Shown here: positions 1 through 64,000 of the stretch, in pieces
How positions within the stretch are numbered: position 1 is the first letter of the stretch
Layout: every line of letters begins with the position of its first letter
Notes under the pieces: generated by a model
Database searches by the model: none
Seen by the model: the letters and a program-made list of their open reading frames with translations, nothing else
Told to the model about the DNA's origin: nothing
Position numbers and translations under genes: made by a program
Source: Acidimicrobiia bacterium
Lineage (GTDB): Bacteria; Actinomycetota; Acidimicrobiia; Spongiisociales; Spongiisociaceae
DNA length: 64,000 bases
NCBI GenBank assembly: GCA_965200835.1
Contig: OZ241390.1
Coordinates: 2,327,616-2,391,615, forward strand
Direction: 5' to 3'

Positions 1-124
1 CCTACCGTGGGAGCAGGGCCATACCGGGTACCCTGGCCGCAGTGGTCCGTTTGCCGAACCTCATTTCCCACCTGGCTCCCCGCTGGTTGTTGTCCCCGAG
101 CTCGGTACTCGCCCGCCGGCGATC

Positions 125-868
125 ATGACTCTGCGGCGCGATCAGGGAATCGTACTCAGGGGGTACCCGTTCGGTGAGGCGGATCGGATCATCGTGCTGG
201 TCAGTCCCAACCATGGCAAGTTCCGAGCCGTGGCCAGGGGCATCCGCCGCACCAAGAGCCGGGTCGGCGGCCGCCTCGAACCCTTGACCCACGTAGACCT
301 GGTGCTGTATCAAGGCCGGAATCTCGCCACCATCACCCAGTGTTCGGTGATCGAACCCTTCCCACGGCTGCGCTGCGATCTGGACGCGGTGCTGGTGGCC
401 GGAGCCATGGCGGAAGCGGTCGGGAAGGTGACGGTGGAGGGTGAGCCTTCTCACCGGGTGTTCCTGCTTCTGCAACGGGGACTCCAGGCTCTCGAACAGG
501 GGGCGGGCGGCTTGGACCTGGTGGCGTCCTTCCTCTTGAAGCTGATGGACGCCGCCGGGCAGGCCCCGGCCCTGCGGCATTGTGCCGGCTGCGGCCGGAG
601 CGACACCCTCGACCGGTTCAGCCTGGTGGGTGGGGGACTGGTGTGCGGTGGATGCCGGGTCGGGGGGGCGTTCCACCTGAAGGATGATCTGCGGGACCAT
701 CTGGTCCGCCTGTCCACCTCCGAGCTTTCGTCCTTCCGTCGGCCGGACGGGAGGCTGGCCCCCGATGCGGTCGGTCTGGTCCGGAGGTTCGTAGAGTTCC
801 ACCTGGACACCCCGCTGGCCGGTCTTGCCTACAGCACTATCAACGGGGGTGGTTACCGTGACGGATGA
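125..868 (+). CDS. recO: DNA repair protein RecO
   Basis: N-terminal OB motif GIVLRGYPFGEADRI, ARGIRRTKSR, Zn finger CAGC...CGGC; recO-uppS order typical of actinobacteria. Confidence 0.95.
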   Translation: MTLRRDQGIVLRGYPFGEADRIIVLVSPNHGKFRAVARGIRRTKSRVGGRLEPLTHVDLVLYQGRNLATITQCSVIEPFPRLRCDLDAVLVAGAMAEAVGKVTVEGEPSHRVFLLLQRGLQALEQGAGGLDLVASFLLKLMDAAGQAPALRHCAGCGRSDTLDRFSLVGGGLVCGGCRVGGAFHLKDDLRDHLVRLSTSELSSFRRPDGRLAPDAVGLVRRFVEFHLDTPLAGLAYSTINGGGYRDG

Positions 869-1619
869 GACCATGGCGGCCCGCCTGGATCTGAGCGGGC
901 TGGACCCGGAACGCATCCCGACCCACCTGGGTCTGATCATGGACGGCAACGGCCGTTGGGCGACTGCCCGCGATCTTCCCAGGACCGCCGGTCACGCGGC
1001 CGGAGAGGCTGTCCTGTTCGAGTGTGTGGAGGGCGCCGTCGAGGTGGGGATCGAGTGGCTGTCGGCCTTCACTTTCTCCACCGAGAACTGGACCCGGCCT
1101 CCGGAGGAAGTGGCGTTCCTCATGTGGTTCAACGAGGACGTCCTGCTGCGCCGGCTGGACTCCCTGGACCAGATGGGGGTGCGACTCCACTTCGCCGGTG
1201 ACCTGGCCGATCCACGTATTCCCGAGCGGAACCGCCGGCACATGCGCCGGGCGGTTGCTCGAACCCGTGACAACCAGCGGCTCGATCTGGTCCTGGCGTT
1301 CAACTACGGAGGGCGCAACGAGATCCTCCGGGCGATACGACGCCTGGCAACCGAGGTGGCGGCTGGTCACCGCGACCCAGACTCGCTCACCGAGAGCGAC
1401 CTGATCGCCGGTTTCTACGTACCGGAGCTGCCCGATCCCGATGTGATCGTGCGGACCTCCGGAGAGATGAGGATCTCCAACTTTCTGCTGTGGGGAAGCG
1501 CCTACGCCGAGTTGGTGTTCACCGATACCCTCTGGCCCGACTTCGGGGCCCAGCCGCTGGTCGATGCCGTGGCGGTCTACCAGCAGCGCCGGCGGAGGTT
1601 CGGCGGGACCCGTACCTGA
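858..1619 (+). CDS. uppS: Isoprenyl transferase (undecaprenyl/decaprenyl diphosphate synthase)
   Basis: IMDGNGRWA, FSTENWTRP, RTSGEMRISNFLLW, RRFGG motifs; GTG at 858 chosen as start (ATG 873 is an alternative). Confidence 0.95.
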   Translation: MTDETMAARLDLSGLDPERIPTHLGLIMDGNGRWATARDLPRTAGHAAGEAVLFECVEGAVEVGIEWLSAFTFSTENWTRPPEEVAFLMWFNEDVLLRRLDSLDQMGVRLHFAGDLADPRIPERNRRHMRRAVARTRDNQRLDLVLAFNYGGRNEILRAIRRLATEVAAGHRDPDSLTESDLIAGFYVPELPDPDVIVRTSGEMRISNFLLWGSAYAELVFTDTLWPDFGAQPLVDAVAVYQQRRRRFGGTRT

Positions 1620-1691
1620 CCTTCATCGGTATCCGGCGGATGATCGGGCCGGGGCTACCATCGGGCGGCCGTAACTGACAGGACCTGCCCG

Positions 1692-3008
1692 ATGAGTCAA
1701 CCCAGCTTCGACACGATCGTGAACCTGGCCAAGAAGCGGGGCTTCGTCTTTCAAGCATCCGAGATCTACGGCGGACTCCGCTCAGCCTACGACTACGGAC
1801 CGTTGGGGGTGGCGCTGCTCCGTAACGTGAAGGAGCAGTGGTGGCGGTCGATGGTCCGGTCACGCGATGATGTGGTAGGCCTCGACTCGGCTATCATCCA
1901 GTCGCCCAAGGTGTGGGAGGCCTCGGGGCATGTCTCCGAGTTCCACGACCCGCTGGTCGAGTGCACGTCTTGCCACTCCCGGCACCGGATTGACAAGCTC
2001 GAGCACCAAGACCGATGCCCGAGGTGCGGAGTGCGGGGTTCGTTCGGCGAAGCGCGTGACTTCAATCTCATGTTTCGCACCCAGATGGGTCCGGTAGCCG
2101 GGGCGGGAAACCTGGTCTACCTGCGACCCGAGACCGCTCAGGGCATCTTCACCAACTTCGAGAACGTGCGCCGGACAATGCGCCGCAAGTTGCCCTTCGG
2201 GATAGCCCAGATCGGCAAGTCGTTCCGGAACGAGATCACCCCCGGCCAGTTCGTCTTCCGGACCCGGGAGTTCGAGCAGATGGAGATGGAGTACTTCACC
2301 CATCCCGACGATGCCTGCCAGTGGTTCGACTACTGGGTGGCGGAGCGCAGGTCGTGGTATCTCGACCTGGGCATCGGATCGGACAACCTGCGGATCCGGG
2401 ACCACGGGGCGGACGAGCTGGCTCACTATGCGGCGGGCACCTACGACGTCGAATACCGGTTCCCCTGGGGGTGGGACGAGCTGGAGGGTATCGCCAACCG
2501 CACCGACTTCGACCTGCGCAAGCACGCGGAGCACTCGGGCAAGGATCTGCGTTACTTCGACCAGGTGAGGGGGGAGCGGTTCTTCCCACACGTGATCGAG
2601 CCCGCCGCCGGGGCTACCCGCACCGCCTTTGCCTTTCTCATCGACGCCTACCACGAGGACATCGTCAGGGGTGCCCCCCGGACGGTCTTGCGCCTGGATG
2701 CCCGCCTGGCTCCCATCACGGTGGCCGTTCTGCCGCTGTCTCGCAAACCCGACCTGGTGGAGGTGACCCACCGGGTAGCTTCCCTGCTCCGCCCGCGCTG
2801 GGATATCGAGGTCGATGTGACTCAGGCGATCGGCCGTCGCTACCGGCGCCAGGACGAGATCGGAACCCCCTACTGCGTGACGATCGACTTCCAGACGCTC
2901 GAGGACGGTGCGGTCACGGTCCGGGACCGGGACACGATGGCTCAGGACCGGATCGGGATCGACTCGCTGGTCGACTACCTGGTGGGGTGCCTGGGGAAAC
3001 GTGGGTGA
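1692..3008 (+). CDS. glyQS: Glycine--tRNA ligase (alpha2 type)
   Basis: [45 protein letters not shown]. Confidence 0.97.
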
Positions 3009-3021
3009 CAGGAGGTAAGGG

Positions 3022-3789
3022 ATGAGGAAGCTGCGGCGGATGATAGGACTGGTTGTGGTGCTGGTGGTAGGTGGGATCGCCTATGTGTGGTTCTCCGGCG
3101 GGAGCGGCCAACCGAGCACCGAGGTGACAGCTCCGCCCATCACCGAGGCGCCGGAGGACAACTCCGAGGAGATGGTGGTCGAGGACCCCGATCCGGACGA
3201 GCCGACCACCACCACGACGGTGGCGGGCGGAGAGGCCGACGAGGCTGCTGAGGTGATCGTCTTCGAGATCGACCGGTCCGAGTCGTCCGTGCGTTTCGAG
3301 ATCGATGAGGTGCTCAACGGCAATCCCAAGCGAGTGGTCGGGACCACCAGCGAGGTAGCGGGGGAGGTCCTGGTCGACTTTCGCGATCCCAGCCGGTCCA
3401 TCCTGGGCACGGTGGTGATCAACGTGCGCACCCTCGAAACCGATTCGAGTTTCCGGGACCGGGCTATTCGTGGTCCCATCCTCGGCTCCGCGCAGGATGA
3501 GATCGAGTTCGCCAGCTTCGAGCCCCAGGCCGTCGAAGGCTTGCCCGAGCAGGTCGGCATTGGGGACACCATGACGCTGGTAGTCACCGGGGACCTTTCC
3601 TTGAGTGGGGTGACCCGCTCGGTGGTGTTCGATGTCCAGGTCAGCGTCGTCTCCAAGGACCGGCTGGAGGTGACCGGCTCGGCCACGGTGCATCACTCCG
3701 ACTTCGGTCTCCTGATACCGGACGTGCCGAGCGTGAGCGATGTGGCCGAGGAAGTGACGCTGGTGATCGACCTGGTGGCCACCGTCTAG
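3022..3789 (+). CDS. YceI-family protein with N-terminal membrane anchor and acidic/Thr linker
   Basis: FEIDRSESSVRF, RDRAIR, GDLSLSGVTR, SDFGL resemble the YceI beta-barrel. Confidence 0.85.
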   Translation: MRKLRRMIGLVVVLVVGGIAYVWFSGGSGQPSTEVTAPPITEAPEDNSEEMVVEDPDPDEPTTTTTVAGGEADEAAEVIVFEIDRSESSVRFEIDEVLNGNPKRVVGTTSEVAGEVLVDFRDPSRSILGTVVINVRTLETDSSFRDRAIRGPILGSAQDEIEFASFEPQAVEGLPEQVGIGDTMTLVVTGDLSLSGVTRSVVFDVQVSVVSKDRLEVTGSATVHHSDFGLLIPDVPSVSDVAEEVTLVIDLVATV

Positions 3790-3949
3790 GGCCCGGACTG
3801 CCTCCTGGCCCTGAAGCAGCCGCCCGGAGACCGCGAAAAACGGCGCCCGACCGGCCGTCCCGTAGGGCCCTCCCCCAACCGCCACCTCCAAGGTTCGGAA
3901 CGCGTCCGGTCCTCCCCGCAAGGGCCGTCCCGAAAGTATGATCCCTGCC

Positions 3950-3977
3950 CCGAGCCGGTCGGCCGGAACCGGCTCGG
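3950..3977 (+). terminator. 10-bp GC stem-loop downstream of yceI
   Basis: CCGAGCCGGT (3950-3959) pairs with ACCGGCTCGG (3968-3977); no U-tract. Confidence 0.5.
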
Positions 3978-4129
3978 TGGTGCATACGGCTACCTAACAG
4001 TATGCAAGGGTGCTGTGACACTTATCGTGCCAATCGACATCATGCCCGCTCCAGCGGAGGTCTTCTCGTCCACTCGAGCTAGGCCACGGCCCTATGTGGC
4101 CCGGCGGCGGGGCGTAGACTCGGGTTGGT

Positions 4130-5875
4130 ATGGCTGATCGAGATGACCTGGAGCGGATCCGCCAAGCTGTGAATCTGGTCGACCTGTTCGACGGAGTGAC
4201 CACGGTCCGCAAGGTGAGGGGCAGCGTCAAGGCCTTGTGCCCGTTCCATGCCGAGAAGACGCCTTCGCTGTCGATCGATCCGGCTCGGGGCCTGTACCAC
4301 TGCTTCGGATGCGGAGTGGGTGGGGACATATTCACCTTCGTGCAGGAAACCCAGGGGGTGGGGTTCGGCGAAGCGGTCGAGGTGTTGGCGGACCGGGCCG
4401 GGATCGTCGTACGGAAGGATCCCGGAGCGATCCGCAAGCGGGAGCGCCGCGGGCGCCTTCTGGAAGTGGTCGAGGCGGCCGGACGTTTCTATCACTCCCG
4501 GCTCAAGGAAGGATCTGATGCGGGCCATGCCCGGGCCTACGTGCGAGGTCGCGACTACGACTTGACCATCGTCGATCAGTTCCGGCTCGGATACGCCCCG
4601 GAGTCATTCGACACGCTCACCGGTCATCTACGGGACCTCGGATTCATGGAGCGGGAGATCGAGGACGCCGGAATGGGCCGTCGGAGCCGGCGTGGGCGCC
4701 TGTTCGATCAGATGCGTGGCCGCCTGATGTTCCCCATCCAAAACGTCCGGGGTGAGATGGTGGGCTTCGGGGGGCGGCTATTGCGGGGCGATGGTCCCAA
4801 GTACCTCAACACCGCCGAGACTTCCCTCTACAAGAAGAGCCGGCTGCTGTACGGACTCGACCTGGCCCGCTCCGCCATCAGCCGCGAGCAGCGCGCGGTG
4901 GTGGTGGAGGGCTACACCGACGTCATAGCGTTCCACTTGGCCGAAATGCCTGTGGCGGTAGCCACCTGCGGCACTGCGCTGGGGGAGGGGCATTTCGATC
5001 TGCTCCGCCGGTTCGCTCCTCGAGTGGTGCTGGCCTTCGACGCCGATGCTGCCGGTGCTGGGGCCGCCATCCGGGGCGACGAGCTCAAGATCACCTCCGA
5101 TCTGGACCTGGAACTGCGGGTTGCGGGAGTACCGGATGGGCGTGATCCGGCCGACCTGGTCCAGGAAGGGCGGGCCGACCTGCTCAAAGAAGCGGTGGAG
5201 CGATCCATCCCGATCACGGAGTTCCGGATCGACCGGATCCTGGCCCGCCATGATCTGGGGGAGAGGGAAGCACGCACCAGAGCCATGCGGGAGGCCACCG
5301 CCCTGATCGCCCGGCATCCGGACAACGCCACCCGTTTCCAGTATGCCTCCTATGTGGCGAGCCGCACGCGGATGAGTGAGCAGCTGGTCCTGAGGGCGGT
5401 CAGCAAGCTGATGGGCCACTCCGAAAGGCCGACCCGTGAGAGGCGAGGGGAAGCCGTTGTCCGAGCTCCGGCCCGAACCCTTCACCGAGCTGAACGGGAG
5501 CTGTTACGTCACCTGATGGCCGGAACCGCGCCGCTGGAACAGGTCGAGCTCGACTTCTTCGAGGACGACCGTGCCCACCAGCTGGCCCGCTGGCTGGTGG
5601 ACTCCGCTGCCCGCCTCGAGCCGGGAACGCCGGTGCAGCTGTCCGGAATCGAGGATCGGTTCCTGGCTGTCCTGGCGCGTGAGCTGGCGATGACGGAATA
5701 CCCGCTGGAGCCGGTGGCCCCCGTGCTGGCCCATCTGGAGGTGCGCCACCTGAGTCGGCGGAAGGCCGAGCTCCGCGCTCGCCTCGACTCGCTGGATCGG
5801 ACCAGGGACTCCGCCGAGTATTCCCAAACGGAGGCCGAGTTGGTAGCTTTGATGCTTCGCCAACCGGTAGGTTAG
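4130..5875 (+). CDS. dnaG: DNA primase
   Basis: CPFHAEKTPS zinc finger, YHCFGCG, KYLNTAET, VVEGYTDV, FDADAAG Toprim motifs. Confidence 0.97.
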   Translation: MADRDDLERIRQAVNLVDLFDGVTTVRKVRGSVKALCPFHAEKTPSLSIDPARGLYHCFGCGVGGDIFTFVQETQGVGFGEAVEVLADRAGIVVRKDPGAIRKRERRGRLLEVVEAAGRFYHSRLKEGSDAGHARAYVRGRDYDLTIVDQFRLGYAPESFDTLTGHLRDLGFMEREIEDAGMGRRSRRGRLFDQMRGRLMFPIQNVRGEMVGFGGRLLRGDGPKYLNTAETSLYKKSRLLYGLDLARSAISREQRAVVVEGYTDVIAFHLAEMPVAVATCGTALGEGHFDLLRRFAPRVVLAFDADAAGAGAAIRGDELKITSDLDLELRVAGVPDGRDPADLVQEGRADLLKEAVERSIPITEFRIDRILARHDLGEREARTRAMREATALIARHPDNATRFQYASYVASRTRMSEQLVLRAVSKLMGHSERPTRERRGEAVVRAPARTLHRAERELLRHLMAGTAPLEQVELDFFEDDRAHQLARWLVDSAARLEPGTPVQLSGIEDRFLAVLARELAMTEYPLEPVAPVLAHLEVRHLSRRKAELRARLDSLDRTRDSAEYSQTEAELVALMLRQPVG

Positions 5876-5889
5876 GAGTAGGAGTAACA

Positions 5890-7035
5890 GTGGATCCCCG
5901 GGTCGATCTGGCAATCGATGAGCTGCTGACGAGGGGACGGCGCCGAGGCTTCGTGACCATGGCCGAGTTCCAGCAGGAGCTGGTAGAGGCCGATGCCCCG
6001 GGTGCGGCCTTCGACCATGCCATCGAGGTCGCCCGGAGTAGAGGACTGACCATCCGAGAGGATGGCATCGACGACCTTCACGCTCCGATCGGTGACGGAT
6101 CCATGCCCGGCCTGTCGGATCCGGTCACCATGTATCTGTGCCAGATCGGCAGGGTGGCCCTGCTCACTTCTCAACAGGAAGTGGAGCTGGCGATGGCAGT
6201 CGAGGCCGGATTGCGGGCCGGCGCCCGCCTGTCGGCACAGGGCGGCGGGTTGCCGGAACTGTCCGAGAAGGAGACCTTCCGCCTCACTCGGGCGGTAGGG
6301 GAAGGTGAGCGGGCCGGGAAGCGGCTGGTCGAGGCCAACCTGCGACTGGTGGTGTCGATCGCCAAGCGCTACGTGGGCAACGGGATGCCCCTGCTGGACC
6401 TCATCCAGGAGGGCAACCTGGGGTTGATGAAGTCCGTAGAGAAGTTCGACTATCGCAAGGGATACCGGTTCTCCACCTATGCCACCTGGTGGATCCGCCA
6501 GTCGGTGAGCCGGGCGCTGGCGGATCAGTCACGGACCATCCGGGTACCGGCTCACCTGGGCGAGACCATCTACCAGCTATCTGCCGCCCAGCTGCGCCTG
6601 TTCCAGCAACTCGGTAGGGAGCCGACCATCGAAGAGGTCGCCGGTGAGATCGATCTCACCCGCAGCCGTGCTCTGGAGATCTCTCGGATCTCCCAGGGGA
6701 TCCTCTCGCTGGAAGCACCGGTCAGCGAGGGTGGCGATCAGACGCTGGGGGACTTCGTCCCAGATCGAGGAGCGGAAGTAGCGGTGGAGCAGGCCGCCTT
6801 CCAGCTTCTCCAGGAGTACGTTGCCCTGGCTCTCGAAGGGCTCACCGAGCGGGAGCGCCAGATCATCCTGATGCGGTTCGGCCTCAAGGATGGCCGGGTA
6901 TGTACGCTGAGCGAGTTGGGCGATCACTTCGGGGTCACGCGCGAACGGATCCGGCAGCTGGAGGTCCGAGCTCTCCACAAGCTCCGGGGCAACCGCGAGA
7001 GCCGTCGCCTGGAGAGTTTCCTTCGGGATTGGTGA
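5890..7035 (+). CDS. rpoD: RNA polymerase sigma-70 factor, RpoD/SigA type
   Basis: ANLRLVVSIAKRY, DLIQEGNLGL, FSTYATWWIRQ, VTRERIRQLE; region 1.1-like N-terminus; follows dnaG. Confidence 0.9.
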   Translation: MDPRVDLAIDELLTRGRRRGFVTMAEFQQELVEADAPGAAFDHAIEVARSRGLTIREDGIDDLHAPIGDGSMPGLSDPVTMYLCQIGRVALLTSQQEVELAMAVEAGLRAGARLSAQGGGLPELSEKETFRLTRAVGEGERAGKRLVEANLRLVVSIAKRYVGNGMPLLDLIQEGNLGLMKSVEKFDYRKGYRFSTYATWWIRQSVSRALADQSRTIRVPAHLGETIYQLSAAQLRLFQQLGREPTIEEVAGEIDLTRSRALEISRISQGILSLEAPVSEGGDQTLGDFVPDRGAEVAVEQAAFQLLQEYVALALEGLTERERQIILMRFGLKDGRVCTLSELGDHFGVTRERIRQLEVRALHKLRGNRESRRLESFLRDW

Positions 7036-7085
7036 TGATGTCCGGTCCCCGTAGGGGGCTGGTAGCATGCGGTCCGGCTGTGCCA

Positions 7086-7158
7086 TCCGGGGTAGCTCAA
7101 TCGGCAGAGCAGCGGACTGTTAATCCGTTGGTTGTGGGTTCGAGTCCCACCCCCGGAG
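7086..7158 (+). tRNA. tRNA-Asn (GTT)
   Basis: Acceptor TCCGGGG/CCCCGGA, D-arm GCTC..GAGC, anticodon arm GCGGA-CT GTT AA-TCCGT, T-arm GTGGG TTCGAGT CCCAC; CCA not fully encoded. Confidence 0.97.
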
Positions 7159-7336
7159 CCGGCTCCCGATCGATTGCAGGTTTCCGATCCTCGAGGGCTC
7201 CCTCCTCCACTTTCTCAAGGCGGAGGGGATCCTATAGAGGGAGCACCGGGTTGCCGCCTGCGGGAACCAACGGCTCGGCCCGCGTTTAGTAGGCCCGAAG
7301 TGTCGATTCGGCATCCGGTCGGCTAGCTTGGATGCC

Positions 7337-8785
7337 ATGCCACGCAGGACCAAGATCGTGGCCACCATGGGACCGGCCGTTGCCGACGCCGTAGCGGTCC
7401 AGGGATTGGTGGAAGCGGGCATGGACGTCGCCCGGCTCAACTTCAGCCACGGCGGGTGCGCCTTCCATCGGCGCATGATCCAATGGCTCCGCCGAGCTGC
7501 GGAAGCCTCCGGCCGTTCGGTCGCGGTCCTCCAGGACATCCAGGGCCCCAAGACTCGGGTAGGCCGCTTCGAAGGTGGAGAGGTCGAGCTAGAGCGCGGT
7601 CGTACGGTGCGGATGATCGTCTCGGACCGCTTGGGGACGAGGGAGCTGGTGCCGGTGGACTACCCCGGTCTGGTGGAGGATGTCCAGGTAGGCGCACGGG
7701 TCTTGATGTCCGATGGGCTGATCATGGGCCGCGTCACCGAAGTGGCCGGTGACGCGCTCGAGATACTCGTTCATCGCGGCGGATTGTTGAAGGATCGCAA
7801 GGGGGTGGCCTTCCCCGACAGCAACCTTCGGTTGGGTCCGGTGACGGACAAGGACCGCCAGGACCTCGAGGTGGGTAGGCGGCTGGGGGTGGACTACGTG
7901 GCGGCCTCCTTCGTCAAGGAAGGTAGGGACATCGATGAGGTGCGGGATCTGGCCGGCCCGGACGTACCGATCATCGCTAAGGTCGAGCTCGCCCTCGCCT
8001 ACCGCAATCTCGACTCGATCCTCGATGCTGCCGATGGGGTGATGGTTGCGCGAGGGGACCTGGGTGTCCAGCTTCCCTTGGAGACCATCCCGCACGTCCA
8101 GTCCGACATCCTGCACCGTGCCAACCGAGCGGGCCTGATCACGATCACCGCCACCGAGATGCTGGAGTCGATGGTCACCGCTCAGCGTCCGAGCCGGGCA
8201 GAAGTGACCGACGTGGCCAACGCGGTGTCCCACGGAACTGACGCGGTGATGCTGTCCGCGGAGACCGCCATCGGTCGCCACCCAGCGCGAGTGGTGGAAG
8301 CCATGTCGTCCATCTGCCGGGAGACGGAGCGTCAACGCGATTCTCTCATCTCCGACTACCAGGGGATCGAGTTCCTGGAGAGCTCGATGACGTTCGCCTC
8401 CGCAACCGCCAAGGCGGCCACCGAAGCGGCCCGGAATCTGGGTTTCCGCACGATCGTGGCCTTCACCGAGTCCGGCGGCACAGCCCGGCTCCTATCGAAG
8501 TACCGGCCCTCCGCCGACATCATGGTCTTCGCGCCTAGTGCCCGTATCCGGCGCCGGATGGCCCTCTACTGGGGAGTCCAGCCCATTGCCTTCGAACGGA
8601 GGCAATCGACCGAGATCATGTTCGGAGCCGCCGAGAAACACCTAGAGAAGACCCGGATTTGCGAGCGGGGTGAGGGAGTGGTGATGGTGGCGGGGGTGCC
8701 ACCCAACAGCGGGGCACGCACCAATCTCATGAAGCTACACGTCATCGGCGAACGCCTCCGCTCCGGGTACCGTCACCGGGCATGA
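7337..8785 (+). CDS. pyk: Pyruvate kinase
   Basis: RRTKIVATMGP, RLNFSHG, MVARGDLGV, ATEMLESM, DAVMLSAETA. Confidence 0.97.
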   Translation: MPRRTKIVATMGPAVADAVAVQGLVEAGMDVARLNFSHGGCAFHRRMIQWLRRAAEASGRSVAVLQDIQGPKTRVGRFEGGEVELERGRTVRMIVSDRLGTRELVPVDYPGLVEDVQVGARVLMSDGLIMGRVTEVAGDALEILVHRGGLLKDRKGVAFPDSNLRLGPVTDKDRQDLEVGRRLGVDYVAASFVKEGRDIDEVRDLAGPDVPIIAKVELALAYRNLDSILDAADGVMVARGDLGVQLPLETIPHVQSDILHRANRAGLITITATEMLESMVTAQRPSRAEVTDVANAVSHGTDAVMLSAETAIGRHPARVVEAMSSICRETERQRDSLISDYQGIEFLESSMTFASATAKAATEAARNLGFRTIVAFTESGGTARLLSKYRPSADIMVFAPSARIRRRMALYWGVQPIAFERRQSTEIMFGAAEKHLEKTRICERGEGVVMVAGVPPNSGARTNLMKLHVIGERLRSGYRHRA

Positions 8786-8955
8786 TGGTTTCAGCGGGAG
8801 TGGTGGTGTGCTCCAGCCAATGGGGGCGCGGGTCGGAGTCCAGAGTGGGCGGGCTCTGAGGATTCACCACGGACCTGGGCTAGAGTTACCGGCTACCGAA
8901 CATTTGTGGATGGTCATTCCTGCGATGGCCGAGCCGCCCTGAAAGGAAGGCTTGC

Positions 8956-9261
8956 ATGGGACAACTGATCGAAGTCGATCACCTGCTGCTCGACGACGTG
9001 GCGGTATTCGACACCGACCGGAGTCTGTCGGGCCAGGAAGGCGAGACCTACACCTTGGATTCGGCTCCCGAGTCGTCGGGCACCTTCCCGGGGCTGGTGG
9101 CCGGCGAGCTGTTCGGCTCCCTACCTTCCGTCGTGTCCGTCTATGTATTCTCGAATACCATCTCGATCAGGAGCTCCGGAGCCTGGACGTCGGAACAGGT
9201 CAGCATCGCTACCGGCATCATTCGCAACTCGCTGGTCCACTACGCCGCCAACCGCAGCTGA
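8956..9261 (+). CDS. Small protein, possible Nfu/NifU N-terminal scaffold-like domain
   Basis: RBS (AAAGGAAGG) upstream; LF....V.SVYVFSNTISI...W pattern resembles Nfu_N. Confidence 0.6.
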   Translation: MGQLIEVDHLLLDDVAVFDTDRSLSGQEGETYTLDSAPESSGTFPGLVAGELFGSLPSVVSVYVFSNTISIRSSGAWTSEQVSIATGIIRNSLVHYAANRS

Positions 9262-9265
9262 TCGA

Positions 9266-11107
9266 TCAGGCTGAGTCCTGATCCCCCGCATCCTGGCTGT
9301 CGTCGGGCGCGCGGTCTTCCCGCTCGGCATCCGGCTTCACCGGGCACTGCTCGCCGGTGTAGTCCTCCGAGTTCTCGGGTAGCAGGCAAGGGTGGACCTC
9401 GAGATGGCGCGGGAGGGGGCTGTAATGGACAGTCCACTCCTGGCTGCTGCTAGGCCGGTCGGCATAGTCGACCTGGCGCGTGACCTTTACGGACCACCCG
9501 GACCGGCCCTCCTGTACCTCCACTTCACCGTCCCATGGCATCAACTCAGGATTCGGGAGGTATTTGGTGGTGAATTCCCGCCACCTGTACCTCTCGGACA
9601 CCCAGGCGCTCACCTGCCGACCGGAGTTGTTGCCGAACAACTTGACCGTGATCGATGTTCCGGTGAAGGAAGTCTTGATGACCACCGGGGCACTGGTGTC
9701 GTTCCGGAATATGAGGTCGGGCTCGCGCCAGTTGATGGTGGCCTCGATACCTTCCGGATATCGTGAGAAATAGTACGTGTGTGGCTGGTGGTCGATGATC
9801 TCCAGACCGGCCCAGAAGACTGCGTTGTAGAAAGTGGTAGCGAACTGGCTGACACCTCCACCCACGGTGTCTATGATCTCGCCCCGGATGATGGTCGGTG
9901 CCGGTAGATAACCCCTTTCCACAGTTCGCTCTCCCACCGTGTCGTTGAGCGACATTATCTCACCAGGCATGATCAGATGGTCGTTCAGGGTGGCCGCGAA
10001 CCGCTGGATGTTGTTGACCCGAGGTCGGCAGCAGGGATGTTCAGTAGTGAACTCGCCTATCTTTCCGGTCACCTGCCCGAGAACCTCTTCGGTGATGGCG
10101 GGCGCTACTCCGGTCGTCAGCGGCAGGATGGACGTCCGGTTCGGCCGGCGAGCAGCCTGCTCGGCGGCTTCCACCACCAGGTCCGGATCGATCAGGGCCC
10201 CAGGAAAGCCAGGAATGATGGTGATGCGGTCGTCCTCGTCGATGGCTAACCGGGCATCGGTCGGGGGAGCATCGAATCCGTCTCTCAACGGACGCAGGTA
10301 ACGGTCGAAGACGGCTGGATCGAAGGTGACTTCTAGGTAGGGACTCGGTTCTCCTTGCAGTCGAGTCAGCAGGGCTGCGGCCAGCTGTTCCTTGCTCAGG
10401 AGAAGGGTGATATCCGGATCACGACGGGAAAGGACCACCGATCCTGCGAGGAGGACTCGGGCCACTTCCAGCGCGGTGTCCACGGCCTCCGGCGCAAGCA
10501 AGGGCGGGAGTTCTACCACATCCAGGGCGATGGGGCCGGCGCCTGATGGCTCTACTAGAGCCGCTTGGATGAGGGAGCCGGCGGTGGATCGGTCGATCAG
10601 GAATCCTGGAAGGGGATAGCGAGGGACCGGGGTGGTCCCGTCGACTACGATCCCTCCTTCCGCCGGTTTGCCCAGCACCGAGTCGTAGTAGTCGAGCCTT
10701 CCGGTCAGAAGCTGGTCGTCTACGCCGGCTATGAGCGACCAGCTTCGATCCTGCTGGCTCTGTCCCCAGGCTGAGGCGGACTCGATGATCCCTGCGGGGC
10801 TAATAGCCTCCAGAGCACTGGCGATGGTGGAATGCTCGTCCACCTCGAAGCCGATCTCGGCAGGGACCAGGTCGAAGACTGCTCCGCCGGCTTCGACCTG
10901 GATCGGAGTGGTTGCCAGGCGGACCTCCAGCTCGTAGAGGGCTGCGAGGACCCGCTCAGCGGTGGCCGGATCCAGGTCTTCCACCCGCACGGGAGCAGGG
11001 GTCGTCTCGGGAGTGGCGGCGTCACGCAACCAACCTCGTCCCAATAGCACCAGTGCCAATGCCGCTGGAAGGACCACAGCAAGAGCGACACGGAGGGACT
11101 TAGACAT
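9266..11107 (-). CDS. VanW-family protein with peptidoglycan-binding (YoaR-like) region and G5-like C-terminus
   Basis: N-terminal TM, RVNNIQ, SLNDTVGERTVERGY, GGGVSQFATTFYNA, HQPHTYYFSRYPEGIEATI. Confidence 0.88.
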   Translation of the reverse strand: MSKSLRVALAVVLPAALALVLLGRGWLRDAATPETTPAPVRVEDLDPATAERVLAALYELEVRLATTPIQVEAGGAVFDLVPAEIGFEVDEHSTIASALEAISPAGIIESASAWGQSQQDRSWSLIAGVDDQLLTGRLDYYDSVLGKPAEGGIVVDGTTPVPRYPLPGFLIDRSTAGSLIQAALVEPSGAGPIALDVVELPPLLAPEAVDTALEVARVLLAGSVVLSRRDPDITLLLSKEQLAAALLTRLQGEPSPYLEVTFDPAVFDRYLRPLRDGFDAPPTDARLAIDEDDRITIIPGFPGALIDPDLVVEAAEQAARRPNRTSILPLTTGVAPAITEEVLGQVTGKIGEFTTEHPCCRPRVNNIQRFAATLNDHLIMPGEIMSLNDTVGERTVERGYLPAPTIIRGEIIDTVGGGVSQFATTFYNAVFWAGLEIIDHQPHTYYFSRYPEGIEATINWREPDLIFRNDTSAPVVIKTSFTGTSITVKLFGNNSGRQVSAWVSERYRWREFTTKYLPNPELMPWDGEVEVQEGRSGWSVKVTRQVDYADRPSSSQEWTVHYSPLPRHLEVHPCLLPENSEDYTGEQCPVKPDAEREDRAPDDSQDAGDQDSA

Positions 11108-11231
11108 CAGGGAACCAGCAACCTCGTTGCATCATAACGCCGCGACACGAACTCCCCCTGCTTCTCCGGCGCTCGTCCACACCTGTTGGCCGGATATGGA
11201 TCCGGTCGAGAACCGAGCCTCATCGATGAGA

Positions 11232-12158
11232 TCAACCGGGCCTGAGAACTCGAAGGTGATCGGCCTCGGCCTCCACTGATAGCTTCCTCCGGGTGCCCAG
11301 TAGCTCTCCGTCAGCCTGGGCTATCACGCCGGCGGAGGCGCAGGTTACTTCCAGCGACCTGATCCCCGTCCACACCTCGAACCCGTCGACTTTCGCCAGG
11401 TCCCGGCCGGTGATGGCCCGACTCAGAACGGCCGGGATCTTTCGCCGGTTCAGGGATCGGACTATCAGCACACCCATAGTACCCGGCTGATGCGGCCCGT
11501 ACCGGATCGGTAACCGGCCGAAGTAGGTGTACCGGTCGTACACCCGCACCAGGACCGCCGACGCGGTGGCCGATCGGTCGGCAGACGCGACCTTGAGGCC
11601 GCTACTCGTGGCCGGGTACTCATTCCAGGCCACCGCCAGTGCCGACGCGGCGTAGTGAAGAGCTGGCAGGCGGAGCTTGCGATGAGGTGACTGCTCGGCT
11701 CGCTGTACCACGGCGGCATCCAGCCCCACACCGAAGGAGAAGGTGGCCAGCCGTCGCTCCGCTCTCCCAGAGCCAGTGTCGAGTGTCAGCATCGCAGCCG
11801 GTACCGGTCGAGGCGCAGGGCGGGTGCAGAGGAAGTCGGCCGCGCGGATCGGTTTGGCAGGAACGTCCACCAGCCTGGCCAGCACGTTGGCGCTACCGGC
11901 CGGGATGATTCCCAATGGGGTGGAGGTTCCGCCGACTCCGTTGGCCACGTGATGGACTACGCCGTCGCCCCCCATCGCCACTACCGCATCGAACCCGGCA
12001 TCCGTGGCGGCGGCGCTGATCATCCGGGCATCCGCGGGTGTCTCGGGCCATTTCACAGTCACCTCGAACTGTCGGCGCAGTCGGGCCAACACGTCCCGGA
12101 ACAGACCGCCCGTGAGGCCGGAGGCGGCCGGATTGGCGCACAACATGATCCGCTCCAT
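11232..12158 (-). CDS. Diacylglycerol/lipid kinase family protein (DAGK/YegS-like)
   Basis: NPAASG, GGDGVV, IPAGSANVLAR, GVGLDA, QADGE. Confidence 0.9.
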   Translation of the reverse strand: MERIMLCANPAASGLTGGLFRDVLARLRRQFEVTVKWPETPADARMISAAATDAGFDAVVAMGGDGVVHHVANGVGGTSTPLGIIPAGSANVLARLVDVPAKPIRAADFLCTRPAPRPVPAAMLTLDTGSGRAERRLATFSFGVGLDAAVVQRAEQSPHRKLRLPALHYAASALAVAWNEYPATSSGLKVASADRSATASAVLVRVYDRYTYFGRLPIRYGPHQPGTMGVLIVRSLNRRKIPAVLSRAITGRDLAKVDGFEVWTGIRSLEVTCASAGVIAQADGELLGTRRKLSVEAEADHLRVLRPG

Positions 12159-12234
12159 CCGACCAAGATTAGGGGACGGCCGGAAGCGGCTAGGATCGGG
12201 ATGGCAGATTCATGGAACAGGTGGAGGGTTCGGC

Positions 12235-13038
12235 GTGGAGGTGATCCGCCCAACCGAGGTCGACGACGTGGCGGTGGCTCTGGCGGCCCATCCCGACGCG
12301 GTCCTGCTCGCCGGCGGGACCGATCTGATGGTGGAGGTCAACTTCGGGTTGCTCCGTCCCGACAAGGTGGTAACGCTGCGGCGTCTCGGGGACATCCAAG
12401 ACCTTTCCCGGCGGAGGATCGGCGCAGGCGTGACCTTCCGCCGCCTGGAAGCGGGCGATCACCAAGCCCTGGCCCAGCTGTCCCGCACGGTAGGTTCGCC
12501 ACAGATCAGGGCAGCCGGCACCATCGGGGGCAACCTCGCCACGGCGAGTCCGGCCGGTGACTCCCTGCCCTTCCTAGCCGGTCTCGATGCCGAGATCGAG
12601 CTCTACTCGGCAGCCGGTACCCGCCGGGTTCGATGGGATGAGTTTTTCACGGGGGTGAAGCAAACGGACCGCCGGCGGGGAGAGCTGATCACGGCTGCTC
12701 TACTACCCGACGATCTGCCGGACCGGCAGGAGTTCGCCAAGATTGGGCAGCGCAGCGCTATGGTCATCTCGATCGTGTCTGCTTGCGTGTTCCGATGGCA
12801 GGACGGTCGTACCAGGGTGGCGCTCGGTTCGGTGGGCCCGGCCCCCGTGCGAGCCCGAAGCGCGGAGAGGATGATGTCGGCGGAACGGAATCCCAGTTCG
12901 GCTGCGCTCGACCACTTTGCCCGGCTGGTTTCCGAGGAGGTCCGTCCCATCACCGATCACCGCAGTACCCGCTCGTACCGCCGCCACGCAGCAGGTGTGC
13001 TGGCTCGTCGCTTGCTCGAAAGGTGCCTGGCTCGATGA
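12235..13038 (+). CDS. Xanthine dehydrogenase/CO dehydrogenase-family FAD-binding subunit (PucC/CoxM-like)
   Basis: LAGGTDLMV, VGSPQIRAAGTIGGNL.TASPAGD, PITDHRST..YRR; GTG start inferred. Confidence 0.9.
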   Translation: MEVIRPTEVDDVAVALAAHPDAVLLAGGTDLMVEVNFGLLRPDKVVTLRRLGDIQDLSRRRIGAGVTFRRLEAGDHQALAQLSRTVGSPQIRAAGTIGGNLATASPAGDSLPFLAGLDAEIELYSAAGTRRVRWDEFFTGVKQTDRRRGELITAALLPDDLPDRQEFAKIGQRSAMVISIVSACVFRWQDGRTRVALGSVGPAPVRARSAERMMSAERNPSSAALDHFARLVSEEVRPITDHRSTRSYRRHAAGVLARRLLERCLAR

Positions 13039-13490
13039 GGATCCGGCTGACCGTCAATGGCGAGTCCAGGGTATGTGACGTGGCGGGGACCGAGAGCCTG
13101 CTCTTCGCTCTTCGGGAACAGCTCGAGCTCCCGGGATCCAAGGGTGCCTGCGAGCAGGGGGAGTGCGGGTCTTGCTCGGTCATGCTCGATGGCAGCCTCG
13201 TGTGCGCCTGCCTGGTGATGGCGGCCGATGCCGAAGGATCCGAGGTGATCACCGTCGAAGGGATAGGACAGTCCGGACTTCATCCCGTGCAAAGAGCCCT
13301 AGTCGACTCCGGGGCTGTCCAGTGCGGTTTCTGCACCCCTGGTTTCGTGGTGGCGGCGGCCGCTCTTCTGGAAGAGAACCCCGCCCCGTCCTCCGATGAG
13401 ATTCGGGAGGCGCTGGCCGGCAACATCTGCCGCTGCACCGGCTACGGCGCCATTCTCCGCGGTCTCGAGACGCTGGTGGGTGGCCGATGA
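13035..13490 (+). CDS. (2Fe-2S) subunit (PucE/CoxS-like)
   Basis: GACEQGECGSC, QCGFCTPG, GNICRCTGY; ATGA overlap with the upstream gene. Confidence 0.93.
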   Translation: MRIRLTVNGESRVCDVAGTESLLFALREQLELPGSKGACEQGECGSCSVMLDGSLVCACLVMAADAEGSEVITVEGIGQSGLHPVQRALVDSGAVQCGFCTPGFVVAAAALLEENPAPSSDEIREALAGNICRCTGYGAILRGLETLVGGR

Positions 13491-15715
13491 CCACTCGGGT
13501 GCGGACCCGCCGAGTACGTGGCGGGGTGGGGGAGTCCACCCACCGCTCCGACGGTATCCCCAAAGTCGACGGTACTTACCTGTACTCGTCCGACCTCCAC
13601 ATGGACCGGATGCTGTCGGGTGCCACCCTGCGTAGCCCACATCCCAAGGCGCTGATCACCAAGCTCGACATCGGACCGGCCCTCGCCGTGACTGGGGTCC
13701 ATGCAGTGCTCACCAGCGACGATGTTCCGGGGCGCAACCTATTCGGCATCGAGGATCCCGACCAGCCCATCCTGGCGTCCGGATCGGTCGAGTACTGGGG
13801 CCAACCGGTGGCTTTGGTGGCGGCCGACCATCCGGAGACCGCCCGCCTAGCTGCTGAAGCGATCGATGTGGAGTACGACGTACTGGCCCCGCTGGTCGAT
13901 CCCCAGGAGGCTGACGCCGCCGGTTCGGTTTTCGCGAGGATCAGCTGCCGGAGGGGTCCCCAGGATATGGCGGGATCGGTGGCGGTGGAGGGATACTACG
14001 AGGTGGGTACCCAGGATCAGGCCCCGCTCGGAACCGAGTCCGGTCTGGCCATCCCGGACGGACAGGGCGGTGTCGATCTGCATATCGCCACCCAGTGGAC
14101 TCATGTGGACCATGAACAGATCGTGGCCGGTCTCGGGGTAGCGGACGACATGGTGCGGGTCCATCACGCCGGCGTGGGGGGAGCGTTCGGCGCCCGGGAA
14201 GACATAAGCCTGCAGATCCACCTATGCATGCTTGCTCTGTATACCGGCAAGCCGGTCAAGATGGTCTACAACCGCTCGGAGAGCTTCGCTGGTCATGTCC
14301 ACCGCCATCCCGCCCTGCTCTGGTTCCGCCACGAGGCCGATCCGGACGGAACCCTGCGCCGTATCGAGGCGAGGGTCATCATCGACGGAGGGGCGTTCCG
14401 GTCGACCAGCGACTCGGTGATAAGCAACGCCGTCTATCACGCTACCGGACCGTACCAGTGTGACTCGGTGGCGATCGAAGGGGTGGCGGCGAGGACCAAC
14501 AATCCCCCTTGCGGAGCTATGCGGGGCTTCGGCGCGGTTCAGGCCTGTTTCGGCCACGAGGCTCAGATGGACAAGCTGGCCGCCGCGCTCGGAATGGATC
14601 CGGTCGACCTGAGGATCAAGAACGCCCTTCGAAGGGGCGATCCCCTGGCCACCTCCGGCCAGGTACTCGATACCTCGGCGCCGGTGGTGGAGATACTCGA
14701 GCGGATCCGCCGCATGCCAATGCCCGCGGACGCGGGAAGCGACGATCCCCGGCTGCTACCCGGAGGCACCGGACTCACGACCTCTCTGCCGCAGGTCAGG
14801 CGTGGGGTGGGTTACGCGGTCGGGCTCAAGAACCTCTGTTTCTCGGGAGGATTCGACGACTACTCCGAAGCGCGGGTCTGTCTTACGCCTCTCGGCGTGG
14901 AGGCACACACCGCGGCGGCCGAGGTAGGTCAGGGCCTGGGTATGGTGTGCGCCCAGATCGCTCGGACTGTTCTGGGGATCGAGGATGTGCTGGTGTACTA
15001 CGACGACACGTCCAAGATCGGCTCGGCGGGACCGTCCTCCGCCTCCCGCCAGACCCAGATGACCGGTGGAGCGGTGCTCGAAGCCGCGCTGATGGTGCGC
15101 GAGATTGCCCTCAACCGGGGTCAGGGTGACGAGCTTGACGCCTCAGGGGTGTGGAAGGACGGGGTGCTGGTCACCTCCATGGACCGGTTGCTGGAGCGGG
15201 GTGACATCGAGTACCACACCAGGTTCCATCACCCGCCTACCGAGCCGCCTGGGGACAACGGTCAGGGCAACCTCCATGTGGATTTTGCCTTTGCGGCTCA
15301 TCGGGCCGTGGTCGATGTAGATCAGCAACTCGGTCTGTTCCGGGTGGTGCAGGTCGACACCGTCCAGGATGTCGGCTTCATGATCAACCCCCAGTCGGTG
15401 ATCGGCCAGATCGAAGGGGGCACCATGCAGGGTATTGGCCTGGCCACCCTCGAGGAGCTGGTGATCGAGGATGGTGTGATCAAGAACCCCAACTTCACCG
15501 ACTACCTGCTGCCCACGTTCCTGGACGCTCCCCCGATAGGCGTCGAGGTGATCGAGGAGCCCAGCTCGTTCGGACCCTTTGGAGCCAAGGGCGTCGGTGA
15601 GTCTCCAACCGTGTCATCCACCGCCGCCGTAGTGGCTGCCATCCGCCAGGCCACCGGTCTGGAACTGAACCGAACCCCGGTGAGACCCGAACACGTAGCC
15701 CTCAGCGGCGCTTAG
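13487..15715 (+). CDS. Molybdopterin-binding subunit of xanthine dehydrogenase family (PucD-like)
   Basis: GGAFGARED, AMRGFGAVQ, AAEVGQG, SSASRQT, GAKGVGE. Confidence 0.92.
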   Translation: MTTRVRTRRVRGGVGESTHRSDGIPKVDGTYLYSSDLHMDRMLSGATLRSPHPKALITKLDIGPALAVTGVHAVLTSDDVPGRNLFGIEDPDQPILASGSVEYWGQPVALVAADHPETARLAAEAIDVEYDVLAPLVDPQEADAAGSVFARISCRRGPQDMAGSVAVEGYYEVGTQDQAPLGTESGLAIPDGQGGVDLHIATQWTHVDHEQIVAGLGVADDMVRVHHAGVGGAFGAREDISLQIHLCMLALYTGKPVKMVYNRSESFAGHVHRHPALLWFRHEADPDGTLRRIEARVIIDGGAFRSTSDSVISNAVYHATGPYQCDSVAIEGVAARTNNPPCGAMRGFGAVQACFGHEAQMDKLAAALGMDPVDLRIKNALRRGDPLATSGQVLDTSAPVVEILERIRRMPMPADAGSDDPRLLPGGTGLTTSLPQVRRGVGYAVGLKNLCFSGGFDDYSEARVCLTPLGVEAHTAAAEVGQGLGMVCAQIARTVLGIEDVLVYYDDTSKIGSAGPSSASRQTQMTGGAVLEAALMVREIALNRGQGDELDASGVWKDGVLVTSMDRLLERGDIEYHTRFHHPPTEPPGDNGQGNLHVDFAFAAHRAVVDVDQQLGLFRVVQVDTVQDVGFMINPQSVIGQIEGGTMQGIGLATLEELVIEDGVIKNPNFTDYLLPTFLDAPPIGVEVIEEPSSFGPFGAKGVGESPTVSSTAAVVAAIRQATGLELNRTPVRPEHVALSGA

Positions 15716-15725
15716 CCGGTTTCCA

Positions 15726-16916
15726 GTGACCCTCCCGGCCCGGACCGGTCACCTCACCCGCCGTCGCTTTCTTGTCATGAGCGGGATGGCCGCAGCAGGT
15801 GGAGTGTTATTAAGCACCGGGAGTAGGGCTTGGGGAACTCCCGGGGACATTCCCGGCAGTGTTTCCATCGATTCCCGTCATGCCATAGTGCCACGGATAG
15901 TTTGGGGGTCAGATTTACCTCCTACCGGGCAATTGCAGCAAGAAGCACCAGGTGATGTGCGGTTCCTGCTTGTTCATCACAGCGCGTCCCCGAATGACTA
16001 CTCGCCAGAACAGTCGATCCGTTACCTCAGGAGCTTCTACAACTATCACACTTCTGCGGAGAAGGGTTGGCCCGACATCGCATACAACTTTCTGGTCGAT
16101 CGTTATGGGCAGATCTTCGAAGGTCGGGAGGGAAGTATCGGCTCACCTATCAAGGGGGATGCGACCGGGGGAAGTCAGGGATACGCGCTCCTGACATGTT
16201 TCATCGGTGACCATCGTGAAGTCGCTCCGACGCCCGATGCGCAGTCGGCCATGGTTGCGCTACTGGCCTGGTTGGCAGGTACGTACGGTATCGATCCCGG
16301 CCCGGGTGCGACCGCGGAGTTCGTGTCCCGCGGCTCGAACTTGCATCCCGAGGGGATGGAGGTAGTGACCTCTACTATCACCGGCCATAGGACTATGTCC
16401 AGAACGACCTGTCCCGGGGATGAGGCGTTCGAGTTGGTGGAACACAGCTTCCCGGTGGAGGTCGCCGCAGCTTTGTCGATGCATGGACCGGAGGTACCTT
16501 CACCGGTTGAGGTGCCTACTACCTCCAACGAAGCACCAGCTCCAGCAACGATCTCGACCACGACAACCCCGCCTACCACCTCAGCGCCGGCTGCGGCTAT
16601 CACCCCCGAGACAACTTCAGATATCCACCCTGACACTACGTCGCTAGCGGTCGTATCAACGGCTCCGACCGTTCCTTCAACAGTCGGAGCAAGGGAAGAT
16701 ACGGAACCTGCAGCTGTTCCGACCACGACCGAGGTGATCGATCAGGAGACGAGGGCTGTAGCTCCTCCACCTACCGCTCCGGCCACGGACTCAGCCGGCG
16801 GGACGTCCCGCCAGCTGATGGGTCCTATCCTGGCCGGTATCGGAGGGGCGATGCTGGCGGCAGCATACGGGCTCCGCCGCTGGCTTGGTGTCGCCACTGA
16901 CAACACGTCCAAGTGA
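15726..16916 (+). CDS. Tat-exported PGRP-type N-acetylmuramoyl-L-alanine amidase with Pro/Thr stalk and C-terminal membrane anchor
   Basis: TRRRFL Tat motif; VHHSA, WPDIAYNFLVDRYGQIFEGR, GHR...TTCPG Zn ligands; hydrophobic tail followed by RR. Confidence 0.88.
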   Translation: MTLPARTGHLTRRRFLVMSGMAAAGGVLLSTGSRAWGTPGDIPGSVSIDSRHAIVPRIVWGSDLPPTGQLQQEAPGDVRFLLVHHSASPNDYSPEQSIRYLRSFYNYHTSAEKGWPDIAYNFLVDRYGQIFEGREGSIGSPIKGDATGGSQGYALLTCFIGDHREVAPTPDAQSAMVALLAWLAGTYGIDPGPGATAEFVSRGSNLHPEGMEVVTSTITGHRTMSRTTCPGDEAFELVEHSFPVEVAAALSMHGPEVPSPVEVPTTSNEAPAPATISTTTTPPTTSAPAAAITPETTSDIHPDTTSLAVVSTAPTVPSTVGAREDTEPAAVPTTTEVIDQETRAVAPPPTAPATDSAGGTSRQLMGPILAGIGGAMLAAAYGLRRWLGVATDNTSK

Positions 16917-16996
16917 TGGAAATACATCGAGTTCCCCATAGTTAGCACATCGGTCGAGTCGGTCCGGGTCGGTTCGATCAGGACCGGACTTGTAGG

Positions 16997-18265
16997 TCAG
17001 TGCCGGGCGGGTGCAAATACCAGGCCGCGGTCGGCAGGGTCTTGTGATAGGCGGCGGCCGTAGCACTTTGAGGCGGTTTTCATGTCGAGGTCGGTCCAGC
17101 AGGCGTTTTGGGCTTGGGCAGCGGTGGTGAATGGTCCGGCGAATACGACCCAGTATCCGGGGTTGAGGCTCTGATAGTCGTCACTGAGCAAGATTCCTAA
17201 TGGTATCCCGTGTTTGCGCGACAACTCATCCAGGATTCGTTCAGCCTCCGAGAAGGAGGTCGTAGACACTATTACGGAAATGAACGTACTATCTAGAGCT
17301 GAATTATTCTCAGCTTGGGTGGTGGTTGTCTTTGTACCTCGGTTTACATATTCAGTTAGAAGAGCAAAGTCGATGGCCGAGTAAGCTTCGGTTAGTTCAC
17401 CCATACCACCGCTTGTGGAAATGGCCCGCATTGTTATACCAATCACCCGTCCCTGACCGTTGACCATTGCTCCTCCGCTCTGTCCTCCTGTCCCAGCCGC
17501 ATCTGTCCTCAATACCGTTAGACCTGTTGCCCACTCTTCATATACACGAGAAAGAATACCTTGAGTGATTGAAGCTTGAGGATACGGATCGGATTCAGCA
17601 GGATAGCCTATTAGGAATACAGTACTACCGGGCGGACTATCTTCACCGTCTTTGAGCTTTAGAGGGGGTGCTAGAGCATCGACTGGTCCCAGTACTGCCA
17701 AGTCCGCCCAAGGTTCCCACCCGACCACGGGGACGTCTCGAAACTCTGTACCGTCGGGAAAGAACACTCTGAGGACGGTCGTGAACGGCTGGACTACATG
17801 GTAGTTGGTGACTATGTAACCTCCTTCGGTCAGGACACCACTACCGGACCGGGTTCCATCAGCGTTGATCAAGAAGGCGATAGACGGAGCGACTCGCCGG
17901 TAGATCTCTTCGGCCGTTGTTGGATTACTGAGAGATGTATTGGAGATTGTTGTGGTAACGTCGCTCGACGTTACCAGTGACGTGGCTGCCGTCGACACGG
18001 TTGAAGTAACCAATTCCGAGGTCAGTATCGTGCCCACAGATGTAGTGGCAACATCGGTGGTTGATGAGGCTTCTGTCGTCGATGTTGACAGCGCTATAGT
18101 AGCGGTTGTAAAGGGAGGAACAATTGTTGTGGTGTCTTCGGATGTGTAAGTGGAGTACGAGTCACCGCAGGCCGTGAGGAGCGCGATCAGGAAGAGTGTT
18201 ACACTGATCGTTATAGGTCTGTAAAGGAACGTCGCTCTTCTCCTGTCACTCCGACTGTATGGCAT
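16997..18265 (-). CDS. Lipoprotein trypsin-like (S1C) serine protease with Ser/Thr linker and C-terminal SPOR-like domain
   Basis: LTAC lipobox; GSG, TNYHVV, DLAVL, GQSGG catalytic motifs; C-terminal SDDYQSLNPGYWVVFAGPF; start uncertain. Confidence 0.82.
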   Translation of the reverse strand: MPYSRSDRRRATFLYRPITISVTLFLIALLTACGDSYSTYTSEDTTTIVPPFTTATIALSTSTTEASSTTDVATTSVGTILTSELVTSTVSTAATSLVTSSDVTTTISNTSLSNPTTAEEIYRRVAPSIAFLINADGTRSGSGVLTEGGYIVTNYHVVQPFTTVLRVFFPDGTEFRDVPVVGWEPWADLAVLGPVDALAPPLKLKDGEDSPPGSTVFLIGYPAESDPYPQASITQGILSRVYEEWATGLTVLRTDAAGTGGQSGGAMVNGQGRVIGITMRAISTSGGMGELTEAYSAIDFALLTEYVNRGTKTTTTQAENNSALDSTFISVIVSTTSFSEAERILDELSRKHGIPLGILLSDDYQSLNPGYWVVFAGPFTTAAQAQNACWTDLDMKTASKCYGRRLSQDPADRGLVFAPARH

Positions 18266-18266
18266 C

Positions 18267-18419
18267 CGAGCATTAGCATAACCCTACGTCCCAGCGGACT
18301 CCAGTCTGATGTACCTCTTGCCCCTTTGTGCACCTCAACCTTGATATCGTATTCCGGTCGAGTAGCCAACCATTCCGTGATACACGGCTTATTGTCTGTA
18401 GGGTACGAGCATTAGCGTA
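18267..18419. repeat. Direct repeat CGAGCATTAGC(A/G)TA flanking a ~125-bp segment with short inverted ends (MITE-like)
   Basis: DR at 18267-18280 and 18406-18419; ACCCTAC at 18281 and GTAGGGT at 18398-18404. Confidence 0.45.
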
Positions 18420-18422
18420 GGT

Positions 18423-18700
18423 TTACAGCCACTCCGTGACTGGGGTGGAGCGAAACCACTCGAGGTCGATTCCGCCGCCCCCGACTAGCAGGGTTCGTGT
18501 AGGTCGGTGGGCCGCGGCGAAGGCTGCTATCCCGGGTAGGGTGGTTGGTGCCCGGCCGCTCTTGACCTCGATTGCCACTACCCGAGTGCCCGCAGTGCCC
18601 AATAGATCGAGATAGTGGGCGATGGCCGTAGTATTGCCTGCGTCCTGAAGCTGGCCGAGCATCTTGGTGTAGAAGAGTATCTGGCCCGAGTAGGCATGGC
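18423..18700 (-). pseudogene. C-terminal fragment of AAA+ ATPase/DUF4143 protein
   Basis: AYSGQILFYTKMLGQLQDAGNTTAIAHYLDLL and VVAIEVKSGR...LLVGGGGI motifs, with an apparent internal deletion between them. Confidence 0.75.
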
Positions 18701-18744
18701 TGCGATCCTGCGGAACACCAGAACTGTCCGCCTACTCGGTAGTT

Positions 18745-19230
18745 ATGATTGCCGACCGCGATGCCCGACTGAAGAACCCCGGAGGCACGAAGGGCGGCGC
18801 GACCTGGTTCGAGAGCTTGCGTTGGTTCTCAGACCAAGACGGCTATCGGCCGAGCGGCCACGTCCGGGTAGGTTTCTCACCCCGGAACCTTCAGCATGGG
18901 TTCAAGCGTCTTCGCGCCGATGGTCTTGTCACTTGGGAACACCGGAGCACCAGTCCCGACCAACCCGGTCGCCGCTTCCGATCCGGTCGCTGCAACATCT
19001 ACAAGAATCGCTTCAACCGGGCACGACGAGGCGAAGGCGGGCCAAGGTCAAAACCTCAACCCCGGGGGTGGCCGAGAGGCCACCAGACCGGGGTTTCCAA
19101 CAGGAAAAATAACGAAGACCTAAGACGCTGTCAACACACCGACCTTCACAGCGTCCGCGCTCGAACGCCTCATCTCGGCGGAACGCTTCGCATCCTTCGT
19201 CAAGGGACACCAGGACCCTCAGACCGCTAG
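18745..19230 (+). pseudogene. Possible winged-HTH replication-initiator-like remnant
   Basis: SPRNLQHGFKRLRADGLVTWEHR...GRRFRSGRCNIY resembles the HTH_36-type wHTH; the rest is uninformative. Confidence 0.3.
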
Positions 19231-19859
19231 CTGTCGCCCTCTACATCTGGAACGCTCGGGTGGCTGGAAGCTTCGGGGAGTTGTTTCACCATGTTGAAGT
19301 ACTGGTCCGCAAAGCGATGCACGACCAACTTACTGCTCTGCACGCGCAGGTTTCCGATCGTCCATCCCACAAAGCCTGGTTCGATGAACCTAGCTGGGCC
19401 AAGCATCACTGGTTCAGCGATCGTGCTCGATAACAGATAGAGAAGGCGAAACAGCGAGATAAGAAGGTACGAAGTCACCTGGAACCAGGAATGGTTGTTG
19501 CTAACCTTACGTTCGGATTCTGGCGCTACCTCGCCAGCGTCCGATATGAGCAAAGTTTCTGGATCCCCGCCCTTGACAAAGCCTTCACTGCACCGGGCAG
19601 GCATGCCGGGGAGAGTCGCCAAGCGGTTGAACACCGACTAGCACCGCTCCTCAGACTCAGGAACCGCATTTCACACTGCGAACCTATTATCCGCCCCATC
19701 CGATACAGAGTCCGAGGCCACCCCGAGGTTACCAGAACTCTCGACCAGCTATACGGCGACGCAGTCGAACTAGTGACATTCGTTTCCCCGACTGCTGGTC
19801 TCTGGCTTGAACACGAAACCCGCCATCTTCGTCACCTCCTTGATACCAGACCTAGCTGA
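19130..19859 (+). pseudogene. Abi-like (AbiD/F, HEPN-type) protein, disrupted
   Basis: LERLISAERF, frameshift near 19225, ALYIWNARVAGSF..LFHHVEV.VR, in-frame TAA at 19431, LTFGFW, LRNRISHCEPI (R-x4-H). Confidence 0.75.
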
Positions 19860-20042
19860 TTGTCATCCGACGGCAGCTACAAGTGACGAGACCCATCCGC
19901 CGACCTGCTGGCTGATTTGAGCGGCTATGAGGTTGGGCTGCTTATGTAGGCTCTAACAGCTCTTCGGACGGTTCCGTGGCGCGTGTGATGGGCGTCGAGA
20001 AGGGACAGCCTTATCCTTGGGGCCTACGATAGAACGACTCGC

Positions 20043-21485
20043 CTAGTCGAGGTCTTCCAGATGGGTACCGCTCAACCTGTCGCCCAGCAGGACGAGTCGG
20101 CGTCTCGTCACTTCCAAGCTGGTGGCGAGAACATAACCGCCATCCTCGGGTTTTCTGATGGCACCGATCAACGGATTGGAGAGGGCAGCGAGTAGAGACT
20201 CGATCTGTTCCTCCGTGTCTGCCAAGGTCTCATCATCGAGGCGTATCCACAGATCCCGCGCCGTCATGGGGTCGAAACGAGGGCAGTCGTTCGCTAGTGT
20301 CTCAACAATGTGAGCAGCAGTTGCCATCAAGTCGGCTGTTTGTTCATTCGCCGTTTCGATGTCAAGTGTATCTACCTCACCGCCCCCCTCGAAGAGGTAC
20401 CGATAGACGTCCAGACCTACAGGCGCACGGGCATGTTGACGGACGATTCCAGCGAGCTGTCCGGCGGACAGCACTCTGACCCCATGCTCCTCAGCACGCT
20501 GGAAAAGGCGGCTACCCGTCGGGTTCGGACCTATCAGCAACGAGTGATGTGCTTCGTGCTTGTCACGATGCTCTTTGAGGGTTGGCCAGTCAACTTGGGA
20601 GTCGCGAAGGGACCCAGCTGCCGTTGTCTTGGCATCTACTGTAACTCGGTAAGAATGATCCCGTCCCATCTGGGCGTCCAGTAGTACATCCGTCTTACCA
20701 GGTCCGCCAAGCAGAATCGCCCGGAACCCTAAGAACTTGAAGGCATCTCGGACTGCTCGTTCAAATCGTCTATGATCGGTTGTATCGGTCGCTGAGTCGA
20801 TGATCTCATTGGCTAGGTCCGTAGGATCCTCGGACTCGACAAGTCCAACTTGGTCCTCGGCAGTACCGGTATCCGTTGATGTGCCCATCTTGTCATCCGA
20901 CTCTCGGCGCTGGGCATGTGGCCTGGAGTCCGGATCGAATAGCTCCATCCGTGAGGCGAGTTCCAACCCCTTCGAAGTGGTTTTCCAGGTGCCCTCGGGG
21001 TCAGAATCCAGGAGTCCTGCCGAGTGCAGCCAACCTCGCCTATGGGTCAGCGGGCCAGTCGTTTCCCAGTTCATATTGTATCGATCTCTCGCAACAGCTA
21101 ATAGCTGTTCCTTATCACGACCGCCTGAGAGTTCGGTGAGCATTTCGCCTACGAAACGGCACTTCGAATGGATCAGTGCCACTATGAGTCTGTCATCTCT
21201 CTCTTCTAGCCAACGGCGGGTCCAGCTGGTCAAGCTATAACTACCGTCTTCTATATCTATGAGCCCAGCACGTCTCAGAAAGCCGATAATGATTCGTGTG
21301 CCATAGGGGTTGTAGTTGAACTCAGGTGAGAACCACTCAATCAACTCACTTGGAGTAGGACGAGTTTCGTCTACTCTAGCGGCAATCTTTGACAGGCTTC
21401 GGAAATGGTTCGTATAGCCGCCGGGAAGGGCATCGACCGACTTCGCTCGCTGGTCCCACGGAAGAACCTTGGGAAGTGCAGCCAT
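20043..21485 (-). CDS. Restriction-endonuclease-like protein: two winged-helix domains plus Mrr-type PD-(D/E)XK domain
   Basis: FERAVRDAFKFLGF...GGPGKTDVLL...VDAKTT catalytic pattern; FLRRAGLID and WLHSAGLLD wHTH motifs; GGAGGAGAG RBS before ATG 21485. Confidence 0.75.
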   Translation of the reverse strand: MAALPKVLPWDQRAKSVDALPGGYTNHFRSLSKIAARVDETRPTPSELIEWFSPEFNYNPYGTRIIIGFLRRAGLIDIEDGSYSLTSWTRRWLEERDDRLIVALIHSKCRFVGEMLTELSGGRDKEQLLAVARDRYNMNWETTGPLTHRRGWLHSAGLLDSDPEGTWKTTSKGLELASRMELFDPDSRPHAQRRESDDKMGTSTDTGTAEDQVGLVESEDPTDLANEIIDSATDTTDHRRFERAVRDAFKFLGFRAILLGGPGKTDVLLDAQMGRDHSYRVTVDAKTTAAGSLRDSQVDWPTLKEHRDKHEAHHSLLIGPNPTGSRLFQRAEEHGVRVLSAGQLAGIVRQHARAPVGLDVYRYLFEGGGEVDTLDIETANEQTADLMATAAHIVETLANDCPRFDPMTARDLWIRLDDETLADTEEQIESLLAALSNPLIGAIRKPEDGGYVLATSLEVTRRRLVLLGDRLSGTHLEDLD

Positions 21486-21564
21486 CTCTCCTCCGGATTG
21501 TGAACCACTGTCAAGCATATCTAAGGGTAACCCAGATCCGTTCGGTACGTGGCACAGTGGGTTA

Positions 21565-22130
21565 CAGAGTGCCGTACGTAACTTGCCCACTCTTCCGGGC
21601 GCTCGATGAGCGGGACCGCGCCTGGATATGCGCCAAAGTAGATGTATTGGTCCAGTGACCAGCCGAAGCCGTCGCGCATCTCGGAGAAACTCCAGTGGGG
21701 CATCAGCGTGGTCTGGAACCTACCTGCCAGACTTTCGGAGAAGCCCCGCTGGATTAGAAGGGGGGCGGAGCCCATGAGGACCACCTGGATGTTCCAGCGC
21801 AGACGGGTGTCCTCGTCCCACAGGTACTTGACAATGCCTGACCACTAGCGAACCTTCTGTACCTCATCGATCACCAGCAGCGCAGACCCGTGCTCGGCTT
21901 GCCGGGCTAGGAGGCGAGCTACTTCCCATTGCTGCTCGACCCAAGTGAGGCTACGCAGGCAGGGGTGGTCAGCGTCGGCATAGTGGGCCGGCAGGTCGAT
22001 CTTCCGGAGGACTTGCAGGACCATCGTGGTCTTGCCAACCTGCCTGGGTCCGGTAACCACTTGGATGAACCGGCGCGGTTGACGCAACCGGCGGACCAGT
22101 TCGGCGACTTGGGGACGGGTATGGGCCTCA
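21565..22130 (-). pseudogene. N-terminal fragment of AAA+ ATPase/DUF4143 protein
   Basis: GPRQVGKTT Walker A, LVIDEVQK Walker B, in-frame TAG at 21845, GSAPLL..G.SESLAGRF, FGAYPG; no start codon; breaks after WASYVRHS. Confidence 0.8.
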
Positions 22131-22135
22131 GCGCC

Positions 22136-23335
22136 TTACCCGGTTGTACCCACCAGGTCGTGGAGTCGGGTCAGGCCGGTCACGAGGTCTTCATCGCTCA
22201 GGGCATAGGAGAAGCGGGCGTAACCGGGTGCTCCGAACGCCTCGCCCGGAACGAACGCCACACCGGCCTGGTCGAGGAAGGCATCGGCCAACTCCAGAGC
22301 GGTGGCCGGGCGAGCCTCACCTACCTGGCTCCCCAGCAAGCCGCGGACTGAGGCGAAGCAGTAGAACGCGCCCTGCGGTTCCGGACAATCGATACCTCTG
22401 GTCTCGTTGAGCATCCGATGCATGGTCCGGCGGCGCCGATCGAATGCCTCTCGCATCATGTAGACATCATCGAGGGAACCGGAAATGGCTTGCAACGCAC
22501 CGGCCTGGGCCACGTTGCACACGTTGGAGGTCAGATGTCCCTGGAGTTTGACCGACCCGGAGATCACCTCGGCCGGTCCGATCATCCAGCCGACCCTCCA
22601 CCCGGTCATAGCGTAGGTCTTGGCAACCCCATTCACTACGAGGCATTGCGTGGCCAACTCGGGAACCTCCACCGGCAGGGACAAGAAGGAAGCGTCGCCG
22701 TAGACCAGGTGTTCGTAGATCTCGTCGGTCATCACCCACACTCCTCGCTCCACCGCCCAGTTGCCGATGGCCGCCACCTCCTCGCGGCTATAGACCGCAC
22801 CGGTCGGGTTGGAGGGGGACACGAAAATCAGCAGCTTCGTGCGGGGTGTCCAAGCTGCTTCTAGCTGGTCGACCGTCACCTTGAAACCGCTGTTCTCATC
22901 GGTCGCCAGAGGAACGGTCACGCCACCGGCCAGATCCACAACAGCTGGGTAGGTCACCCAGTAGGGGGCAGGTAGGAGTACTTCGTCACCCGGGTCGACT
23001 AAGCAATGGATAGCGGTATATACGGCCTGTTTACCTCCGTTCGTAACCAGCACCTGATTAGGTTCTATCTCGTATCCGGAGTCTCGGAGGGTCTTGGTAG
23101 CCACTGCCTCCCGGAGAGCCGGAAGTCCGGGTGCCGGGGTGTACTTGTGCATTGCCGGACTAGAGGCCGCCTCGATTGCTGCGGCCACGATCGGAGCGGG
23201 GGTTGGGAAGTCCGGCTCACCCGCGCCGTAGCCGATCACCGGATGGCCGGCGGCCCGCAATGCCTTGGCCTTGGCCGTGATGGACATGGTGGCCGATTCC
23301 TCCATGGCTTCGATTCGCTGCGATAATCCTGGCAT
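22136..23335 (-). CDS. aspC: Aspartate/class I-II PLP aminotransferase
   Basis: [46 protein letters not shown]. Confidence 0.92.
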
Positions 23336-23377
23336 TGAACGTTCTCCCGCTCGGGCTACTGGGATGGAAAGATAGAC

Positions 23378-24502
23378 ATGACTGAGGATGTCAGGATCAG
23401 GATACCGAAGGATCTCCTACCTTCCGATGGCCGATTCGGTTCTGGTCCATCTCGAGTGCGGCAGAGCGCGCTCGACTCGCTAGCAGCATCCGGCACCTCT
23501 TACATGGGCACATCCCATCGGAGACCGGGTGTGCGGGCCATGGTGGGACGCCTGCGGCAGGGTCTGCAGGAGATGTTCGGCCTACCCGAAGGCTACGAAG
23601 TGGTTCTGGGTAACGGCGGAGCTACCGGATTCTGGGATGCCTCCACCTTTGGTCTGATAGAGCGAGCCAGCCAACACCTGTGTTTTGGGGAGTTCTCATC
23701 GAAGTTCGCCCGGGCAGTGGTCGGCGCTCCACATCTCGATCCTCCCCAGGTCATCGAGTCGCCACCGGGCACTCACCCGCTTCCGGAGCCTTCCGATCGC
23801 ATCGATGTCTACGCCCTCACCCACAATGAGACCTCTACCGGCGTCACCATGCCGATCAGGCGAGTGGCGGCGGAAGGGCTCACCATGGTTGACGCCACCT
23901 CAGCTGCCGGTGGTACTCCAGTAGATCCCGAGCAGTTCGACCTCTACTATTTCTCACCCCAGAAGGCCTTGGCAGCTGATGGAGGGCTCTACCTGGCTCT
24001 CTGCTCGCCGAGGGCGATCGAACAGATCCAGCGGGTTGCCTCCTCCGGTCGCTGGATACCCCCGTTCCTCTCGCTGGCTTCGGCCGTCTCCAATTCCCGG
24101 AAGGATCAGACCTATAACACCCCAGCTCTGGCCACCATCTATCTGCTCACCGATACCGTTGAGTGGATCAATCAGCACGGCGGTTTGACATGGTCCGTCG
24201 AGCGCTGCACTCGCAATGCAGAGCTGCTGTATGGCTGGGCCGATGCCCATCCCATGGCAGATCCCTTTGTCACTGATCCGGCCACTCGCTCCTTGGTCTC
24301 CGCCACCATCGACTTCCACTCACCTGTCTCGGGCGATGATTTGGCCGCGACTTTGCGGGCCAACGGGGTGGTGGATACCGAGTCCTACCGTAAGCTGGGC
24401 CGCAACCAGCTGCGTATAGGAATCTGGCCTGCCATTCCGCCATCCGACATCGAGGCCTTGATCGCCTGTCTGGAGTATGTGATCGACCGGAGTGTCGACT
24501 GA
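23378..24502 (+). CDS. serC: Phosphoserine aminotransferase (actinobacterial type)
   Basis: [49 protein letters not shown]. Confidence 0.95.
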
Positions 24503-24571
24503 ACGGACCGTGTGTTACTACTGTCGGGAGAGGAGACCCGGCTGGTGAGGGTTACTGTCGGCGATCGGGTC

Positions 24572-25135
24572 TCAGCCCTTCTTGAAGAGTTTCTTCACCC
24601 CTGACGACAATTCCGATCCGACGGTCGATGCCACCAGAGAAATACCCTTCACTTCTCCGGCGCTGATGTCGGAAGCTGCTTGATCGTCTCCGGCCTGGAG
24701 TTTCGCCTCGAGGCAGGAGACGAAGTCCTTGATGAGTCGCTTGGAGATCTGGTTTATCAGACCCGTCCGGCCGAACTGGGCGGCGGCCCCCGAGATGGTG
24801 ATGTTGGCGTCCACCGATACCAGCGCACCCTCGCCGGCGGGAGCGATCGAGTAGTCGACCTTCACCTGACCTCTGGATCCTCCCCGCCGGTCCACACCCT
24901 TGCCGGTTATCCGGCCGGTCATCGTGTCGGGATCGGAGGCCACCTGGGCTTCACCCTCGAACCCGGCGGTCATAGGTCCCAGCCGCACCGATACGACACC
25001 CTTGTAGGTGCCATCCCCAAGATCTTCGGTTAGCTTGGCGCCCGGCATGCACTGGGCAACCGCCGGGACATCCTGGAAGAACCGGAAGACGCCTTCGGCG
25101 CTGCTAGCAACCTGAAACTCCTGTGTGATCTTCAT
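24572..25135 (-). CDS. CoxG/SRPBCC family protein
   Basis: DVPAVAQCMPGAKL, VRLGPM, GAAAQFGR.GLI. Confidence 0.88.
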   Translation of the reverse strand: MKITQEFQVASSAEGVFRFFQDVPAVAQCMPGAKLTEDLGDGTYKGVVSVRLGPMTAGFEGEAQVASDPDTMTGRITGKGVDRRGGSRGQVKVDYSIAPAGEGALVSVDANITISGAAAQFGRTGLINQISKRLIKDFVSCLEAKLQAGDDQAASDISAGEVKGISLVASTVGSELSSGVKKLFKKG

Positions 25136-25183
25136 TCTCTTACCTCCGAACTCCTGCCGGCATGGTAGTTGGCAAAGGTCAGT

Positions 25184-26515
25184 TCAACCCAAGGACCACT
25201 GCTTCTGGGATGCGCGGGCCTTGTCCATGTCGACGAAGGCCAGCAGGACTCCTCCGATGATGAAGAAGGCGATGACCGAGAGTATGGCGGGTCGTCCCGA
25301 CCCGGTGCGGTGGCTCACCAGGCTGAACACCAGCGGTCCCCAGATGGCCGAGAACTTGGAGAACACGCTGTAGAAGCCGAAGAACTCGGCGGATGCTTCC
25401 TCCGGGATCATGGTGGCATACATGCTGCGGCTCAACGCCTGCACCGCACCGAGGATCCAGCCGATCACCACGGCTATCAGGTAGAACGGGACGACCTCTC
25501 CGGCCGGCAGGTAAGAGGCCACCACGGTAACTAGTGCCCAGACCACCAGAGACCAGAGTACGGACCACTTGGCCCCGATCCTGTCCGCCAGCATTCCGAA
25601 GAACAAGGCTCCCCCGAAGGCCACGAACTGCACGATCAGATAGGCGATCGCAATCTGGGCGAGACTCAGATCCAGGGTTCCGGCTGCATAGGAGCCGGAG
25701 ATGTTGATGACGGTCTGGGTACCGTCGTTATAGAAGATGAAGGCGATCACGAAGAGCATCAGCTGGGGAAATCCGACCAGCTTGCGGGCAGTCCGCCACG
25801 TCCTACCGAACCCGATGGCTGTATAGGCTCGCCAAGGGCGTAGCTGCCGGTAGCGATCCGGGAGCTGGGAGGCGTCCCCGACCTCCGGCAAGCGGCGCAG
25901 GGCATAGAGGGTGAATCCAATCCACCACAGGCCGGATCCGAAAATGCCAACCCGAGCCGCTCCGGTGGTCGTCAAGCCTGTCAGGCCGCCGTCCCCGCTT
26001 GCCAGCACCAGTCCCAATGCCAGCAGGAGGTAGAGACCACCTCCGATGTAACCGTAGGCAAATCCCTTGGAGGACACCCGGTCTATAGTGTCCGGGGTCG
26101 TCAGGTGGGGAAGGATCGCGTCATAGAAGACGTTGGACGCCACGAACCCGATGTGAGCGCACAGTGCCACCAGCACGAACCAGGGCACCGCACCATCGGG
26201 TACGAATGGGAGCGCCAACGCCATCACGCCGCCCGCTAAGGCGTAGTTGCGGAGAAACCTCCGTCTGGCGGAATTGAGGTCGGCGATCGCTCCGAGGACC
26301 GGCATCATGAGGAAGAGGGCGAAGGAACCGAACGACACCACCGCCGCCCATATGGTCTCGCCCGACCAGCCGTTCCATCCTGCCTCGGGAACTATCGTGT
26401 CCACGAAGAAGGGAGCGACTATCGCTCCGAGCGCGGTTGCGAAAGCAGAGTTGGCCCAGTCGTACATGGCCCAGCCGACGATGGTCTTGCGGTCATTACG
26501 CACGGTAGTTGTCAA
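25184..26515 (-). CDS. MFS transporter, UMF1/ATG22 family
   Basis: WAMYDWANSAF, FYDAILP, VSSKGFAYGYIGG, QALSRS, EFFGFY. Confidence 0.9.
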   Translation of the reverse strand: MTTTVRNDRKTIVGWAMYDWANSAFATALGAIVAPFFVDTIVPEAGWNGWSGETIWAAVVSFGSFALFLMMPVLGAIADLNSARRRFLRNYALAGGVMALALPFVPDGAVPWFVLVALCAHIGFVASNVFYDAILPHLTTPDTIDRVSSKGFAYGYIGGGLYLLLALGLVLASGDGGLTGLTTTGAARVGIFGSGLWWIGFTLYALRRLPEVGDASQLPDRYRQLRPWRAYTAIGFGRTWRTARKLVGFPQLMLFVIAFIFYNDGTQTVINISGSYAAGTLDLSLAQIAIAYLIVQFVAFGGALFFGMLADRIGAKWSVLWSLVVWALVTVVASYLPAGEVVPFYLIAVVIGWILGAVQALSRSMYATMIPEEASAEFFGFYSVFSKFSAIWGPLVFSLVSHRTGSGRPAILSVIAFFIIGGVLLAFVDMDKARASQKQWSLG

Positions 26516-26654
26516 GGGCTTCTCCTTGGACGATGGCCCACCGGATTGACGGTAGCACCGTACGTTGTTGCTCGGCTCCCTTCAGCGGGAGGCGGCAGGA
26601 GAGCGCTTGTATGATCACCGCCAGCCGCCCGGGGCACATCCCTACGATGGGCGG

Positions 26655-28061
26655 ATGCATCCGTACGTGATCACCGTTGCCCTGGCTGTGGCGGCCCTCG
26701 TTTCGTGTGGTGGGGCTGAGGAGCCGATGGCGGTCACGGCTCCCCCGATCGAAGCAACGAATGCCCCTTCGACTACCGCTACTCCCGAGCTGGCACGCCC
26801 GGCTACGCCCACTACCAGCTCGAGGCCGGAGCCGCCCAACACCAGCGCTGTGACCACGGCGGGCTCCATCGAGGTGGCACCCGAGTCGTCGACCGTCGCA
26901 TCCACAACGTCCGAATCCACAACCTCCATCGTGGTACCCGCAATGTCCGAGTCGCCGACCTCCGTGGTGGCACCGGGAACGTCCGAGCTTCCGACCACCA
27001 CCCTCGGACGGTTGCGCTCGCTCGCGTATGTGGAGGTTGCCACGGTCGACTACCCGATCGATCTGGCGCCCGTTCCCGGTACCGACCTGTTGGCGATCGC
27101 CTCGAAGGAAGGGAGGATCTGGCTACACGGGCCTGATGGTCTGCAACCGGAGCCGCTGCTCGACATCCGGGAACTGGTCCGCAACCGGGGCGAGCAGGGA
27201 CTGCTCGGGATGGCCTTCGCCCCCGATTCCATGGCGACCGGTAGGTTGTTCCTCCACTACTCGGATCTCGACGGAGCGACGGTGCTGTCCGAGTACATAG
27301 TGGATCCCGAACCCCTACGCGCAGGGTCAGGAACGGTCCTACTGCGTATTCAACAGCCCGCCTCCAACCACAACGGAGGGACGATCCTCTTCGGCCCCGA
27401 CGGTTATCTATATGTGGGTCTAGGGGATGGTGGCCGGGCCAACGACGCCTTTGGCCACGGTCAGAACGACCGCAGCGTGCTCGGTGCGCTGCTCAGGTTT
27501 GATGCCTCGGTCCCGGGTGTTCTCACTCCGGCCCCGGGCAATCCCTATCCGGAACCGTCGGTGTGGGCGATTGGGTTACGCAACCCATGGCGCTTCGCCA
27601 TCGACCGTATGTCCGGGTTGCTGGTGATCGCCGATGTGGGACAGAACCACTTCGAGGAGATCTCTGTAGCCCCGTTCGACGAGCCGGGCCTCAACTACGG
27701 ATGGCCGATCACCGAAGGTCTCCACTGCTTCCGGCCCTCTTCCGGATGTGACGCCGCCGGGTTGACGCTCCCCGTCCTCGAGATCGAGCACGGAGACGGG
27801 GGAACCTGTTCGATTACCGGCGGAGTGGTTTATCGCGGATCCGCCATCCCCGAGATGTACGGTCACTACCTGTTTTCCGACTACTGCGGTGGTTACCTGC
27901 GCAGCTTCCCGATCGAGAATCCGGAAGCCCCCGGCGTCGACTGGACCGATCAGGTAGGCAACGCCGGGCAGGTGGTGTCCTTCGGAACCGACGCCGCCGG
28001 AGAGGTGTACGTGCTGACGGAAGAAGGCTCCGTCCTTCGCCTGGAGGCCGACCGAGGGTGA
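26655..28061 (+). CDS. PQQ-dependent sugar dehydrogenase (GSDH family) lipoprotein
   Basis: LVSC lipobox, Ser/Thr stalk, GEQGLLGMAF, NHNGG, GLRNPWRF, DVGQ, NYGWP, SFGTD. Confidence 0.9.
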   Translation: MHPYVITVALAVAALVSCGGAEEPMAVTAPPIEATNAPSTTATPELARPATPTTSSRPEPPNTSAVTTAGSIEVAPESSTVASTTSESTTSIVVPAMSESPTSVVAPGTSELPTTTLGRLRSLAYVEVATVDYPIDLAPVPGTDLLAIASKEGRIWLHGPDGLQPEPLLDIRELVRNRGEQGLLGMAFAPDSMATGRLFLHYSDLDGATVLSEYIVDPEPLRAGSGTVLLRIQQPASNHNGGTILFGPDGYLYVGLGDGGRANDAFGHGQNDRSVLGALLRFDASVPGVLTPAPGNPYPEPSVWAIGLRNPWRFAIDRMSGLLVIADVGQNHFEEISVAPFDEPGLNYGWPITEGLHCFRPSSGCDAAGLTLPVLEIEHGDGGTCSITGGVVYRGSAIPEMYGHYLFSDYCGGYLRSFPIENPEAPGVDWTDQVGNAGQVVSFGTDAAGEVYVLTEEGSVLRLEADRG

Positions 28062-28070
28062 CCTAGGAGC

Positions 28071-28241
28071 TCATCGCTCCCGCTTCACGCCCTTGAACGG
28101 TCCGCCCGACTTCTTCGTAGCGACGAATTGTCCCGTCTTGGTATCGCGCTTCGTCCATAGACCCGTCTCCGGGTCTCGGACCTGGCTTCGACCCCTTACC
28201 GCTCCATACCGACCGCCGCCCCTTGCTCCGTTCTTTGCCAC
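28071..28241 (-). CDS. 56-aa basic microprotein (not in ORF track)
   Basis: GTG start with AAGAAGGGA RBS; VAKNGARGGGRYGAVRGRSQVRDPETGLWTKRDTKTGQFVATKKSGGPFKGVKRER*. Confidence 0.75.
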   Translation of the reverse strand: MAKNGARGGGRYGAVRGRSQVRDPETGLWTKRDTKTGQFVATKKSGGPFKGVKRER

Positions 28242-28420
28242 GACTCGGTCCCTTCTTTACCCTGTGATACCAGGATAATCTCGCCAGACCGGTTTGCCCC
28301 ATCAGTGGGAGGTTTAGGGAGATGGTATCGTTCGGCACCCACGCTGCTGGCAAGGTCTACATCCTGGCGGCAGATGGATCGTGCTTCGCCTCGAAGCTGT
28401 GCAGCAGATCCGCCAGGTGT

Positions 28421-28588
28421 TCAGCGGTTCCGTTCCTCCTTGAACGATTCACACGATTTGTCAGTGGTCGCGCGTTGTTCTCGTGAAGGTGCATGCTTAT
28501 TCCAGAGGTCTCTCTTCGGGTTCTTTACCGGCCTCCGGCTCCTCACGACGCCGTACCGGCCGCCGCCTCTTGCTCCATCTTTGGCCAC
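28421..28588 (-). CDS. 55-aa diverged paralog of the 28071-28241 microprotein
   Basis: GTG start with AAAGAGGGG RBS; VAKDGARGGGRYGVVRSRRPVKNPKRDLWNKHAPSREQRATTDKSCESFKEERNR*. Confidence 0.55.
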   Translation of the reverse strand: MAKDGARGGGRYGVVRSRRPVKNPKRDLWNKHAPSREQRATTDKSCESFKEERNR

Positions 28589-28968
28589 TTGGTACCCCTC
28601 TTTGTTGGTATGTTCCTCGTTGGTATATTCTTCGTGATCTCAGTCTTCATCATGAGAGTAGTAGGACTTCCTATACTCGCAGTAAAATCAACGTCAATGA
28701 GCAGCTCCTTTCGGCGAACTGTAAAGGGTAAGAGCAGGCGTATGAGATCGCCTTGTCTGACCTCAGGTTGAAACTCTCGGACGATATCTACGGGTAGGTG
28801 CATCTGGTACGCGGTTGACGCTGACGCATGGTCGATACCGGTCAGGACGACCTCGTGAACGGCTCGCTGCCGCCAGTCGCGGGTGCGGTCTAGTAGGGTG
28901 AAAGTCAGGTCCCTGCGGTCCGTGAGATCGAAGTAGTGCGGTCCTTCTGGTCTCATGTCTGTGGGCAC
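28543..28968 (-). CDS. Hypothetical protein, probably C-terminally truncated
   Basis: GGAGG RBS and protein-like first ~110 aa; the tail overlaps the microprotein copy in another frame. Confidence 0.45.
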   Translation of the reverse strand: MPTDMRPEGPHYFDLTDRRDLTFTLLDRTRDWRQRAVHEVVLTGIDHASASTAYQMHLPVDIVREFQPEVRQGDLIRLLLPFTVRRKELLIDVDFTASIGSPTTLMMKTEITKNIPTRNIPTKRGTKWPKMEQEAAAGTAS

Positions 28969-29136
28969 GGCCTCCCCACCGGGGCCGGGACCATGTAGTC
29001 GGGACTCCGAGTCGGCACCGGGACCAAGGTCAATGGGGCTCCCACGTGTATCGCGTTTACTGACACTCTAATGTGATATGCAACCTAATACGATGAACAC
29101 GGGGATCGTGAGAGAACCTATCGGGGAAGTCGACTG

Positions 29137-30345
29137 ATGAACGACATCTACATCGCTGATGCCTGCCGGACCCCGATGGGTCGGCTTGGAGGGCAGCTTG
29201 CGGCTGTTCGACCTGACGACCTGGCGGCTCATGTCGTCCGGGCCCTGATGGAGCGTAACGCGGGCCTCGACCCGCATCACATAGAGGAAGTCGTGTGGGG
29301 GGCGGTCAACCAGGCAGGCGAGGACAATCGGAACGTGGCACGCATGGCGTCGCTACTGGCTGGCCTGGGGATCGAGGTGACCGGCCACACGGTGAACCGG
29401 CTGTGCGGTTCAGGACTCCAGGCGGTCGTGAGCGCTACGCAGGCCCTTGCCTCCGGGTGGGGCGAAGTGATGATCGCCGGTGGCTCTGAGTCGATGAGCC
29501 GGGCGCCCTACGTCGTCACCAAGGCGGAGCGAGCCTACGCGGTAGGCGCGCCTCAGGTGGTGGACACCGTGCTCGGGTGGAGGCTGGTCAATCCCCGCAT
29601 GAGTCACCTGTATCCACCGATCAACATGGGAGAGACGGCGGAGGAGGTGGCTGCCAAGTACGGGGTCAGTCGTGCGGAGCAGGACGAGTTCGCCCTCACC
29701 AGCCATCGCCGGGCGGTTGTGGCCCAGTCGACCGGTCGCTTCAACACAGAGATCGTCCCTATCGAGGCACCCTCAGGCCCCAAGCAGCGTTCGATCGCCT
29801 CGATCTCATCGGACGAGGGTCCCCGGCCTAACACTTCGATGGAGGCGTTGGGCAGGCTCCGTCCTGTGTTCAGGGCTGGCGGAACGGTCACCGCGGGCAA
29901 CTCTTCCCCTATGAACGATGGCGCGGCTGGACTGATCCTGGCGACCCCCCGAGGTCTGGAGCGGTCCGGTTTGACTCCGATGGCTCGGATCGTGGCATCG
30001 GCAGTAGCCGGAGTCCATCCCGACCTGATGGGTATCGGCCCGGTCCCCGCCACCCTCAAGGCACTCCAACGAGCCAAGCTGTCGGTGGATGACCTGGACC
30101 TGGTGGAGATCAACGAGGCCTTTGCGGCCCAGGCGGTGGCCTGCCGCGATCAGCTGGGTATCGATCCCCGGATCGTCAATGTGAACGGTGGGGCGATCGC
30201 CCTCGGGCATCCACTCGGTTGCTCTGGCGCTCGTATCCTCACCACCCTGGTCCACGAGCTGCGTAAGCGGAAGGAGCGCTACGGCCTGGCCACCATGTGC
30301 ATCGGGGTAGGACAGGGGATCTCTATGGTGGTGGAAAGGGTGTGA
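29137..30345 (+). CDS. Acetyl-CoA C-acyltransferase (thiolase, PcaF/PaaJ-like)
   Basis: [40 protein letters not shown]. Confidence 0.95.
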
Positions 30346-30350
30346 AGCAC

Positions 30351-30380
30351 ACCTAACAGGCTTGCTCACAGCTGTTAGGT
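30351..30380. repeat. Inverted repeat ACCTAACAG...CTGTTAGGT right after the thiolase stop
   Basis: Perfect 9-bp arms with a 12-nt loop; terminator or transposon-end scar. Confidence 0.5.
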
Positions 30381-30444
30381 CGCCAGCCGGCTTCAAGACA
30401 CCGGCTCCTCCGTGGCCCGATACCTGTCTTAGCCGGTCGGTACC

Positions 30445-31451
30445 ATGACGATCATGGCTGGGGTAGCTACAACGGAACGATCTGATCGGCCTGCCCGGAT
30501 ATTCGTGGAGAACTGGTCACCCGACTACGGGGCCCCGCTCGAGGTGTCGGCCGAATCGGAGCCCGTCTACGAGACGGACCCGGCAGTCGAGACCCGGGAC
30601 TGGAGCCCCATCCGCGGCAGCTCGCGCACGACCCCTCCGGAAGTTGTATTCGTGGATGGCGTACGCCGGGTCGAGGCCAGGATCACCATCGACGACCCTC
30701 TGGATGGTCCGGTACCTGGATTGATGGCCGCCATCGGAGTGGGCGCTGTCCGGTGGGACCGCTCCATACCCCGCTCCACCTTCTCGGATCTGTCGGTCGA
30801 ACGCCTGGTGGTCATGGCAAGAGGTTACGAGTCGGGCATCGACCGGATCGGTGCGCTACCGGTGACCTCCGAGTCCGTACCTGATGATGATCCTGCCGAG
30901 TTGGTGGCCCAGGTACAGCGCCGGATGCGTGCAGCCGAGCAGTTGCTGGCATCCCGGCTAGCGACGCCCGGACGCCTAGTCATTGCGGACGGTCGGAGCC
31001 ACGAGCTAGGTCCGCAGCGGATCGTGGGTCTGGTAAAGACGCACCGGGCCATGTACCTGGAGGATCGACTACGGTCAATGGTCGGTCACCTCAGGGCGGG
31101 GGAGAGGACTCCCATCTTCTCGATCGACACTGGGTTCCTGCCTCGTTACTCCTGGTATCTGCGAATAGCCGAGATACCACGGAGTCACTCCTGGACGGGC
31201 ATCGTGCGCTGCGAGGTGGCCGGCGCGGTGGGGATCGATGCAGCGGCCGAAATGGCAGGCTGGACCACGCAGCTCCTACCGCCCCTGCCGTCCGAGCAGC
31301 ATATCGACCCTCGCGCACCCAGAATCTGGTGCCTATCTCCGCCCTGGAAAGGGAACTCCGGCGCTGCATGGGCGATCGGAACCTGGCACATCGGGCCCTG
31401 TTGAGAGCCGCAGCCCGCGCCCAGTCGGTCGGCACTCGGCCGGGCGGCTAG
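30445..31451 (+). CDS. nurA: NurA-like 5'-3' nuclease (frameshift near 31320)
   Basis: FVDGVRR, IADG, GLVKTH..YL, GERTPIF, SWYLR, GIVRCE; C-terminal DPRAP(Q)NLVPISALERELRR restored by adding one C; that frame ends at TAG 31449-31451. Confidence 0.8.
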
Positions 31452-31453
31452 AT

Positions 31454-33187
31454 ATGCCGGTCGGGGAGCCGGTCGGGAGGATCATCGCCTCCGAGCACGC
31501 CACCACTCAAGAGTTCGGGGTGGTTCTCGACGACCGAAGCTACCTCCAGCTCGACGATCTGGTGATGGTCGAGACGGAGGTGCCGGGCGCGGGGACGGTG
31601 AGCACCTATGGCGTGGTAACCGAGTCCAAGGGCATTTACGAGGGTGCCTCCTTCGAGTCCGACACCTTCCGGATTGCTCGCGAGGGCATATTGCCGGCTG
31701 CCAAGGTGCGGTCGGCTGAGGTGGCAGTGACCCGAGTGGATCCCGAGATCTGGGTGGCACCCGACCCGGGCCAGGAAGTTTTCCGGGCGGCAGGATCCCG
31801 GCGTGACAAGGCGCTGTACAAGGACGAGATGAACCGGGCGTTGCAGGTGGGCCTTGGTAGGGATGGGGAGCCGGTGTTCGCCGACGTCGACTTCTTCGAC
31901 GGCCGTAAAGGCGGGCACATGTCGATCTCGGGGATCTCGGGAGTGGCTACCAAGACCTCCTATGCCCTGTTCTTCATCCGTATGCTCACCGCCCATCCTC
32001 AGATTCTCGGGGAAGGGGCCGCCAACCTACGGGTGCTGATCTTCAACGTCAAGGGTGAGGACCTGTTGTGGCTCGACAAACCCAACAGGTACTTGACCCC
32101 GGAGGCGGTGGAGGAGTGGCACCGATTGGGCGTTTCGCCCGCCCCCTTCCCGTCGGTCCACTTCTGGGCGCCGCCCCGTCGCTTCTCGGGGGATGTCTCG
32201 CTCCCCCACACGGGTGGTCGCCTCGAGGGGGTGACCGCCTTCTCCTGGACGCCGCGCGAGTTCATCGACGAGGGCTTGCTGGCCTTCCTGTTCACGGATG
32301 CGCTGGACTCACGTAACCAGAATTCCTTCGTCGAGGAGCGGGTGCGCTCCCAGTTACGAAGATGGGCGGTGGACGTGGCGGGAGAGCCGGGCGCGGTGGT
32401 GTTGCGCTCGCCTCCGAAGGGGGGCCACAAGGGGCCCCACGAGGTGCGACCAAATCCTGGCGAACGGGTGATCCGCGACCTTCGTGACCTGGTCGACGAG
32501 CTGGACGAGTACCTGGACCCTCCGGATGGGAGCGAGCCCGACATCGCCTGGTCCGGCCGTACCCAGGCGGGAACCATCGCGGCCTTCATGCGGCGGTTGC
32601 ACGCGGCCTCCCACCGTCTCGGGCACCTCATCCGGGCCGGAGAAAGCCAGCGGGTGGACCGGCGCGCCGCCCAGATAACGGTTATCTCCATCCAGACCCT
32701 TCATGACCTGGGCCAGCGGTTCGTGGTGGGGGCCATGCTGGAGGAGACCTTCCGGGAGAAGGAACGATCCGGCCGCCGCCTACCGCTGTCGGTCATCCTG
32801 CTGGACGAACTCAACAAGTATGCGCCCCGGGAGGGTCGCAGCCCCCTCAAGGAGATGCTGGTGGACATCGCCCAGCGGGGACGGTCGCTGGGTGTGCTGC
32901 TGGTCGGCGCACAGCAGACGGCTTCCCGGGTAGCGCCCGAGGTCTTGGAGAACGCTGCTTTGCGGGTGGCCGGACGCTTAGACGCAGCCGAGGCAGAACG
33001 TTCCGAGTACGGGTGGATGCTGCCATCGACCAGAGCCAGGGCACGTCTGCTGAAGCCGGGAACGATGGTGCTGTCCCAGCCGGCTATTCCGGTGCCGCTG
33101 GTCCTCACCTTTCCCTTCCCGCCGTGGGCAACCCGCCAGGAGGAGGTGGAGGTGGAAGCCGAAGAAGACCCCTTCGCTGACCTCTGA
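31454..33187 (+). CDS. herA: HerA-like ATPase/helicase (HAS barrel plus FtsK/HerA domain)
   Basis: HMSISGISGVATKTSY variant Walker A, IFNVKGEDL, LDELNKYAP, QRGRSLGVLLVGAQQ. Confidence 0.88.
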   Translation: MPVGEPVGRIIASEHATTQEFGVVLDDRSYLQLDDLVMVETEVPGAGTVSTYGVVTESKGIYEGASFESDTFRIAREGILPAAKVRSAEVAVTRVDPEIWVAPDPGQEVFRAAGSRRDKALYKDEMNRALQVGLGRDGEPVFADVDFFDGRKGGHMSISGISGVATKTSYALFFIRMLTAHPQILGEGAANLRVLIFNVKGEDLLWLDKPNRYLTPEAVEEWHRLGVSPAPFPSVHFWAPPRRFSGDVSLPHTGGRLEGVTAFSWTPREFIDEGLLAFLFTDALDSRNQNSFVEERVRSQLRRWAVDVAGEPGAVVLRSPPKGGHKGPHEVRPNPGERVIRDLRDLVDELDEYLDPPDGSEPDIAWSGRTQAGTIAAFMRRLHAASHRLGHLIRAGESQRVDRRAAQITVISIQTLHDLGQRFVVGAMLEETFREKERSGRRLPLSVILLDELNKYAPREGRSPLKEMLVDIAQRGRSLGVLLVGAQQTASRVAPEVLENAALRVAGRLDAAEAERSEYGWMLPSTRARARLLKPGTMVLSQPAIPVPLVLTFPFPPWATRQEEVEVEAEEDPFADL

Positions 33188-34366
33188 TGCGGATACTCCA
33201 CACGTCCGACTGGCACATCGGCAAGAAGCTCGGGCGCTTCGACCGCATGGACGAGCACCGCAAAGCCATCGACGAGGTAGTCGACATCGCCGAGCGGGAA
33301 CGGGTGGATCTGGTGATCCACAGCGGGGATGTGTTCGAGCGGCCCATACCGCCCATGCCGGCTCTGGAACTGGGCCTGGACGGCCTGGTGCGGTTGACGG
33401 CTGGCGGCACCGGACCGGTGGTGGCCATTGCCGGCAATCATGACTCGCCGCTCCTGTTCGACACGCTGGCCAGGTTTCTGGTTAACCGAAACGTCCATCT
33501 CGTGGGAGAGGTGAAGTCCCCGGACGAAGGAGCAGTACTGGACCTGGCTACTCGCGCCGGGCGGGCGGTGGTGTCCTGCTTTCCGTTCTTGCGTGAGGGT
33601 CGCACGTTCAACGTTTGGCATCCTCCCGAGGAGCACTACAAGCGGTACGCAGACAAGTTGCGCGCCATCAGTGCGGCCTATGCCCGGGCGGCCGAGAGCC
33701 GCGCCGCAGGCGAGGCGGTTACCGTCCTAGTGGCCGACTACCTAGTGGGAGGGGTCAAGGTGCATGGGCACGGTGCTCCGCGCGGTGAACGTGAACTGCA
33801 TATGGGCCAGGTGTACGCGGCCGATTCCCAGGCCATACCGGTGGGTCCCCAGTACGTGGCTATGGGACACATCCACGCGCCTCAGCGGATACCTGGAGCT
33901 CCGGTACCTGCCGAGTACTCCGGTTCACTGTTGCAGCTCGATTTTGGTGAGGCAGAGGAGGCCAAGCGAGTCGTGCTGGTCGATGTCGAGCCGAACCTGC
34001 CGGCCCGGGTTCGCAAGATACCGGTTGGAGGTGGCCGGCCATTGCTCCGTCCGTCTGGCACGTGGGAGGAGATTGCGGCCACCCCCGGGGTCGATGATTC
34101 ATATCTGGATCTGACGGTTGTCACCGAGGGACCCGATCCTGGTCTCGCCGACCGGGCGTCGGGATGGGTATCCCTTCCTGGTCAAGGTAAAGGCCGAGTA
34201 TCCGAAGGAGGAAACGGAACGGCGGTCGCGGCAAGGGCGAAGCATCGTGGACCTCTATCACGACTACTACCGCACCAGCGAGGGCGTAGACCCACCTGAT
34301 GACCTGATCGGCGCCTTTCGGGAGCTGGTCGAGAAGTTCGAAGAGTCGGCACGTGCGCCCGCTTGA
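33187..34366 (+). CDS. sbcD: SbcD/Mre11 nuclease (frameshift at ~34159)
   Basis: HTSDWHIGK, SGDVFE, AGNHDS, MGHIH, YSGSLLQLDFGE; removing one T at 34159 joins a C-terminal domain that overlaps the sbcC start. Confidence 0.88.
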
Positions 34367-37300
34367 GCTCCGGCTGAGGAACTTTCGCTCGTTCTATGGT
34401 GACGGCCACACCTTCACCTTCCGCGGCCGGCGACTGATCGGGGTAGTCGGACCCATCGGGTCGGGGAAGAGCACCATCCTGGACGCTATAGCGTTCGCTC
34501 TGTACGGCAAGACACCTCGTATCGCCCGCTCCACCCGATCGCTCATCCACCAGCGTGCTCAGCACGCCGCGGTAGCCCTGCGCTTCGAAGTCGAGGGGGA
34601 AGTATGGGAAGCGGCCCGGCTCCTGCGCCGGACCGGCGCGAGCCAGCATGCCCTCTACCGGTTGCCCGCCGATACCGAAGAACCGGCACCGGACAAGAAG
34701 TTCTCTTTTGTACGGGAGGTCAACCACCAAATCGAAGAGCTGCTCGGTCTCGACTTCGATGGGTTCGGCCGGTCGGTGCTGCTGGCCCAGGGTCAGTTTG
34801 CCCAGTTTCTGTCCGCTCCACCGGCTGCGCGTGACAAGGTCCTCAAAGGCGTGTTCGGACACCAGCGGGTGGGCGCGATCCGTGACCTGGCCAAGCAGGC
34901 AGTTGGACGTAGCAGGCACGAGACCGAGAAGCTGGACATCCGTATTGAACATGTGGAGGCAGCGAGGACCCGCCTGGTACAGCACCGGGAGGACCTGGCC
35001 GAGGCCACCGCTCGCCTGGGTCAGTTGGAGGAAGTACTTCCCAGGTTCGAAGCCCTCGCTGCCCGGATCGACCAGGCGGAGAAGGTCCGAGACCTGGCGG
35101 ATCGGCGGCTGGCCGAGCTGAGGGAACGTTCCGCCGAGTTACCCGATCCGGTATGGAGCGAGAAGGCACTGGCGATGGTTGAGCAAGCCGGCCTGAAGGT
35201 GTCCTCGGCAGAGCAGAAGTTGCAGGTCGTCTCCGATCGGCTGGTCGAAGCAGAAGAGCACCTGGAGTCGGAGGAGTTCGAGCAGGAACTCGAGCGTGTG
35301 GAAGAGTCGACCGAGCTACTCAGCCAGCTCGAGGCTGTCCGAGTGGGGATCGAAGCACGGCTGGATGATCTGAGTCGGCGGGCACGGGAGATTCCTGATC
35401 GGTTGGAGGGGGAGCGGGTGGTATTGCAGGCCGAGCGCGGCTCGGCTCGGCGGGTCGAAGCCGATCGGGAGTGGTCGACGGCCTCGACCGTTCTCGAACG
35501 TGCGGAACGAGTCCTGCTATCCGATGACTTCCTAGAGCGCAGGCGTCGGGCCGAGGAGGCGAGCACTCTGATGGTCAGGGTCCATGCTGCCGACTTGTCG
35601 CTGCAGGATGCGGTGTTGGAGTCTCGCCAGGCGACGGACAATCTGGCGGAGGATGAAGCTGCCGAGACGGAGGCCCGCTCTGCCTTGGATCGGGCCGGCT
35701 CGAGCCGTGAGCGAGTCGAGACCGCGGCGCGGCAGGCCACATCCCGTCTCGCGGTTGCTCGGGACCGTTTGCAGGAAGCCCTCCACGCCGACATGGCCGG
35801 GTCGCTGCGTGAACGGTTGGCCAGCGGCGACGCATGCCCGGTGTGCGAGCAACCCGTACATCGGGTCCCGCCAGCGGCCGGAGGTGATACGGACGCGGCC
35901 CGCCGGCGGGTGGAACGAGCACGCTCGGAGCGAGATACCACCGAGAAGCTGGTGCGATCGGCGGTCGGGACCGAACAGGCTGCCCGGGCTCGCCTGGACG
36001 CTTCCGCGGAGCGGCGAGCGGCCTCGATCCTCAGCCTCGTCGAGCTGCGCGGCAAGGAGGAGCAACGACACGCCCAACTGGCGAAGTATCAGGACCGGCT
36101 CAGGGGCTTGCTGGGTGATGGCCCGCCCGAGGTTCGGTTGGATGAAGAACGGGCTGCTCTGGACGGACTCACCGCGGCCGCGGAGGAGGCCCGCGTTGCG
36201 CGGGACGAAGCCAGAGCGGCTCTCGACGAGGCTATGGAAGAGCAACGCCGTGTTCAGGAAGCAGTGTCGGACTTGCGCACTCGAATAGGAACGCTTGGCG
36301 CGATGCTGCATGCCGACTTTCCGGCTCCGGAGAGCGGTCCCGGGGCGGTCCGGCAGGGGCTCGCCCACCTCGACAACGAGTGGCGCCGTACGATCGCCAA
36401 CCTGACGGACGACCTCCGCAGGGAACAGCAGAAGATCGAAGCTGCCGCACTACAACGGACGAAGGCCCAAGCCCGCGTGGATGCCTTCCGCCAAGCGGCC
36501 AGCGATGCTCGGACAGCCCGGGATCAGGCTCGCGACTCTCTGGATAAGGCCGTCACGCTGGAGAAACAGGCTCGGAGAAAGCTGTCGGACCTTCTTGCCC
36601 GCATCGGGTCCCTCGGTGTCGTACTCCATAGCAACTTCCGGATACCCCGGGACGATCCCGACGCTCTGCGCGCTGCTCTGGCTTCACTGCACGAAGGATG
36701 GCGCCATGAGACAGGGGAGCTCGAGGCAACTGTTGAACGTAGCCACTCCGAGCGTGGGAAGGCTACGGCGGGCCTGCAGGAGTTGCGGGACGAGTATCGA
36801 ATCGATGGATCCATCGATTCTGCCCTGGCGGAACTAAGGGCGAAGCATGATCACATCGCCGCCGAGGTCGATCGACACGAGAAGTTAGTGGCCGGCCTCG
36901 ATGGGCTGCGGGAGGAGCGCAGGAAGAGACAGGATGAAGTCCGCCTCAACCAGCGTCTAGTTCGCGACCTCACCGATGCCCGCTTCATCCGATTCCTGCT
37001 CGACGAAGAACGTGCCGACCTCTCTGAGCTGGGTTCCGAGCACTTCGAGCGACTGTCCTCGGGGAGATACCGCTTTACTGGTGACGGGCAATTCCATGTG
37101 GTGGATCTCAACTCGGCCGACGCTATCCGCCGTGCCGATAGCCTGTCGGGGGGCGAGACGTTCCTGGCGTCACTTTCCCTGGCGCTGGCCCTAGCCGAAA
37201 TGGTCGGCCGCGGGGGAGGGCGTCTCGATGCCTTCTTCCTGGACGAAGGCATCGGAACCCTCGATCCTGAACATCTCGATCTGGCGATGGCAGGCATCGA

Positions 37301-37445
37301 GTCCTTGGTCTCGCAACGGCATCAGCGGCTAGTGGTGGTCGTGTCCCACGTTCCCGAGCTCCGGGAGCGCATCGAGGATCTGATCGAGCTGGACAAGGCG
37401 GCCCTGACGGGTGATTCGGTGGTGGTAGCCGGAGCTATGCCATAG
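34353..37445 (+). CDS. sbcC: SbcC/Rad50 SMC ATPase
   Basis: GPIGSGKST, LLAQGQF, CPVC zinc hook, LSGGETF, FLDEGIGTLD, VVSH. Confidence 0.93.
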   Translation: MRPLELRLRNFRSFYGDGHTFTFRGRRLIGVVGPIGSGKSTILDAIAFALYGKTPRIARSTRSLIHQRAQHAAVALRFEVEGEVWEAARLLRRTGASQHALYRLPADTEEPAPDKKFSFVREVNHQIEELLGLDFDGFGRSVLLAQGQFAQFLSAPPAARDKVLKGVFGHQRVGAIRDLAKQAVGRSRHETEKLDIRIEHVEAARTRLVQHREDLAEATARLGQLEEVLPRFEALAARIDQAEKVRDLADRRLAELRERSAELPDPVWSEKALAMVEQAGLKVSSAEQKLQVVSDRLVEAEEHLESEEFEQELERVEESTELLSQLEAVRVGIEARLDDLSRRAREIPDRLEGERVVLQAERGSARRVEADREWSTASTVLERAERVLLSDDFLERRRRAEEASTLMVRVHAADLSLQDAVLESRQATDNLAEDEAAETEARSALDRAGSSRERVETAARQATSRLAVARDRLQEALHADMAGSLRERLASGDACPVCEQPVHRVPPAAGGDTDAARRRVERARSERDTTEKLVRSAVGTEQAARARLDASAERRAASILSLVELRGKEEQRHAQLAKYQDRLRGLLGDGPPEVRLDEERAALDGLTAAAEEARVARDEARAALDEAMEEQRRVQEAVSDLRTRIGTLGAMLHADFPAPESGPGAVRQGLAHLDNEWRRTIANLTDDLRREQQKIEAAALQRTKAQARVDAFRQAASDARTARDQARDSLDKAVTLEKQARRKLSDLLARIGSLGVVLHSNFRIPRDDPDALRAALASLHEGWRHETGELEATVERSHSERGKATAGLQELRDEYRIDGSIDSALAELRAKHDHIAAEVDRHEKLVAGLDGLREERRKRQDEVRLNQRLVRDLTDARFIRFLLDEERADLSELGSEHFERLSSGRYRFTGDGQFHVVDLNSADAIRRADSLSGGETFLASLSLALALAEMVGRGGGRLDAFFLDEGIGTLDPEHLDLAMAGIESLVSQRHQRLVVVVSHVPELRERIEDLIELDKAALTGDSVVVAGAMP

Positions 37446-37455
37446 CCTCCTGATG

Positions 37456-37478
37456 AGGCGGGAGTGGGGTACCCGCCT
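37456..37478. terminator. Hairpin between convergent sbcC and NIPSNAP genes
   Basis: AGGCGGG...CCCGCCT. Confidence 0.45.
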
Positions 37479-37486
37479 ACGAGCTC

Positions 37487-37777
37487 CTAGAGCCGGGTCA
37501 GCATCCTGGCATCCACGCGGGTGATGTAGTCCATCGGGTCGAAGGACATTTCACCACGACGAGGATCGGCGTAATACCGTTCGGTTGCCTCATCGAACGT
37601 ACCCTCGCCGTCGTATTGGACGATCCAGACGTATTGGTAGGTCTCCTCGACCATCCAGGGACCCAACCGGGTGAATCCGTGGTCAAGACGGATCGGCATC
37701 AATTCCTCGTCGACCTTGGCGGCAAACTCGGCCAGGGTGCCGGGTTTGATGTTATAGATTCGAAGTTGAGCATTCAT
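37487..37777 (-). CDS. NIPSNAP family protein
   Basis: QLRIYNIKPG, YVWIVQY, YYADPRR. Confidence 0.8.
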   Translation of the reverse strand: MNAQLRIYNIKPGTLAEFAAKVDEELMPIRLDHGFTRLGPWMVEETYQYVWIVQYDGEGTFDEATERYYADPRRGEMSFDPMDYITRVDARMLTRL

Positions 37778-37829
37778 GACCTGCCATGCTAACTGAGAGT
37801 GTGCCAACCCAACCGAAGGCAGAACCGAC

Positions 37830-38840
37830 TCACACGACCAATCCGTGGTTCTCGGACTTGGGTTCGCGGCTCATCAAAGCGGCCAGTGCCTCCTGGACGG
37901 TCTCACCTTCGTAGAGGATCTTTCCCACCGACTCGGCAATCGGCATCTCCACGCCGTTTCGAGCAGCCAGATCGAGCACTGCCCGGGTGGTTCTGACTCC
38001 TTCAGCCACCATTTTCGTCTCAGCCAGGATTTCGTCGATCCCACGCCCTCTACCTAGCTGGAGACCGACCCGGTTGTTACGGCTCCGGGGACTTCCGCAG
38101 GTAGCAATCAGGTCACCCACCCCGGCCAACCCCCCGAACGTGAACGGTTCACCTCCCAGGGCGACACCCAGCCGGGTCATTTCGGCCAGACCTCTGGTGA
38201 CCAGGGTGGCGAGGGTGTTCATTCCGAAACCCAGCCCGGTGGCCACTCCGGCCGCAATGGCAATCACGTTCTTGATTGCGCCGGCCAGCTCCACCCCGAT
38301 GACGTCCCGGTTGGTATAGACACGCAGACTCGGGGTCGTGAAGACTGGTTGGATACGGCGGGCCATCTCCTGGTTGTCCATAGCGATTACCGTGGCTGCC
38401 GGCTGGCATTCCCAGATCTCGGACGCCAGGTTGGGGCCCGACAGGACCCCCACGACCGAGGAGTCATGCCCGACCAACACCTGCCGCGTCACTTGGGACA
38501 TTCGCAAACCGGTCTGCGCCTCGATGCCCTTGGTCAAGCTGATCATCGGGGTCGATGGATCGATGAGGGTCTGAGCCCGTTCCAGCACCGCCCGGTATCC
38601 ATGCGAGGGGACTCCGACTACTACCAGTTCAATGTGTGCTAATGCCTCCGCCAGCTCCGAGGTAGCCACCAACCGGTCGGGCAGTGAGTAGTCCGGCAAA
38701 TACTCGGGGTTGATGCGATCGGTGTTGATCCGGTCGGCTAGCTCCGGTCGCCTGGCCCACAGGACCACGTCGGCGTTGGCCGAGGCCAGCGCGGCGATGG
38801 TGGTACCCCACGAACCAGCTCCGACAACGGCAATCCTCAT
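37830..38840 (-). CDS. gpsA: NAD(P)H-dependent glycerol-3-phosphate dehydrogenase
   Basis: GAGSWGT, TKGIE, SGPNLA, GAIKNVIAIA, GVGDLIATC.S..SRN. Confidence 0.96.
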   Translation of the reverse strand: MRIAVVGAGSWGTTIAALASANADVVLWARRPELADRINTDRINPEYLPDYSLPDRLVATSELAEALAHIELVVVGVPSHGYRAVLERAQTLIDPSTPMISLTKGIEAQTGLRMSQVTRQVLVGHDSSVVGVLSGPNLASEIWECQPAATVIAMDNQEMARRIQPVFTTPSLRVYTNRDVIGVELAGAIKNVIAIAAGVATGLGFGMNTLATLVTRGLAEMTRLGVALGGEPFTFGGLAGVGDLIATCGSPRSRNNRVGLQLGRGRGIDEILAETKMVAEGVRTTRAVLDLAARNGVEMPIAESVGKILYEGETVQEALAALMSREPKSENHGLVV

Positions 38841-38948
38841 CAGGCGGATCGTAGAGGGTTGGGCGTCCAGCGGTCGGATGGGGATGGTGAGGACCTGGTC
38901 GATGCAAGTAAACGGGCTCTATTGGCTGGACCTAGTAGGGTCCGCGGC

Positions 38949-39362
38949 ATGGCTACCAAGCAGGAAGCCCACCTCAGCCTGATCCAGGGGGTGGTGGCCC
39001 GCCTGGGGCAGAACTCCTGCCTGCTGAAGGGTTGGAGCGTCCTGCTGATCTCAGCTCTGCTAGTCGTCGGTGGTGCCAGTGCCGACGAGCTGGTGCTGGC
39101 AGTAGGGTTTCTGCCCGCCGTGGTGTTCTGGGGGCTCGACGGATACCTTCTCTGGCAGGAGCGGCTATTCCGCGGGCTCTACGATCAGGTTCGTAAACAG
39201 GACGATCGAGACGTCGACCTTTCGATGGATGTAACCGGCATCCGCTCACGGGGCCTGTCGCCTAAGTGGTTAGCGGCCACCTTCTCTCGAACTTTGATCG
39301 CCTTCCACGGTGTGATCCTGGCTACGGTTCTGACTGTCCTCTTACTCGTACGTGTTCGATAG
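38949..39362 (+). CDS. Small membrane protein (H-L-x-x-IQ-x-V-x-x-R...NS..LKGWS family)
   Basis: HLSLIQGVVARLGQNSCLLKGWS, FWGLDGYLLWQERLFRGLYD; about 3 TM segments. Confidence 0.8.
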   Translation: MATKQEAHLSLIQGVVARLGQNSCLLKGWSVLLISALLVVGGASADELVLAVGFLPAVVFWGLDGYLLWQERLFRGLYDQVRKQDDRDVDLSMDVTGIRSRGLSPKWLAATFSRTLIAFHGVILATVLTVLLLVRVR

Positions 39363-39437
39363 CGGTAGTCGGAGGGTGCTCTCCATGCGTAGGTCGGGAA
39401 GGTGTAGGCGCGTCAGGCAGCTGGCACCGCTACCCCT

Positions 39438-40502
39438 ATGACCCAGGCAGGACTATTCGGATTCTCCAACTCGGGCAAGACGACCCTATTCAACGCTCTG
39501 ACTGGTCTGGACGCCCTGGCGGCTCCCCACCTCTTCACCACCGCCGAGCCCAATCTGGGAGTGGTAAGAGTCGCCGACCCCCGACTCGACACGGTGGCGG
39601 CCTTGGAGAAGTCCCGTAAGGCCACCGACGCCAGCTTCGATCTCTACGACCTTCCCGCAGTTCAAGCAGGATCGGTCAGAGGTCTCGGGCCTCGGAGAGA
39701 GCCGGACGTCCTGGTGGTGGTACTGCGAGGTCACGACAGTGGCTGGGTGCCGGTCGGCGACCACGGCACTGATCCGGTGGTTCAAGCAGAGGATCTGCTG
39801 GTGGAGATGGCGGTCGCGGACCATGAGGTGTTCGACCGACGCCGAGTCCGCATACAGAAGGAGGCCTCAGCAGATCCGACGTTGCGTCCGGCTGCCGAAG
39901 CGATCGATCGGGCAGCGGAGCGGTTGGCAGAAGGGATCCCGCTACGAGCTCACAAATGGTCCGAGCGCGAGCTGCGAGCTTTTCGCGACCTGGCGCCGTT
40001 GAGCCTGGTGCCCTGCCTATGGGTGGTGAACGTGGCTGAGGACGATCCCAACTACGAGCCCGGGTTGGTCCGGCTGAGGGAAGCGGTCCCGAGCGGCGAA
40101 CCGGTAATGGCGGTATCCGCTCTGCTGGAGGAAGAGGTCATCCGCATGGACGCCTCAGAACGCGACGAGATGTACCGAGAGCTGGGCCTGGGTAAGGGGG
40201 CAGCCCAGGCGGTCACCCGGGCGGTTTACGATGTGCTCGGGCTGATCACCTTCTACACCCTCAGCCGGCGCGAGTGCCGGGCCTGGACGATTCGTGAGGG
40301 AACATCGGTCCGGGTGGCGGCCGGCAAGGTCCATTCCGACCTGGAGCGGGGTTTCATCCGGGCCGAGGTGGCACCCATCGATGACATCATCAGACATGGT
40401 GGCTGGGCGCCTGCCAGAGCAGCGGGTGGGGTAGTCAGGGTGGAAGGACGGGAGTACGTGGTCCGTGACGGTGATGTGGTGCTGGTGAGATTCTCGGTGT
40501 GA
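39438..40502 (+). CDS. Divergent YchF/Obg-like ATPase (DUF933 C-terminus)
   Basis: GFSNSGKTTLFNALT, FTTAEPN.G, LGLITFYT, AAGKVHSDLERGFIRAEV, EGREYVVRDGDV. Confidence 0.88.
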   Translation: MTQAGLFGFSNSGKTTLFNALTGLDALAAPHLFTTAEPNLGVVRVADPRLDTVAALEKSRKATDASFDLYDLPAVQAGSVRGLGPRREPDVLVVVLRGHDSGWVPVGDHGTDPVVQAEDLLVEMAVADHEVFDRRRVRIQKEASADPTLRPAAEAIDRAAERLAEGIPLRAHKWSERELRAFRDLAPLSLVPCLWVVNVAEDDPNYEPGLVRLREAVPSGEPVMAVSALLEEEVIRMDASERDEMYRELGLGKGAAQAVTRAVYDVLGLITFYTLSRRECRAWTIREGTSVRVAAGKVHSDLERGFIRAEVAPIDDIIRHGGWAPARAAGGVVRVEGREYVVRDGDVVLVRFSV

Positions 40503-40545
40503 GCATCCGGAACCACACCATGAGTCGGGCAGGTCAGGGCACGGC

Positions 40546-41448
40546 GTGAAGCGAGGATACTTCAGCAAGACGGCCGCTTTGGCGGCGCGCGGCTTTGCTA
40601 TCGGGTGTGCCGATCTGGTTCCGGGGGTGTCCGGCGGCACCGTGGCCTTGGTTACCGGTATCTATCCCCGCTTGGTGGCGGCCATCAGTACCGGAGCCGC
40701 ATCGGTCGGCCGCCTGATCAGGGGCGATCTAAGGGGAGCTATCTCGGGTGCCAAGCAGGTCGAATGGCGCTTCCTCCTACCGGTCATCGTGGGGGCTGGG
40801 GCGGCGGTCGCCACCATGGCGAGTCTGGTGGAAGATCTGCTGCACCAATATCCGATCCGGATGGCGGCTGTCTTCTTCGGGTTGATCGCCGGGAGCGTGA
40901 TAGTGGCCTGGCACATCCTGCGGGCACCAGCCTTCCGGCATCTGGTGATCGCCCTAGCGATCGGGACCAGTTCCTTCGTGGGATTCGGATTGCGGCGGTC
41001 GGTGGTCGGTGACCCTGATTGGTACCTGTTTCTGGGCGCGGGTGCGCTGGCCATCTGTGCCTTCATCCTCCCGGGAGTGAGCGGATCGTTCCTGTTGCTG
41101 GCTATCGGCATGTACCAGCAGGCGCTCAGTGTGGTGAGCGACCTCCGGGTGGGCCCCCTGCTGGTCTTCGCGCTGGGTGCCGCCGTGGGTCTCGGGCTTT
41201 TCTCCCGGCTCCTGCAATGGCTGCTCGACGGCTACCACGACCTGGTGGTAGCGGCCATGATCGGGTTGATGATCGGATCCTTCCGCATCCTGTGGCCCTG
41301 GCCGGCCGGGCTCGGCAACGAGGAGGGCGCCGGGGCCACCGTCCTCGGGATGCCGGGTTCCGATGTGGCGGTGCCGGTAGCACTGGCGACCGTCTCGGCC
41401 CTGGCCGTGATCGGTTTCGCCACCTGGGCAGCCCGTAAGACACCCTGA
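40546..41448 (+). CDS. DUF368 membrane protein (undecaprenyl-phosphate translocase family)
   Basis: G.ADLVPGVSGGTVA..TGIY and ICAFILPGVSGS repeats. Confidence 0.92.
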   Translation: MKRGYFSKTAALAARGFAIGCADLVPGVSGGTVALVTGIYPRLVAAISTGAASVGRLIRGDLRGAISGAKQVEWRFLLPVIVGAGAAVATMASLVEDLLHQYPIRMAAVFFGLIAGSVIVAWHILRAPAFRHLVIALAIGTSSFVGFGLRRSVVGDPDWYLFLGAGALAICAFILPGVSGSFLLLAIGMYQQALSVVSDLRVGPLLVFALGAAVGLGLFSRLLQWLLDGYHDLVVAAMIGLMIGSFRILWPWPAGLGNEEGAGATVLGMPGSDVAVPVALATVSALAVIGFATWAARKTP

Positions 41449-41566
41449 ACCTCGTCCGCCTGGGTTCTCGAGCGGCCGGCAACGCCGGACACCCCCGGCA
41501 TTCCCCTGGCAGGCCCGGGTTTGGGCCGGCCAAGCCTTCAGCGGATCTGATCAGGATGCCAGGTGA

Positions 41567-42409
41567 CTACCGGCCCGCGATCCGTTCATATATGGCAGGC
41601 CGGCGGTCCCGGTAGAACGCCCAATGGAGCCGGACCTCATCGATCAGATCCAGGTCCAGGTCCCTCACCACCACCTCATCGTCGGTGTCCGAAGCCGTGC
41701 CCCCGATGATCTCTCCCCGGGGGGAGGCGAAGTAGGAACTGCCGTAGTAATCCGTTCCCTCGAGGTTCTCGCTACCGACCCGGTTGATGGCTCCCACGAA
41801 ATACTCGTTGGCCACCGCGGCCGCCGGCTGTTCCAACTCCCACAGATACTTCGAGTGTCCCCGGGTGGTGGCTGAAGGATTGAATACGATCTTGGCTCCG
41901 GCCAGGCCTAGCTCGCGCCAACCCTCCGGGAAGTGGCGGTCGTAGCAGATATACACCCCGATCCGCCCCACGGCGGTGTCGAAAACCGGATATCCGAGGT
42001 TGCCCGGCCGGAAGTAGAACTTCTCCCAGAAACCCGCCACCTGCGGGATATGGGTCTTGCGGTACTTGCCCAGATAGGTCCCGTCGGCATCGATGACCGC
42101 CGCGGCGTTGTAGTAATGGCCGGTGTCCTCCACTTCGAAGATCGGCACGATCAGCACCATCGAGGTCTCACGGGCCAGTTCGATCATCCGGGTGATGGTG
42201 GGACCGTCGGGGATGGCTTCGGCGGTGGCGAAGTTCTCGTTCTCCTGATGGGTGCAGAAGTAAGGGGTGTTGAAGATCTCCTGGAAGCAGAGAATCTGCG
42301 CCCCCTGGTCGGCGGCCTGGCGGGCATAGTCGATGTTCTTGCCGATCATGGACTCCTTGTCACCCGTCCACTCGGTCTGGACGAGCGCCGCCCGCACCAC
42401 ATTCGCCAT
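41567..42409 (-). CDS. Nitrilase-superfamily hydrolase, beta-ureidopropionase-like
   Basis: CFQEIF, YRKTHIP, FWEKFYFRPG, ICYDRHFPE, FYRDRRP. Confidence 0.9.
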   Translation of the reverse strand: MANVVRAALVQTEWTGDKESMIGKNIDYARQAADQGAQILCFQEIFNTPYFCTHQENENFATAEAIPDGPTITRMIELARETSMVLIVPIFEVEDTGHYYNAAAVIDADGTYLGKYRKTHIPQVAGFWEKFYFRPGNLGYPVFDTAVGRIGVYICYDRHFPEGWRELGLAGAKIVFNPSATTRGHSKYLWELEQPAAAVANEYFVGAINRVGSENLEGTDYYGSSYFASPRGEIIGGTASDTDDEVVVRDLDLDLIDEVRLHWAFYRDRRPAIYERIAGR

Positions 42410-42450
42410 CCGGTCTCCTTCCTCGGGTCCGTCACGACACGGAATCGGAT

Positions 42451-42473
42451 CCAGTTTACAAACTGTAAAATGG
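42451..42473. promoter_or_regulatory. Palindromic operator between divergent carbamoylase genes
   Basis: CCA(G)TTTACA-AAC-TGTAAA(A)TGG, AT-rich in a GC-rich context. Confidence 0.7.
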
Positions 42474-42501
42474 TGACCCTAAACCGGGGAAGGGTGCTGA
42501 G

Positions 42502-43440
42502 ATGTCACGACGCATTACCGTCGGTGCGGGTCAGATGGGCCCCATCGGCAAGGATGAATCGAAGAGCGACGTAGTGGATCGCCTGCTGGTGCTGCTGCAT
42601 GAAGCGCACGATCAGGGGGTGGACTTGCTGGTCTACCCGGAACTGGCGATGACCACCTTCTTCCCCCGCTGGTTCGTGGAGAATCCGGCCGACTTCGACC
42701 ACTACTACCACCGCGAGATGCCCGACGCCGATACCAAGCGGCTGTTCGACGAGGCGCAGCACCTGGGGATCGGCTTCGTCCTCGGATACGCCGAGATCGA
42801 GACCGACGACCAGGGGACGGAACACCGTTACAACACCTATCTCCTGGTTGAGCGGGATGGTTCGGTGGTAGCCAAGTTCCGCAAGGTCCACATTCCCGGC
42901 CATGCTCAATACGAGCCGTGGCGGGCATTCCAGCACGCCGAGCGCCACTACTTCGAGCCGGGTCCGGATGGCTTCGGTACCTGGCGAGCCTTCGACGGCG
43001 TGGTCGGGATGGCCATCTGCAACGACCGGCGCTGGCCGGAAACCTACCGGGTGCTCGGGTTGCAGGGTGCCGAGCTGATTCTGATCGGCTACAACACTCC
43101 CATCCACTACGCCCCCGACCCCACCCAGAACTCCCTTTCTGCCTTCCACAACCATTTGGTCATGCAGGCGGGCGCGTACCAGAACGGGGCCTACGTGGTG
43201 GGAGTGGCCAAGGGCGGGATCGAGGAGGGGGTGGACAGCCTGGCCCAGAGTGTCATAATCGCCCCGTCCGGGCAGATCATCGCCCAGGCGATCACCATCG
43301 GCGATGAGGTGGTCTCAGCCACTATCGACCTGGACTTCTGCGACACCTACAAGCAGACCCTGTTCAACTTCGACTACTACCGGATGCCGGAGCACTACGG
43401 GCTCATAACCGAACGACGGGGTGCCATCTCTCCGGAGTAG
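42502..43440 (+). CDS. N-carbamoyl-D-amino-acid amidohydrolase (D-carbamoylase)
   Basis: YPELAMTTFFPRW, RKVHIPGH, FQHAERHYFEPG, ICNDRRWPE, GYNTP, AGAYQN. Confidence 0.9.
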   Translation: MSRRITVGAGQMGPIGKDESKSDVVDRLLVLLHEAHDQGVDLLVYPELAMTTFFPRWFVENPADFDHYYHREMPDADTKRLFDEAQHLGIGFVLGYAEIETDDQGTEHRYNTYLLVERDGSVVAKFRKVHIPGHAQYEPWRAFQHAERHYFEPGPDGFGTWRAFDGVVGMAICNDRRWPETYRVLGLQGAELILIGYNTPIHYAPDPTQNSLSAFHNHLVMQAGAYQNGAYVVGVAKGGIEEGVDSLAQSVIIAPSGQIIAQAITIGDEVVSATIDLDFCDTYKQTLFNFDYYRMPEHYGLITERRGAISPE

Positions 43441-43444
43441 GCCT

Positions 43445-44722
43445 ATGTTCGTGACCTCCCTGCGATGCACGGTCTGCCGGCTGTCGTACCATCCCCGGCC
43501 GGGTCGCTACGTGTGCGACGGCTGCGGTGAGGGCGGAACGCTGGATGTCCGGTACGACTACCCGGCTATCAGTGCAGTTCTCTCCCCGCGGACGCTGGCC
43601 TCGAAATCCGACCCTTCCATGTGGCGGTACCGGGCGTTGTTGCCGGTGGAAGCCGGTAGGCCGGTCTCGTCGCTGGGGGTGGGGGGAACGCCGCTAGTCC
43701 CATCGAGGCTGTTTGCTCGGGAGTTCGGGGTCGGGAAGCTCTGGATCAAGGACGAGGGACGCCAACCTACTGCTTCGTTGAAGGATCGGGCCTCGGCGGT
43801 CGCTCTGGCCCGGGCGGCCCAGGAAGGTGCCTCGGTGGTTACCACGGCCTCCACCGGTAATGCCGCGGCGGCGCTGGCCGGTCTGGCAGCTGGAACGGGT
43901 CAGCGTGCAGTGATCTTCGTACCGGACACCGCACCCCAAGCCAAAGTGGCCCAGCTCCTGGCCTTCGGCGCCACGGTGGCGCTGGTCGAGGGGGGATACA
44001 GCGCGGCGATCGAGGTCTGCCAGCAAGCCGTAGCCCGTTTCGGCTGGTACAACCGCACGACCGGGATCAACCCCTACGTGGGCGAGGGCAAGAAGACGGT
44101 GGCGCTCGAGATCGTCGAGCAGCTGGGTTGGGAGGCGCCCGAGGCCATATTCGTCAGTGTGGGCGATGGTTCGATCATCGGTGGAGTCCACAAGGGGCTT
44201 CGGGACGCAATGGCCCTCGGCTGGATCGAGCACATGCCGCGTATCTTCGGTGTCCAGGCCGCTGGTAGCGCGTATCTGGCCGATGCCTGGATGAACGGGG
44301 AGAATGTGCTGACCAAGCTGGCCATCGGTGCGAACACCCGAGCCGACTCGATCAGCGCTGATCTGCCGCGTGACCGGGTCAAGGCCATGGCCGCCGTCCA
44401 GGAGACTGGGGGCGCCTGGGTAGTGGTCGAGGACGAGGAGATCCTGTCCATGATCCCCTACGTGGCAGCCCGGTCCGGGGTGTTTCCGGAACCGGCCGCG
44501 GCGGCTGCCTTCGCGGGCTTGGCCGCGGTCAGCCGGGGGAGCCGGGCAGCTGGCGCTGGTGTAGGGGGGAGTGATCGGGTGGTGGTCATTTCCACCGGCT
44601 CAGGTCTCAAGGACATCCCCGCCACCATGGAAGGGATCAAACAGACCGGAGCCACCGCCCTTCGTGTCCGGCCGGGACCGACGGCCCTCGACCTGTTCGA
44701 AACCAGCCAGAATGGCACCTGA
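43445..44722 (+). CDS. Threonine-synthase-like fold-type II PLP enzyme with Zn ribbon
   Basis: CTVC..CDGC, SMWRY, GGTPL, PTASLKDRAS, ASTGNAA, EGKKT, SVGDG, TGSGLKD. Confidence 0.88.
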   Translation: MFVTSLRCTVCRLSYHPRPGRYVCDGCGEGGTLDVRYDYPAISAVLSPRTLASKSDPSMWRYRALLPVEAGRPVSSLGVGGTPLVPSRLFAREFGVGKLWIKDEGRQPTASLKDRASAVALARAAQEGASVVTTASTGNAAAALAGLAAGTGQRAVIFVPDTAPQAKVAQLLAFGATVALVEGGYSAAIEVCQQAVARFGWYNRTTGINPYVGEGKKTVALEIVEQLGWEAPEAIFVSVGDGSIIGGVHKGLRDAMALGWIEHMPRIFGVQAAGSAYLADAWMNGENVLTKLAIGANTRADSISADLPRDRVKAMAAVQETGGAWVVVEDEEILSMIPYVAARSGVFPEPAAAAAFAGLAAVSRGSRAAGAGVGGSDRVVVISTGSGLKDIPATMEGIKQTGATALRVRPGPTALDLFETSQNGT

Positions 44723-44743
44723 TTCAGCTCTGAGGAAGCCGAT

Positions 44744-46204
44744 ATGATCGATCTGACTGTTGACCGGACCGCTCTCGAAACCGTGGCTGGCCACACGAGG
44801 GAGCGGGCCGTGCGCATCCCGACCTTTGCCCAGATGCGGGACCCATCTCTGATCCCGGCGAAGGTCAAGCGTGACTTGGCAGGCATCGGCCTGTGGGATC
44901 TGCATCCGCTCAACCTGTTCCGGATCACCTGGCACAACGAGCCGGTTAGCCATGGGGGCGGGTTCGGGCCGGTCAATCACGTGGAGTGGCCTCGGGAGCT
45001 AACTGGAACCAGCGCCCGGATCGTGTCCCTGATCGGCAAGTGGTTTCCTACCGGCGCTCACAAGGTGGGAGCCGCCTTCGGATGCCTGGTTCCCCGGCTG
45101 GTGACCGGGCAATTCGATCCGGCTTCACAGAAAGCCGTCTGGCCCTCCACCGGCAACTACTGCCGGGGTGGTGCTTACGACTCGCACCTGTTGGGTTGCG
45201 ACTCGATTGCCATCCTTCCGGAAGGTATGAGCCGAGAGCGCTTCGAATGGTTACACACGGTAGCGGGGGAGATCATCAAGACCCCGGGTTCGGAGTCCAA
45301 CGTCAAGGAGATCTTCGACAAGTGCCACGAACTGGCCTGCTCCGGCGAGGACCTGATGATCTTCAACCAGTTCGACGAGTTCGGCAACTATCTGTGGCAT
45401 GCGTCGGTGACCGGACCGGCTATCGAGTCGATGCTTTCCTCAGTGATGGATAGGAACGACCGGTTCAGGGGAGTTGCGGTAACCACCGGATCGGCCGGCA
45501 CCATCGCGGCCGGTGATTACCTCAAGCAGCGCTTTCCCAGATCCCTGATCGCCGGTGGGGAAGCCATCCAGTGCCCCACCATGCTGCTGAACGGGTTCGG
45601 GGAGCACCGGATCGAGGGGATCGGCGACAAGCACATTCCGTGGGTCCACAATGTGAAGAACACCGATCTGGCCATCGGATTGGACGACGAGGCAGCCATA
45701 GCACTCACCCGGCTGTTCAATGAACCGGCCGGCCAGGACTATCTAGCCGACCAGGGTGTGGACTCCGCAACCGTGGAGCACCTGCCGCTGCTGGGTATTT
45801 CGGGGTCCGCCAACCTGCTGGCCGCTATCAAGATGGCCAAGTATTACGAGATGACCGATAGGGACGTGGTGGTCACGATCGCCACTGATTCGATGGACAT
45901 GTACCGGAGTCGTCTCCACGAGCTGACCGAGGACCGAGGCACCTTTACCACCCACGACGCGGTAGCTGCTTTCCATCGCCACCTGCTGGGTGCGTCCACC
46001 GAACATGTTCATGAGCTCGGTTACTACGACCGCAAGCGGATCCACAACCTCAAGTACTACACCTGGGTGGAGCAGCAGGGGAAGACCTACGAGGAGATCC
46101 AGGCCCAGTGGTATGACGATGATTACTGGACCGGTATCCAAGCCCTGGCCGACCCGATCGACCAGCTGATCGCCGAGTTCAACCACCTAACCGGACTGGG
46201 CTGA
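44744..46204 (+). CDS. Fold-type II PLP-dependent enzyme (cysteine synthase/ammonia-lyase-like)
   Basis: FPTGAHKVGA PLP lysine, PSTGNYCRGG, TGSAGT, HRIEGIGDKHIPW. Confidence 0.85.
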   Translation: MIDLTVDRTALETVAGHTRERAVRIPTFAQMRDPSLIPAKVKRDLAGIGLWDLHPLNLFRITWHNEPVSHGGGFGPVNHVEWPRELTGTSARIVSLIGKWFPTGAHKVGAAFGCLVPRLVTGQFDPASQKAVWPSTGNYCRGGAYDSHLLGCDSIAILPEGMSRERFEWLHTVAGEIIKTPGSESNVKEIFDKCHELACSGEDLMIFNQFDEFGNYLWHASVTGPAIESMLSSVMDRNDRFRGVAVTTGSAGTIAAGDYLKQRFPRSLIAGGEAIQCPTMLLNGFGEHRIEGIGDKHIPWVHNVKNTDLAIGLDDEAAIALTRLFNEPAGQDYLADQGVDSATVEHLPLLGISGSANLLAAIKMAKYYEMTDRDVVVTIATDSMDMYRSRLHELTEDRGTFTTHDAVAAFHRHLLGASTEHVHELGYYDRKRIHNLKYYTWVEQQGKTYEEIQAQWYDDDYWTGIQALADPIDQLIAEFNHLTGLG

Positions 46205-46377
46205 TCCTGGGCGGCGGCAGGTTCGAACTGGTCGGATGGGGGCTGTTCACGGTCTCCGGCGTGGTGTTTCTGGTGGCCGCTATACGAGACGGGGACACCC
46301 TGTTACTTTGGGGCTCGATCACCTGGTTGGTAGGGGTGGCTTTCTTTCTGGCCGCTCATCGCCGGAGCCGAAGCTGA
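46201..46377 (+). CDS. 58-aa two-TM microprotein (not in ORF track), non-canonical CTG start
   Basis: LILGGGRFELVGWGLFTVSGVVFLVAAIRDGDTLLLWGSITWLVGVAFFLAAHRRSRS*; CTG overlaps the upstream TGA. Confidence 0.55.
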   Translation: MILGGGRFELVGWGLFTVSGVVFLVAAIRDGDTLLLWGSITWLVGVAFFLAAHRRSRS

Positions 46378-46379
46378 GG

Positions 46380-46535
46380 CAGGTTAGGAGCTCACTACTA
46401 CTCAGCGTTCCGTACCTTCCTTATGATGGAAGAAACAAAGTATATCGGGTGGTCATTCATACACGAGATATCGAAGAACACAGCGCCTTATTCAGAGATC
46501 TCATAGATCTGGCTCAATCTCATTACAGTAGTTAG
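46380..46535 (+). pseudogene. Low-GC C-terminal gene remnant
   Basis: YDGRNKVYRVVIHTRDIEEHSALFRDLIDLAQSHY* is protein-like and GC drops abruptly; no credible start. Confidence 0.35.
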
Positions 46536-46674
46536 CAGGTTTAGCTTCCTGGATCTAGATCCCCGACCGTCTCTTCGCTCCAGACTGTCCGCTGGTCTCC
46601 ATAGGACACGAGCCGCTCCTAGCCGTCGCTATTCGGCACAGGCGTTGTGCCTTTACAAAGAGCCATTACCCATA

Positions 46675-47154
46675 TCACAAGCCGGATCGTTGGCGGGACC
46701 TCAACCGCGGGTAGCTTTCGAGCCAGGCGTACTTGTGTGCTTCACCAAGGGATAGCTGTGCTGTCGAAGTGTGATTTCCTAGGTAAGGAGCGGCGGCTCC
46801 TAGTTCCTCGACTCTCATCGAGTCTCTGAGGTGAGCACCCGGAGCATGTTCTGCGGCGTCGGGTGGGAGGCCGATGCCCAAGAATCCCTCGATTCTCGAC
46901 AGCCGCTGCACTATCTCGATCTGGAGGGTTCTGATCTCCGCTACTTCTTGGCGGATGCCACCCAACCCGGCTTGCATTTGCCACATGAATCCCAGCACGG
47001 ACAGGACGACGGCTAGGACCGCGGCCGCGATCTGCCAGGGCTTGATTACGGCCACCGCCAGCTGGGCGGCCACCGGGGAGACTACTGGCTGCTGTGTTCC
47101 GGTATGGGCCGTGACAGCCGGGTCGGTGGTCTCCTCCAGGGGCATGGTGGCCAT
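46675..47154 (-). CDS. Hypothetical single-TM/coiled-coil protein
   Basis: AGGAG RBS; TM IAAAVLAVVLSVLGFMW then IRQEVAEIR...RLSRIEGFL. Confidence 0.6.
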   Translation of the reverse strand: MATMPLEETTDPAVTAHTGTQQPVVSPVAAQLAVAVIKPWQIAAAVLAVVLSVLGFMWQMQAGLGGIRQEVAEIRTLQIEIVQRLSRIEGFLGIGLPPDAAEHAPGAHLRDSMRVEELGAAAPYLGNHTSTAQLSLGEAHKYAWLESYPRLRSRQRSGL

Positions 47155-47335
47155 CAGGCTCCTCTCATAACCCAGTGTTTACAGCTAACATATACTATAT
47201 AGCGTTGATAGGATACTGATAACCCGTAACACCGTGTTCCAGGCCTACATACCTGAGAAGAGACGATGGTTAACGGTACCGTCTCCCTACACCCGACCTC
47301 TCAAGCCTTGACAGAGGTCCGCCCCTGGCCCCGAC

Positions 47336-47788
47336 TTACGGAAGGCCCACTCCTATGATCCGGGTGGGATGGACGAAGACAGCGGCTCGGCGCTCGGCAG
47401 CCATCACCCGGTCGTACTCCTCCCAGTCCTCGTGGGTGCCGCCGGCAGCGGTGAACACCTCACGAAGTAGGTGGGCAACCCCAGACGGGTCGAACCCTTG
47501 GTATCCATCGTCGGGACCGATGATGGTGGTGGAGCCTTCGACACCTATCCATGACCATCCTGCCCGGAACACGATGGTGGCCTTCGGGATACGGCGCCAG
47601 TGTCGGAGCTTCACCGTGTTGCCCCGAACCACTAGCGCCACCACCTCCTCACCTGTGACCGGATGGGTCATCACGCCAGCGTTGACCAGTGTGGAGTGTA
47701 CCGACCGGTCGCGGCGAGCGAACGACACCACGGCCAGACCCTGGTCGGCGGCTACGAACCGGCGTACATCATCCATCGTATGGTTCAT
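47336..47788 (-). CDS. PPOX-class F420-dependent oxidoreductase
   Basis: GLAVVS..R.D, VNAGV..HP, GW.W.GVEG, LLREVF.AAGGTHEDWEEYDRVM. Confidence 0.88.
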   Translation of the reverse strand: MNHTMDDVRRFVAADQGLAVVSFARRDRSVHSTLVNAGVMTHPVTGEEVVALVVRGNTVKLRHWRRIPKATIVFRAGWSWIGVEGSTTIIGPDDGYQGFDPSGVAHLLREVFTAAGGTHEDWEEYDRVMAAERRAAVFVHPTRIIGVGLP

Positions 47789-47883
47789 GGCTCGCCTCCT
47801 TGGCTTGCTTGCCCAGCATAGATCCCTGCCTTTACCCGTAACCTCATCCTGTTAAACACCCCGTGTAGCGTCCCGCGATTGGA

Positions 47884-48425
47884 CTACTGCTGGCTCCTGG
47901 TGGCGAGGGCATGTAGCCGGGCAACGCGATGGTCGCGCTCGCCCAGATAGCGAACCAGCACGTGCGCTACCGCGTCGCGGTCGAGGGTACCGGCTGCGTT
48001 CATTTCCTCCAGGTCGGCCCAGTCCCTGGTCCGGTCGAAGAAAGCTTTGAAAACGGCGAGGTCGCGACAGGCGAGGAAAGGTATATCGACGCCGGCGAAC
48101 CGCTCCATGGTGGCCCGGCGGGCGGCAGCCTGATGAAATGGGGTGGTGTTGAAGAACACATCGACGGGGGTCGTGTCCCACCATAGGCGGGCTTGTCCGT
48201 TGCTAGCGATATCGTGCCGGTCGGCGCTGGTGACCCGCACTCCCTCAGGTAGAGCGGCCAGTGTCTCGGTTATCCGATCGAGGCCGACGAAGAGGTTTAT
48301 GTCGATGTCGATCGTGGCGCGGGCTCGCCGGGTACACCAGGCGAGTGCCAGCGCACCACCGAATGCATGAGGGACGGCGGCCCTGTCCAGCGCTGCAGTA
48401 TCACGATGCGTTCGACCAGGTTCAT
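47884..48425 (-). CDS. Nucleotidyltransferase (AbiEii/DUF6036-like toxin), frameshift near 48395
   Basis: ATG 48425 overlaps the HTH stop (ATGA); MNLVERIVIL then shifted AALDRAAVPHAFGGALALAW...RATIDID, FKAFFDRTRDWADL. Confidence 0.75.
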
Positions 48426-48733
48426 CGTCCGAATACCGGCATGTCGAGCGAAGGTGAAGGGCGGCTTGGGAATTCGGCGGCCAACTCCAGCACGGCGGCC
48501 AGCTCGGTACCCGGGTCGAGCCGTTCATCGCCCCGGATCCGTGGACTTAGCTCCCAGTCGAGGGTAAACCCGGCGGCCCTAACGATCCGGTCCAGGGTGT
48601 CACAGGTAGGGATCTTGGTTCCGGCCTCATAGGCCGCGATAGTGGAGTGGGAGGTACCTGCTCGAGTTGCGAGCGCCCTCAGCGTGAGACCAGCTCTGGC
48701 ACGAGCCATTCGGATCACTTCGCCAGCGTTCAC
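48422..48733 (-). CDS. XRE-family HTH protein (antitoxin/regulator)
   Basis: IRMARARAGLTLRALATRAGTSHSTIAAYEAG...P. Confidence 0.88.
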   Translation of the reverse strand: MNAGEVIRMARARAGLTLRALATRAGTSHSTIAAYEAGTKIPTCDTLDRIVRAAGFTLDWELSPRIRGDERLDPGTELAAVLELAAEFPSRPSPSLDMPVFGR

Positions 48734-48746
48734 TTAGGGACCATCC

Positions 48747-48764
48747 GGTATCCGATCAGATACC
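48747..48764. promoter_or_regulatory. Near-perfect palindrome upstream of the HTH/nucleotidyltransferase operon
   Basis: GGTATC(C)GATC(A)GATACC, 14 bp from the start codon. Confidence 0.6.
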
Positions 48765-48877
48765 ACAATAACCCATGCTTGGGACTGTCCCGTCGACTCG
48801 ACCTTTGCCGTATCGATCGGCATGAGCCGCCGGTAGAGTCCGTGTTTGTTGCATATGGCCAGGAGGCGCAAAGACCG

Positions 48878-51826
48878 ATGCGGCGGGTGATTCTGCTGGT
48901 AGCCGCGGTGGGGCTGTGGTTGGCCAATCCGGGTGGTCTATTGGCCGGAGATACACCTGCGCCGACTGGGATTCGGGTGGTGTCCGTTGGTGACGGAACG
49001 GTGACGGTGGCCTGGGAGGGTGTACCCGAAGCGACCCTGTACAGGGTGTACTACCGGCCGGGTGCGGTAGAGCCGGGTAGTGAACCGGAGGACGATTGGT
49101 GGTGGGGTTCGCCTCAGTTCGATTCCGATAGCCGTGAGGGCACCGTGCCCAATCTGACGAATGGTGTCTGGTATGAGCTGCGGGTTGCGGCCGGGGAGTT
49201 CTGGTCGGAGGAGTCCGTGCTGGCTCGGCCGGGCACTGACTCTGATAATGCCCGTCTCCCGGGCGTACCCGCCGATTTGAGGGTGGTCGAGGAGCTGGAA
49301 GGGTCGGTGACGGTTGCTTGGGATCCGCCTGAGGGTGGGGCTGCGGGCTATGAAGTGTGGCATAAGCCTGAAGGTTTCTACGGTCAGGATACGCCGTCGT
49401 GGGTTATGTCCGGGAGTGTGGATGGTGACGTTGGTTCGTATACGATCAGCGGGCTGGTTGACTTTCGGCGTTATCAGGTGATTGTGGCGGCGATTAATGA
49501 CACAGGTAGGGGCCTGTTTACCCCACCGGTGTGGCCGACAGCCGGTGGTGCGCTAGCTGGAGAGATGTCTGCGCCGACGGGGGTTAGGTTGGTGGCCGTT
49601 GGTGAGGGAACGGTGACAGTGGCCTGGGAGGGTGTACCCGAAGCGACCCCGTATAAGGTGGTTTACCGGCCGGTTGCGGTAGTGCCGGGTAGTGAACCGG
49701 CGGGCGATGGGTGGTGGGGTTCGCCGTTGTTCGACTCGGAGAGCCGTGAGGGCACCGTGCCCAATCTGACGAATGGTGTCTGGTATGAGCTGCGGGTTGC
49801 GGCTGGGGAGTTCTGGTCGGAGGAGTCCGTGCTGGCTCGGCCGGGTCCGGACTCCGATAGTGCCCGCATTCCAGGTGTCCCAGCCGATTTGAGGGTGGTG
49901 GGGGAGCTGATCGGGCAGGTTACGGTTGCTTGGGATCCGCCTGAGGGTGGGGCTGCGGGCTATGAAGTGTGGTACCGGCCGGTAGGTGTTTCTGGCGAGG
50001 ATCCGCCGTCGTGGGTTATGTCCGGGAGTGTGGATGGTGATGTTGGTTCGTATACGATCAGCGGCCTGGTTGACTTTCAACGTTATCAGGTGATTGTGGC
50101 GGCGGTTAATGACACCAGTCGGGGGCCGTTTACCCAACCGGTGTGGCCGGCAGCGAACGGTGCCGATCTTGATCCTCTTGGTCTAATCGCCAATTATCGG
50201 CACGCGACCGCGTATACCACCGGGTCTGACCTGTGGGAAGTCTGGGCGTGTGACGTTCCCGACGGCCACGAACATATCGACATCGACGGGATATCCGCCC
50301 GTCTGAATCGGGCACTACCCCCATACTTCCGATGGTTGTCCGGTGGGTTGTACCAGCCGGACTTCATAGCGGGTGGCACCGTTCGCGTGAACCAGCGCGG
50401 AACGGGGAAGACGGGAGAATATGGCTGCGCCGATGCGGTGGCTGAACTGACCGGCGGTGATGCACATGGAGCGCTAATCATTCTCGATAAGAGCGGGGGA
50501 GTTGCTTTTGGGGGTACCGGCGGATTCGGGTATGTGTACCCCGACGACGGTACGGTAAGGTACGAACAGTCGAAGTTCCCCGCCAACGACAGGACAGTTC
50601 ACGCACCAGCACCCTACGTACGGTCGAGTGTTGGATTTGAGGCCATAGCCCACGAGGTCGGACATGCGTTGGGTTGGCCGCACTCGTATGGCGGTAACCG
50701 GCAACTACCGGCTTGGGTACAGGATCTGGAGTTGGATTCTGACGAATACGACAACCCAATGGATCTCATGTCCCAAGTGCCGGGCGTGGAATACTCGGGA
50801 CCGGATGGGATCAGCGCTGGAACCATCGCGATAAACCGATACGCCGCGGGATGGCTCCCTCTAGAGACGGTGAAGGTTCACAGCGGTCAACCCACCAGTT
50901 ACCTACTCAGTCCGCCCGGCGTGACAGGCACCCAGATGGTGGTGCTTCCGTCCGGCCAGCCGGGCCGGTTCGTCACCTTGGGAGCGAGGCTGAGAGAGGG
51001 CTACGACCGGGGGCTGCCAGTTGAAGGGGTCGAGGTGTACCGGGTGGATCAGCGCGCTATCGCCTGTGATGCCGAGAGGGAAGGTTTGTCGTGCACGACA
51101 ACGGAGCGCCGCACCAGTCAAATCCCACCACCTTCGAGCGACGACGGTCGGTCAGTACGCCAGTGGACAGATCATGTTTACGGTCCGGGCGACACGTTGA
51201 CTGTCGACGGGTATCGGGTAGACGTTGTCGAACGGGTCGGTGACCGCTTCCAATTGTGGGTTGGCCCACCTCATCGGGGACAGTTCGCCGACGACGACGG
51301 GAACGTCCACGAACCGAACATCGACCGGCTGGCTGACCTGTCGGTGGCGGTTCCTTGCGACTCGGACTTGAGGCATTACTGCCCCGATCGGCCGATCACT
51401 CGCGGTGAAATGGCCATGTTCCTGGTGCGGGCAGTCGACGGTGGCGATCCGCCCCCTTCCCGACGGTCCCGTTTCTCGGATGTGCCGGCAAACGTCGGGT
51501 TGTCAGCGTATGTGGAACGTCTGGCCGAACTGGGGATCACTGCCGGATATCCGGACGGGACCTTCCGGCCGGACTCGCCGGTCAACCGAGGCCAGATGGC
51601 TGTGTTCCTTACGAGGGCGTTTCCCGGTCTGGCGAGCATCGACACACCGTCGGGGGTGTTCATCGATGTGCCCGTAGACGACCCTTATGCGGTGGCTGTT
51701 GAGACGATCAGGGCCGCGCAGATCACCGCCGGTTGCGCCGCCGGTCCCGACCGGTTCTGTCCCGAAAGGCCGGTACGTAGGGATCAGATGGCAACGTTCC
51801 TGGCCAAGGCGTTGGGGCAGAGTTAG
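48878..51826 (+). CDS. Secreted surface protein: 4 fibronectin type III domains, zincin metallopeptidase (HEVGH), C-terminal SLH domains
   Basis: Signal peptide; VTVAW...Y.V.Y...L..G..Y motifs; AHEVGHALGWPHSY, YDNPMDLMS; ITRGEMA, VNRGQMA, VRRDQMA SLH motifs. Confidence 0.88.
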   Translation: MRRVILLVAAVGLWLANPGGLLAGDTPAPTGIRVVSVGDGTVTVAWEGVPEATLYRVYYRPGAVEPGSEPEDDWWWGSPQFDSDSREGTVPNLTNGVWYELRVAAGEFWSEESVLARPGTDSDNARLPGVPADLRVVEELEGSVTVAWDPPEGGAAGYEVWHKPEGFYGQDTPSWVMSGSVDGDVGSYTISGLVDFRRYQVIVAAINDTGRGLFTPPVWPTAGGALAGEMSAPTGVRLVAVGEGTVTVAWEGVPEATPYKVVYRPVAVVPGSEPAGDGWWGSPLFDSESREGTVPNLTNGVWYELRVAAGEFWSEESVLARPGPDSDSARIPGVPADLRVVGELIGQVTVAWDPPEGGAAGYEVWYRPVGVSGEDPPSWVMSGSVDGDVGSYTISGLVDFQRYQVIVAAVNDTSRGPFTQPVWPAANGADLDPLGLIANYRHATAYTTGSDLWEVWACDVPDGHEHIDIDGISARLNRALPPYFRWLSGGLYQPDFIAGGTVRVNQRGTGKTGEYGCADAVAELTGGDAHGALIILDKSGGVAFGGTGGFGYVYPDDGTVRYEQSKFPANDRTVHAPAPYVRSSVGFEAIAHEVGHALGWPHSYGGNRQLPAWVQDLELDSDEYDNPMDLMSQVPGVEYSGPDGISAGTIAINRYAAGWLPLETVKVHSGQPTSYLLSPPGVTGTQMVVLPSGQPGRFVTLGARLREGYDRGLPVEGVEVYRVDQRAIACDAEREGLSCTTTERRTSQIPPPSSDDGRSVRQWTDHVYGPGDTLTVDGYRVDVVERVGDRFQLWVGPPHRGQFADDDGNVHEPNIDRLADLSVAVPCDSDLRHYCPDRPITRGEMAMFLVRAVDGGDPPPSRRSRFSDVPANVGLSAYVERLAELGITAGYPDGTFRPDSPVNRGQMAVFLTRAFPGLASIDTPSGVFIDVPVDDPYAVAVETIRAAQITAGCAAGPDRFCPERPVRRDQMATFLAKALGQS
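48959..50150 (+). repeat. Intragenic tandem duplication, 612-bp period (two FN3 pairs)
   Basis: GCGCCGAC.GGG at 48959 and 49571; long identical tracts such as AGCCGTGAGGGCACCGTGCCCAATCTGACGAATGGTGTCTGGTATGAGCTGCGGGTTGCGGC. Confidence 0.95.
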
Positions 51827-51903
51827 CGACTCGGGGACTCCCTGACCCGCCACTTGCATAACCGGTGAGCGTTTGTCCCCGGGCTGGGCGAGAATCTGAT
51901 CTG

Positions 51904-53685
51904 TTAGGGCCGAACGCCCTTCTCGGAGGGTGGCAGTATGAACCCCTCGGCGCCGTTCAATAGCAGGAGCAGGTCACCCGTCCACTGCGCACCGGCCGCG
52001 TTGGGTTGCACCCAGTAGCCATCAGGATCCTGATGAACCAGGAAGGCCTGTTCGGTCTCCTGCTGGAACCGGTGTTCGGACAGGAAGAGGCGGGGTTTGA
52101 TGACCGCCGGATCGCCAATCTCGGGGCAGAAGACCATGCAGTTCCCGCACTCGTTGCACAACTCGGTCAGCACCAGGTATTGCTGGAGTCCCACCGCATC
52201 GAGTTCGGGTGGGGTCGGTATCCGGAAGAAGGCATCGTTGGGGCACACGGTCACGCAGAAGTTGCAGGCTACGCACCCCCACATCTGCAGCTCGTGGTCC
52301 ACCGCCCGGGGCAGCTTCGAGTTGCCGGCCAGTGTGTACCGGCCGTTGGTGGCCGGATCGTGGAGGGTGGTGATGTAGCCCGCCACCGCTCCCATCCCGT
52401 TGGACAGCGAGCCACGGTAGGTCTGCCACTCGGTCAGCGAGGCCGCTCCCGCTGACGTCATCGCGTTCTGCAGATTCTTGAGCATGGGCTTCAGCCGCCC
52501 GTAGCCACCCGGCTTGAGCAGGTCGGAGCAGATGGTGATGGGAGCAAGGCCGAGAGCGGCGGCATCGGCCAGGTTCTCCTTGGTGATGCCGGCCGAGAAC
52601 GAGACCTGGATGTCCGCATCCTGACCCTCCACCTTGAGCATGCCGGGCAGGGCTCGGTGTAGCTCGCCCAGCAGTGTGGTGGACACGACATGCAGAGGTG
52701 GTCCGGACATGTACATGGTCTCGTCGGGCATGAACCCCTTGGTGTTCTCCACGACCAGCGTGTTGGTGAGCTTGATGCCGAACCGCCGTCCGTGTTCGGT
52801 GGCGAAGCGGTCCAGCTCCCGGATCAGCTCCAGGCCCCGATCGAACTGGAGGTCGTTGTCGAAGTCGGCCTGGCGTAGCACCGTCGATTCGTACCCCAGA
52901 GTGCGCTGCACGATCTCCTGGACCCGATCGAATCCCAGCAGGGTGGGGTTGAGTTTCACGATCACGTCCAGCCCGTGTCGGGTGATGAGATGCTTGGTGA
53001 TCGATTCGATCTCATCGGGGGGACATCCGTGGAAGGTCGACAGCGTCACCGTGTCGGCGATCCGCGATGGGAAGTCCAGGTCCCGATACCGGGAGAATGC
53101 GCCGTCTATTTCGGGACGCAACCGCTTGATCTCCTCTGTGGCATCCATCATGGAGTCGATGAACCAGGCCACCTGATCGGTGGAGATCCCGGCCAGGTCG
53201 TAACCGACCGACAGGTCGAAGATGTGCGGACCGGGATCGTGGCCGATATAGGGGGTGAGCTCGTCCCACTGACGCAGCATCTCGAGGATCATCCAGGCCT
53301 TGACATACTCCTCGAGCGACTGGGGGATCTTCAGTTCCTGGCTCCACTCGATGTTGTAGCCGACGGTCTCCATGTCGATGCACGGTCGCCCGATCTTCAG
53401 CTCGTCGAGGATCTGCACCGTTTTGAGCTCCATCAGCCGCCCGCCCGCCAACCACGACAGCACGATGTTCTGAGCCATCTGGCTGTGTGGTCCAGCCGCC
53501 GGTCCTACAGGGGTGGCCGCCGGCCTGCCCAGGAAGTCGATCGAGATGTCGGGTCCGTCGGACACGTTGAAGAACCGGGCGATAGGGAGATCGAAGATCC
53601 GCCGGCGGGACTCCCACTCGTAGGCGATCCGGTCCAGCAGGTCGGACAGTCCGAACGGAGTGAGCTCCTCATGAGTGTCTGTCAT
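51904..53685 (-). CDS. YgfK-like protein: N-terminal DHODH-like barrel plus 4Fe-4S ferredoxin, lacking the central GltD-like part
   Basis: GPAAGPHSQMAQNI, ELKTVQILD, RPCID, YNIEWSQEL, STFHGCPPDEIE, KLNPTLLG, KLTNT, CSDLLKPGGYGR, CVACNFCVTVCPN, CNECGNC. Confidence 0.85.
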   Translation of the reverse strand: MTDTHEELTPFGLSDLLDRIAYEWESRRRIFDLPIARFFNVSDGPDISIDFLGRPAATPVGPAAGPHSQMAQNIVLSWLAGGRLMELKTVQILDELKIGRPCIDMETVGYNIEWSQELKIPQSLEEYVKAWMILEMLRQWDELTPYIGHDPGPHIFDLSVGYDLAGISTDQVAWFIDSMMDATEEIKRLRPEIDGAFSRYRDLDFPSRIADTVTLSTFHGCPPDEIESITKHLITRHGLDVIVKLNPTLLGFDRVQEIVQRTLGYESTVLRQADFDNDLQFDRGLELIRELDRFATEHGRRFGIKLTNTLVVENTKGFMPDETMYMSGPPLHVVSTTLLGELHRALPGMLKVEGQDADIQVSFSAGITKENLADAAALGLAPITICSDLLKPGGYGRLKPMLKNLQNAMTSAGAASLTEWQTYRGSLSNGMGAVAGYITTLHDPATNGRYTLAGNSKLPRAVDHELQMWGCVACNFCVTVCPNDAFFRIPTPPELDAVGLQQYLVLTELCNECGNCMVFCPEIGDPAVIKPRLFLSEHRFQQETEQAFLVHQDPDGYWVQPNAAGAQWTGDLLLLLNGAEGFILPPSEKGVRP

Positions 53686-54112
53686 TGCTCCGCCCCCGTG
53701 TCCGTCCCTCGCGACGCCCATCGGGATTGGCGCCCGGTCAGCCAAATGTCATGGTCGAAACCCAACGTGTCACACACCTGGGGTAGCTTGTCATTTGCCA
53801 AGACACCGTCGGCCGGTACCGGACGTCCATCCGACCGCATCGGGTTCATCTCACTGAGAGGCGCCTCCCGGAGGCTAAGGCGACGCGCCCACAGACTCGG
53901 ACAGGTGGTGGCGGGGGAGGGTCCAGATGTAGTGGGCGTGGGGCGGTTTTTCGCGTTCTCGGGGTTTGGTCGCTGGCAGTGGATCACCGGTGCCGGCGCA
54001 TCTGCGGCTCGGCGAAGGTCGGCGCAGTGCAGCGACCTCTTTGCCTGCTGGGCACTTCGCGGGATCAGGATCACCTTCAGCCGGGACTGGCGGTCGCGGC
54101 GGTGGAACAGCC

Positions 54113-55141
54113 TCATAGCCGGGCGTGGAGTCGGGTTGCTTGTTCGCGGGCTTTGGCACGAACCTCCTCGGCGTCCACCTTGGTGGGGGAGCCGTCCTGG
54201 TAAACCACCTCGCCGTCTACTTCGACCTTCAGCGGGCGGATCCCGGCGGTGAAGGCCACATGCCAGGGATCCATCGGGTTGTAGCTCCACGTCACCCGAT
54301 CGTTGCGGCATTCGGGGAACAGGTCCCAGCCGGTCCTGAGCCAGCTCCAGGCTGTCTCCGGGCTGGCGGTCACATCCACCGACCGATGCATCACGTAGGC
54401 CAGCCGAAAGGATTCGATCATGTTGGCCCCGATCCCATCGGTCCCCAGGGCGGTCGGGTTGGGAAACCGGGCCGGATCGGCGTACCCGACCGAGTTGTTG
54501 AGGTTGGAACGGGGATTGTGCAGGATGGTCCCGGCCAAGCTGTGGTCGGTGGGCAAATGGACACCGTGGGCGAGCAGCCAGGAGTCCTGGGACAGCCCTT
54601 CCAGGCGCTGGGGAGCATCCCGATCCTCCGGACCCTCGGCCACATGGACGTGCACTCCCACTCCGAACTCGTCGCCTAGGGCGGCAGCCTTTTCCAGGGT
54701 CGACTGTTCGCAGGTGAAGGCGGCGTGGATACCCACCATCCCGTCGCCCCCTTCCGACAGGAACCGCCGGTTCTCCTCCAGGCCTCGCCGGGCATTGTCG
54801 GGGCCATGCCGGTCGGTCACCCCGTAGCAGGTCCGCACCCTCACCCCCACCTCGGCGCACGCCTCTGCGATCACCGACAGACTTCCCTCGATCGCATTGG
54901 GCGACTCGTGATGATCCACGATGGCGGTGGTGCCCGACTCCAGCGCCTCGAGGGCGCCAAGCATGGCTGACCAGCGGATCATCTCCAGGTCGAGGGCCGT
55001 GTCCAGCCGCCACCAGATCTGTTCCAGTATCTCCTGGAAGTTGGTGGGCGTCTCCGGCGGGGCGGGCATGCCTCGGGCCAGGGTCGAATACAGATGATGA
55101 TGGGCGCACACCAGCCCCGGAGTGACATTCGCAGCATTCAT
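54113..55141 (-). CDS. SsnA-like amidohydrolase
   Basis: PGLVCAHHHLYS.LARG, ILEQIWWRLD, DHHESP, GIHAAFT, HVHVAEG, HNPRSN, LGTDG; ATGA overlap with xdh. Confidence 0.88.
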   Translation of the reverse strand: MNAANVTPGLVCAHHHLYSTLARGMPAPPETPTNFQEILEQIWWRLDTALDLEMIRWSAMLGALEALESGTTAIVDHHESPNAIEGSLSVIAEACAEVGVRVRTCYGVTDRHGPDNARRGLEENRRFLSEGGDGMVGIHAAFTCEQSTLEKAAALGDEFGVGVHVHVAEGPEDRDAPQRLEGLSQDSWLLAHGVHLPTDHSLAGTILHNPRSNLNNSVGYADPARFPNPTALGTDGIGANMIESFRLAYVMHRSVDVTASPETAWSWLRTGWDLFPECRNDRVTWSYNPMDPWHVAFTAGIRPLKVEVDGEVVYQDGSPTKVDAEEVRAKAREQATRLHARL

Positions 55142-57723
55142 CGCCGGGCGATCGGCTGATGCACAGCCATCGGAAGCCGATTGCGCCACTGCCCATCCAC
55201 CTCATGCAGGGCCGCCGCTACCGCACCGGCGGTCGGGACCAGACCGATCTCGCCGACTCCCTTGATGCCGTACGGGGCACGAGGCTGGGGAACCTCCACC
55301 AGGATCACGTCGACCGGTGGCATGTCCTTGGGTCGGATGATCCCCAGGCTGCGCAACGTCATGTTGGTGGGTCGGGCCTGGTCGTCCGCCGGGAACTCCT
55401 CCGTCAGGGCATACCCGAGGCCCATGTGGACCGAACCTTCGATCTGGCCCTCGCACAGCACCGGATGTATCGCCTTCCCCACATCGTGCGCGGCGACCAC
55501 CCGCTCGATCCGCCCGGTCCTCGGGTTGGCGATCACCAGCTGGGCGGCGTAACCGAAGGCAGAGTGGATGGTCGGGTTGGCCAGCCCCTCCTTGAGAGAG
55601 TTGGTCCAATCGACCCGATGCTCGCCGTGGTAGTCGACTCCGGGCAATCTCCCCCCTGCATCGGCTGCCCGGCAGGCGGCCTGCACCGCTCCCGCTCCCA
55701 TCAAAGTCCCCCGTGACCCGGTGGTCTGGCCCGCCCCCAGCTCCCGGCTGGTGTCAACCAGCACCCGGATCGATTTGGGATCGACGCCCAGCTCCTCCGC
55801 CGCCACCTGCTGGGCCACCGTGTGGATACCCTGGCCCATTTCCGTCCAGCAGTGCCGCACCTCCACGGTCCCACTCCGGGTGAACCGAACCACCGCCCGG
55901 GCCACTTCCTTGAACCCGTTGCCCAAACCGCTGTTCTTCAGACCGAGGCCGACACCCACCGCCTTACCAGCCGCTCTTGCCGCGTCATAGTGGGGTTTCA
56001 CGGCCTCCAGGCACTCCACAGCCCCCTGGCAGCCGTCGTCCATCACCTGACCAGGTCCCCACACCACGCCCGGACGGATGGCGTTGCGGTGGCGCATCTC
56101 CCACCCCGAGATCCCCACCTGCTCCGCCAAGCGATCCATGACCCCTTCCATGGCGAACTGCGCCTGGTTGGCCCCGAACCCACGAAAGGCACCGCACACC
56201 GGATTGTTGGTCCGAGCGGCCACCGCCTTCACATCAATGTTGGGCACCACGTACGGGCCACTAGCATGACCCGCCGCCCGTTCCAACACCTTCATGCCCA
56301 CCGAGGCATACGGACCGGAGTCACCGAGCATCCGGGCCTTGAGGGCGGTGAGCCGGCCGTGGCGGTCACAGGCTGCCCACAGCTCGATCTCGATCGGATG
56401 CCGCTTGGCATGGATGCGCAGCGACTCCTCCCGTGACAGGGTGCATTTGACAGGACGGCCCAACAGGTGGGAAGCGAGGGCGGTCTGGGCCTGGTTGGCC
56501 ATGTCCTCCTTGCCCCCGAACGCACCCCCGTTGGAAACCAGTTCCACGGTGATGAGAGAAGGGTCGATACCCAGCACCGAGGCCACCTGGTCCCGGTCGT
56601 CCCACACTCCCTGACCGCCCGAATAGAGCATCAACCGCCCGTTCCCCGCCGGCACCACCAGGGTCGACTCGGGTTCCAGGAAGGCATGCTCCACCCGCTG
56701 GGTCACGAACGTCTCATGGATCCGGTAAGGCGAGGAGCGGTAGGCGGAGTCGAAGTCACCCCGCGCATACTTGGAGACGGACAGGACGTTCCCCTCCAGA
56801 CCCCACACCGCATCCTCGGAGGAAGCCACCGCTTTCGCCGGATCGGTGAAGGGCTCCAGCACCCGGTATTCCACCTCGATAGCCTCGGTAGCTTCTCGGG
56901 CGGCCAGTCGATCATCGGCCACCACGATCGCCAGCACGTCCCCGTAGTACGAAGTCCGGCCGCCTTCGGGGATCATCACCGGCCAGTCCTTGTGAATCAG
57001 CCCCACCCGCAGCTCTCCCGGCACATCCGCCGCGGTGAAAACGGCCTCGACTCCGGGGATCGCCTCAGCCGCGCTGGTGTCGATCCTCAAGACATCGGCC
57101 CGAGCGTGGTCGGTGAGGCGTAGTGCTCCGTGGAGGATGCCGTCGAAGCGGATGTCGTCTATGTAGTCCCGATCCCCCAGAGCCAGCTCGTAGCCCTCGT
57201 ACTTGATGCCGGACTTGCCTATCCCGCCCGAAGTCTCCATCGGCGGAATCTCTCCGGCCACCAGCATGTCGACCGCGTCGAAGATCTTGGTGTAGCCGGT
57301 GCAGCGACACAGATGCGCCCCCAGCCGACCGGCCGTGATCCGCCGCTTGAGTCGGGAGCCCTTCTGGTCGATCAGTGCCTTGGTTCGCACCAGTATTCCG
57401 GGAGTGCAGAACCCGCACTGCAATGCGCCGGTGACTGCGAAGGCCGAGGCCAGGCGATCCCGCTCCACCGGGTGGAAGCCCTCGAGGGTGACCACCTCCT
57501 TGCCCGCGACCTTGTCGAGCGACAGGACGCACGCCACCAGGGCCCTCCCGTTAACCAGCACCGTGCAGCAACCGCACTGGCCCGACGGAGCGCAGCCGTC
57601 CTTGGCGGAGGTGATATCGAGCTCCTCCCGGAGGGCCGACAGCAGATGGGGATGGTCGGCTCGGACCGAGACATCCGCTCCGTTGAGTCTGAAACCCACT
57701 GTCCTGCTAGCCGTCAGGGTCAT
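55138..57723 (-). CDS. Selenium-dependent-type xanthine dehydrogenase (fused 2Fe-2S and Mo domains)
   Basis: KDGCAPSGQCGCC, QCGFCTPG, HLCRCTGY, VEHAFLEPE, GGAFGGKED, AFRGFGANQ, GQTTGSR, GIKGVGEIG. Confidence 0.88.
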   Translation of the reverse strand: MTLTASRTVGFRLNGADVSVRADHPHLLSALREELDITSAKDGCAPSGQCGCCTVLVNGRALVACVLSLDKVAGKEVVTLEGFHPVERDRLASAFAVTGALQCGFCTPGILVRTKALIDQKGSRLKRRITAGRLGAHLCRCTGYTKIFDAVDMLVAGEIPPMETSGGIGKSGIKYEGYELALGDRDYIDDIRFDGILHGALRLTDHARADVLRIDTSAAEAIPGVEAVFTAADVPGELRVGLIHKDWPVMIPEGGRTSYYGDVLAIVVADDRLAAREATEAIEVEYRVLEPFTDPAKAVASSEDAVWGLEGNVLSVSKYARGDFDSAYRSSPYRIHETFVTQRVEHAFLEPESTLVVPAGNGRLMLYSGGQGVWDDRDQVASVLGIDPSLITVELVSNGGAFGGKEDMANQAQTALASHLLGRPVKCTLSREESLRIHAKRHPIEIELWAACDRHGRLTALKARMLGDSGPYASVGMKVLERAAGHASGPYVVPNIDVKAVAARTNNPVCGAFRGFGANQAQFAMEGVMDRLAEQVGISGWEMRHRNAIRPGVVWGPGQVMDDGCQGAVECLEAVKPHYDAARAAGKAVGVGLGLKNSGLGNGFKEVARAVVRFTRSGTVEVRHCWTEMGQGIHTVAQQVAAEELGVDPKSIRVLVDTSRELGAGQTTGSRGTLMGAGAVQAACRAADAGGRLPGVDYHGEHRVDWTNSLKEGLANPTIHSAFGYAAQLVIANPRTGRIERVVAAHDVGKAIHPVLCEGQIEGSVHMGLGYALTEEFPADDQARPTNMTLRSLGIIRPKDMPPVDVILVEVPQPRAPYGIKGVGEIGLVPTAGAVAAALHEVDGQWRNRLPMAVHQPIARR

Positions 57724-57780
57724 GACATCCTCCCACCGGATCCTGGATACACCGACGAGCACTCCGGAGGCACGCGCTAC

Positions 57781-57797
57781 TTTTACATTTTGTCAAA
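57781..57797. promoter_or_regulatory. Operator-like palindrome between xdh and the divergent regulator operon
   Basis: TTTTACA-TTT-TGTCAAA; matches the 42455 site at 11 of 12 arm positions. Confidence 0.65.
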
Positions 57798-57907
57798 AAA
57801 ACCGGATTCGTGCAACGTGTTTTCCGGTCGGAGGCGGTCATTCTCGCGCTGTGCCGCTGGCCCGGCGAGTCGGTATACGCTAGGTGTGGTCGACTCGAGG
57901 AGCATGA

Positions 57908-58138
57908 TTGCCCGCCCGCGCCGAGTTCACAGTGGAACCTTTCGAGGAAGGAAACCCCGGTCCCCATGTCAAGGCGGCCATCGAAGCCCTCACGCCCCAT
58001 GCACCCGACATAGGCCCCTTCGGCACGGCCATCGAGGGTTCGGTTCCTGAAGTGTTCGAAGCCGCCGCCGGTTGTGTTGGGGCTGCCATGGACGCCGGAG
58101 CCAGCCGGGTGACGGTGACCATGACCATCACCCCATGA
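57908..58138 (+). CDS. Thiamine-binding-protein-like (YkoF/MTH1187) small protein
   Basis: AEFTVEPF.EG.PGPHV, DIGPFGT, AMDAGASRV; GAGGAG RBS 5 nt before TTG. Confidence 0.75.
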   Translation: MPARAEFTVEPFEEGNPGPHVKAAIEALTPHAPDIGPFGTAIEGSVPEVFEAAAGCVGAAMDAGASRVTVTMTITP

Positions 58139-58506
58139 CAGGCGAGCATCCGCTGATCGAGGCGGTCCGGCCGGTGGCGAAAGCGGTCGGCGCTGAGATA
58201 GTGGACCGGTCCGGTGTGGACGAAAACGCCATCCCCCTCGTCTGGGAAGGGGAAGTAGTGGCCGGAGTCCGCCTCCTCACCCTCCACGATGTTCTGGATC
58301 GGATGGTCGCCCAGGTCGAGACCGAACTGGGCGGAAGGCTGGCCGACCTGGGAAGGGTCGACAAGCAGGTGGCAGTTCGCCTGTTGGATGAGCGTGGGGC
58401 CTTCCGGCTCCGCAAGTCGATCGAGGATGTGGCCGATCTGATGGGCGTCAGCCGGATCACCATCTACAACTACCTCAACCTGATCCGGGGTCGGCGGGAG
58501 TCGTGA
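58135..58506 (+). CDS. HTH_22 (YheO/DauR-type) transcriptional regulator
   Basis: KQVAVRLLDERGAFRLRKSIEDVADLMGVSRITIYNYL; ATGA overlap. Confidence 0.85.
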   Translation: MTGEHPLIEAVRPVAKAVGAEIVDRSGVDENAIPLVWEGEVVAGVRLLTLHDVLDRMVAQVETELGGRLADLGRVDKQVAVRLLDERGAFRLRKSIEDVADLMGVSRITIYNYLNLIRGRRES

Positions 58507-58841
58507 TGGTGAAGGCCCCTGGGTTGATGAGGCGGGCGTTGGTCTGCGTTCTGGTTGTCGTACTGTATGGGTGCGGGGGTGGGGGAGTGGCGGAGGACGC
58601 CACTGGCGAGGAGATATACGTGCAGGTGTGCGCCCGCTGCCATGGCTCGGACCTGCGAGGCGGTACCGGCCTGCCTTTGGTCGGGGAGGACGCTCGTTCG
58701 TTGGGTATGCCGGAGCGTTACTTCGTGCAGTCCATCTCGGCGGGCATCGGCCGGATGCCGTCCTTCCGAGGAGCCCTGACCGACGAGCAGATCGTCCGGG
58801 TGTCCCGCTATGTGATGGAGCAGCAGGACAGTGAACGTTAA
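58503..58841 (+). CDS. Monoheme cytochrome c lipoprotein
   Basis: LYGC lipobox, CARCHG, MPSF, LTDEQI. Confidence 0.88.
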   Translation: MMVKAPGLMRRALVCVLVVVLYGCGGGGVAEDATGEEIYVQVCARCHGSDLRGGTGLPLVGEDARSLGMPERYFVQSISAGIGRMPSFRGALTDEQIVRVSRYVMEQQDSER

Positions 58842-59000
58842 GGGTTGACTTCGGATCCGCCGAGTCTTCGAGCACGCCGCGGAGCCGCTTTGCGAATTCC
58901 AAAACCCGGCTTGCGGATTCCACGAAGTTCCCCGGGGGAGACGTGTCACAGTGTGCTGGTAGAACTGACCAAGCAACGACGCGCTGGCGGTGGGAGGACT

Positions 59001-62000
59001 ATGGCCATGGATCTGGCTGATATCGAACAGGGCATGCGCTTGTCAGGCGTGAGCTCCGGTGGTCCGGTCGTGGTGGTGGCCTCCATCCCCTATGGCGGGA
59101 AGATGGCCAACCTGATCTATCGATCCGGGGACGGCACGCTCGGCGAGAAGCTGGTATCCGCTGAGGACGCCCAAGGCTTCGAAGTGGCTCCCGACCGGAG
59201 GTGGTCCTTCGACGCCGATGGCGACGAGTTCCGGCTGGCGTCCGAAGCCAGACGCATCCAGTGGGCCCATCTGTTCGATCCCTACCGCCGTGGAGTCCTC
59301 CGGGATCGATCCCTTACCCCACCAGATCGAGGCGGTCTACCAGCATCTCCTCCCTAGCCAACCCCTGTCCTACCTGCTGGCCGACGACCCCGGATCGGGC
59401 AAGACGATCATGTCCGGCCTCTACATCAAGGAACTGAGGGTGAGGGGTGACCTGTCCCGCTGCCTGGTGGTGGCGCCCGGGTCGCTGGTCGAGCAGTGGC
59501 AGGAGGAGCTGTGGGACAAGTTCAACCTGCATTTCGAGATCCTCTCCCGCCAGATGGTGGAAACCTCGCTAACCGCCAACCCGTTCCTGGAACGTGACCT
59601 GCTGATCGCCCGGATGGACCAGGTGGCCCGGAGTGAGGATCTCAAGGCCAAGCTCGCCCAGGCCGAGTGGGATCTGGTGATCGTGGACGAAGCCCACAAG
59701 ATGGCGGCCCATCGCTACGGAACCAAGATCGACAAGACCAAACGGTTCCAACTGGGCGAGCAGCTGCGGGACCAGACCCGGAACCTGCTGCTGCTAACCG
59801 CCACTCCCCACAACGGAAAACACGAGGAGTTCCTGCTGTTCATGAGCCTGCTCGATCCGGATCGGTTCGGGGGTCGTGCGGGCATGAGCAGTGGGATGCC
59901 CGACACGTCGGACGTGATGCGCCGCTACGTGAAGGAGAAGCTGCTCACCTTCGAGGGCAAACGGCTGTTCCCCGAGCGAAGAGCCGAGAGCCTCTACTAC
60001 GACCTGAGCTACCCGGAGGAGCGTCTCTACGAAGCGGTCACCGACTACGTCCGAGAGGGGATGAACCGGGCGGACGCCTTGCGGGAAGGGGGCGACAAAC
60101 GGGGATTCGTGATGGGTTTCGCGCTGGCCGCCCTGCAACGGCGCCTGGCTTCCTCTCCGGAAGCCATCTACCAGTCGCTCCGCCGGCGCCGCGAGCGGGT
60201 CGAGAAGCAACTGGCCATCCTCCGGCGGATGGCAGCGGGGGAGAGCCAACCCGCCGACGAGCTGAAACTTCCCCGCTGGATGCAGTCCATCCGGTCGGAA
60301 GCCTTCGACTTCGACGAGTACGGCGAGGAAGACCTCGAAGCGCTGGAGGACACCGGACTGGACGCTGCGACTGCCCAGGCCACAGCCGATGAGCTGGAGC
60401 ACGAACTGGCCTGGCTTCACAGTCTGGAACGCCACGCCGGAGAGGTGCGTAGCTCACGGGTGGACCGGAAATGGAACGAGCTGGCCAACTTCCTCCAGTC
60501 GGACAAGTTCCAGGGCGGTGATCCTCCCCAGAAGTTGCTGGTGTTCACCGAGCACAAGGACACCTTGCGCTACCTGACCGATCGTATCCGTACCCTGCTG
60601 GGCCGTACCGAGGCGGTGGTCAACATTCACGGCGGCATGAAGCGGGAGGACCGCCGCCTGGTGCAGGACCGCTTCCGCAATGATCCGACCGCGCTGATCC
60701 TGGTAGCCACCGATGCCGCTGGGGAGGGGGTCAACCTCCAGCGGGCCAACCTGATGGTCAACTACGACCTTCCCTGGAACCCCAACCGGATCGAACAGCG
60801 CTTCGGCCGGATCCATCGGATCGGCCAGTCTCGGACCTGTTTCCTGTGGAACCTGGTCGCCCACAACACCCGCGAGGGCAAGGTATTCGACCGGCTCCTC
60901 ACCAAGATCGAGCAGCAGCGCCAGGTGTATGGCGACCAGGTCTACGACGTATTGGGAGATCCCCAGATCAACCGATCCCTCCAGAAGGCACTGCTCGATG
61001 CCATCCGATACAGCGACCGGCCAGCGGCGACGGCCCGCACGCACCAGATCATCGAAGGCGACGCGGGCACCCGGCTGAAGGATCTGCTCGAGGAACAGGC
61101 GCTGGCCCCGGAGATCATGTCCGACCGGGATCTCGGTGAGATCCGTGACCGGATGGAGCGGGCGCAGGCCCGGAAGCTCCAGCCGGGTTTCATAGCGGCC
61201 TTTTTCTCAGCGGCCCTCGATCACACCCGCGGCCGGATGGCCCGCCGCGAGCAGGGACGGTTCGAGGTGACCAGAGTTCCTGCCAAGGTGCGCTCCGAGC
61301 AGCGCCAGGCCCGGGCGCACGGTCCCGTCCACTCGCGTTACGAACGGGTGACCTTCCACAAGGAGCTGGTCGAGGGGGTCGACGGCAAACCCCGGGCCGA
61401 GTTGATAGCCGCCGGGCATCCGCTTCTCTCCGCCCTCATCGACACTGTCCTGGACGACTGCGGCACCACCCTCGATGCCGGGGCGATTCTGGTGGACGAG
61501 TCTGATCCCAGCGACGTCCCGAGGGTGCTCGTGTACCTGGACCATGCCATCACCGACGGCCGGAAGGGGGCCGGTGGTCGTAGGCATACGGTGTCAAGGC
61601 GGTTTCAGTTCGTGGAGGTCGACCGGGACGGGAATGTCACCGATCCGGGGGCCGATCCCTACCTGAACTATCGGGCCCTGACGGAGGAAGAAGTCGGTCC
61701 GGTAGCTGACGGTGTCGACCACTCCTGGGCAGAGGGTCAGGTGGAACAAGTGGCCCAGGCATGGGCGATATCGAGTCTGGCTACCCCCCACTTCGAAGAG
61801 GTGGCGACGCTGAACCAGATCAGGGTTGGCAGGGTACGCAGAGCGGTAGAACGGCGCCTCGACACCGAGATCCGCTACTGGGACCGACGCGGGGCCGAGC
61901 TCAAGCAACAGGAAATGGAAGGTGCGAGGAAGCGACGACAAGTGAGTTCCGCACATGCCCGGCGCCGGGCCGACGAGCTAGCCGAGCGCAAGCAAGTGCG

Positions 62001-62522
62001 CCTGAAGGAGCTGGAGGCCGAAGCTAATCTGGCCAGCCAGCCTCCCAAGGTGTTACTGCCGCTCTGGTCATCCCCCGTGGGCTATTAGCTACCGTAATGC
62101 ACGGTGGGTGGCGACCGCCTCTGCTCCCGGAAGAGACCGCCGCCACCGACCGGCGGGCCGTGGCAGCGGTCATGCAGGCGGAGTGCACGCTGGGTAGGAT
62201 TCCCGAGGAGCAACAGCACAACAATCCGGGGTTCGACATCCTGTCGCTCGACCCCGAGACAGGTATCCGCTACTTCATCGAGGTGAAAGGACATCTTCCC
62301 ACTACCCCCGAGATCCGAGTCAGCGCCGTGCAGGTCCGCCAGGGCAAACAGAACCCCGAGCGGTTCCGCCTCGCCGTGGTCGAAGTGCCACACGATCCGG
62401 ATGCCCACCCCACGGTGAACTACCTAGTGCGTCCCTTCGACAACTACCACCTGCACTTCCCGCAGAGCTATCTACCCCTCCAAGTAGCGGATCTGGCCAA
62501 CGAAGCGGTGACACCCCGATGA
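59001..62522 (+). CDS. SNF2-family helicase with C-terminal DUF3883 (PD-(D/E)XK) domain; frameshifts near 59286 and 62053
   Basis: [17 protein letters not shown]|AV...[58 protein letters not shown]...FIEVKG. Confidence 0.85.
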
Positions 62523-64000
62523 CTACTCCATACAAGCGCAAGCTAATTGAAGTGGCGTTGCCGTTGAAGGCCATCAGCGCTGCATCGGCCCGGGAGAAGT
62601 CGATCCGTCATGGGCATCCTTCGACTTTGCACTTGTGGTGGGCGGCGGCGTCCGCTGGCGGCGGCGAGAGCAGTGTTATGGGCATCTCTCGTGGATGATC
62701 CGTCTGCGCATCCCGACCAGTTTCCGACTGAGAAAGATCAGGCGGTCGAACGAAAGAGACTGTTCGGCATTCTGGAGCGGCTCGTGATCTGGAAGAACTC
62801 AAACGATCCGCAGGTTCTAGCAGAGGCCCGGTCCGAGATTGAAGCGTCATGTGGTGGCGTCCTTCCAAACTTCCTGGATCCTTTCTGCGGGGGGGGGTAT
62901 TTCGCTGGAGGCAGCCAGGTTGGGGCTGCCGTCGTATGGAGGTGACCTCAATCCGGTAGCCGCTCTTGTCTCCAAGGGGCTCGTAGAGATCCCGTCGCGC
63001 TTTAGAGGTTTGGCTCCGGTGAATCCCGAGGCGAGAGCTGGGTCAAGGTTGAAGACTTGGGTGGGGGCACAGGGGTTAGCAGAGGATGTGGCCTTTTACG
63101 GTCGTTGGATGCGTCAAAACGCCTTTGAGAAGATCGGGAGACTCTATCCGAAAGTCACACTTCCTTCCAGCCAGGGTGGGCGAGAAGCGAACGTAATGGC
63201 CTGGATCTGGGCCCGAACCATCAGCTCACCCGATCCGGCATGGAACGGGCGTGTGCCTCTTGTTAAGTCCTGGATTCTCCGAAAGCCTAAGAAGAATAAG
63301 CTGGCTATATGGGTGGAACCACAGATCAATCGTCGGACAAGAACTATTACCTATCGGATACGTGTCGGTGGTACACCTCCAGAGAGAGGGAGTGTATATC
63401 GGGGAGTAGGAACTTGTATAGTAACCGGCTCAGTCATACCAAAAGATTACATCAAGCAGGAAGGACTTAAGCGTAGGATTAACAGTGATCTGATCGCAGT
63501 GGTAGCTGAAGGTCACCCTCATGGTAGGGTCTATCTATCCCCGGTAGAAGTTCCACTAGTAGCTCGTCCTTCTCACGTCCCATCCGGCTACTTATCTGAG
63601 AACTCACAATATATGGGAGCTCCTCTTTATGGGTATAAGACAACAGACTCCCTTTTCACTGACCGCCAACTAGTAGCTCTTACGACATTTTCAGACTTGT
63701 TGGGGGAAACCCGGACCTTGATTAGAGATCATGCCCAACGGGCTGGCTTGCAGAGTGATAGTACTGGTCTTCGCAATGGGGGATCGGGTGCACAAGCGTA
63801 TGCCGATGCAATACAGACTTATCTTGCCTTTGTAATCGATAGATGTGCTGACTACTGGTCGAACGTGTGTATTTGGCACAATAACAAAGAACTCATCAGC
63901 CACACCTTTGGCCGCCAAGCCATTCCCATCACATCGGACTACACGGAGGCCAATCCGTTCTCATCCTCTACAGGTAACTGGTTGCGTCAGGTATCGTGGG
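62519..64000 (+). CDS. DUF1156-family adenine DNA methylase (partial; frameshifts near 62643 and 62898)
   Basis: [32 protein letters not shown]|[16 protein letters not shown]|ISLEA.RLG...[21 protein letters not shown]; ATGA overlap; runs off the window end. Confidence 0.85.

Follow-up and report, generated by a model that had tools for sequence, protein, structure and literature searches.

We consider it likely that the four co-oriented genes at 30445-37445 of the window, i.e., the whole 64,000-nucleotide stretch of DNA that was analysed, make up a bacterial nurA-herA-sbcD-sbcC operon that was inherited vertically, bears two 1-nt frameshifts, is most likely inactive or crippled, and stands at an early stage of loss. 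The features of the locus are as follows:

30425..30446, plus strand: promoter-like motif TGTCTTAG-N8-TACCAT, directly 5' of nurA (sequence)
30445..31451, plus strand: nurA, bacterial-type NurA nuclease, frameshifted (PDB sequence matches, model fold)
31454..33187, plus strand: herA, bacterial HerA hexameric ATPase/translocase, 577 aa, intact (PDB 7f6d_B match)
33187..34366, plus strand: sbcD, Mre11-family nuclease, frameshifted (Pfam Metallophos, TIGR00619)
34353..37445, plus strand: sbcC, Rad50-family ABC ATPase, 1030 aa, intact (TIGR00618, AAA_23, SMC_N)

The sequence-only reading of this DNA named the four genes correctly and in the order found. The tight couplings that it described have the spacing claimed: the nurA-frame TAG at 31449-31451 is followed by two bases and the herA ATG at 31454, herA and sbcD overlap by the A of TGATG at 33185-33189, where the former stops and the latter starts, and sbcC, starting with GTG at 34353, overlaps by 14 nt the true sbcD frame, whose stop is TGA 34364-34366. 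However, to obtain these couplings one has to read through a frameshift in both nurA and sbcD, and the term "complete", also used for the operon, does not fit DNA in which both genes are frameshifted. recO is indeed in the window, at 2-868, ~30 kb from the operon. The host is a sponge-associated actinobacterium.

Identity of the four proteins

NurA was recognized by its sequence matches in the PDB (7f6d_H, E 3.6e-10; 1zup, 2.7e-4), and no Pfam or NCBIfam profile matched it. The model of residues 4-292 (pLDDT 90.4, pTM 0.86) has 7f6d_G (1.7e-17, TM 0.72), 1zup_A (8.4e-14), and 2ygk_A (3.4e-06) as its best Foldseek matches. The identity of the 30445 protein had been made dependent on an RNase H-like fold, and the NurA RNase H-like (PIWI-like) fold is present in this predicted structure. 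Motif I Asp (FVDGVRR at 66), the invariant E162, and motif II Asp (IADGR at 177) correspond to alignment positions D68, E162, and D179; the Lys and Arg needed in Deinococcus radiodurans NurA are retained as well. In a set of 60 NurA sequences, conservation of a further block, QNLxPxxxLE, reaches at least 90%; the Glu of this block aligns with residue 292 of the 1zup chain, which is native Glu280 of TmNurA. According to one study, Glu280 takes the place of His411 of PfNurA, a residue that binds metal and whose mutation abolishes nuclease activity (PMC3300031). Based on the 1zup alignment and this study, the Glu encoded in the window is considered equivalent to Glu280/His411.

HerA matches D. 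radiodurans HerA (7f6d_B) over query residues 5-566 with E 5e-117 and 394.7 bits, and is 75-86% identical to the HerA of relatives. Its Pfam and NCBIfam matches are below threshold only; pipelines built on these collections would overlook NurA and HerA entirely. The Walker A of the window HerA, SGISGVATKT (GISGVATKT at residue 160), had been described as atypical. However, D. radiodurans HerA has the same motif, and ISGxSGVATKT, together with the Walker B LDELN (LDELNKY at 450 in the window), is invariant in 15/15 aligned HerA sequences, which makes it normal for the clade. The Walker residues align to K175/T176 and D487/E488 of drHerA, where K175 and T176 bind nucleotide and Mg (PMC9960219).

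For SbcD, Pfam Metallophos (PF00149) covers residues 1-232 (9.4e-15) and TIGR00619 (sbcd) gives 1.4e-42, with 146.2 bits vs a cut-off of 77.65. SbcC matches TIGR00618 (sbcc) over 1-1016 (5.8e-65; 219.9 bits, under the model cut-off of 478.5), and in Pfam it matches AAA_23 and, over 5-1013, SMC_N (N- and C-terminal heads). It contains Walker A GPIGSGKST, a CPVC hook at 495-498, and the LSGGE signature at 931, followed by FFLDEG. Both SbcD and SbcC are best matched by bacterial models.

Two frameshifts in nurA and sbcD

The nurA frame, read from 30445 or 30454, is conserved to 31320, and at 31319/31320, just after the Arg needed in D. radiodurans NurA, the window has one C fewer than relatives. 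Translation from ATG 30445 leaves the conserved frame beyond residue 292 and ends at 31404, and the 42 conserved codons of the C-terminus (31323-31448) are in another frame. The window's copy of the C-terminal block, QNLVPISALE, is encoded only in that other frame, past the deletion, and the in-frame NurA is left without the motif that carries the fourth active-site residue (His411 in PfNurA, Glu280 in TmNurA). In sbcD, the metallophosphatase and capping part can be read from 33187 to ~34158. One T too many is found near 34159, the shifted frame stops at 34299, and the conserved C-terminal part (~68 residues) continues in another frame to the true stop, which means that full-length SbcD is not encoded in one frame. 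The C-terminal part of Mre11/SbcD is the portion that holds on to SbcC. Two frames (33187-34158 and 34160-34336) are needed to align the SbcD of relatives to the window, with residues ~325 to 389 aligning only in another frame, and NurA of relatives likewise aligns in two frames; in 9/9 same-genus or same-family relatives both genes are single-frame. In DNA alignments the nurA site reads GCACC-CAG in the window, GCACCCCAG in 3/4 same-genus relatives, and GCACCGCAG in one, and the sbcD site reads GCGTCGGGA in the window and GCC-AGGGA or GCG-AGGGA in same-genus relatives (n = 4).

The first debatable issue is whether these shifts are sequencing or assembly errors, with the operon intact and functional in the living bacterium. 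The genome resembles a metagenome-derived single contig, matching runs may be its source, and the nurA shift falls in a short run of C. Moreover, nurA or sbcD frame splits were found in 10/135 other loci, several from one metagenome-bin series, so such splits may be assembly errors. However, contigs of four sequencing runs (two studies), assembled separately at word depths of 12.5 to 41.6, show 0 other letters and 0 gaps over 30445-34400 (3956 bases compared), with the reservation that contigs conceal minor alleles and that the runs are possibly the genome's own source sample, the X1, X5, and X6 contigs being equal-sized, so they do not represent independent organisms or necessarily platforms. 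Since the separately assembled contigs are identical, both frameshifts are in the DNA. The sbcD site is also no homopolymer, long genes in other parts of the genome have uninterrupted frames (1030, 1047, 1086, 1130, and 1174 aa), and it would be strange for two errors to fall by chance within the 2.1 kb that nurA and sbcD occupy together. The remaining window genes are whole: no other split family was found among 40 other window ORFs and four flanking ORFs, and an 80-aa AAA_14 piece is the sole other likely gene fragment among the scanned window ORFs. We therefore regard the error explanation as unlikely.

The second issue is whether the frameshifted genes still give working products, i.e., a truncated NurA, a truncated or two-piece SbcD, or full-length proteins made by ribosomal or transcriptional slippage. 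The in-frame NurA keeps five conserved catalytic or DNA-contact residues, which makes residual activity conceivable, and judged from its sequence the frameshifted protein may retain some activity. herA and sbcC are intact, and TTG 34118 opens the C-terminal sbcD frame. The divergence ratio (window-to-relatives over among-relatives) ranges from ~1.3 to 1.8 among the operon proteins, compared with ~1.5 for the flanking thiolase; the operon proteins are thus not clearly faster, and if selection has been relaxed at all, this happened recently. On the other hand, neither shift was found in any relative compared, no slippery heptamer or long homopolymer is present at either site, and the family's most strongly conserved stretch is the NurA block that was lost, which contains the counterpart of the residue that P. 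furiosus NurA needs for activity. Working products are accordingly a quite improbable explanation, and the two frameshifts indicate that this operon copy is most likely inactive or crippled.

Conservation, descent, and the promoter-like motif

The operon had been called archaeal-style, which is correct for its set of functions and incorrect for its proteins, all of bacterial clades. The four functions are the same as those of the thermophilic archaeal herA-mre11-rad50-nurA cluster (PMC4663267), and a recent import from archaea might be considered on this ground. However, archaeal HerA chains match the window HerA with E of 0.17 to 0.92 only, vs 5e-117 for the bacterial protein. The archaeal model NF040819 (helicase_HerA) gives 11.3 bits vs a cut-off of 970, and the archaeal Mre11 and Rad50 models are far under their own cut-offs. 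The G+C content is 0.646-0.659 over 30-36 kb, resembling the flanks, and in the HerA tree the protein branches with its own genus and family, grouping with the same-genus rows (97* support). Such an import is thus extremely improbable. In 4/4 same-genus type-A loci the operon has thiolase, GSDH, and MFS genes as neighbours; it is inherited vertically within a conserved neighbourhood.

The expected conservation of the operon order in relatives was confirmed. The four-gene block is contiguous in 42/55 Actinomycetota loci and occurs in two gene orders, nurA-herA-sbcD-sbcC (24/55) and herA-sbcD-sbcC-nurA, named type B (18/55). nurA-herA-sbcD is contiguous in 60/80 named loci, including those of Chloroflexota, Gemmatimonadota, and Acidobacteriota, and the cluster is retained across whole families, e.g., in 14/14 in family f9. 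The block is a common, ordinary bacterial operon for trimming broken DNA ends. In the gathered loci bacterial nurA, herA, sbcD, and sbcC form a stable block, which runs contrary to a statement in a 2026 review (PMC13748450).

The motif TGTC-N12-TAnnnT was found 5' of the first cluster gene in 31/55 regions, the window included; the background frequency is 0.006 per 200 nt. In the window genome it also precedes recA, ssb, lhr, an IMS-family (Y-family) polymerase gene, rmuC, and recC. It may correspond to the published RecA-NDp consensus, and it presumably acts as a promoter. The upstream half of the window motif, TGTCTTAG, departs from the TGTCAC form present before recA and many relatives. The -10-like hexamer TACCAT overlaps ATG 30445, and ATG 30454 is 7 nt past it; because of this overlap ATG 30454 is the likelier nurA start, and the message is possibly leaderless. 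Two adjacent WYL-domain genes are located at C1:2760276 and 2761223. As a set, the motif occurrences look like a LexA-independent, PafBC-type DNA-damage regulon, in which the operon would be induced by damage. sbcD is named among PafBC-regulon genes of Mycobacterium smegmatis (PMC11348249), and in literature retrieved for PafBC with HerA and PafBC with SbcD none of the titles and abstracts listed ties HerA or NurA to PafBC.

Function and comparison with known systems

The sequence-only reading proposed a resection system independent of RecBCD and AdnAB. This was contradicted by a genome search, which revealed an AdnAB-like pair, RecC, RecB, and RecD, with uninterrupted frames of 622 to 1174 aa in every case. 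Since these genes are intact, the operon is no substitute resection system. No second copy of nurA, herA, sbcD, or sbcC was found in the genome. It is proposed that in intact relatives SbcCD recognizes and opens blocked or hairpin DNA ends, after which the HerA hexamer would pump duplex into the NurA dimer, and the latter would cut the strands to leave a resected end for RecA loading. A physical 2:6 complex of NurA and HerA with mutual activation is predicted from the adjacency of their genes, which are 2 nt apart. The Actinomycetota unit would be read from the TGTC-N12-TAnnnT promoter, perhaps as a leaderless message. In the window copy, the nurA shift puts the last 42 codons out of frame, including the Glu matching the fourth active-site residue, and the sbcD shift the last ~68 codons. 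This copy would be in an early stage of loss and is probably on its way to being lost, which would be tolerated because the AdnAB-like and RecBCD genes stay intact. From these data we infer that the copy has lost its function, that the operon responds to DNA damage, and that its proteins share out the biochemical steps as described.

The other earlier suggestion, that the operon cleaves foreign DNA, is not favoured. An anti-phage or anti-plasmid defence that degrades foreign DNA, instead of repair, would agree with the 2026 review, according to which bacterial NurA-HerA chiefly degrades viral DNA (PMC13748450). PADLOC matched HerA weakly to mad8 (1e-06) and to a defence HerA model (2.7e-06), and SbcC to LmuB (3.4e-28) and mad3 (1.5e-22). 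However, the SbcC matches are expected of any SMC-like ATPase, NurA has no PADLOC match, and no Sir2, DUF4297, or other effector partner is present. The chromosomal neighbours conserved across the genus, the family-wide retention of the cluster, and the promoter motif common to recA, ssb, lhr, and recC also argue against defence, which we consider very unlikely. The HerA/MADS anti-phage system of PADLOC was rejected as a candidate: the matches are weak, the partner is absent, and the flanks are genus-conserved.

It is possible, although we lean slightly against it, that across Actinomycetota NurA-HerA-SbcCD is one PafBC-regulon, near-leaderless, induced end-processing machine working beside AdnAB and RecBCD, and that this genome is discarding it, nuclease genes first. 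If true, the genome would offer a natural experiment on how redundant bacterial resection systems are with one another. The window itself is mostly a correction: the operon is bacterial, two of its genes are broken, and the genome retains AdnAB-like and RecBCD genes.

Among known systems, D. radiodurans NurA-HerA (PDB 7F6D, 7WRW, 7WRX; PMC9960219) has an identical Walker A (isgisgvatktsyalf) and Walker B region, and its NurA shares with that of the window the fold, the motif I Asp, and the mutation-tested Lys and Arg. In contrast to D. radiodurans, the window has all four genes in one operon, with nurA frameshifted. For D. radiodurans, the connection of sbcCD to HerA-NurA "remained to be uncovered", in the wording of PMC4663267. 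As the Actinomycetota block stands behind a motif shared with recA, joint action of SbcCD with HerA-NurA becomes testable where the genes are co-transcribed. The linkage of herA to sbcD and sbcC in bacteria is already published, with sbcD and sbcC downstream of herA in Oceanithermus profundus (Blesa et al., 2017; PMC5448004). There it is treated as recruitment in a single genus, whereas here it extends to 42/55 Actinomycetota loci and several other phyla.

The herA-mre11-rad50-nurA operon of archaeal thermophiles (Constantinesco et al., 2002, 2004, as cited in PMC4663267 and PMC13748450), like the window, combines these four functions in a single transcription unit. Relatives with the type-B order mirror the archaeal arrangement, whereas the window order is nurA-first; the protein clades also differ, and NurA has a Glu here in place of His411 of P. 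furiosus NurA. The mycobacterial PafBC (RecA-NDp) regulon (PMC6789036; PMC8223512; PMC11348249) resembles the window, where the promoter is a putative one, in its non-palindromic promoter motif directly 5' of the start codon, and the window genome in a motif common to recA and other repair genes and in a WYL-domain gene pair. It differs in that the window motif deviates from the TGTCAC form, and the role of PafBC here is a predicted one.

Identity and spread of the operon

The operon consists of four co-oriented frames, of which Pfam recognizes the last two:

30445-31404, + strand: ORF 1 of the ORF list, nurA
31238-33187, + strand: ORF 2 of the ORF list, herA, its protein read from ATG 31454
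33187-34299, + strand: ORF 3, sbcD; Pfam Metallophos, NCBIfam TIGR00619
34353-37445, + strand: ORF 4, sbcC; Pfam AAA_23/SMC_N, NCBIfam TIGR00618

ORF 3 is SbcD by TIGR00619 (146 bits, cut-off 77.65). For ORF 4, SbcC ranked first in NCBIfam (TIGR00618, E 5.8e-65), with 220 bits below the cut-off of 478.5, and its product carries the Walker A GPIGSGKST, a CPVC hook (residues 495-498) and the LSGGE signature. No NurA family was found for ORF 1 in Pfam, and Pfam and NCBIfam yielded nothing usable; for ORF 2, Pfam gave no HerA family, only a sub-threshold AAA match (0.009; 16.9 bits, cut-off 21.2), and the archaeal HerA model of NCBIfam scored 11 bits against a cut-off of 970. Both proteins were identified by PDB sequence search and folding. 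HerA matches Deinococcus radiodurans HerA (7f6d_B) with E 5e-117 over residues 5-566, and archaeal and defence HerA chains with E of merely 0.012 to 0.92. NurA matches D. radiodurans NurA (7f6d_H, E 3.6e-10) and Thermotoga TM1739 (1zup, E 2.7e-4). The predicted model of NurA residues 4-292 (pLDDT 90.4, pTM 0.86; input alignment n=60) has 7f6d_G as its top Foldseek match (1.7e-17, TM 0.72), followed by 1zup, Sulfolobus NurA 2ygk, and then endonuclease V and Argonaute PIWI domains. The 30445 protein has the RNase H-like fold in this model and is therefore a NurA. PDB matches, NCBIfam models and the NurA fold together uphold the four identities proposed in the sequence-only reading. The same reading called the HerA Walker A, SGISGVATKT, atypical; it is invariant in its HerA clade and has the same letters in D. 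radiodurans HerA, whose K175 and T176 contact nucleotide and Mg (PMC9960219).

The HerA query returned at least 8000 candidates; the named ones are from Acidimicrobiia and Actinomycetota and, among the matches listed, go by ‘ATP-binding protein’ or ‘HerA-like ATPase’. Of 201 genomes sampled evenly across the phylum, 60 have a HerA match (E 1e-20 or better; tallies taking in six unpublished genomes, all with matches), which is strong in 47 (E 2.6e-77 or better, the window’s genome included). The other 13 matches, weak, partial and all in family f19, probably represent a different HerA-like protein. Loci were gathered for 39 of the 46 other strong matches, the excluded seven being the six from unpublished genomes and one that lies at a contig edge, and 16 loci from near relatives brought the total to 55.

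Arrangement of the genes in the 55 loci
contiguous nurA-herA-sbcD-sbcC (nurA-first): 24
contiguous herA-sbcD-sbcC-nurA (nurA-last): 18
either order, interrupted by 1.8 to 3.3 kb: 5
herA-sbcD-sbcC, nurA not seen (two at contig ends): 3
sbcD 5.9 to 7 kb distant: 2
rearranged: 1
herA alone: 2

Gene order is thus conserved in relatives, in two forms. The stretch nurA-herA-sbcD is also contiguous in 60 of the 80 best named genome loci among at least 589 confirmed matches, these 60 including Chloroflexota, Gemmatimonadota, Acidobacteriota, Ca. Sysuimicrobium and one bin labelled Proteobacteria. In the HerA tree (FastTree, 130 rows, local support values), the nurA-last order falls into a single 33-row clade (support 100) set among nurA-first ones, and the window’s HerA groups with its own genus and a Ca. 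Spongiisociaceae bin (support 97); because the tree is midpoint-rooted and without archaeal or Deinococcus sequences, it is silent on ultimate origin. Within the window’s genus, four genomes (G201, G204-G206; loci L053-L056) carry the nurA-first operon, with HerA 82-86% identical, and three (G203, G202, G207; loci L062-L064) only the nurA-last type, with HerA 47-48% identical and in a separate clade from the window’s. This would mean that the genus is broad or that one type of operon has taken the place of the other. Actinobacteria were named among holders of NurA and HerA in a 2021 review (PMC8708640), and Blesa et al., 2017 (PMC5448004) described herA followed by sbcD and sbcC in Oceanithermus. 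The window’s operon is of the bacterial NurA-HerA-SbcCD kind, which is widespread and partly in print. The gathered loci contradict a statement on gene arrangement in a 2026 review (PMC13748450).

Frameshifts in nurA and sbcD

The couplings described in the sequence-only reading are present, namely the TAG-at-ATG junction of nurA and herA (31449-31456), TGATG between herA and sbcD (33185-33189) and the sbcC GTG 34353 within the end of sbcD, but only in frames discontinuous with the nurA and sbcD starts. The operon is not complete, as had been claimed: nurA and sbcD are both frameshifted relative to nine same-genus or same-family loci, in all of which each is a single full-length frame. NurA of relatives follows one frame of the window to 31323 and another from 31308 onward; their SbcD follows one to about 34158 and another over 34160-34336. 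DNA alignment with four same-genus nurA-first loci places the lesions. In nurA, one base is absent at 31319/31320 (window GCACC-CAGAAT; GCACCCCAGAAC in three relatives, GCACCGCAGAAC in one). In sbcD, there is one surplus T near 34159, outside any homopolymer (window GGGCGTCGGGAT; GGGCC-AGGGAC or GGGCG-AGGGAT in relatives). Neither shift occurs in any relative compared, and the sponge-associated family member L096 has both genes each in one frame. The two sites do not resemble programmed slippage sites, and each of the four genes is present only once in the genome.

Frame splits of this sort could be produced by assembly. Indeed, nurA or sbcD is split over two or three frames in 10 of 135 other loci (L108, L114, L118, L125, L127, L140, L141, L163, L013, L067), which makes assembly error a real rival in general. 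Some genes among the ten carry several breaks and several loci belong to one metagenome-bin series, which points to assembly indels rather than biology in that series. For the window, all sampled words of 30445-34400 are present in seven public runs from two studies, one labelled sponge metagenome. In each of four of these runs, assembled separately, a single contig spans all 3956 bases with no differing letter and no gap (word depth 12.5 to 41.6), although the runs may be the genome’s own source, contigs from three of them are equal in size, and contigs drop rare variants. Full-length domain matches were obtained for 40 other ORFs of the window and four flanking ones, save one AAA_14 piece, and long repair genes elsewhere in the genome are open frames; this evidence extends over the 64 kb of the window and a small number of long repair genes. 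An assembly error here is accordingly quite improbable, and the frameshifts are present in the DNA itself.

Several other regions of the window were noted, one of them with the AAA_14 piece:

15700-22000: lower G+C (0.57 against about 0.64); ORFs for an amidase, a trypsin-like peptidase (weak SPOR match) and several without family, one of 515 aa
21521-22087, - strand: two short ORFs of 87 and 80 aa, probably remains of a broken ATPase gene; the 80-aa piece (21845-22087) matches the AAA_14 model (129 positions) over 4-74 only
48647-51826, + strand: 1059-aa protein with fibronectin type III repeats and an S-layer homology domain; codon-position G+C contrast below that of neighbouring genes
59218-62522, + strand: 956-aa SNF2/DEAD helicase, then a small NOV_C-domain protein; borders a low-G+C stretch (0.56 at 62-64 kb) and may be an acquired element

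An rRNA operon was suspected in the low-G+C part at 16-22 kb and rejected, since 15700-22000 holds no Rfam family at gathering thresholds.

What the frameshifts would cost can be judged from conserved residues. Those invariant in the NurA alignment (n=60), namely motif I D68 and G69, E162, motif II D179 and G180, K195 and R287, are all kept in the window, and the block Q-N-L-x-P-x-x-x-L-E, at least 90% conserved, lies beyond the break. The motif I Asp, the GYVK Lys and the RAPQNL Arg correspond to D53, K201 and R309 of D. radiodurans NurA (offset 20, PDB chain numbering), mutation of each of which abolishes nuclease activity (PMC9960219). In TM1739, the residue aligned with the Glu of the lost block is Glu280 (offset 12). 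According to PMC3300031, Glu280 stands in place of Pyrococcus furiosus NurA His411, a ligand of the second Mn ion, whose mutation abrogates nuclease activity, with weak activity left when HerA is present. As the Glu280 equivalent falls beyond the break, the NurA predicted from the window is without its fourth active-site residue. SbcD is shortened by about 68 residues after the capping domain, a part that we take, from Mre11/SbcD structures, to be the helix-loop-helix gripping the SbcC coiled coil. A simple identity comparison revealed no clear rate acceleration of the operon genes relative to the flanking thiolase, so either the lesions arose recently or some selection still acts on the remnants. 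The genome is 2.8 Mb and sponge-associated; same-genus relatives have 3.3 to 5.1 Mb. What is distinctive here is that both nuclease genes of the operon are frameshifted in the DNA.

Regulation and proposed role of the operon

The sequence-only reading suggested a resection system independent of RecBCD/AdnAB that feeds RecFOR. The genome contains two adjacent genes (1086 and 1047 aa), each with helicase matches and a PD-(D/E)XK domain, which by architecture would be an AdnAB-like pair, as well as recC (1174-aa frame), recB (1130) and recD (622; 454 bits, cut-off 310) in a row. This makes the operon a third system for processing ends and not a replacement. recO does lie within the window, but 30 kb off, among housekeeping genes.

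The region upstream of the operon contains two elements:

30352-30389: 8-bp inverted repeat CCTAACAG ... CTGTTAGG located after the thiolase stop and before the nurA motif; possibly an operator or a hairpin of terminator type
30425-30446, + strand: promoter-like motif TGTCTTAG-N8-TACCAT

In 31 of the 55 regions, the window counted, the exact pattern TGTC-N12-TAnnnT lies no more than 160 nt ahead of the first cluster gene, mostly ending 6 to 8 nt before the start codon. As background, the 1.83 Mb of strand scanned contains the pattern 57 times, these 31 among them. A looser form ([TC]GTC, 11-13 spacing) matched more upstream regions and was set aside as evidence. The place of the motif makes ATG 30454 a likelier nurA start than 30445, and the message is possibly leaderless from there. 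A scan of the whole genome, serving as internal control, gave 106 occurrences of the pattern, of which 57 precede a coding-like ORF. Twenty ORFs behind the TGTCAC form were taken for a Pfam scan: eight belong to repair or recombination (recA, ssb, Lhr helicase, IMS-family polymerase, rmuC, HhH-GPD glycosylase, SMC_N ATPase, SNF2 helicase), four are DNA-related, four metabolic, and four are without a family or have a domain of unknown function only. recC and a PD-(D/E)XK gene likewise lie behind the motif.

Motif-bearing genes on the genome’s own contig (G000:C1)
2127935: recA
784418: ssb
2081038-2085432: lhr
2462904: IMS polymerase
532703: recC

The TGTCAC...-TAnnnT form often stands 5-10 nt ahead of the start codon of many repair genes, an arrangement pointing to a PafBC-like regulon whose messages are leaderless in this Acidimicrobiia genome, and two adjacent WYL-domain genes, pafBC-like, are present. 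TGTC-N12-TAnnnT resembles what we take to be the consensus of RecA-NDp. The latter is the non-palindromic motif bound by PafBC (PMC6789036, PMC8223512), and in Mycobacterium smegmatis sbcD is named among the genes of the PafBC regulon (PMC11348249).

The proposal that the operon cleaves foreign DNA has its sole support in weak PADLOC hits of the operon proteins, rejected as generic ATPase likeness, and in the statement of the 2026 review that bacterial NurA-HerA mainly degrades viral DNA (PMC13748450). Against it stands the neighbourhood: thiolase, a GSDH-family gene and an MFS transporter lie upstream in all four same-genus nurA-first loci as in the window, and NIPSNAP, gpsA and ychF downstream are also kept in one of them, the mark of a vertically kept chromosomal locus. 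The motif shared with repair genes likewise argues against defence, which is not favoured; together with the WYL pair and the naming of sbcD in the M. smegmatis PafBC regulon, it favours a predicted role in damage-induced repair. The motif before repair genes and the WYL pair may correspond to those of the mycobacterial PafBC regulon, in which case the operon would be induced by DNA damage.

Follow-up and report, generated by a model that had tools for sequence, protein, structure and literature searches.

Two gene blocks in the window, a stretch of 64,000 nucleotides from an Acidimicrobiia genome, appear to constitute a single purine-catabolic regulon with a route of the 2,8-dioxopurine type in which no ATP is conserved. 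We give this reading, which is supported by gene context, a probability of about 0.72. It would represent a variant of the pathway in which several of the known 2,8-dioxopurine enzymes have been replaced by unrelated ones, and this in an aerobic actinobacterium. The source genome (the window genome) is a single contig of 2.84 Mb and 96.6% complete, and absences were searched genome-wide. The XDH operon spans 51904–57762 on the minus strand, and the block composed of CN1, CN2, PLP1 and PLP2 spans 41567–46204. The two blocks form separate transcription units, and unrelated genes stand in between; measured from the 3' end of the YgfK-like gene, PLP2 is 5.7 kb and CN1 10.3 kb away. All genes named in the initial annotation are present at these positions. 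A 507-aa ORF (53682–55205) overlapping the ssnA-type gene was discarded as spurious, having no family match and poor GC3.

In the proposed route the FAD-less XDH would interconvert urate and 2,8-dioxopurine, a short YgfK would reduce the ring by means of its YgfK N-terminal-type domain and two [4Fe-4S] clusters, and a short SsnA-like amidohydrolase would open the pyrimidine ring. A hydantoinase encoded elsewhere would presumably yield 2,3-diureidopropionate, from which CN2 would hydrolyse the 2-ureido group and CN1 the 3-ureido group to give 2,3-diaminopropionate. The PLP1/PLP2 pair, replacing DpaL, would convert this product to pyruvate and ammonia. Since the short YgfK is missing the FAD/NADPH module, its electron donor would have to differ from NAD(P)H. 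The initial annotation had described such a pathway as nitrogen-releasing rather than ATP-yielding; the loss of ATP conservation stands, but both versions of the pathway release nitrogen.

Genome-wide searches returned no ygeW (best score with TIGR03316 29.9 bits, cut-off 500), no ygeY M20 peptidase (TIGR03526, 112.8 bits, cut-off 321.5), no carbamate kinase (arcC/YqeA; TIGR00746, 26.8 bits, cut-off 358.25) and no DpaL/YgeX (NF006058, 40.3 bits, cut-off 276, the best match being PLP1). The absence of these four genes, noted initially from the window, extends to the entire genome. Acidimicrobiia OTC and carbamate kinase queries likewise found no kinase in the window genome, the matches of 26–29% identity being taken for argF/pyrB, and the DpaL-like genes of four Acidimicrobiia genomes, used as queries, had no match there. 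In sister lineages two OTC-family carbamoyltransferases and a carbamate kinase are located immediately upstream of PLP1-PLP2, where the window genome has CN1 and CN2, which agrees with the hydrolytic replacement suggested in the initial annotation. Genomes G088 and G162 carry OTC-OTC-carbamate kinase-PLP1-PLP2-SsnA-YgfK in one run, and G030 has the same lower part.

CN1 (41567–42409, minus strand, 280 aa) is a carbon-nitrogen hydrolase (Pfam CN_hydrolase, 219 bits) which resembles beta-ureidopropionase and N-carbamoylputrescine amidase. With the N-carbamoylputrescine amidase model TIGR03381 it scores 258.7 bits, below the cut-off of 410.25, and among its PDB matches (172–190 bits) the N-carbamoylputrescine amidase 5h8i and the beta-ureidopropionases 2vhh and 6ftq score about equally. 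A pyrimidine-type cluster in the same genome encodes a CN hydrolase with 73% identity to CN1; since that cluster has this paralogue of its own as well as a dihydropyrimidinase, CN1 is not needed there, and we propose the 3-ureido group as its target. CN1 occurs near CN2, in divergent orientation, only in family f1 and in G036, G059 and G118; of the 20 class-sample loci that were fetched, the other 18 lack it.

CN2 (42502–43440, plus strand, 312 aa) belongs to the N-carbamoyl-D-amino-acid amidohydrolase (D-carbamoylase) family. It matches solved D-carbamoylases over its full length (residues 1–307 with residues 1–305 of 8i99; 384.8 bits for 8i99/6lcg, 344 bits for 1fo6), and the segments around Glu, Lys and Cys, which we take to be the catalytic triad of these enzymes, are conserved. 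CN2 is the candidate for removal of the 2-ureido group. No hydantoinase gene was found in or near either block. Two dihydropyrimidinase genes score above the TIGR02033 cut-off (570.7 and 554.7 bits, cut-off 393.25), both situated in clusters elsewhere that include a CN hydrolase of their own, and neither has a perfect or one-mismatch site for the operator described below. At 42–43% identity to the cluster-linked hyuA of relatives and 40% to E. coli HyuA, they are no closer to the former.

PLP1 (43421–44722, plus strand, 433 aa) is a ThrC-like fold-type II PLP enzyme (PALP, 236 bits) with an N-terminal Cys4 ribbon, and its Lys121 is invariant in 29 sequences. It falls below the cut-offs of PRK08197 (282.5 bits, cut-off 303) and of threonine synthase TIGR00260 (163.6–164.3 bits, cut-off 167.1). 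That PLP1 might be the ThrC of this genome was rejected; a separate ThrC (contig C1, 1777972–1778967) scores 244.6 bits with TIGR00260, above the cut-off. PLP2 (44744–46204, plus strand, 486 aa; PALP, 45.9 bits) is an uncharacterised PLP enzyme of the CysK/CBS clade, which provides its best PDB match (55 bits with the single sequence, 77.5 bits with a profile), and it scores 83.3 bits with cysteine synthase TIGR01139 (cut-off 350.95). Lys107 of PLP2 does not vary, and column identity averages 76%.

A survey of 80 PLP2 loci across phyla found PLP1 adjoining PLP2 in 50, together with carbamate kinase in 27 loci, an OTC-type transferase in 25, a hyuA-like gene in 17, XDH in 14, ygeY and an ssnA-type gene in eight each, and ygeX in none. 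Beside the PLP pair, many of these loci encode just one OTC-type transferase and lack YgeY. PLP2 adjoins ssnA in G088, G162 and G177. In the class sample (150 Acidimicrobiia genomes, G000 excluded), PLP2-like genes are present in 39 genomes, all of them SsnA-positive, counts which here and below come from related and hence non-independent genomes at E-value thresholds of our own choice; 29 of the 39 PLP2-like matches are only 45–49% identical and possibly belong to a different subfamily. The five SsnA-positive genomes without a PLP2-like gene all have a DpaL-like one, so that one or the other occurs in 44 of 44 SsnA-positive genomes. Since four genomes (G104, G112, G036 and G150) hold both, the two may not be strictly equivalent.

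It is unlikely, though worth serious consideration, that the pathway is the one proposed but that the PLP pair is not a diaminopropionate ammonia-lyase. A CysK/CBS-type enzyme might instead act on albizziin (3-ureidoalanine) or diaminopropionate, eliminating or exchanging the beta-substituent so that urea is released or serine, or some other beta-substituted alanine, is formed; or the D-specific carbamoylase might supply a D-product that is racemised by one PLP enzyme and cleaved by its partner. The only solved relatives of PLP2 are indeed beta-replacement enzymes (CysK, CBS, beta-cyanoalanine synthase) and not DpaL, the frequent pairing with PLP1 is unexplained by one lyase reaction, loci with one OTC-type transferase and no YgeY leave one ureido group unaccounted for, and the four genomes with both gene types point the same way. 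Against this, DpaL-like genes are found in all five SsnA-positive genomes that have no PLP2-like gene, genomes of families f10 and f7 have two transferases, and the two carbamoylases of the window genome would suffice to reach free diaminopropionate. If the carbamoylases make diaminopropionate, an operon ending in DpaL is what would be predicted, and this is seen in G036, where a genuine DpaL (323 bits, cut-off 276) comes after CN2-XDH-SsnA-YgfK. The G016 operon runs on into a DpaL-type gene as well, known from a tblastn match only (54% identity, reaching the contig end). We retain the PLP pair as the proposed replacement of DpaL/YgeX.

Turning to the XDH operon, XDH (55138–57762, minus strand, 874 aa) has fused [2Fe-2S], hammerhead and MoCo domains (Pfam) and no FAD subunit. 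It is of the TIGR03311 ("Se_dep_XDH") type but narrowly misses the cut-off (811.1 bits, cut-off 830.45, profile positions 3–841 of 848), and is 24% identical to E. coli XdhD; we propose it as the urate/2,8-dioxopurine oxidoreductase. The designation "Se-type" holds as a family resemblance only. The genome encodes SelD (368.6 bits, with a single in-frame TGA), which is explained by selenocysteine use, tRNA-SeC also being present; neither YqeB nor YqeC was found in the window genome, so that of the SelD, YqeB and YqeC set of a selenium-dependent molybdenum hydroxylase only SelD was detected. Four of 40 relatives have YqeC, and no f1 genome with the XDH operon carries it.

The SsnA-like amidohydrolase (54113–55189, minus strand, 358 aa) probably starts at Met17 (55141), giving about 340 aa. 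It has an Amidohydro_1 match and visible HxH, His, His and Asp motifs, and is 33% identical to residues 49–438 of E. coli SsnA. Its scores with NF005540 (270.4 bits, cut-off 444) and TIGR03314 (253.7 bits, cut-off 455.5) are below the cut-offs, and profile positions 1–50 are absent, the protein being some 50 N-terminal residues short; SsnA is nevertheless its best family by about 190 bits. It is the candidate ring-opening hydrolase.

The YgfK-like gene (51904–53745, minus strand, 613 aa), named in the initial annotation, is present but has a truncated architecture: the YgfK N-terminal domain is joined to a C-terminal 2x[4Fe-4S] ferredoxin without the GltD-like FAD/NADPH module. It scores 433.2 bits with TIGR03315 (cut-off 835.3), covering only profile positions 4–398 of 1012, and is 40% identical to E. 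coli YgfK at residues 5–408 and 898–978 with no match for 409–897. The full YgfK architecture of N-terminal domain, Fer4_20 + Pyr_redox_2 and C-terminal ferredoxin is thus incomplete in this protein. The short form, our putative 2,8-dioxopurine reductase, is 78–88% identical across f1; long forms in f6, f7, f9 and f11 carry Fer4_20 + Pyr_redox_2.

The three genes lie on one strand with XDH and SsnA overlapping, and the order XDH-SsnA-YgfK is kept in the 18 fetched f1 loci long enough for the whole operon. A gene for an F420-dependent type PPOX-class small protein (47336–47788, minus strand, 150 aa; TIGR03618, 65.1 bits, cut-off 79) follows the short YgfK at a distance of no more than 1.3 kb in 15 of 19 f1 loci, 12 of which have it at most 150 nt away; in the window an SLH gene stands between the two. 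It is possibly an accessory redox protein.

Because XDH, SsnA-like and YgfK-like proteins are all below the NCBIfam equivalog cut-offs, the substrate could differ, and the regulon might degrade another N-heterocycle (another oxopurine, a pteridine or a hydantoin-type compound), its likeness to the gut pathway being at the family level only. The shortened SsnA, the missing NADPH module and YqeB/YqeC, a terminal oxidase of the haem-copper type and at least eight further XdhA/CoxL-like genes in the window genome would all fit this explanation. We consider it quite improbable, given that no other family comes close to SsnA and YgfK as a match for their genes (the next family scores 81 bits), that the G036 operon ends in a true DpaL, and that neither OHCU decarboxylase nor HIU hydrolase of the oxidative urate route was found in the genome. 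Furthermore, PLP1-PLP2 is joined with canonical YgeY and SsnA in a SAR324 locus (YgeY 73% identical to that of E. coli; canonical YgeW, 65%, and YgfK also present) and in a Polyangiaceae locus (YgeY 54%; OTC-type transferase, 34%; no YgfK match). A purine remains the favoured substrate.

The proposal of a split regulon gained support from an operator-like palindrome. It is present as TTTACAAACTGTAAA (42455–42469) in the 92-nt CN1/CN2 divergent promoter region and as TTTACATTTTGTCAA (57782–57796) some 20 nt ahead of the XDH start. The palindrome was spotted by eye in these two promoters and counted genome-wide afterwards; TTKACA-N3-TGTMAA has two perfect matches in the 2.84 Mb genome, one per block promoter. 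Shuffled versions of the window give an expectation of 0.09. The CN1/CN2 promoter site also occurs in L013, L014, L021, L023, L028, L043 and L045, and of the 18 f1 loci with the whole operon, 16 have a perfect or one-mismatch site ahead of XDH; the XDH-upstream site has two mismatches in L016 and is lacking in L030, and the sole site of L031 is elsewhere in the locus. Divergent from XDH is a gene (58072–58506, plus strand, 144 aa) with an HTH_22 domain (PF13309, 65 bits), whose product we infer to be the regulator binding this palindrome and controlling both promoters. It adjoins the XDH operon in f1, and CN1/CN2 or dpaL in G036, G059, G061, G101 and G111. Overlapping it by 4 nt, and kept beside it in f1, is a gene for a monohaem cytochrome c with a lipoprotein-type N-terminus (58503–58841, plus strand, 112 aa; PF13442, 57.5 bits; CxxCH visible), which may or may not belong to the pathway.

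In agreement with the initial annotation, relatives that have the carbamoylases and PLP enzymes also tend to carry ssnA, often in the same neighbourhood. SsnA-like genes (61–78% identity) were found in 44 of the 150 Acidimicrobiia genomes and CN2 in 37; 36 of these 37 also have SsnA. Within families the genes are patchily but concordantly distributed; in f4 the same three of 15 genomes have SsnA, CN2 and PLP2. In 26 of the 36 other Acidimicrobiia with both genes CN2 lies on the same strand within 5.1 kb of ssnA (directly adjacent in four), usually directly upstream of XDH; CN2 also stands directly upstream of XDH, on the same strand, in G012, G016 and G036. In one further genome CN2 and SsnA are 1.4 kb apart on opposite strands. 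That the carbamoylase/PLP block is independent of the XDH operon, serving for instance salvage of D-amino-acid- or pyrimidine-derived ureides and lying nearby by chance, would accord with the separate transcription units, an inter-block distance varying from 3.6 kb to 1.2 Mb among f1 relatives, and the CN1 paralogue in the pyrimidine-type cluster, but is very improbable in view of CN2 being inside the XDH operon in most other Acidimicrobiia, the near-perfect co-occurrence with SsnA, and a palindrome common to both blocks and, as a perfect match, unique to them in the genome.

The reductive urate (2,8-dioxopurine or "yanthine") pathway has been described in E. coli as ygeW-ygeX-ygeY-hyuA-yqeA and ygfK-ssnA-ygfM-xdhD (PMC12507026; bioRxiv 10.1101/2025.04.24.650524), with a model in which the N-terminal domain of YgfK binds FMN (PMC12507026). 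Like it, the window genome has a molybdenum hydroxylase, YgfK-type N-terminal and ferredoxin domains, presumably acting as reductase, and an SsnA-type amidohydrolase in one operon, and its route would likewise finish with cleavage of a C3 diamino acid by a fold-type II PLP enzyme. Unlike E. coli, it has no YgfM FAD subunit and no YqeB/YqeC, its XDH is only distantly related to XdhD, its YgfK has no equivalent of residues 409–897 and its SsnA is about 100 residues shorter; a CN hydrolase would replace YgeY, and PLP1 and PLP2 would replace YgeX, the genes lying in two blocks under one putative operator.

A partly hydrolytic variant has already been published, namely that with C. difficile UacY (PMC12507026). 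According to these accounts UacY, a D-aminoacylase homologue, takes the place of YgeW/YqeA, UacX is PydA-like without an FAD domain, C. sporogenes uses an XdhAC/DOPDH variant, and the clostridial enzymes need SelD and YqeB/C (PMC12507026; bioRxiv 10.1101/2025.04.24.650524). The window genome shares with these variants a fused Fe-S/MoCo enzyme without FAD subunit or NAD(P)H use, a ring reductase without FAD/NADPH module and, as proposed, hydrolysis of the 2-ureido group with D-stereochemistry. It differs in that the reductase is derived from YgfK and not PydA, the hydrolase is a D-carbamoylase of the nitrilase superfamily instead of a D-aminoacylase with the amidohydrolase fold, a CN hydrolase instead of the M20 peptidase YgeY is the proposed enzyme for the second ureido group too, and the host has an aerobic terminal oxidase and no detected YqeB/YqeC.

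CN2 also resembles the D-carbamoylase of the hydantoinase/D-carbamoylase pair used in D-amino-acid production (1fo6, 1erz, 8i99), aligning at full length with the motifs around Glu-Lys-Cys kept, but it has no hydantoinase beside it and stands in a purine-type operon in most relatives. The reductive pyrimidine pathway consists of dihydropyrimidinase, a CN-hydrolase-type beta-ureidopropionase, beta-alanine transaminase and malonate-semialdehyde dehydrogenase, and albizziin is a 2-amino-substituted beta-ureidopropionate. CN1 is related to that pathway through its close paralogue in the pyrimidine-type cluster; unlike the enzyme there, it stands not with a dihydropyrimidinase but head-to-head with a D-carbamoylase at the putative operator of the purine regulon.

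GC3-guided ORF calling together with Pfam and NCBIfam scans placed in the window both gene blocks named in the initial annotation, an XDH/SsnA-like/YgfK-like operon (block A) and two CN hydrolases with two fold-type II PLP enzymes (block B). The XDH gene (55138–57762, minus strand) specifies an 874-aa protein with fused [2Fe-2S], hammerhead and MoCo regions. Its description as a selenium-type enzyme holds only in part: the protein falls in the TIGR03311 family, but at 811.1 bits against a cut-off of 830.45, and YqeB and YqeC were not found in the genome. The residue of E. coli XdhD proposed to orient urate, Glu606 (PMC12507026), has no clear counterpart here, because at 24% identity its position falls within a gap that does not align. 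This 2.8 Mb genome has an unusually rich molybdenum hydroxylase set, with at least eight XdhA/CoxL-like large-subunit genes besides XDH. In one relative (G010; locus L027, 2265–4902) the match to the XDH orthologue is broken into four parts, one of only 47% identity, and the gene may be frameshifted or partly replaced.

The SsnA-like amidohydrolase gene (54113–55189, minus strand; NF005540, 270.4 bits versus 444) probably starts at Met17, in which case its ATG overlaps the XDH stop codon. Approximately 50 N-terminal residues of the family profile are missing; the sequence shows the HxH, His, His and Asp motifs usual for such proteins. A frameshifted or pseudogenised ssnA was ruled out, since the same short form is kept in 44 of 150 other Acidimicrobiia genomes at 61–78% identity. 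A 507-aa ORF at 53682–55205 was rejected as spurious because it has no family match and poor GC3.

The YgfK-like protein (51904–53745, minus strand, 613 aa; TIGR03315, 433.2 bits versus 835.3) is a short form: against E. coli YgfK only residues 5–408 and 898–978 align. It lacks the Fer4_20 plus Pyr_redox_2 (GltD-like FAD/NADPH) module found in the 1130–1213-aa YgfK forms of related families, and tblastn of the whole genome with E. coli YgfK and YgfT did not find a separately encoded GltD-like protein. The spacer between the ssnA-like and short ygfK genes (53686–54112, about 430 nt) measures some 20 nt in many relatives and about 300 nt in genus g7; it holds no convincing ORF and no Rfam match. 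A tRNA was the sole Rfam match in the whole window; neither this spacer nor the promoters gave a riboswitch. Upstream of XDH, and divergent from it, lies an HTH_22 regulator gene (58072–58506), overlapped by 4 nt by a gene for a monohaem cytochrome c with a lipoprotein-like signal peptide (58503–58841). The cytochrome c gene stays with the regulator gene across the window's family, f1.

In block B, CN1 (41567–42409, minus strand) is a CN hydrolase whose nearest matches are N-carbamoylputrescine amidase and beta-ureidopropionase, and the divergent CN2 (42502–43440) gives a full-length match of 384.8 bits to solved D-carbamoylases. PLP1 (43421–44722) is ThrC-like with an N-terminal Cys4 ribbon. 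PLP2 (44744–46204, 486 aa) has only CysK/CBS as solved relatives, at 55–77 bits, and its relatives are named in public sources only as "pyridoxal-phosphate dependent enzyme" or "cysteine synthase." Between the blocks are two ORFs without family hits, a small PPOX-class F420-type gene (47336–47788) and a gene for a 1059-aa FN3/SLH surface-layer-type protein (48647–51826, plus strand, opposite to the PPOX-like gene). The latter and one of the two ORFs (214 aa, 47884–48528, minus strand) separate the short ygfK from the PPOX-like gene. They look like an insertion splitting the operon tail, because the two flanking genes are adjacent in most f1 relatives; the PPOX/F420-type gene follows ygfK within 150 nt at 12 of 19 f1 loci. 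Elsewhere in the window, GC falls to 0.56–0.57 at 16001–22000 and 62001–64000, compared with about 0.64, and these stretches may be acquired islands.

The genome is a single contig (C1) of 2,835,419 bases, 96.6% complete. YgeY, YgeW, carbamate kinase and DpaL (YgeX, diaminopropionate ammonia-lyase), which the initial annotation had reported missing, are absent on this scale too: whole-genome profile searches gave best scores of 112.8 bits (cut-off 321.5), 29.9 (500), 26.8 (358.25) and 40.3 (276), respectively, the last match being PLP1 itself. The same picture came from tblastn, whether the queries were E. coli proteins or OTC, carbamate kinase and DpaL sequences from Acidimicrobiia. Neither OHCU decarboxylase nor HIU hydrolase, two enzymes of the classical oxidative urate route, is encoded in the genome. 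Among the remaining genes that had been marked for a genome search, selD and two dihydropyrimidinase/D-hydantoinase genes were found, but YqeB and YqeC were not. The selD gene (C1:1817688–1818614) has one in-frame TGA and probably encodes a selenocysteine-containing SelD. A tRNA-SeC gene (C1:742750–742838) indicates that selenocysteine is decoded in this organism, despite the lack of YqeB and YqeC; the in-frame TGA and the tRNA together account for SelD through selenocysteine use. YqeC occurs in four of 40 relatives, three of which have an XdhD/YgfM-type enzyme adjoining while the fourth lacks the XDH-SsnA-YgfK operon; among these 40 it is in none of the f1 genomes with that operon. Three loci of related families (L038–L040, from G029, G040 and G034) carry an E. 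coli-like set of ssnA, long ygfK, a ygfM-like FAD subunit and a 970-aa XdhD-like enzyme, all with XdhC/YqeB-like genes and L040 with yqeC, so that selenium-type and selenium-free versions both exist within one order.

Both hydantoinase genes (C1:1249190–1250611 and C1:718502–719911) exceed the TIGR02033 cut-off; they belong to separate clusters, each of which includes a CN1 paralogue. The first cluster (L143, C1:1245818–1253245) is of pyrimidine type, with a CN hydrolase, an aminotransferase, dihydropyrimidinase, methylmalonate-semialdehyde dehydrogenase and an F420-dependent LLM oxidoreductase (TIGR03842, 546 bits, above cut-off). No dihydropyrimidine dehydrogenase was seen in this stretch, and the F420 enzyme might carry out the pyrimidine ring reduction. 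Its CN hydrolase is 73% identical to CN1, which makes CN1 orthology calls unreliable. The second (L144, C1:717580–723800) places dihydropyrimidinase and a CN hydrolase 49% identical to CN1 beside a three-subunit CoxLMS/glyceraldehyde-dehydrogenase-like molybdenum enzyme, an SDR and another F420 LLM enzyme, and is a candidate for an uncharacterised heterocycle pathway.

The two blocks share an operator-like palindrome, TTTACAAACTGTAAA (42455–42469) in the 92-nt CN1/CN2 intergenic region and TTTACATTTTGTCAA (57782–57796) some 20 nt upstream of the XDH start. Spotted by eye in the two promoters and counted genome-wide only afterwards, the pattern TTKACA-N3-TGTMAA has exactly these two perfect matches in 2.84 Mb. 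Dinucleotide-preserving shuffling of the window puts the expected number of sites at 0.09 when up to one mismatch is tolerated, and two sites were never reached in 100 shuffles. The genome has just one further site with a single mismatch (C1:1543952); its position, flanked by genes for ARPP-1 and for an NrtR-type Nudix regulator, suggests that it is unrelated and not a member of the regulon. Two-mismatch sites are mostly intragenic. Of 50 loci taken from Acidimicrobiia genomes in the neighbourhood of ygfK or ssnA (0.93 Mb in all), 22 also carry perfect sites (31 in total), upstream of XDH, in the CN1/CN2 or CN2/XDH interval, or by the HTH_22 gene. This gene accompanies the pathway genes in f1 and in five other genomes (G036, G059, G061, G101 and G111), and we infer that its product, the obvious candidate, is the regulator that pairs with the palindrome.

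Within f1 the XDH-SsnA-YgfK order is kept in all 18 retrieved loci of sufficient length, and the block of CN1, CN2, PLP1 and PLP2 lies 3.6 kb to 1.2 Mb from block A or on another contig. Of 24 f1 genomes, 20 encode both CN2 and the short YgfK; of the other four, one has a partial CN2 at a contig end (G023), two have CN2 only (G024 and G008) and one has neither (G011). CN2 immediately precedes XDH, in the same orientation, in G012 and G016, f1 members of another genus, and in G036 of family f2, where CN1 is divergent from CN2 as in the window.

For the class as a whole we sampled 150 Acidimicrobiia genomes, the window's own excluded, using thresholds of our own choosing (SsnA-like, E ≤ 1e-30; CN2 and PLP2-like, E ≤ 1e-50; DpaL-like, E ≤ 1e-40). 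The genomes are related and hence not independent samples, and many negatives come from one large family (f16, 35 genomes); read in this light, SsnA-like proteins occur in 44, CN2 in 37 and PLP2-like proteins in 39 of the 150. The co-occurrence of carbamoylase and ssnA looked for in relatives is borne out, 36 of the 37 CN2 genomes having SsnA; the lone exception (G171) is a partial match of 53% identity at a contig end. In 26 of these 36 the two genes lie within 5.1 kb on the same strand, typically with a 2.6-kb gap occupied by XDH and in four genomes directly adjacent; otherwise they are 1.4 kb apart on opposite strands (one genome), on different contigs (six) or 24–610 kb apart (three). All 39 PLP2-like genomes have SsnA, though 29 of the hits are only 45–49% identical to PLP2, and PLP2 directly adjoins ssnA in G088, G162 and G177. 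More telling than the class-wide counts is the concordant patchiness within families: in f4 the same three of 15 genomes have SsnA, CN2 and PLP2, and in f13 one of eight has SsnA and CN2.

Eight SsnA-positive genomes, from f6, f7, f10 and f33, lack CN2. In the three of these that we examined, SsnA and YgfK are accompanied by two OTC-family carbamoyltransferases, carbamate kinase, PLP1 and PLP2, in one run in G088 and G162 and in the order SsnA, YgfK, transferases, kinase, PLP1, PLP2 in G030. The G030 kinase, the only one of the three scanned, scores 385 bits against a cut-off of 266, and those of G088 and G162 are 72% and 66% identical to it by tblastn. The window genome thus has two hydrolases in place of two transferases and a kinase. 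In G030 (locus L041, 14454–15927) the reading frame of the PLP2 orthologue is broken, with query residues 1–193 and 197–485 matched in different frames, which may reflect a frameshift or an assembly error. DpaL-like proteins occur in 13 of the 150 genomes, including all five SsnA-positive genomes without PLP2-like and four with both, so that 44 of 44 SsnA genomes have one or the other. The operon CN2-XDH-SsnA-YgfK-DpaL is present in G036 and G016, the DpaL-type gene directly following the short YgfK. The G036 protein scores 323 bits against a cut-off of 276; that of G016 is a tblastn match only, with 54% identity, and runs into the contig end.

Beyond Acidimicrobiia, a PLP2 scan of species genomes gave at least 600 matching stretches, and 599 of those listed encode a relative; the best 120 clusters of a family search were all at least 74% identical. 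The best 80 loci (64–86% identity) belong to Acidimicrobiia, Chloroflexota, Myxococcota, SAR324, Desulfobacterales and others. Within 10 kb of PLP2 at these 80 loci we found PLP1 (50), carbamate kinase (27), an OTC-type transferase (25), hyuA-like genes (17), XDH (14), ygeY (8), ssnA-type genes (8) and ygfK (7, plus two of short type), and ygeX at none. One SAR324 locus combines PLP1-PLP2 with YgeY (73% identical to that of E. coli), YqeA, XDH, SsnA, YgeW (65%) and YgfK. Perfect palindromes occur in these loci (1.28 Mb) only at two of f1 type, there between CN1 and CN2.

We have modelled the pathway on the published route (PMC12507026; bioRxiv 10.1101/2025.04.24.650524), the substrates of all steps being inferred. 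XDH would interconvert urate and 2,8-dioxopurine, and the short YgfK would reduce the latter, with a ferredoxin, XDH itself or the PPOX/F420-type protein as candidate electron donors. SsnA would then open the pyrimidine ring and a hydantoinase would form 2,3-diureidopropionate, from which CN2 and CN1 would hydrolyse off the 2-ureido and 3-ureido groups, respectively, leaving a C3 diamino acid to be disposed of by PLP1/PLP2. The hydrolytic version would forgo the ATP derived from carbamoyl phosphate, a loss made plausible by a haem-copper oxidase subunit I gene in the genome, which suggests aerobic respiration. The contrast first drawn between a nitrogen-releasing and an ATP-yielding pathway therefore stands as to ATP but not as to nitrogen, since both versions release the ureido nitrogen. 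The gene arrangement itself is confirmed, and comparative genomics supports its interpretation: this is a variant of a known pathway, widespread in Acidimicrobiia, whose PLP1-PLP2 module reaches several other phyla.

A fuller reading may be suggested, to which, taken as a whole, we give a probability of roughly 15%. Acidimicrobiia would run the reductive purine pathway as a self-contained module in aerobic cells, needing neither selenium nor NAD(P)H. Electrons would pass from the [2Fe-2S] centres of the FAD-less XDH to the [4Fe-4S] of the short YgfK, directly or through the PPOX/F420-type protein, so that purine hydroxylation pays for ring reduction; the route from hypoxanthine to dihydro-2,8-dioxopurine involves no net redox change. 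The PLP1-PLP2 pair would act on diaminopropionate or albizziin as a two-protein lyase not recognised before, and would have displaced DpaL in many environmental genomes from several phyla (Chloroflexota, Myxococcota, SAR324 and Desulfobacterales).

About 30% of the sampled Acidimicrobiia (44/150) carry the rebuilt version, in which four steps presumably taken over by unrelated enzymes offer clean test cases for non-orthologous displacement. A function is proposed for the large PLP2 family, with relatives in at least 599 species genomes, and for its ThrC-like partner; a D-carbamoylase gains a likely natural substrate; and a small regulon is defined by two promoters, one palindrome and one candidate regulator. 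In marine and host-associated Acidimicrobiia the pathway would matter to how nitrogen is recycled from purines; the f1 relatives include one named Candidatus Poriferisocius.

To our knowledge, elucidation of the 2,8-dioxopurine pathway dates only from 2025 and is confined to gut anaerobes. In these it is selenium-dependent and yields ATP via carbamoyl phosphate. Searches of the literature, including term searches within papers, turned up no case of this pathway with nitrilase-superfamily carbamoylases or with a ThrC-like/CysK-like pair. SsnA has been reported in Actinomycetota and Chloroflexota (PMC12507026), and the SsnA network figure and supplement of that paper colour any PF00291 neighbour as "YgeX," so that PLP1 and PLP2 may already be included there undistinguished. 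Hydrolytic UacY and FAD-less UacX, both from C. difficile, are described in the same paper, so that a partly hydrolytic variant independent of NAD(P)H is already known in principle. The window XDH resembles C. sporogenes XdhAC in having no FAD subunit, and the short YgfK, like C. difficile UacX, has no NAD(P)H module.

Follow-up and report, generated by a model that had tools for sequence, protein, structure and literature searches.

Judged from the sequence of the window (the whole 64,000-nucleotide stretch of DNA that we analysed), of its source genome and of related genomes, a 15-bp palindrome that is a conserved cis-element, and not a chance occurrence, most likely places two purine-breakdown gene blocks of this Acidimicrobiia bacterium under one small, two-piece regulator.

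A palindrome at two divergent promoter regions

The pattern TTKACA-N3-TGTMAA is a 6-3-6 inverted repeat common to two unstranded sites, O1 and O2. O1 (42455-42469; TTTACAAACTGTAAA) is a perfect 6-3-6 palindrome flanked by divergent CN-hydrolase genes at 41567-42409 (minus strand) and 42502-43440 (plus strand). O2 (57782-57796; TTTACATTTTGTCAA) departs from the palindrome at one position and lies between a xanthine dehydrogenase-family gene (XDH), which starts at 57723 on the minus strand, and a Thiamine_BP/HTH_22 gene pair at 57908-58506 (plus strand). Read directly on opposite strands, O1 and O2 are identical at 15 of 17 positions (TTTTACAGTTTGTAAAC versus TTTTACATTTTGTCAAA). A first-pass annotation of this DNA had claimed a palindrome in these two divergent promoter regions, and we recovered both copies to the base. 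It had also considered them unlikely to be chance, which the counts bear out. With up to one mismatch allowed, the pattern has two matches in the 64-kb window against 0.09 expected from shuffles, and none of 100 shuffled windows reached two. A genome-wide scan for the exact pattern, over 2,835,419 bases (2.84 Mb), returned O1 and O2 and no third site; ten sites in the genome lie within two mismatches of the perfect palindrome, and O1 and O2 are the best of them.

Conservation upstream of orthologs held at both promoters. The O2 15-mer has been retained ahead of the HTH_22 gene in 20/20 related family loci, where its flanks have diverged, and in 35 of the 37 wider loci with XDH as the divergent neighbor. 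Ahead of the gene for the 312-aa CN-hydrolase (CNh312), 18 of the 23 loci with usable upstream sequence retain the O1 15-mer; 14 related loci carry the identical sequence and L022 has one mismatch. Across 29 family genomes the pattern matched 45 times, against 4 for a reversed-pattern control, with nearly all matches at the two orthologous places; in relatives the motif is almost confined to orthologous promoters rather than frequent at unrelated ones. In a symmetrised profile of 79 distinct sites, conservation falls to background immediately outside the 15-mer. ACA-N3-TGT is invariant, and the central triplet is unconstrained but A/T-rich (AAA or TTT in 48 of the 79). Tandem copies 18–22 bp apart occur in L004, L009, L011, L020 and L043; in the first three of these, the second copy lies 18 bp from O2.

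Gene order in other Acidimicrobiia ties the two blocks together. There they form a single divergon with one operator at its center: L100, L115 and L148 have the order CNh312, operator, CNh280-TBP-HTH, with CNh312 transcribed away from the operator on one side and, on the other, the ortholog of the 280-aa CN-hydrolase heading the operon of the Thiamine_BP-HTH_22 pair. In L111, L115 and L139, CNh312 is followed by XDH in the same orientation, and the HTH_22 gene lies 0.5–2.2 kb from CNh312 in genomes G012, G035, G036 and G008. A further site is found in other Acidimicrobiia just after HTH_22, ahead of an ABC transporter whose binding protein is of the Bmp/PnrA type. The shared conserved motif and the merged divergons support the proposal that both blocks belong to one regulon, although "direct evidence", the annotation's term for the motif, claims more than a motif can give by itself. 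Its suggestion of a similar gene pair in streptomycetes found no support among the best 80 related loci, all of which are titled Acidimicrobiia, Actinomycetota or unclassified MAGs.

Enzymes of the two blocks

Leftward from O1 runs the gene for a 280-aa, N-carbamoyl amidase-like CN-hydrolase (41567..42409, minus; PF00795 at 8.3e-65), whose best NCBIfam model, TIGR03381 aguB, gives 258.7 bits, below the cutoff of 410. The rightward operon is headed by carbamoylase-like CNh312 (42502..43440, plus; PF00795 at 2.1e-46), which has orthologs of 63–87% identity in 27 of 41 relatives. Two PLP enzymes follow: a threonine-synthase-like protein of 433 aa (43421..44722, plus; PF00291 at 6.7e-70; 282.5 bits against NF006050, cutoff 303), whose gene also adjoins the CNh312 ortholog in L148, and a cysteine-synthase-like protein of 486 aa (44744..46204, plus; PF00291 at 6.1e-12), which at 83 bits is far under the cutoff of TIGR01139.

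The leftward operon at O2 is headed by XDH, a fused 2Fe-2S/molybdopterin xanthine-dehydrogenase-family enzyme (55138..57723, minus), the start of which is fixed by its RBS and translation. It matches Fer2_2, Ald_Xan_dh_C and MoCoBD_1/2, and scores 811.1 bits against TIGR03311 (Se_dep_XDH), just under the cutoff of 830.45; against TIGR03313, the model of E. coli XdhD itself, it reaches 186 with a cutoff of 1101.9. The XDH stop overlaps (ATGA) the start codon of an SsnA-like amidohydrolase of 342 aa (54113..55141, minus; PF01979, Amidohydro_1, at 2.4e-23). This protein is the genome's best match to the SsnA model TIGR03314 (237.7 bits, E 1.6e-70, cutoff 455.5, profile positions 51–340 of 441), and its frame has full-length matches of 73–90% identity and 330–600 bits in the 37 listed of its 40 matching loci. 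A 507-aa open reading frame at 53682-55205 (minus), with 35–65% identity and at most 253 bits, is an off-frame artefact that hides this gene. The last enzyme is a YgfK-like reductase piece (51904..53745, minus) made up of the N-terminal, FMN-type part and two 4Fe-4S motifs. It matches TIGR03315 at 1.5e-129 over profile positions 4–398 of 1012 (433 bits, below the cutoff of 835) and Fer4 families at residues 469–546, and its family profile matches include no FAD/NAD(P)H domain.

The arrangement resembles the reductive urate cluster of E. coli and C. difficile (bioRxiv 10.1101/2025.05.19.654654): one operon combines a Mo enzyme of the XDH family with a YgfK-type reductase domain and an amidohydrolase of the SsnA type, and the same regulon would also hold ureido-cleaving and PLP enzymes. 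According to that preprint, Actinomycetota also contain SsnA clusters (bioRxiv 10.1101/2025.05.19.654654). In contrast to that cluster, the three core enzymes here fall under the curated cutoffs (811/830, 433/835, 238/455), no FAD/NAD(P)H part is present in the YgfK-like protein, about 50 N-terminal profile positions are missing from the SsnA-like protein, and the operon of the regulator includes a cytochrome c. CN-hydrolases here occupy the place that YgeW/UacY and YgeY hold in that cluster (bioRxiv 10.1101/2025.05.19.654654). Family profile searches of the two blocks found no equivalent of HyuA, YgeW/UacY or YgeY and no clear YgeX; the diaminopropionate-lyase model reached 50.8 against a cutoff of 276. 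Hydantoinase, carbamoyltransferase, M20 peptidase and D-aminoacylase families are absent from the blocks, which hold two CN-hydrolases and two PLP enzymes instead. Of the two papers on the reductive urate pathway, neither uses the word "regulator".

The proposed regulator, its site and its likely mode of action

The rightward operon at O2 begins with a 76-aa Thiamine_BP/DUF77 (MTH1187/YkoF-like) protein (57908..58138, plus), the proposed ligand-sensing half of the regulator. It scores 34.5 bits against PF01910 (Pfam gathering cutoff 24.9), covering 74 of 92 profile positions, and its profile finds the structures 1lxn (MTH1187), 1yqh and 1vk8 (TM0486). Its stop overlaps, as ATGA, the start codon of the genome's sole HTH_22 gene (58135..58506, plus), which encodes the proposed operator-binding half, a 123-aa protein matching PF13309 at residues 54–115 with 65.6 bits (Pfam gathering cutoff 29.6). 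The predicted structure of this protein (pLDDT 87.8) has a short alpha-beta3-alpha N-domain followed by a helical HTH. It had no PAS family match even at E up to 10, no PDB match at E ≤ 0.001, and no match to AsnC-type HTH or RAM families. The Thiamine_BP gene adjoins HTH_22 in 20/20 family loci and 61 of 80 wider loci, and 15 of 32 longer homolog clusters have PF01910 and PF13309 in one chain, which we verified for P0013 and P0023. Because the two domains are fused in relatives, the pair looks like a sensor-plus-DNA-binding regulator in split form, the single-chain form being found in other Acidimicrobiia. The fused proteins also support the earlier suggestion that the YkoF-like protein may be a ligand sensor; we regard it as the likely one. 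The third gene, for a small c-type cytochrome (58503..58841, plus; PF13442 at 1.7e-15), overlaps the HTH_22 stop with its start. Cytochrome homologs follow HTH_22 in the 18 loci L069–L086 and in none of L087–L148; by gene order, the cytochrome c gene is part of the regulator operon in the close family only.

Among 101 genomes of the order, the exact motif occurs in 22 of the 28 with an HTH_22 gene and in 5 of the 73 without, counts that are no formal test and that overstate support for a link between motif and regulator, since the genomes share kinship and are not independent. Six of the 28 positive genomes are without the exact pattern, including G005, which has a one-mismatch variant; the source genome (G000) has one HTH_22 gene and two sites. 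The motif is absent from the CNh312 orthologs of G009, G014 and G025, genomes with no HTH_22 match. This co-occurrence supports the HTH_22 protein as the likely binder, as the first-pass annotation had proposed. That the operator is real but bound by some other regulator, for example a global one of purine or nitrogen metabolism whose gene lies elsewhere in the genome, with the HTH_22/DUF77 pair a mere target, seems to us quite improbable. Such a reading could draw on the fact that the HTH_22 assignment comes from sequence, on the occurrence of the pattern in the five negative genomes (two of them with tandem copies), and on the recognition helix, VSRITIYNYLN, which is unchanged in 30 wider loci with no motif near the gene, save for one Phe/Val variant (VSRFTVYNYLN, L123). 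Either autoregulation is not universal, or the proteins of those 30 loci have their sites elsewhere. The other-regulator reading does not account for the skewed distribution of the motif or for its place beside the HTH_22 gene in the family and XDH-neighbor loci described above. In addition, searches of the genes of either block turned up no other DNA-binding domain, and four of the five motif-bearing negative genomes are only 72–89% complete, so that the HTH_22 gene may be merely unassembled there.

The half-sites resemble promoter hexamers (TTGACA, the textbook -35 hexamer, and TAAAAT), and part of their conservation could therefore reflect promoter function. Taken to its limit, the palindrome would be promoter DNA, the mirrored AT-rich hexamers (TTGACA-like -35, TAnnnT-like -10) of back-to-back promoters; we regard this as very unlikely. 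It would suit the position of both sites between divergent genes and the reverse strand of the O2 right half, which reads TTGACA. A conserved -10-like hexamer, TAAAAT or TAAAGT, overlaps the right half of O1, some 30 bp ahead of the ATG at 42502; O1 is straddled by TAAAAT and TAAACT, and the TAAAAT persists in G005 and G006 even though the ACA/TGT core is degraded there. RNA-labelled contigs (four runs of one study) cover the DNA as far as 42436 and again from 42491 onward, and likewise as far as 57761 and from 57812 onward, thus starting 15–22 bp beyond the motif edges and 23–29 bp from the operator centers. This is weak evidence, because the start of a transcript cannot be read from contigs and the libraries may include carried-over DNA. 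Yet a scan for -35-like and -10-like hexamers 16–18 nt apart found no sigma-70 consensus promoter at O1 or O2, the three promoter-like sites in 41400-59000 all lying elsewhere, and in O1 the invariant ACA-N3-TGT falls between the putative -10 boxes. About two sites per genome are too few for a general promoter element, nor would such an element follow the distribution of a single regulator gene, and the tandem duplicates better fit protein-binding sites. The missing -35/-10 pair in both intergenic regions would instead favor an activator or dual regulator that, depending on ligand, recruits RNA polymerase to weak promoters without a -35 element. Weak -35 elements are an actinobacterial habit, and the presence of the genes in RNA-labelled libraries indicates that they are not silent in situ. 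We nevertheless consider activation unlikely: if the contigs derive from RNA, library coverage on both sides comes too close to the operator centers to allow class I or class II activation, and a single site would need to activate in both directions.

We thus favor O1 and O2 as operators of one small local regulon, an account that we judge probable as a whole, with regulator, mode and pathway included. The 123-aa HTH_22 protein, as a dimer, would recognize the half-sites TTKACA and TGTMAA, which are 9 bp apart center to center, or about one helical turn, and would act together with the translationally coupled 76-aa Thiamine_BP/DUF77 protein. Each operator would sit in the core of a back-to-back promoter pair, so that four transcription units would be controlled: the 280-aa carbamoylase-like gene, the carbamoylase/PLP-enzyme operon, the XDH/SsnA-like/YgfK-like operon, and the regulator's own operon, cytochrome c included. 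From the operator positions, repression by promoter occlusion is the most likely mode, and it would be relieved when a metabolite derived from purines binds to the DUF77 half. The enzymes would form a remodelled reductive urate (2,8-dioxopurine) pathway, with the ureido-cleaving steps falling to carbamoylases of the CN-hydrolase kind.

Relation to known regulators

The E. coli reductive urate cluster has its own regulator of another kind, the sigma-54 activator YgeV. Like E. coli YheO, C. jejuni Cj1387c and Streptomyces lincolnensis SLCG_7083, which are YheO-like/HTH_22 regulators, the 123-aa protein has a C-terminal HTH_22 domain that follows a small sensor-type module. Those regulators are described with an N-terminal PAS domain, which the protein here does not match; the sensor role here apparently lies in a separate or fused DUF77/Thiamine_BP domain. 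The portions of the published literature surveyed contained no operator for any member of the HTH_22/YheO-like family.

To our knowledge, the DUF77/Thiamine_BP fold has so far been known only from orphan structural-genomics proteins and one thiamine-binding protein. The 76-aa protein shares the small ligand-binding fold of MTH1187, YkoF and other DUF77 proteins, passing the PF01910 cutoff, but it is shorter, and it is coupled, or in relatives fused, to a DNA-binding protein. No observation here suggests thiamine as its ligand, and its genomic setting, purine catabolism, argues for another. A joint reading, in which DUF77 is the sensor of an undescribed class of one-component regulator and the operator switches on a remodelled purine route wired to a c-type cytochrome, is one we offer tentatively, as possible rather than probable. 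If it is true, DUF77 plus HTH_22, split or fused, would be a previously undescribed regulator class widespread in Acidimicrobiia, the 15-bp TTKACA-N3-TGTMAA operator would turn on a remodelled reductive route of purine degradation, and this route, in aerobic actinobacteria associated with sponges, would connect to a c-type cytochrome in place of NAD(P)H or ferredoxin.

In Lrp/AsnC regulators with RAM domains, and with stand-alone RAM partners, an alpha/beta ligand module tunes HTH binding. The pair described here may be likened to these in concept only (a fused or separate sensor, AT-rich palindromes and a local catabolic regulon) and is not a member of the group, as it differs both in its DNA-binding domain and in the fold family of its sensor.

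Two matching palindromes in divergent promoter regions

According to the first-pass annotation, a single AT-rich palindrome, unlikely to be there by chance, lies in two divergent promoter regions 15 kb apart, and both parts of that claim were borne out. The first copy, O1 (TTTACAAACTGTAAA, 42455-42469), separates two divergent carbon-nitrogen hydrolase genes, and the second, O2 (TTTACATTTTGTCAA, 57782-57796), separates a xanthine-dehydrogenase-family gene (XDH) from a three-gene unit on its other side; read on opposite strands, the two are identical at 15 of 17 positions. When one mismatch was tolerated, TTKACANNNTGTMAA matched the window at O1 and O2 and nowhere else, versus 0.09 matches expected from dinucleotide-preserving shuffles of the window, none of which (0/100) reached two. 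The genome-wide scan that had been proposed as a check returned just O1 and O2 as exact occurrences in 2,835,419 bases (63.6% G+C). Just ten places in this genome (G000) differ from the perfect palindrome by at most two bases. One of these, G000:1993754 (two mismatches), was rejected as a site, as was G000:329304, which fits no more than the 13-base core pattern; each sits in low-GC DNA with no related gene adjoining.

O1 is flanked by CNh280 (280 aa; 41567-42409, minus strand) and CNh312 (312 aa; 42502-43440, plus strand). A threonine-synthase-like PLP enzyme (43421-44722) directly follows CNh312, and a second, cysteine-synthase-like PLP enzyme (44744-46204) comes after it. To the right of O2, a DUF77/Thiamine_BP (YkoF-like) protein (57908-58138), an HTH_22 protein (58135-58506) and a small c-type cytochrome (58503-58841) are coupled by overlapping start and stop codons. 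To its left, XDH, a fused 2Fe-2S/molybdopterin protein with its true start at 57723, scores 811 bits against the TIGR03311 cutoff of 830. Its stop overlaps the ATG of a translationally coupled SsnA-like amidohydrolase (342 aa; 54113-55141, minus strand), which falls about 50 profile positions short at its N-terminus. Beyond this lies a YgfK-like protein (51904-53745, minus strand), whose match is confined to the first 398 positions of a 1012-position profile and to two 4Fe-4S motifs.

The SsnA-like gene represents a corrected gene model, as it lies beneath a longer off-frame ORF. This 507-aa ORF (53682-55205, minus strand), which belongs to no family, was considered as a conserved unknown and rejected as an artefact of the high-GC SsnA-like gene: the SsnA model, run against the genome, matched another frame of the same stretch, that frame encodes an Amidohydro_1 protein, and in the related loci printed it is 73–90% identical versus 35–65% for the 507-aa frame. 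Between the SsnA-like and YgfK-like genes is a 370-nt gap (53746-54112) without a convincing ORF, which could contain an internal promoter, an attenuator or an unknown RNA. An Rfam search of 41000-59500 at E ≤ 1 gave no match; thus, no known riboswitch accounts for the intergenic regions or for this gap.

Conservation of the proposed operator among relatives

We consider it very likely that the 15-mer is a functional cis-element, the conserved operator of a two-site regulon. Orthologs of HTH_22 with 72–79% identity were present in 18 of the 24 other family genomes searched, and two more distant matches were found (54% and 50%). Every one of the 20 loci fetched has the DUF77 gene directly upstream of HTH_22 and the 15-mer TTTACATT(T/C)TGT(C/T)AA upstream of the pair, adjoining XDH wherever XDH is in view; the intergenic sequence around it could not be aligned by eye. 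In three of these loci a second identical 15-mer stands at a distance of 18 bp, and in one there is a copy at 22 bp. At the other block, 25 CNh312 loci were fetched, two of which end before the upstream region. Among the remaining 23, the motif stands 30–90 bp before the CNh312 start codon in 18, and in 14 of these it is identical to O1. Two genomes (G005 and G006; loci L025 and L026) have an O1 that, some 45 bp ahead of CNh312, has decayed to GTCACAAACCCTAAAAT but retains the -10-like TAAAAT; in both, the hydrolase block lies approximately 0.8–1.2 Mb from the regulator locus. Three others (G009, G014 and G025) have neither a motif at CNh312 nor an HTH_22 match in the genome.

Frequent occurrence at unrelated promoters, which the first-pass annotation had named as counting against a shared operator, was not seen. 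Across 29 family genomes the exact pattern gave 45 sites, versus four with a reversed-pattern control, and almost all of the 45 fall at the two orthologous places. One extra site, in G018 (L046), precedes genes for a 208-aa unknown protein and an MscS-like protein.

A scan of one genome per species yielded 327 relatives, of which the best 80 loci were analysed (L069-L086 overlap the family genomes already counted). All 80 are titled Acidimicrobiia, Actinomycetota or unclassified MAGs, the closest being Candidatus Spongiisociaceae, and none bears a Streptomyces title; the similar gene pair that the first-pass annotation placed beside urate-degradation genes in streptomycetes gained no support from these 80. 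Within these best 80, DUF77 adjoins HTH_22 in 61 and XDH is the divergent neighbour in 37. The motif, with no more than one mismatch, occupies the gap between XDH and the HTH_22 side in 35 of these 37, and TGTACGTTTTGTCAA is found at the same spot in the remaining two; variants among the wider relatives include TTGACATTTTGTCAA and TTAACAATCTGTCAA. The 30 loci of this set without XDH or hydrolase neighbours had no motif nearby, although they share the recognition helix. When 79 distinct sites were combined into a symmetrised profile, conservation was seen to stop abruptly at the edges of the 15-mer, with a central triplet that is strongly A/T-rich and that the search pattern leaves free.

That a shared operator makes both blocks one regulon is supported by its presence at both orthologous promoters and by three loci (L100, L115 and L148) in which the blocks are merged, with CNh312 on one side of the operator and CNh280-DUF77-HTH_22 reading away on the other. 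The blocks are also joined in L111, L115 and L139, where CNh312 is followed directly by XDH. Several Acidimicrobiia have a further site just past HTH_22 and then an ABC transporter whose binding protein is of the Bmp/PnrA type, probably for nucleoside or purine uptake; third copies before the transporter were seen in L102 (4391-8353) and L146 (4450-6605). G000 lacks a third site of that kind. The window also holds a second molybdenum hydroxylase (FAD subunit and large subunit) and a CoxG-like gene (12004-15715 and 24572-25135), which carry no motif and apparently lie outside this regulon.

The candidate regulator and the sign of regulation

We judge likely the whole model, in which the predicted operator is bound, most likely, by a split DUF77/HTH_22 regulator. 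G000 has one HTH_22 gene, and no other DNA-binding domain was found among the genes of either block. Of 101 sampled genomes of the order, 28 have an HTH_22 ortholog and 27 the exact pattern: 22 have both, six the gene only, five the motif only and 68 neither, a descriptive table since the genomes are related. The 22 genomes with gene and motif, versus five with motif only, support the earlier proposal of HTH_22 as the likely binder, and four of those five are 72–89% complete. Tandem pattern copies with different central triplets occur at G061:C11:108286-108332 and G094:C55:2742-2784, where no HTH_22 match was found; a diverged regulator or an unassembled gene may be responsible. Covariation between helix and motif was uninformative, as the recognition helix is essentially invariant (VSRITIYNYLN; VSRFTVYNYLN in L123).

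Among longer proteins, 32 homologs were identified, 15 of which carry PF01910 and PF13309 in one chain of ~217–233 aa. Both domains score above cutoff in two of the longer homologs, P0013 and P0023, and the N-terminus of P0013 is 49% identical to the window's DUF77 protein. Judged by these single-chain homologs, the DUF77/HTH_22 pair looks like a single-chain regulator in split form, and the same fusions favour the suggestion that the YkoF-like protein is the likely sensor. In a structural model of HTH_22 (pLDDT 87.8), a short alpha-beta3-alpha domain precedes the helical HTH. Foldseek of this model against the PDB gave nothing at E ≤ 0.001 (the top hit being Spo0J, 1vz0, at 0.036), and the HTH_22 sequence profile had no PDB match; the DUF77 profile matches MTH1187, 1yqh and TM0486. 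Prediction of an HTH_22–DUF77 complex scored 0.00, which counts neither for nor against binding.

The predicted operator probably acts as a repressor site. A consensus scan for sigma-70-type promoters found none at either site; a conserved TAAAAT/TAAAGT, some 30 bp ahead of the ATG, shares bases with the right half of O1. RNA-labelled contigs (four runs, one study), which are blind to starts, strand and level and may include DNA carry-over, stop at 42436 and 57761 on the left of the two sites and resume at 42491 and 57812 on the right. The operator centres lie 23–29 bp from these edges, and the uncovered stretches that hold the operators (42437-42490 and 57762-57811) were not themselves taken as evidence. 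If the contigs derive from RNA, the operator would sit within the core of all four promoters, a weak pointer to repression. One contig spans the YgfK-like gene through XDH. Contigs from two of the four runs end inside the 370-nt gap, at 53800 and 53951 (X1) and at 53958 and 53966 (X3).

A proposed remodelled relative of the reductive urate pathway

The accessible text of a preprint on the reductive urate pathway (bioRxiv 10.1101/2025.05.19.654654) assigns urate dehydroxylation to XdhD, dearomatisation to YgfK, ring opening to SsnA and HyuA, ureido cleavage to YgeW/UacY and YgeY, and diaminopropionate cleavage to YgeX, and reports SsnA clusters in Actinomycetota. The first three enzyme types (XDH, YgfK-like and SsnA-like) share one operon here. 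The other operon encodes two carbamoylase-type CN-hydrolases and two PLP enzymes, all enzymes score under curated cutoffs, and neither block contains HyuA. By these scores and this gene content, the two-block set would be a remodelled relative of the pathway, not a member.

The regulation proposed here joins the XDH/SsnA-like/YgfK-like module to the carbamoylase and PLP-enzyme block, and this tie nominates the carbamoylases and PLP enzymes as the downstream enzymes still missing from an actinobacterial form of the pathway. It also suggests that, in sponge-associated Acidimicrobiia, salvage or degradation of purines is a trait under regulation. The word "regulator" is absent from the accessible text of both reductive urate pathway papers, this preprint included, and the titles and abstract openings surveyed do not describe a DUF77-HTH_22 regulator, its operator or its ligand. 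New in this analysis are the operator, its specificity across the genome and a regulatory connection that joins the blocks. The operator, 15 bp long and present in this genome as two natural variants, offers a concrete, testable DNA target.

The c-type cytochrome may serve the FAD-less XDH as electron partner; among the best 80 loci, HTH_22 is followed by it in the 18 closest (L069-L086) and in no others. Two observations bear on whether the TIGR03311-like XDH is selenium-dependent: YqeB, a marker of selenium-dependent maturation, was not found in G000, and selD is present outside the window (C1:1817688-1818614) with one in-frame TGA, probably selenocysteine.

Two stretches of the window, 16000-22000 and 46000-47000, have clearly lower G+C (0.54–0.57) and few confident ORFs, and may be acquired DNA. 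Between the regulated blocks lies a gene (48647-51826) for a surface protein of 1059 aa that carries four FN3 domains and one SLH domain, adjoined by a weak AbiEii-like nucleotidyltransferase (47884-48528); local GC skew in the surface-protein region is very strong at 49–50 kb (0.31).
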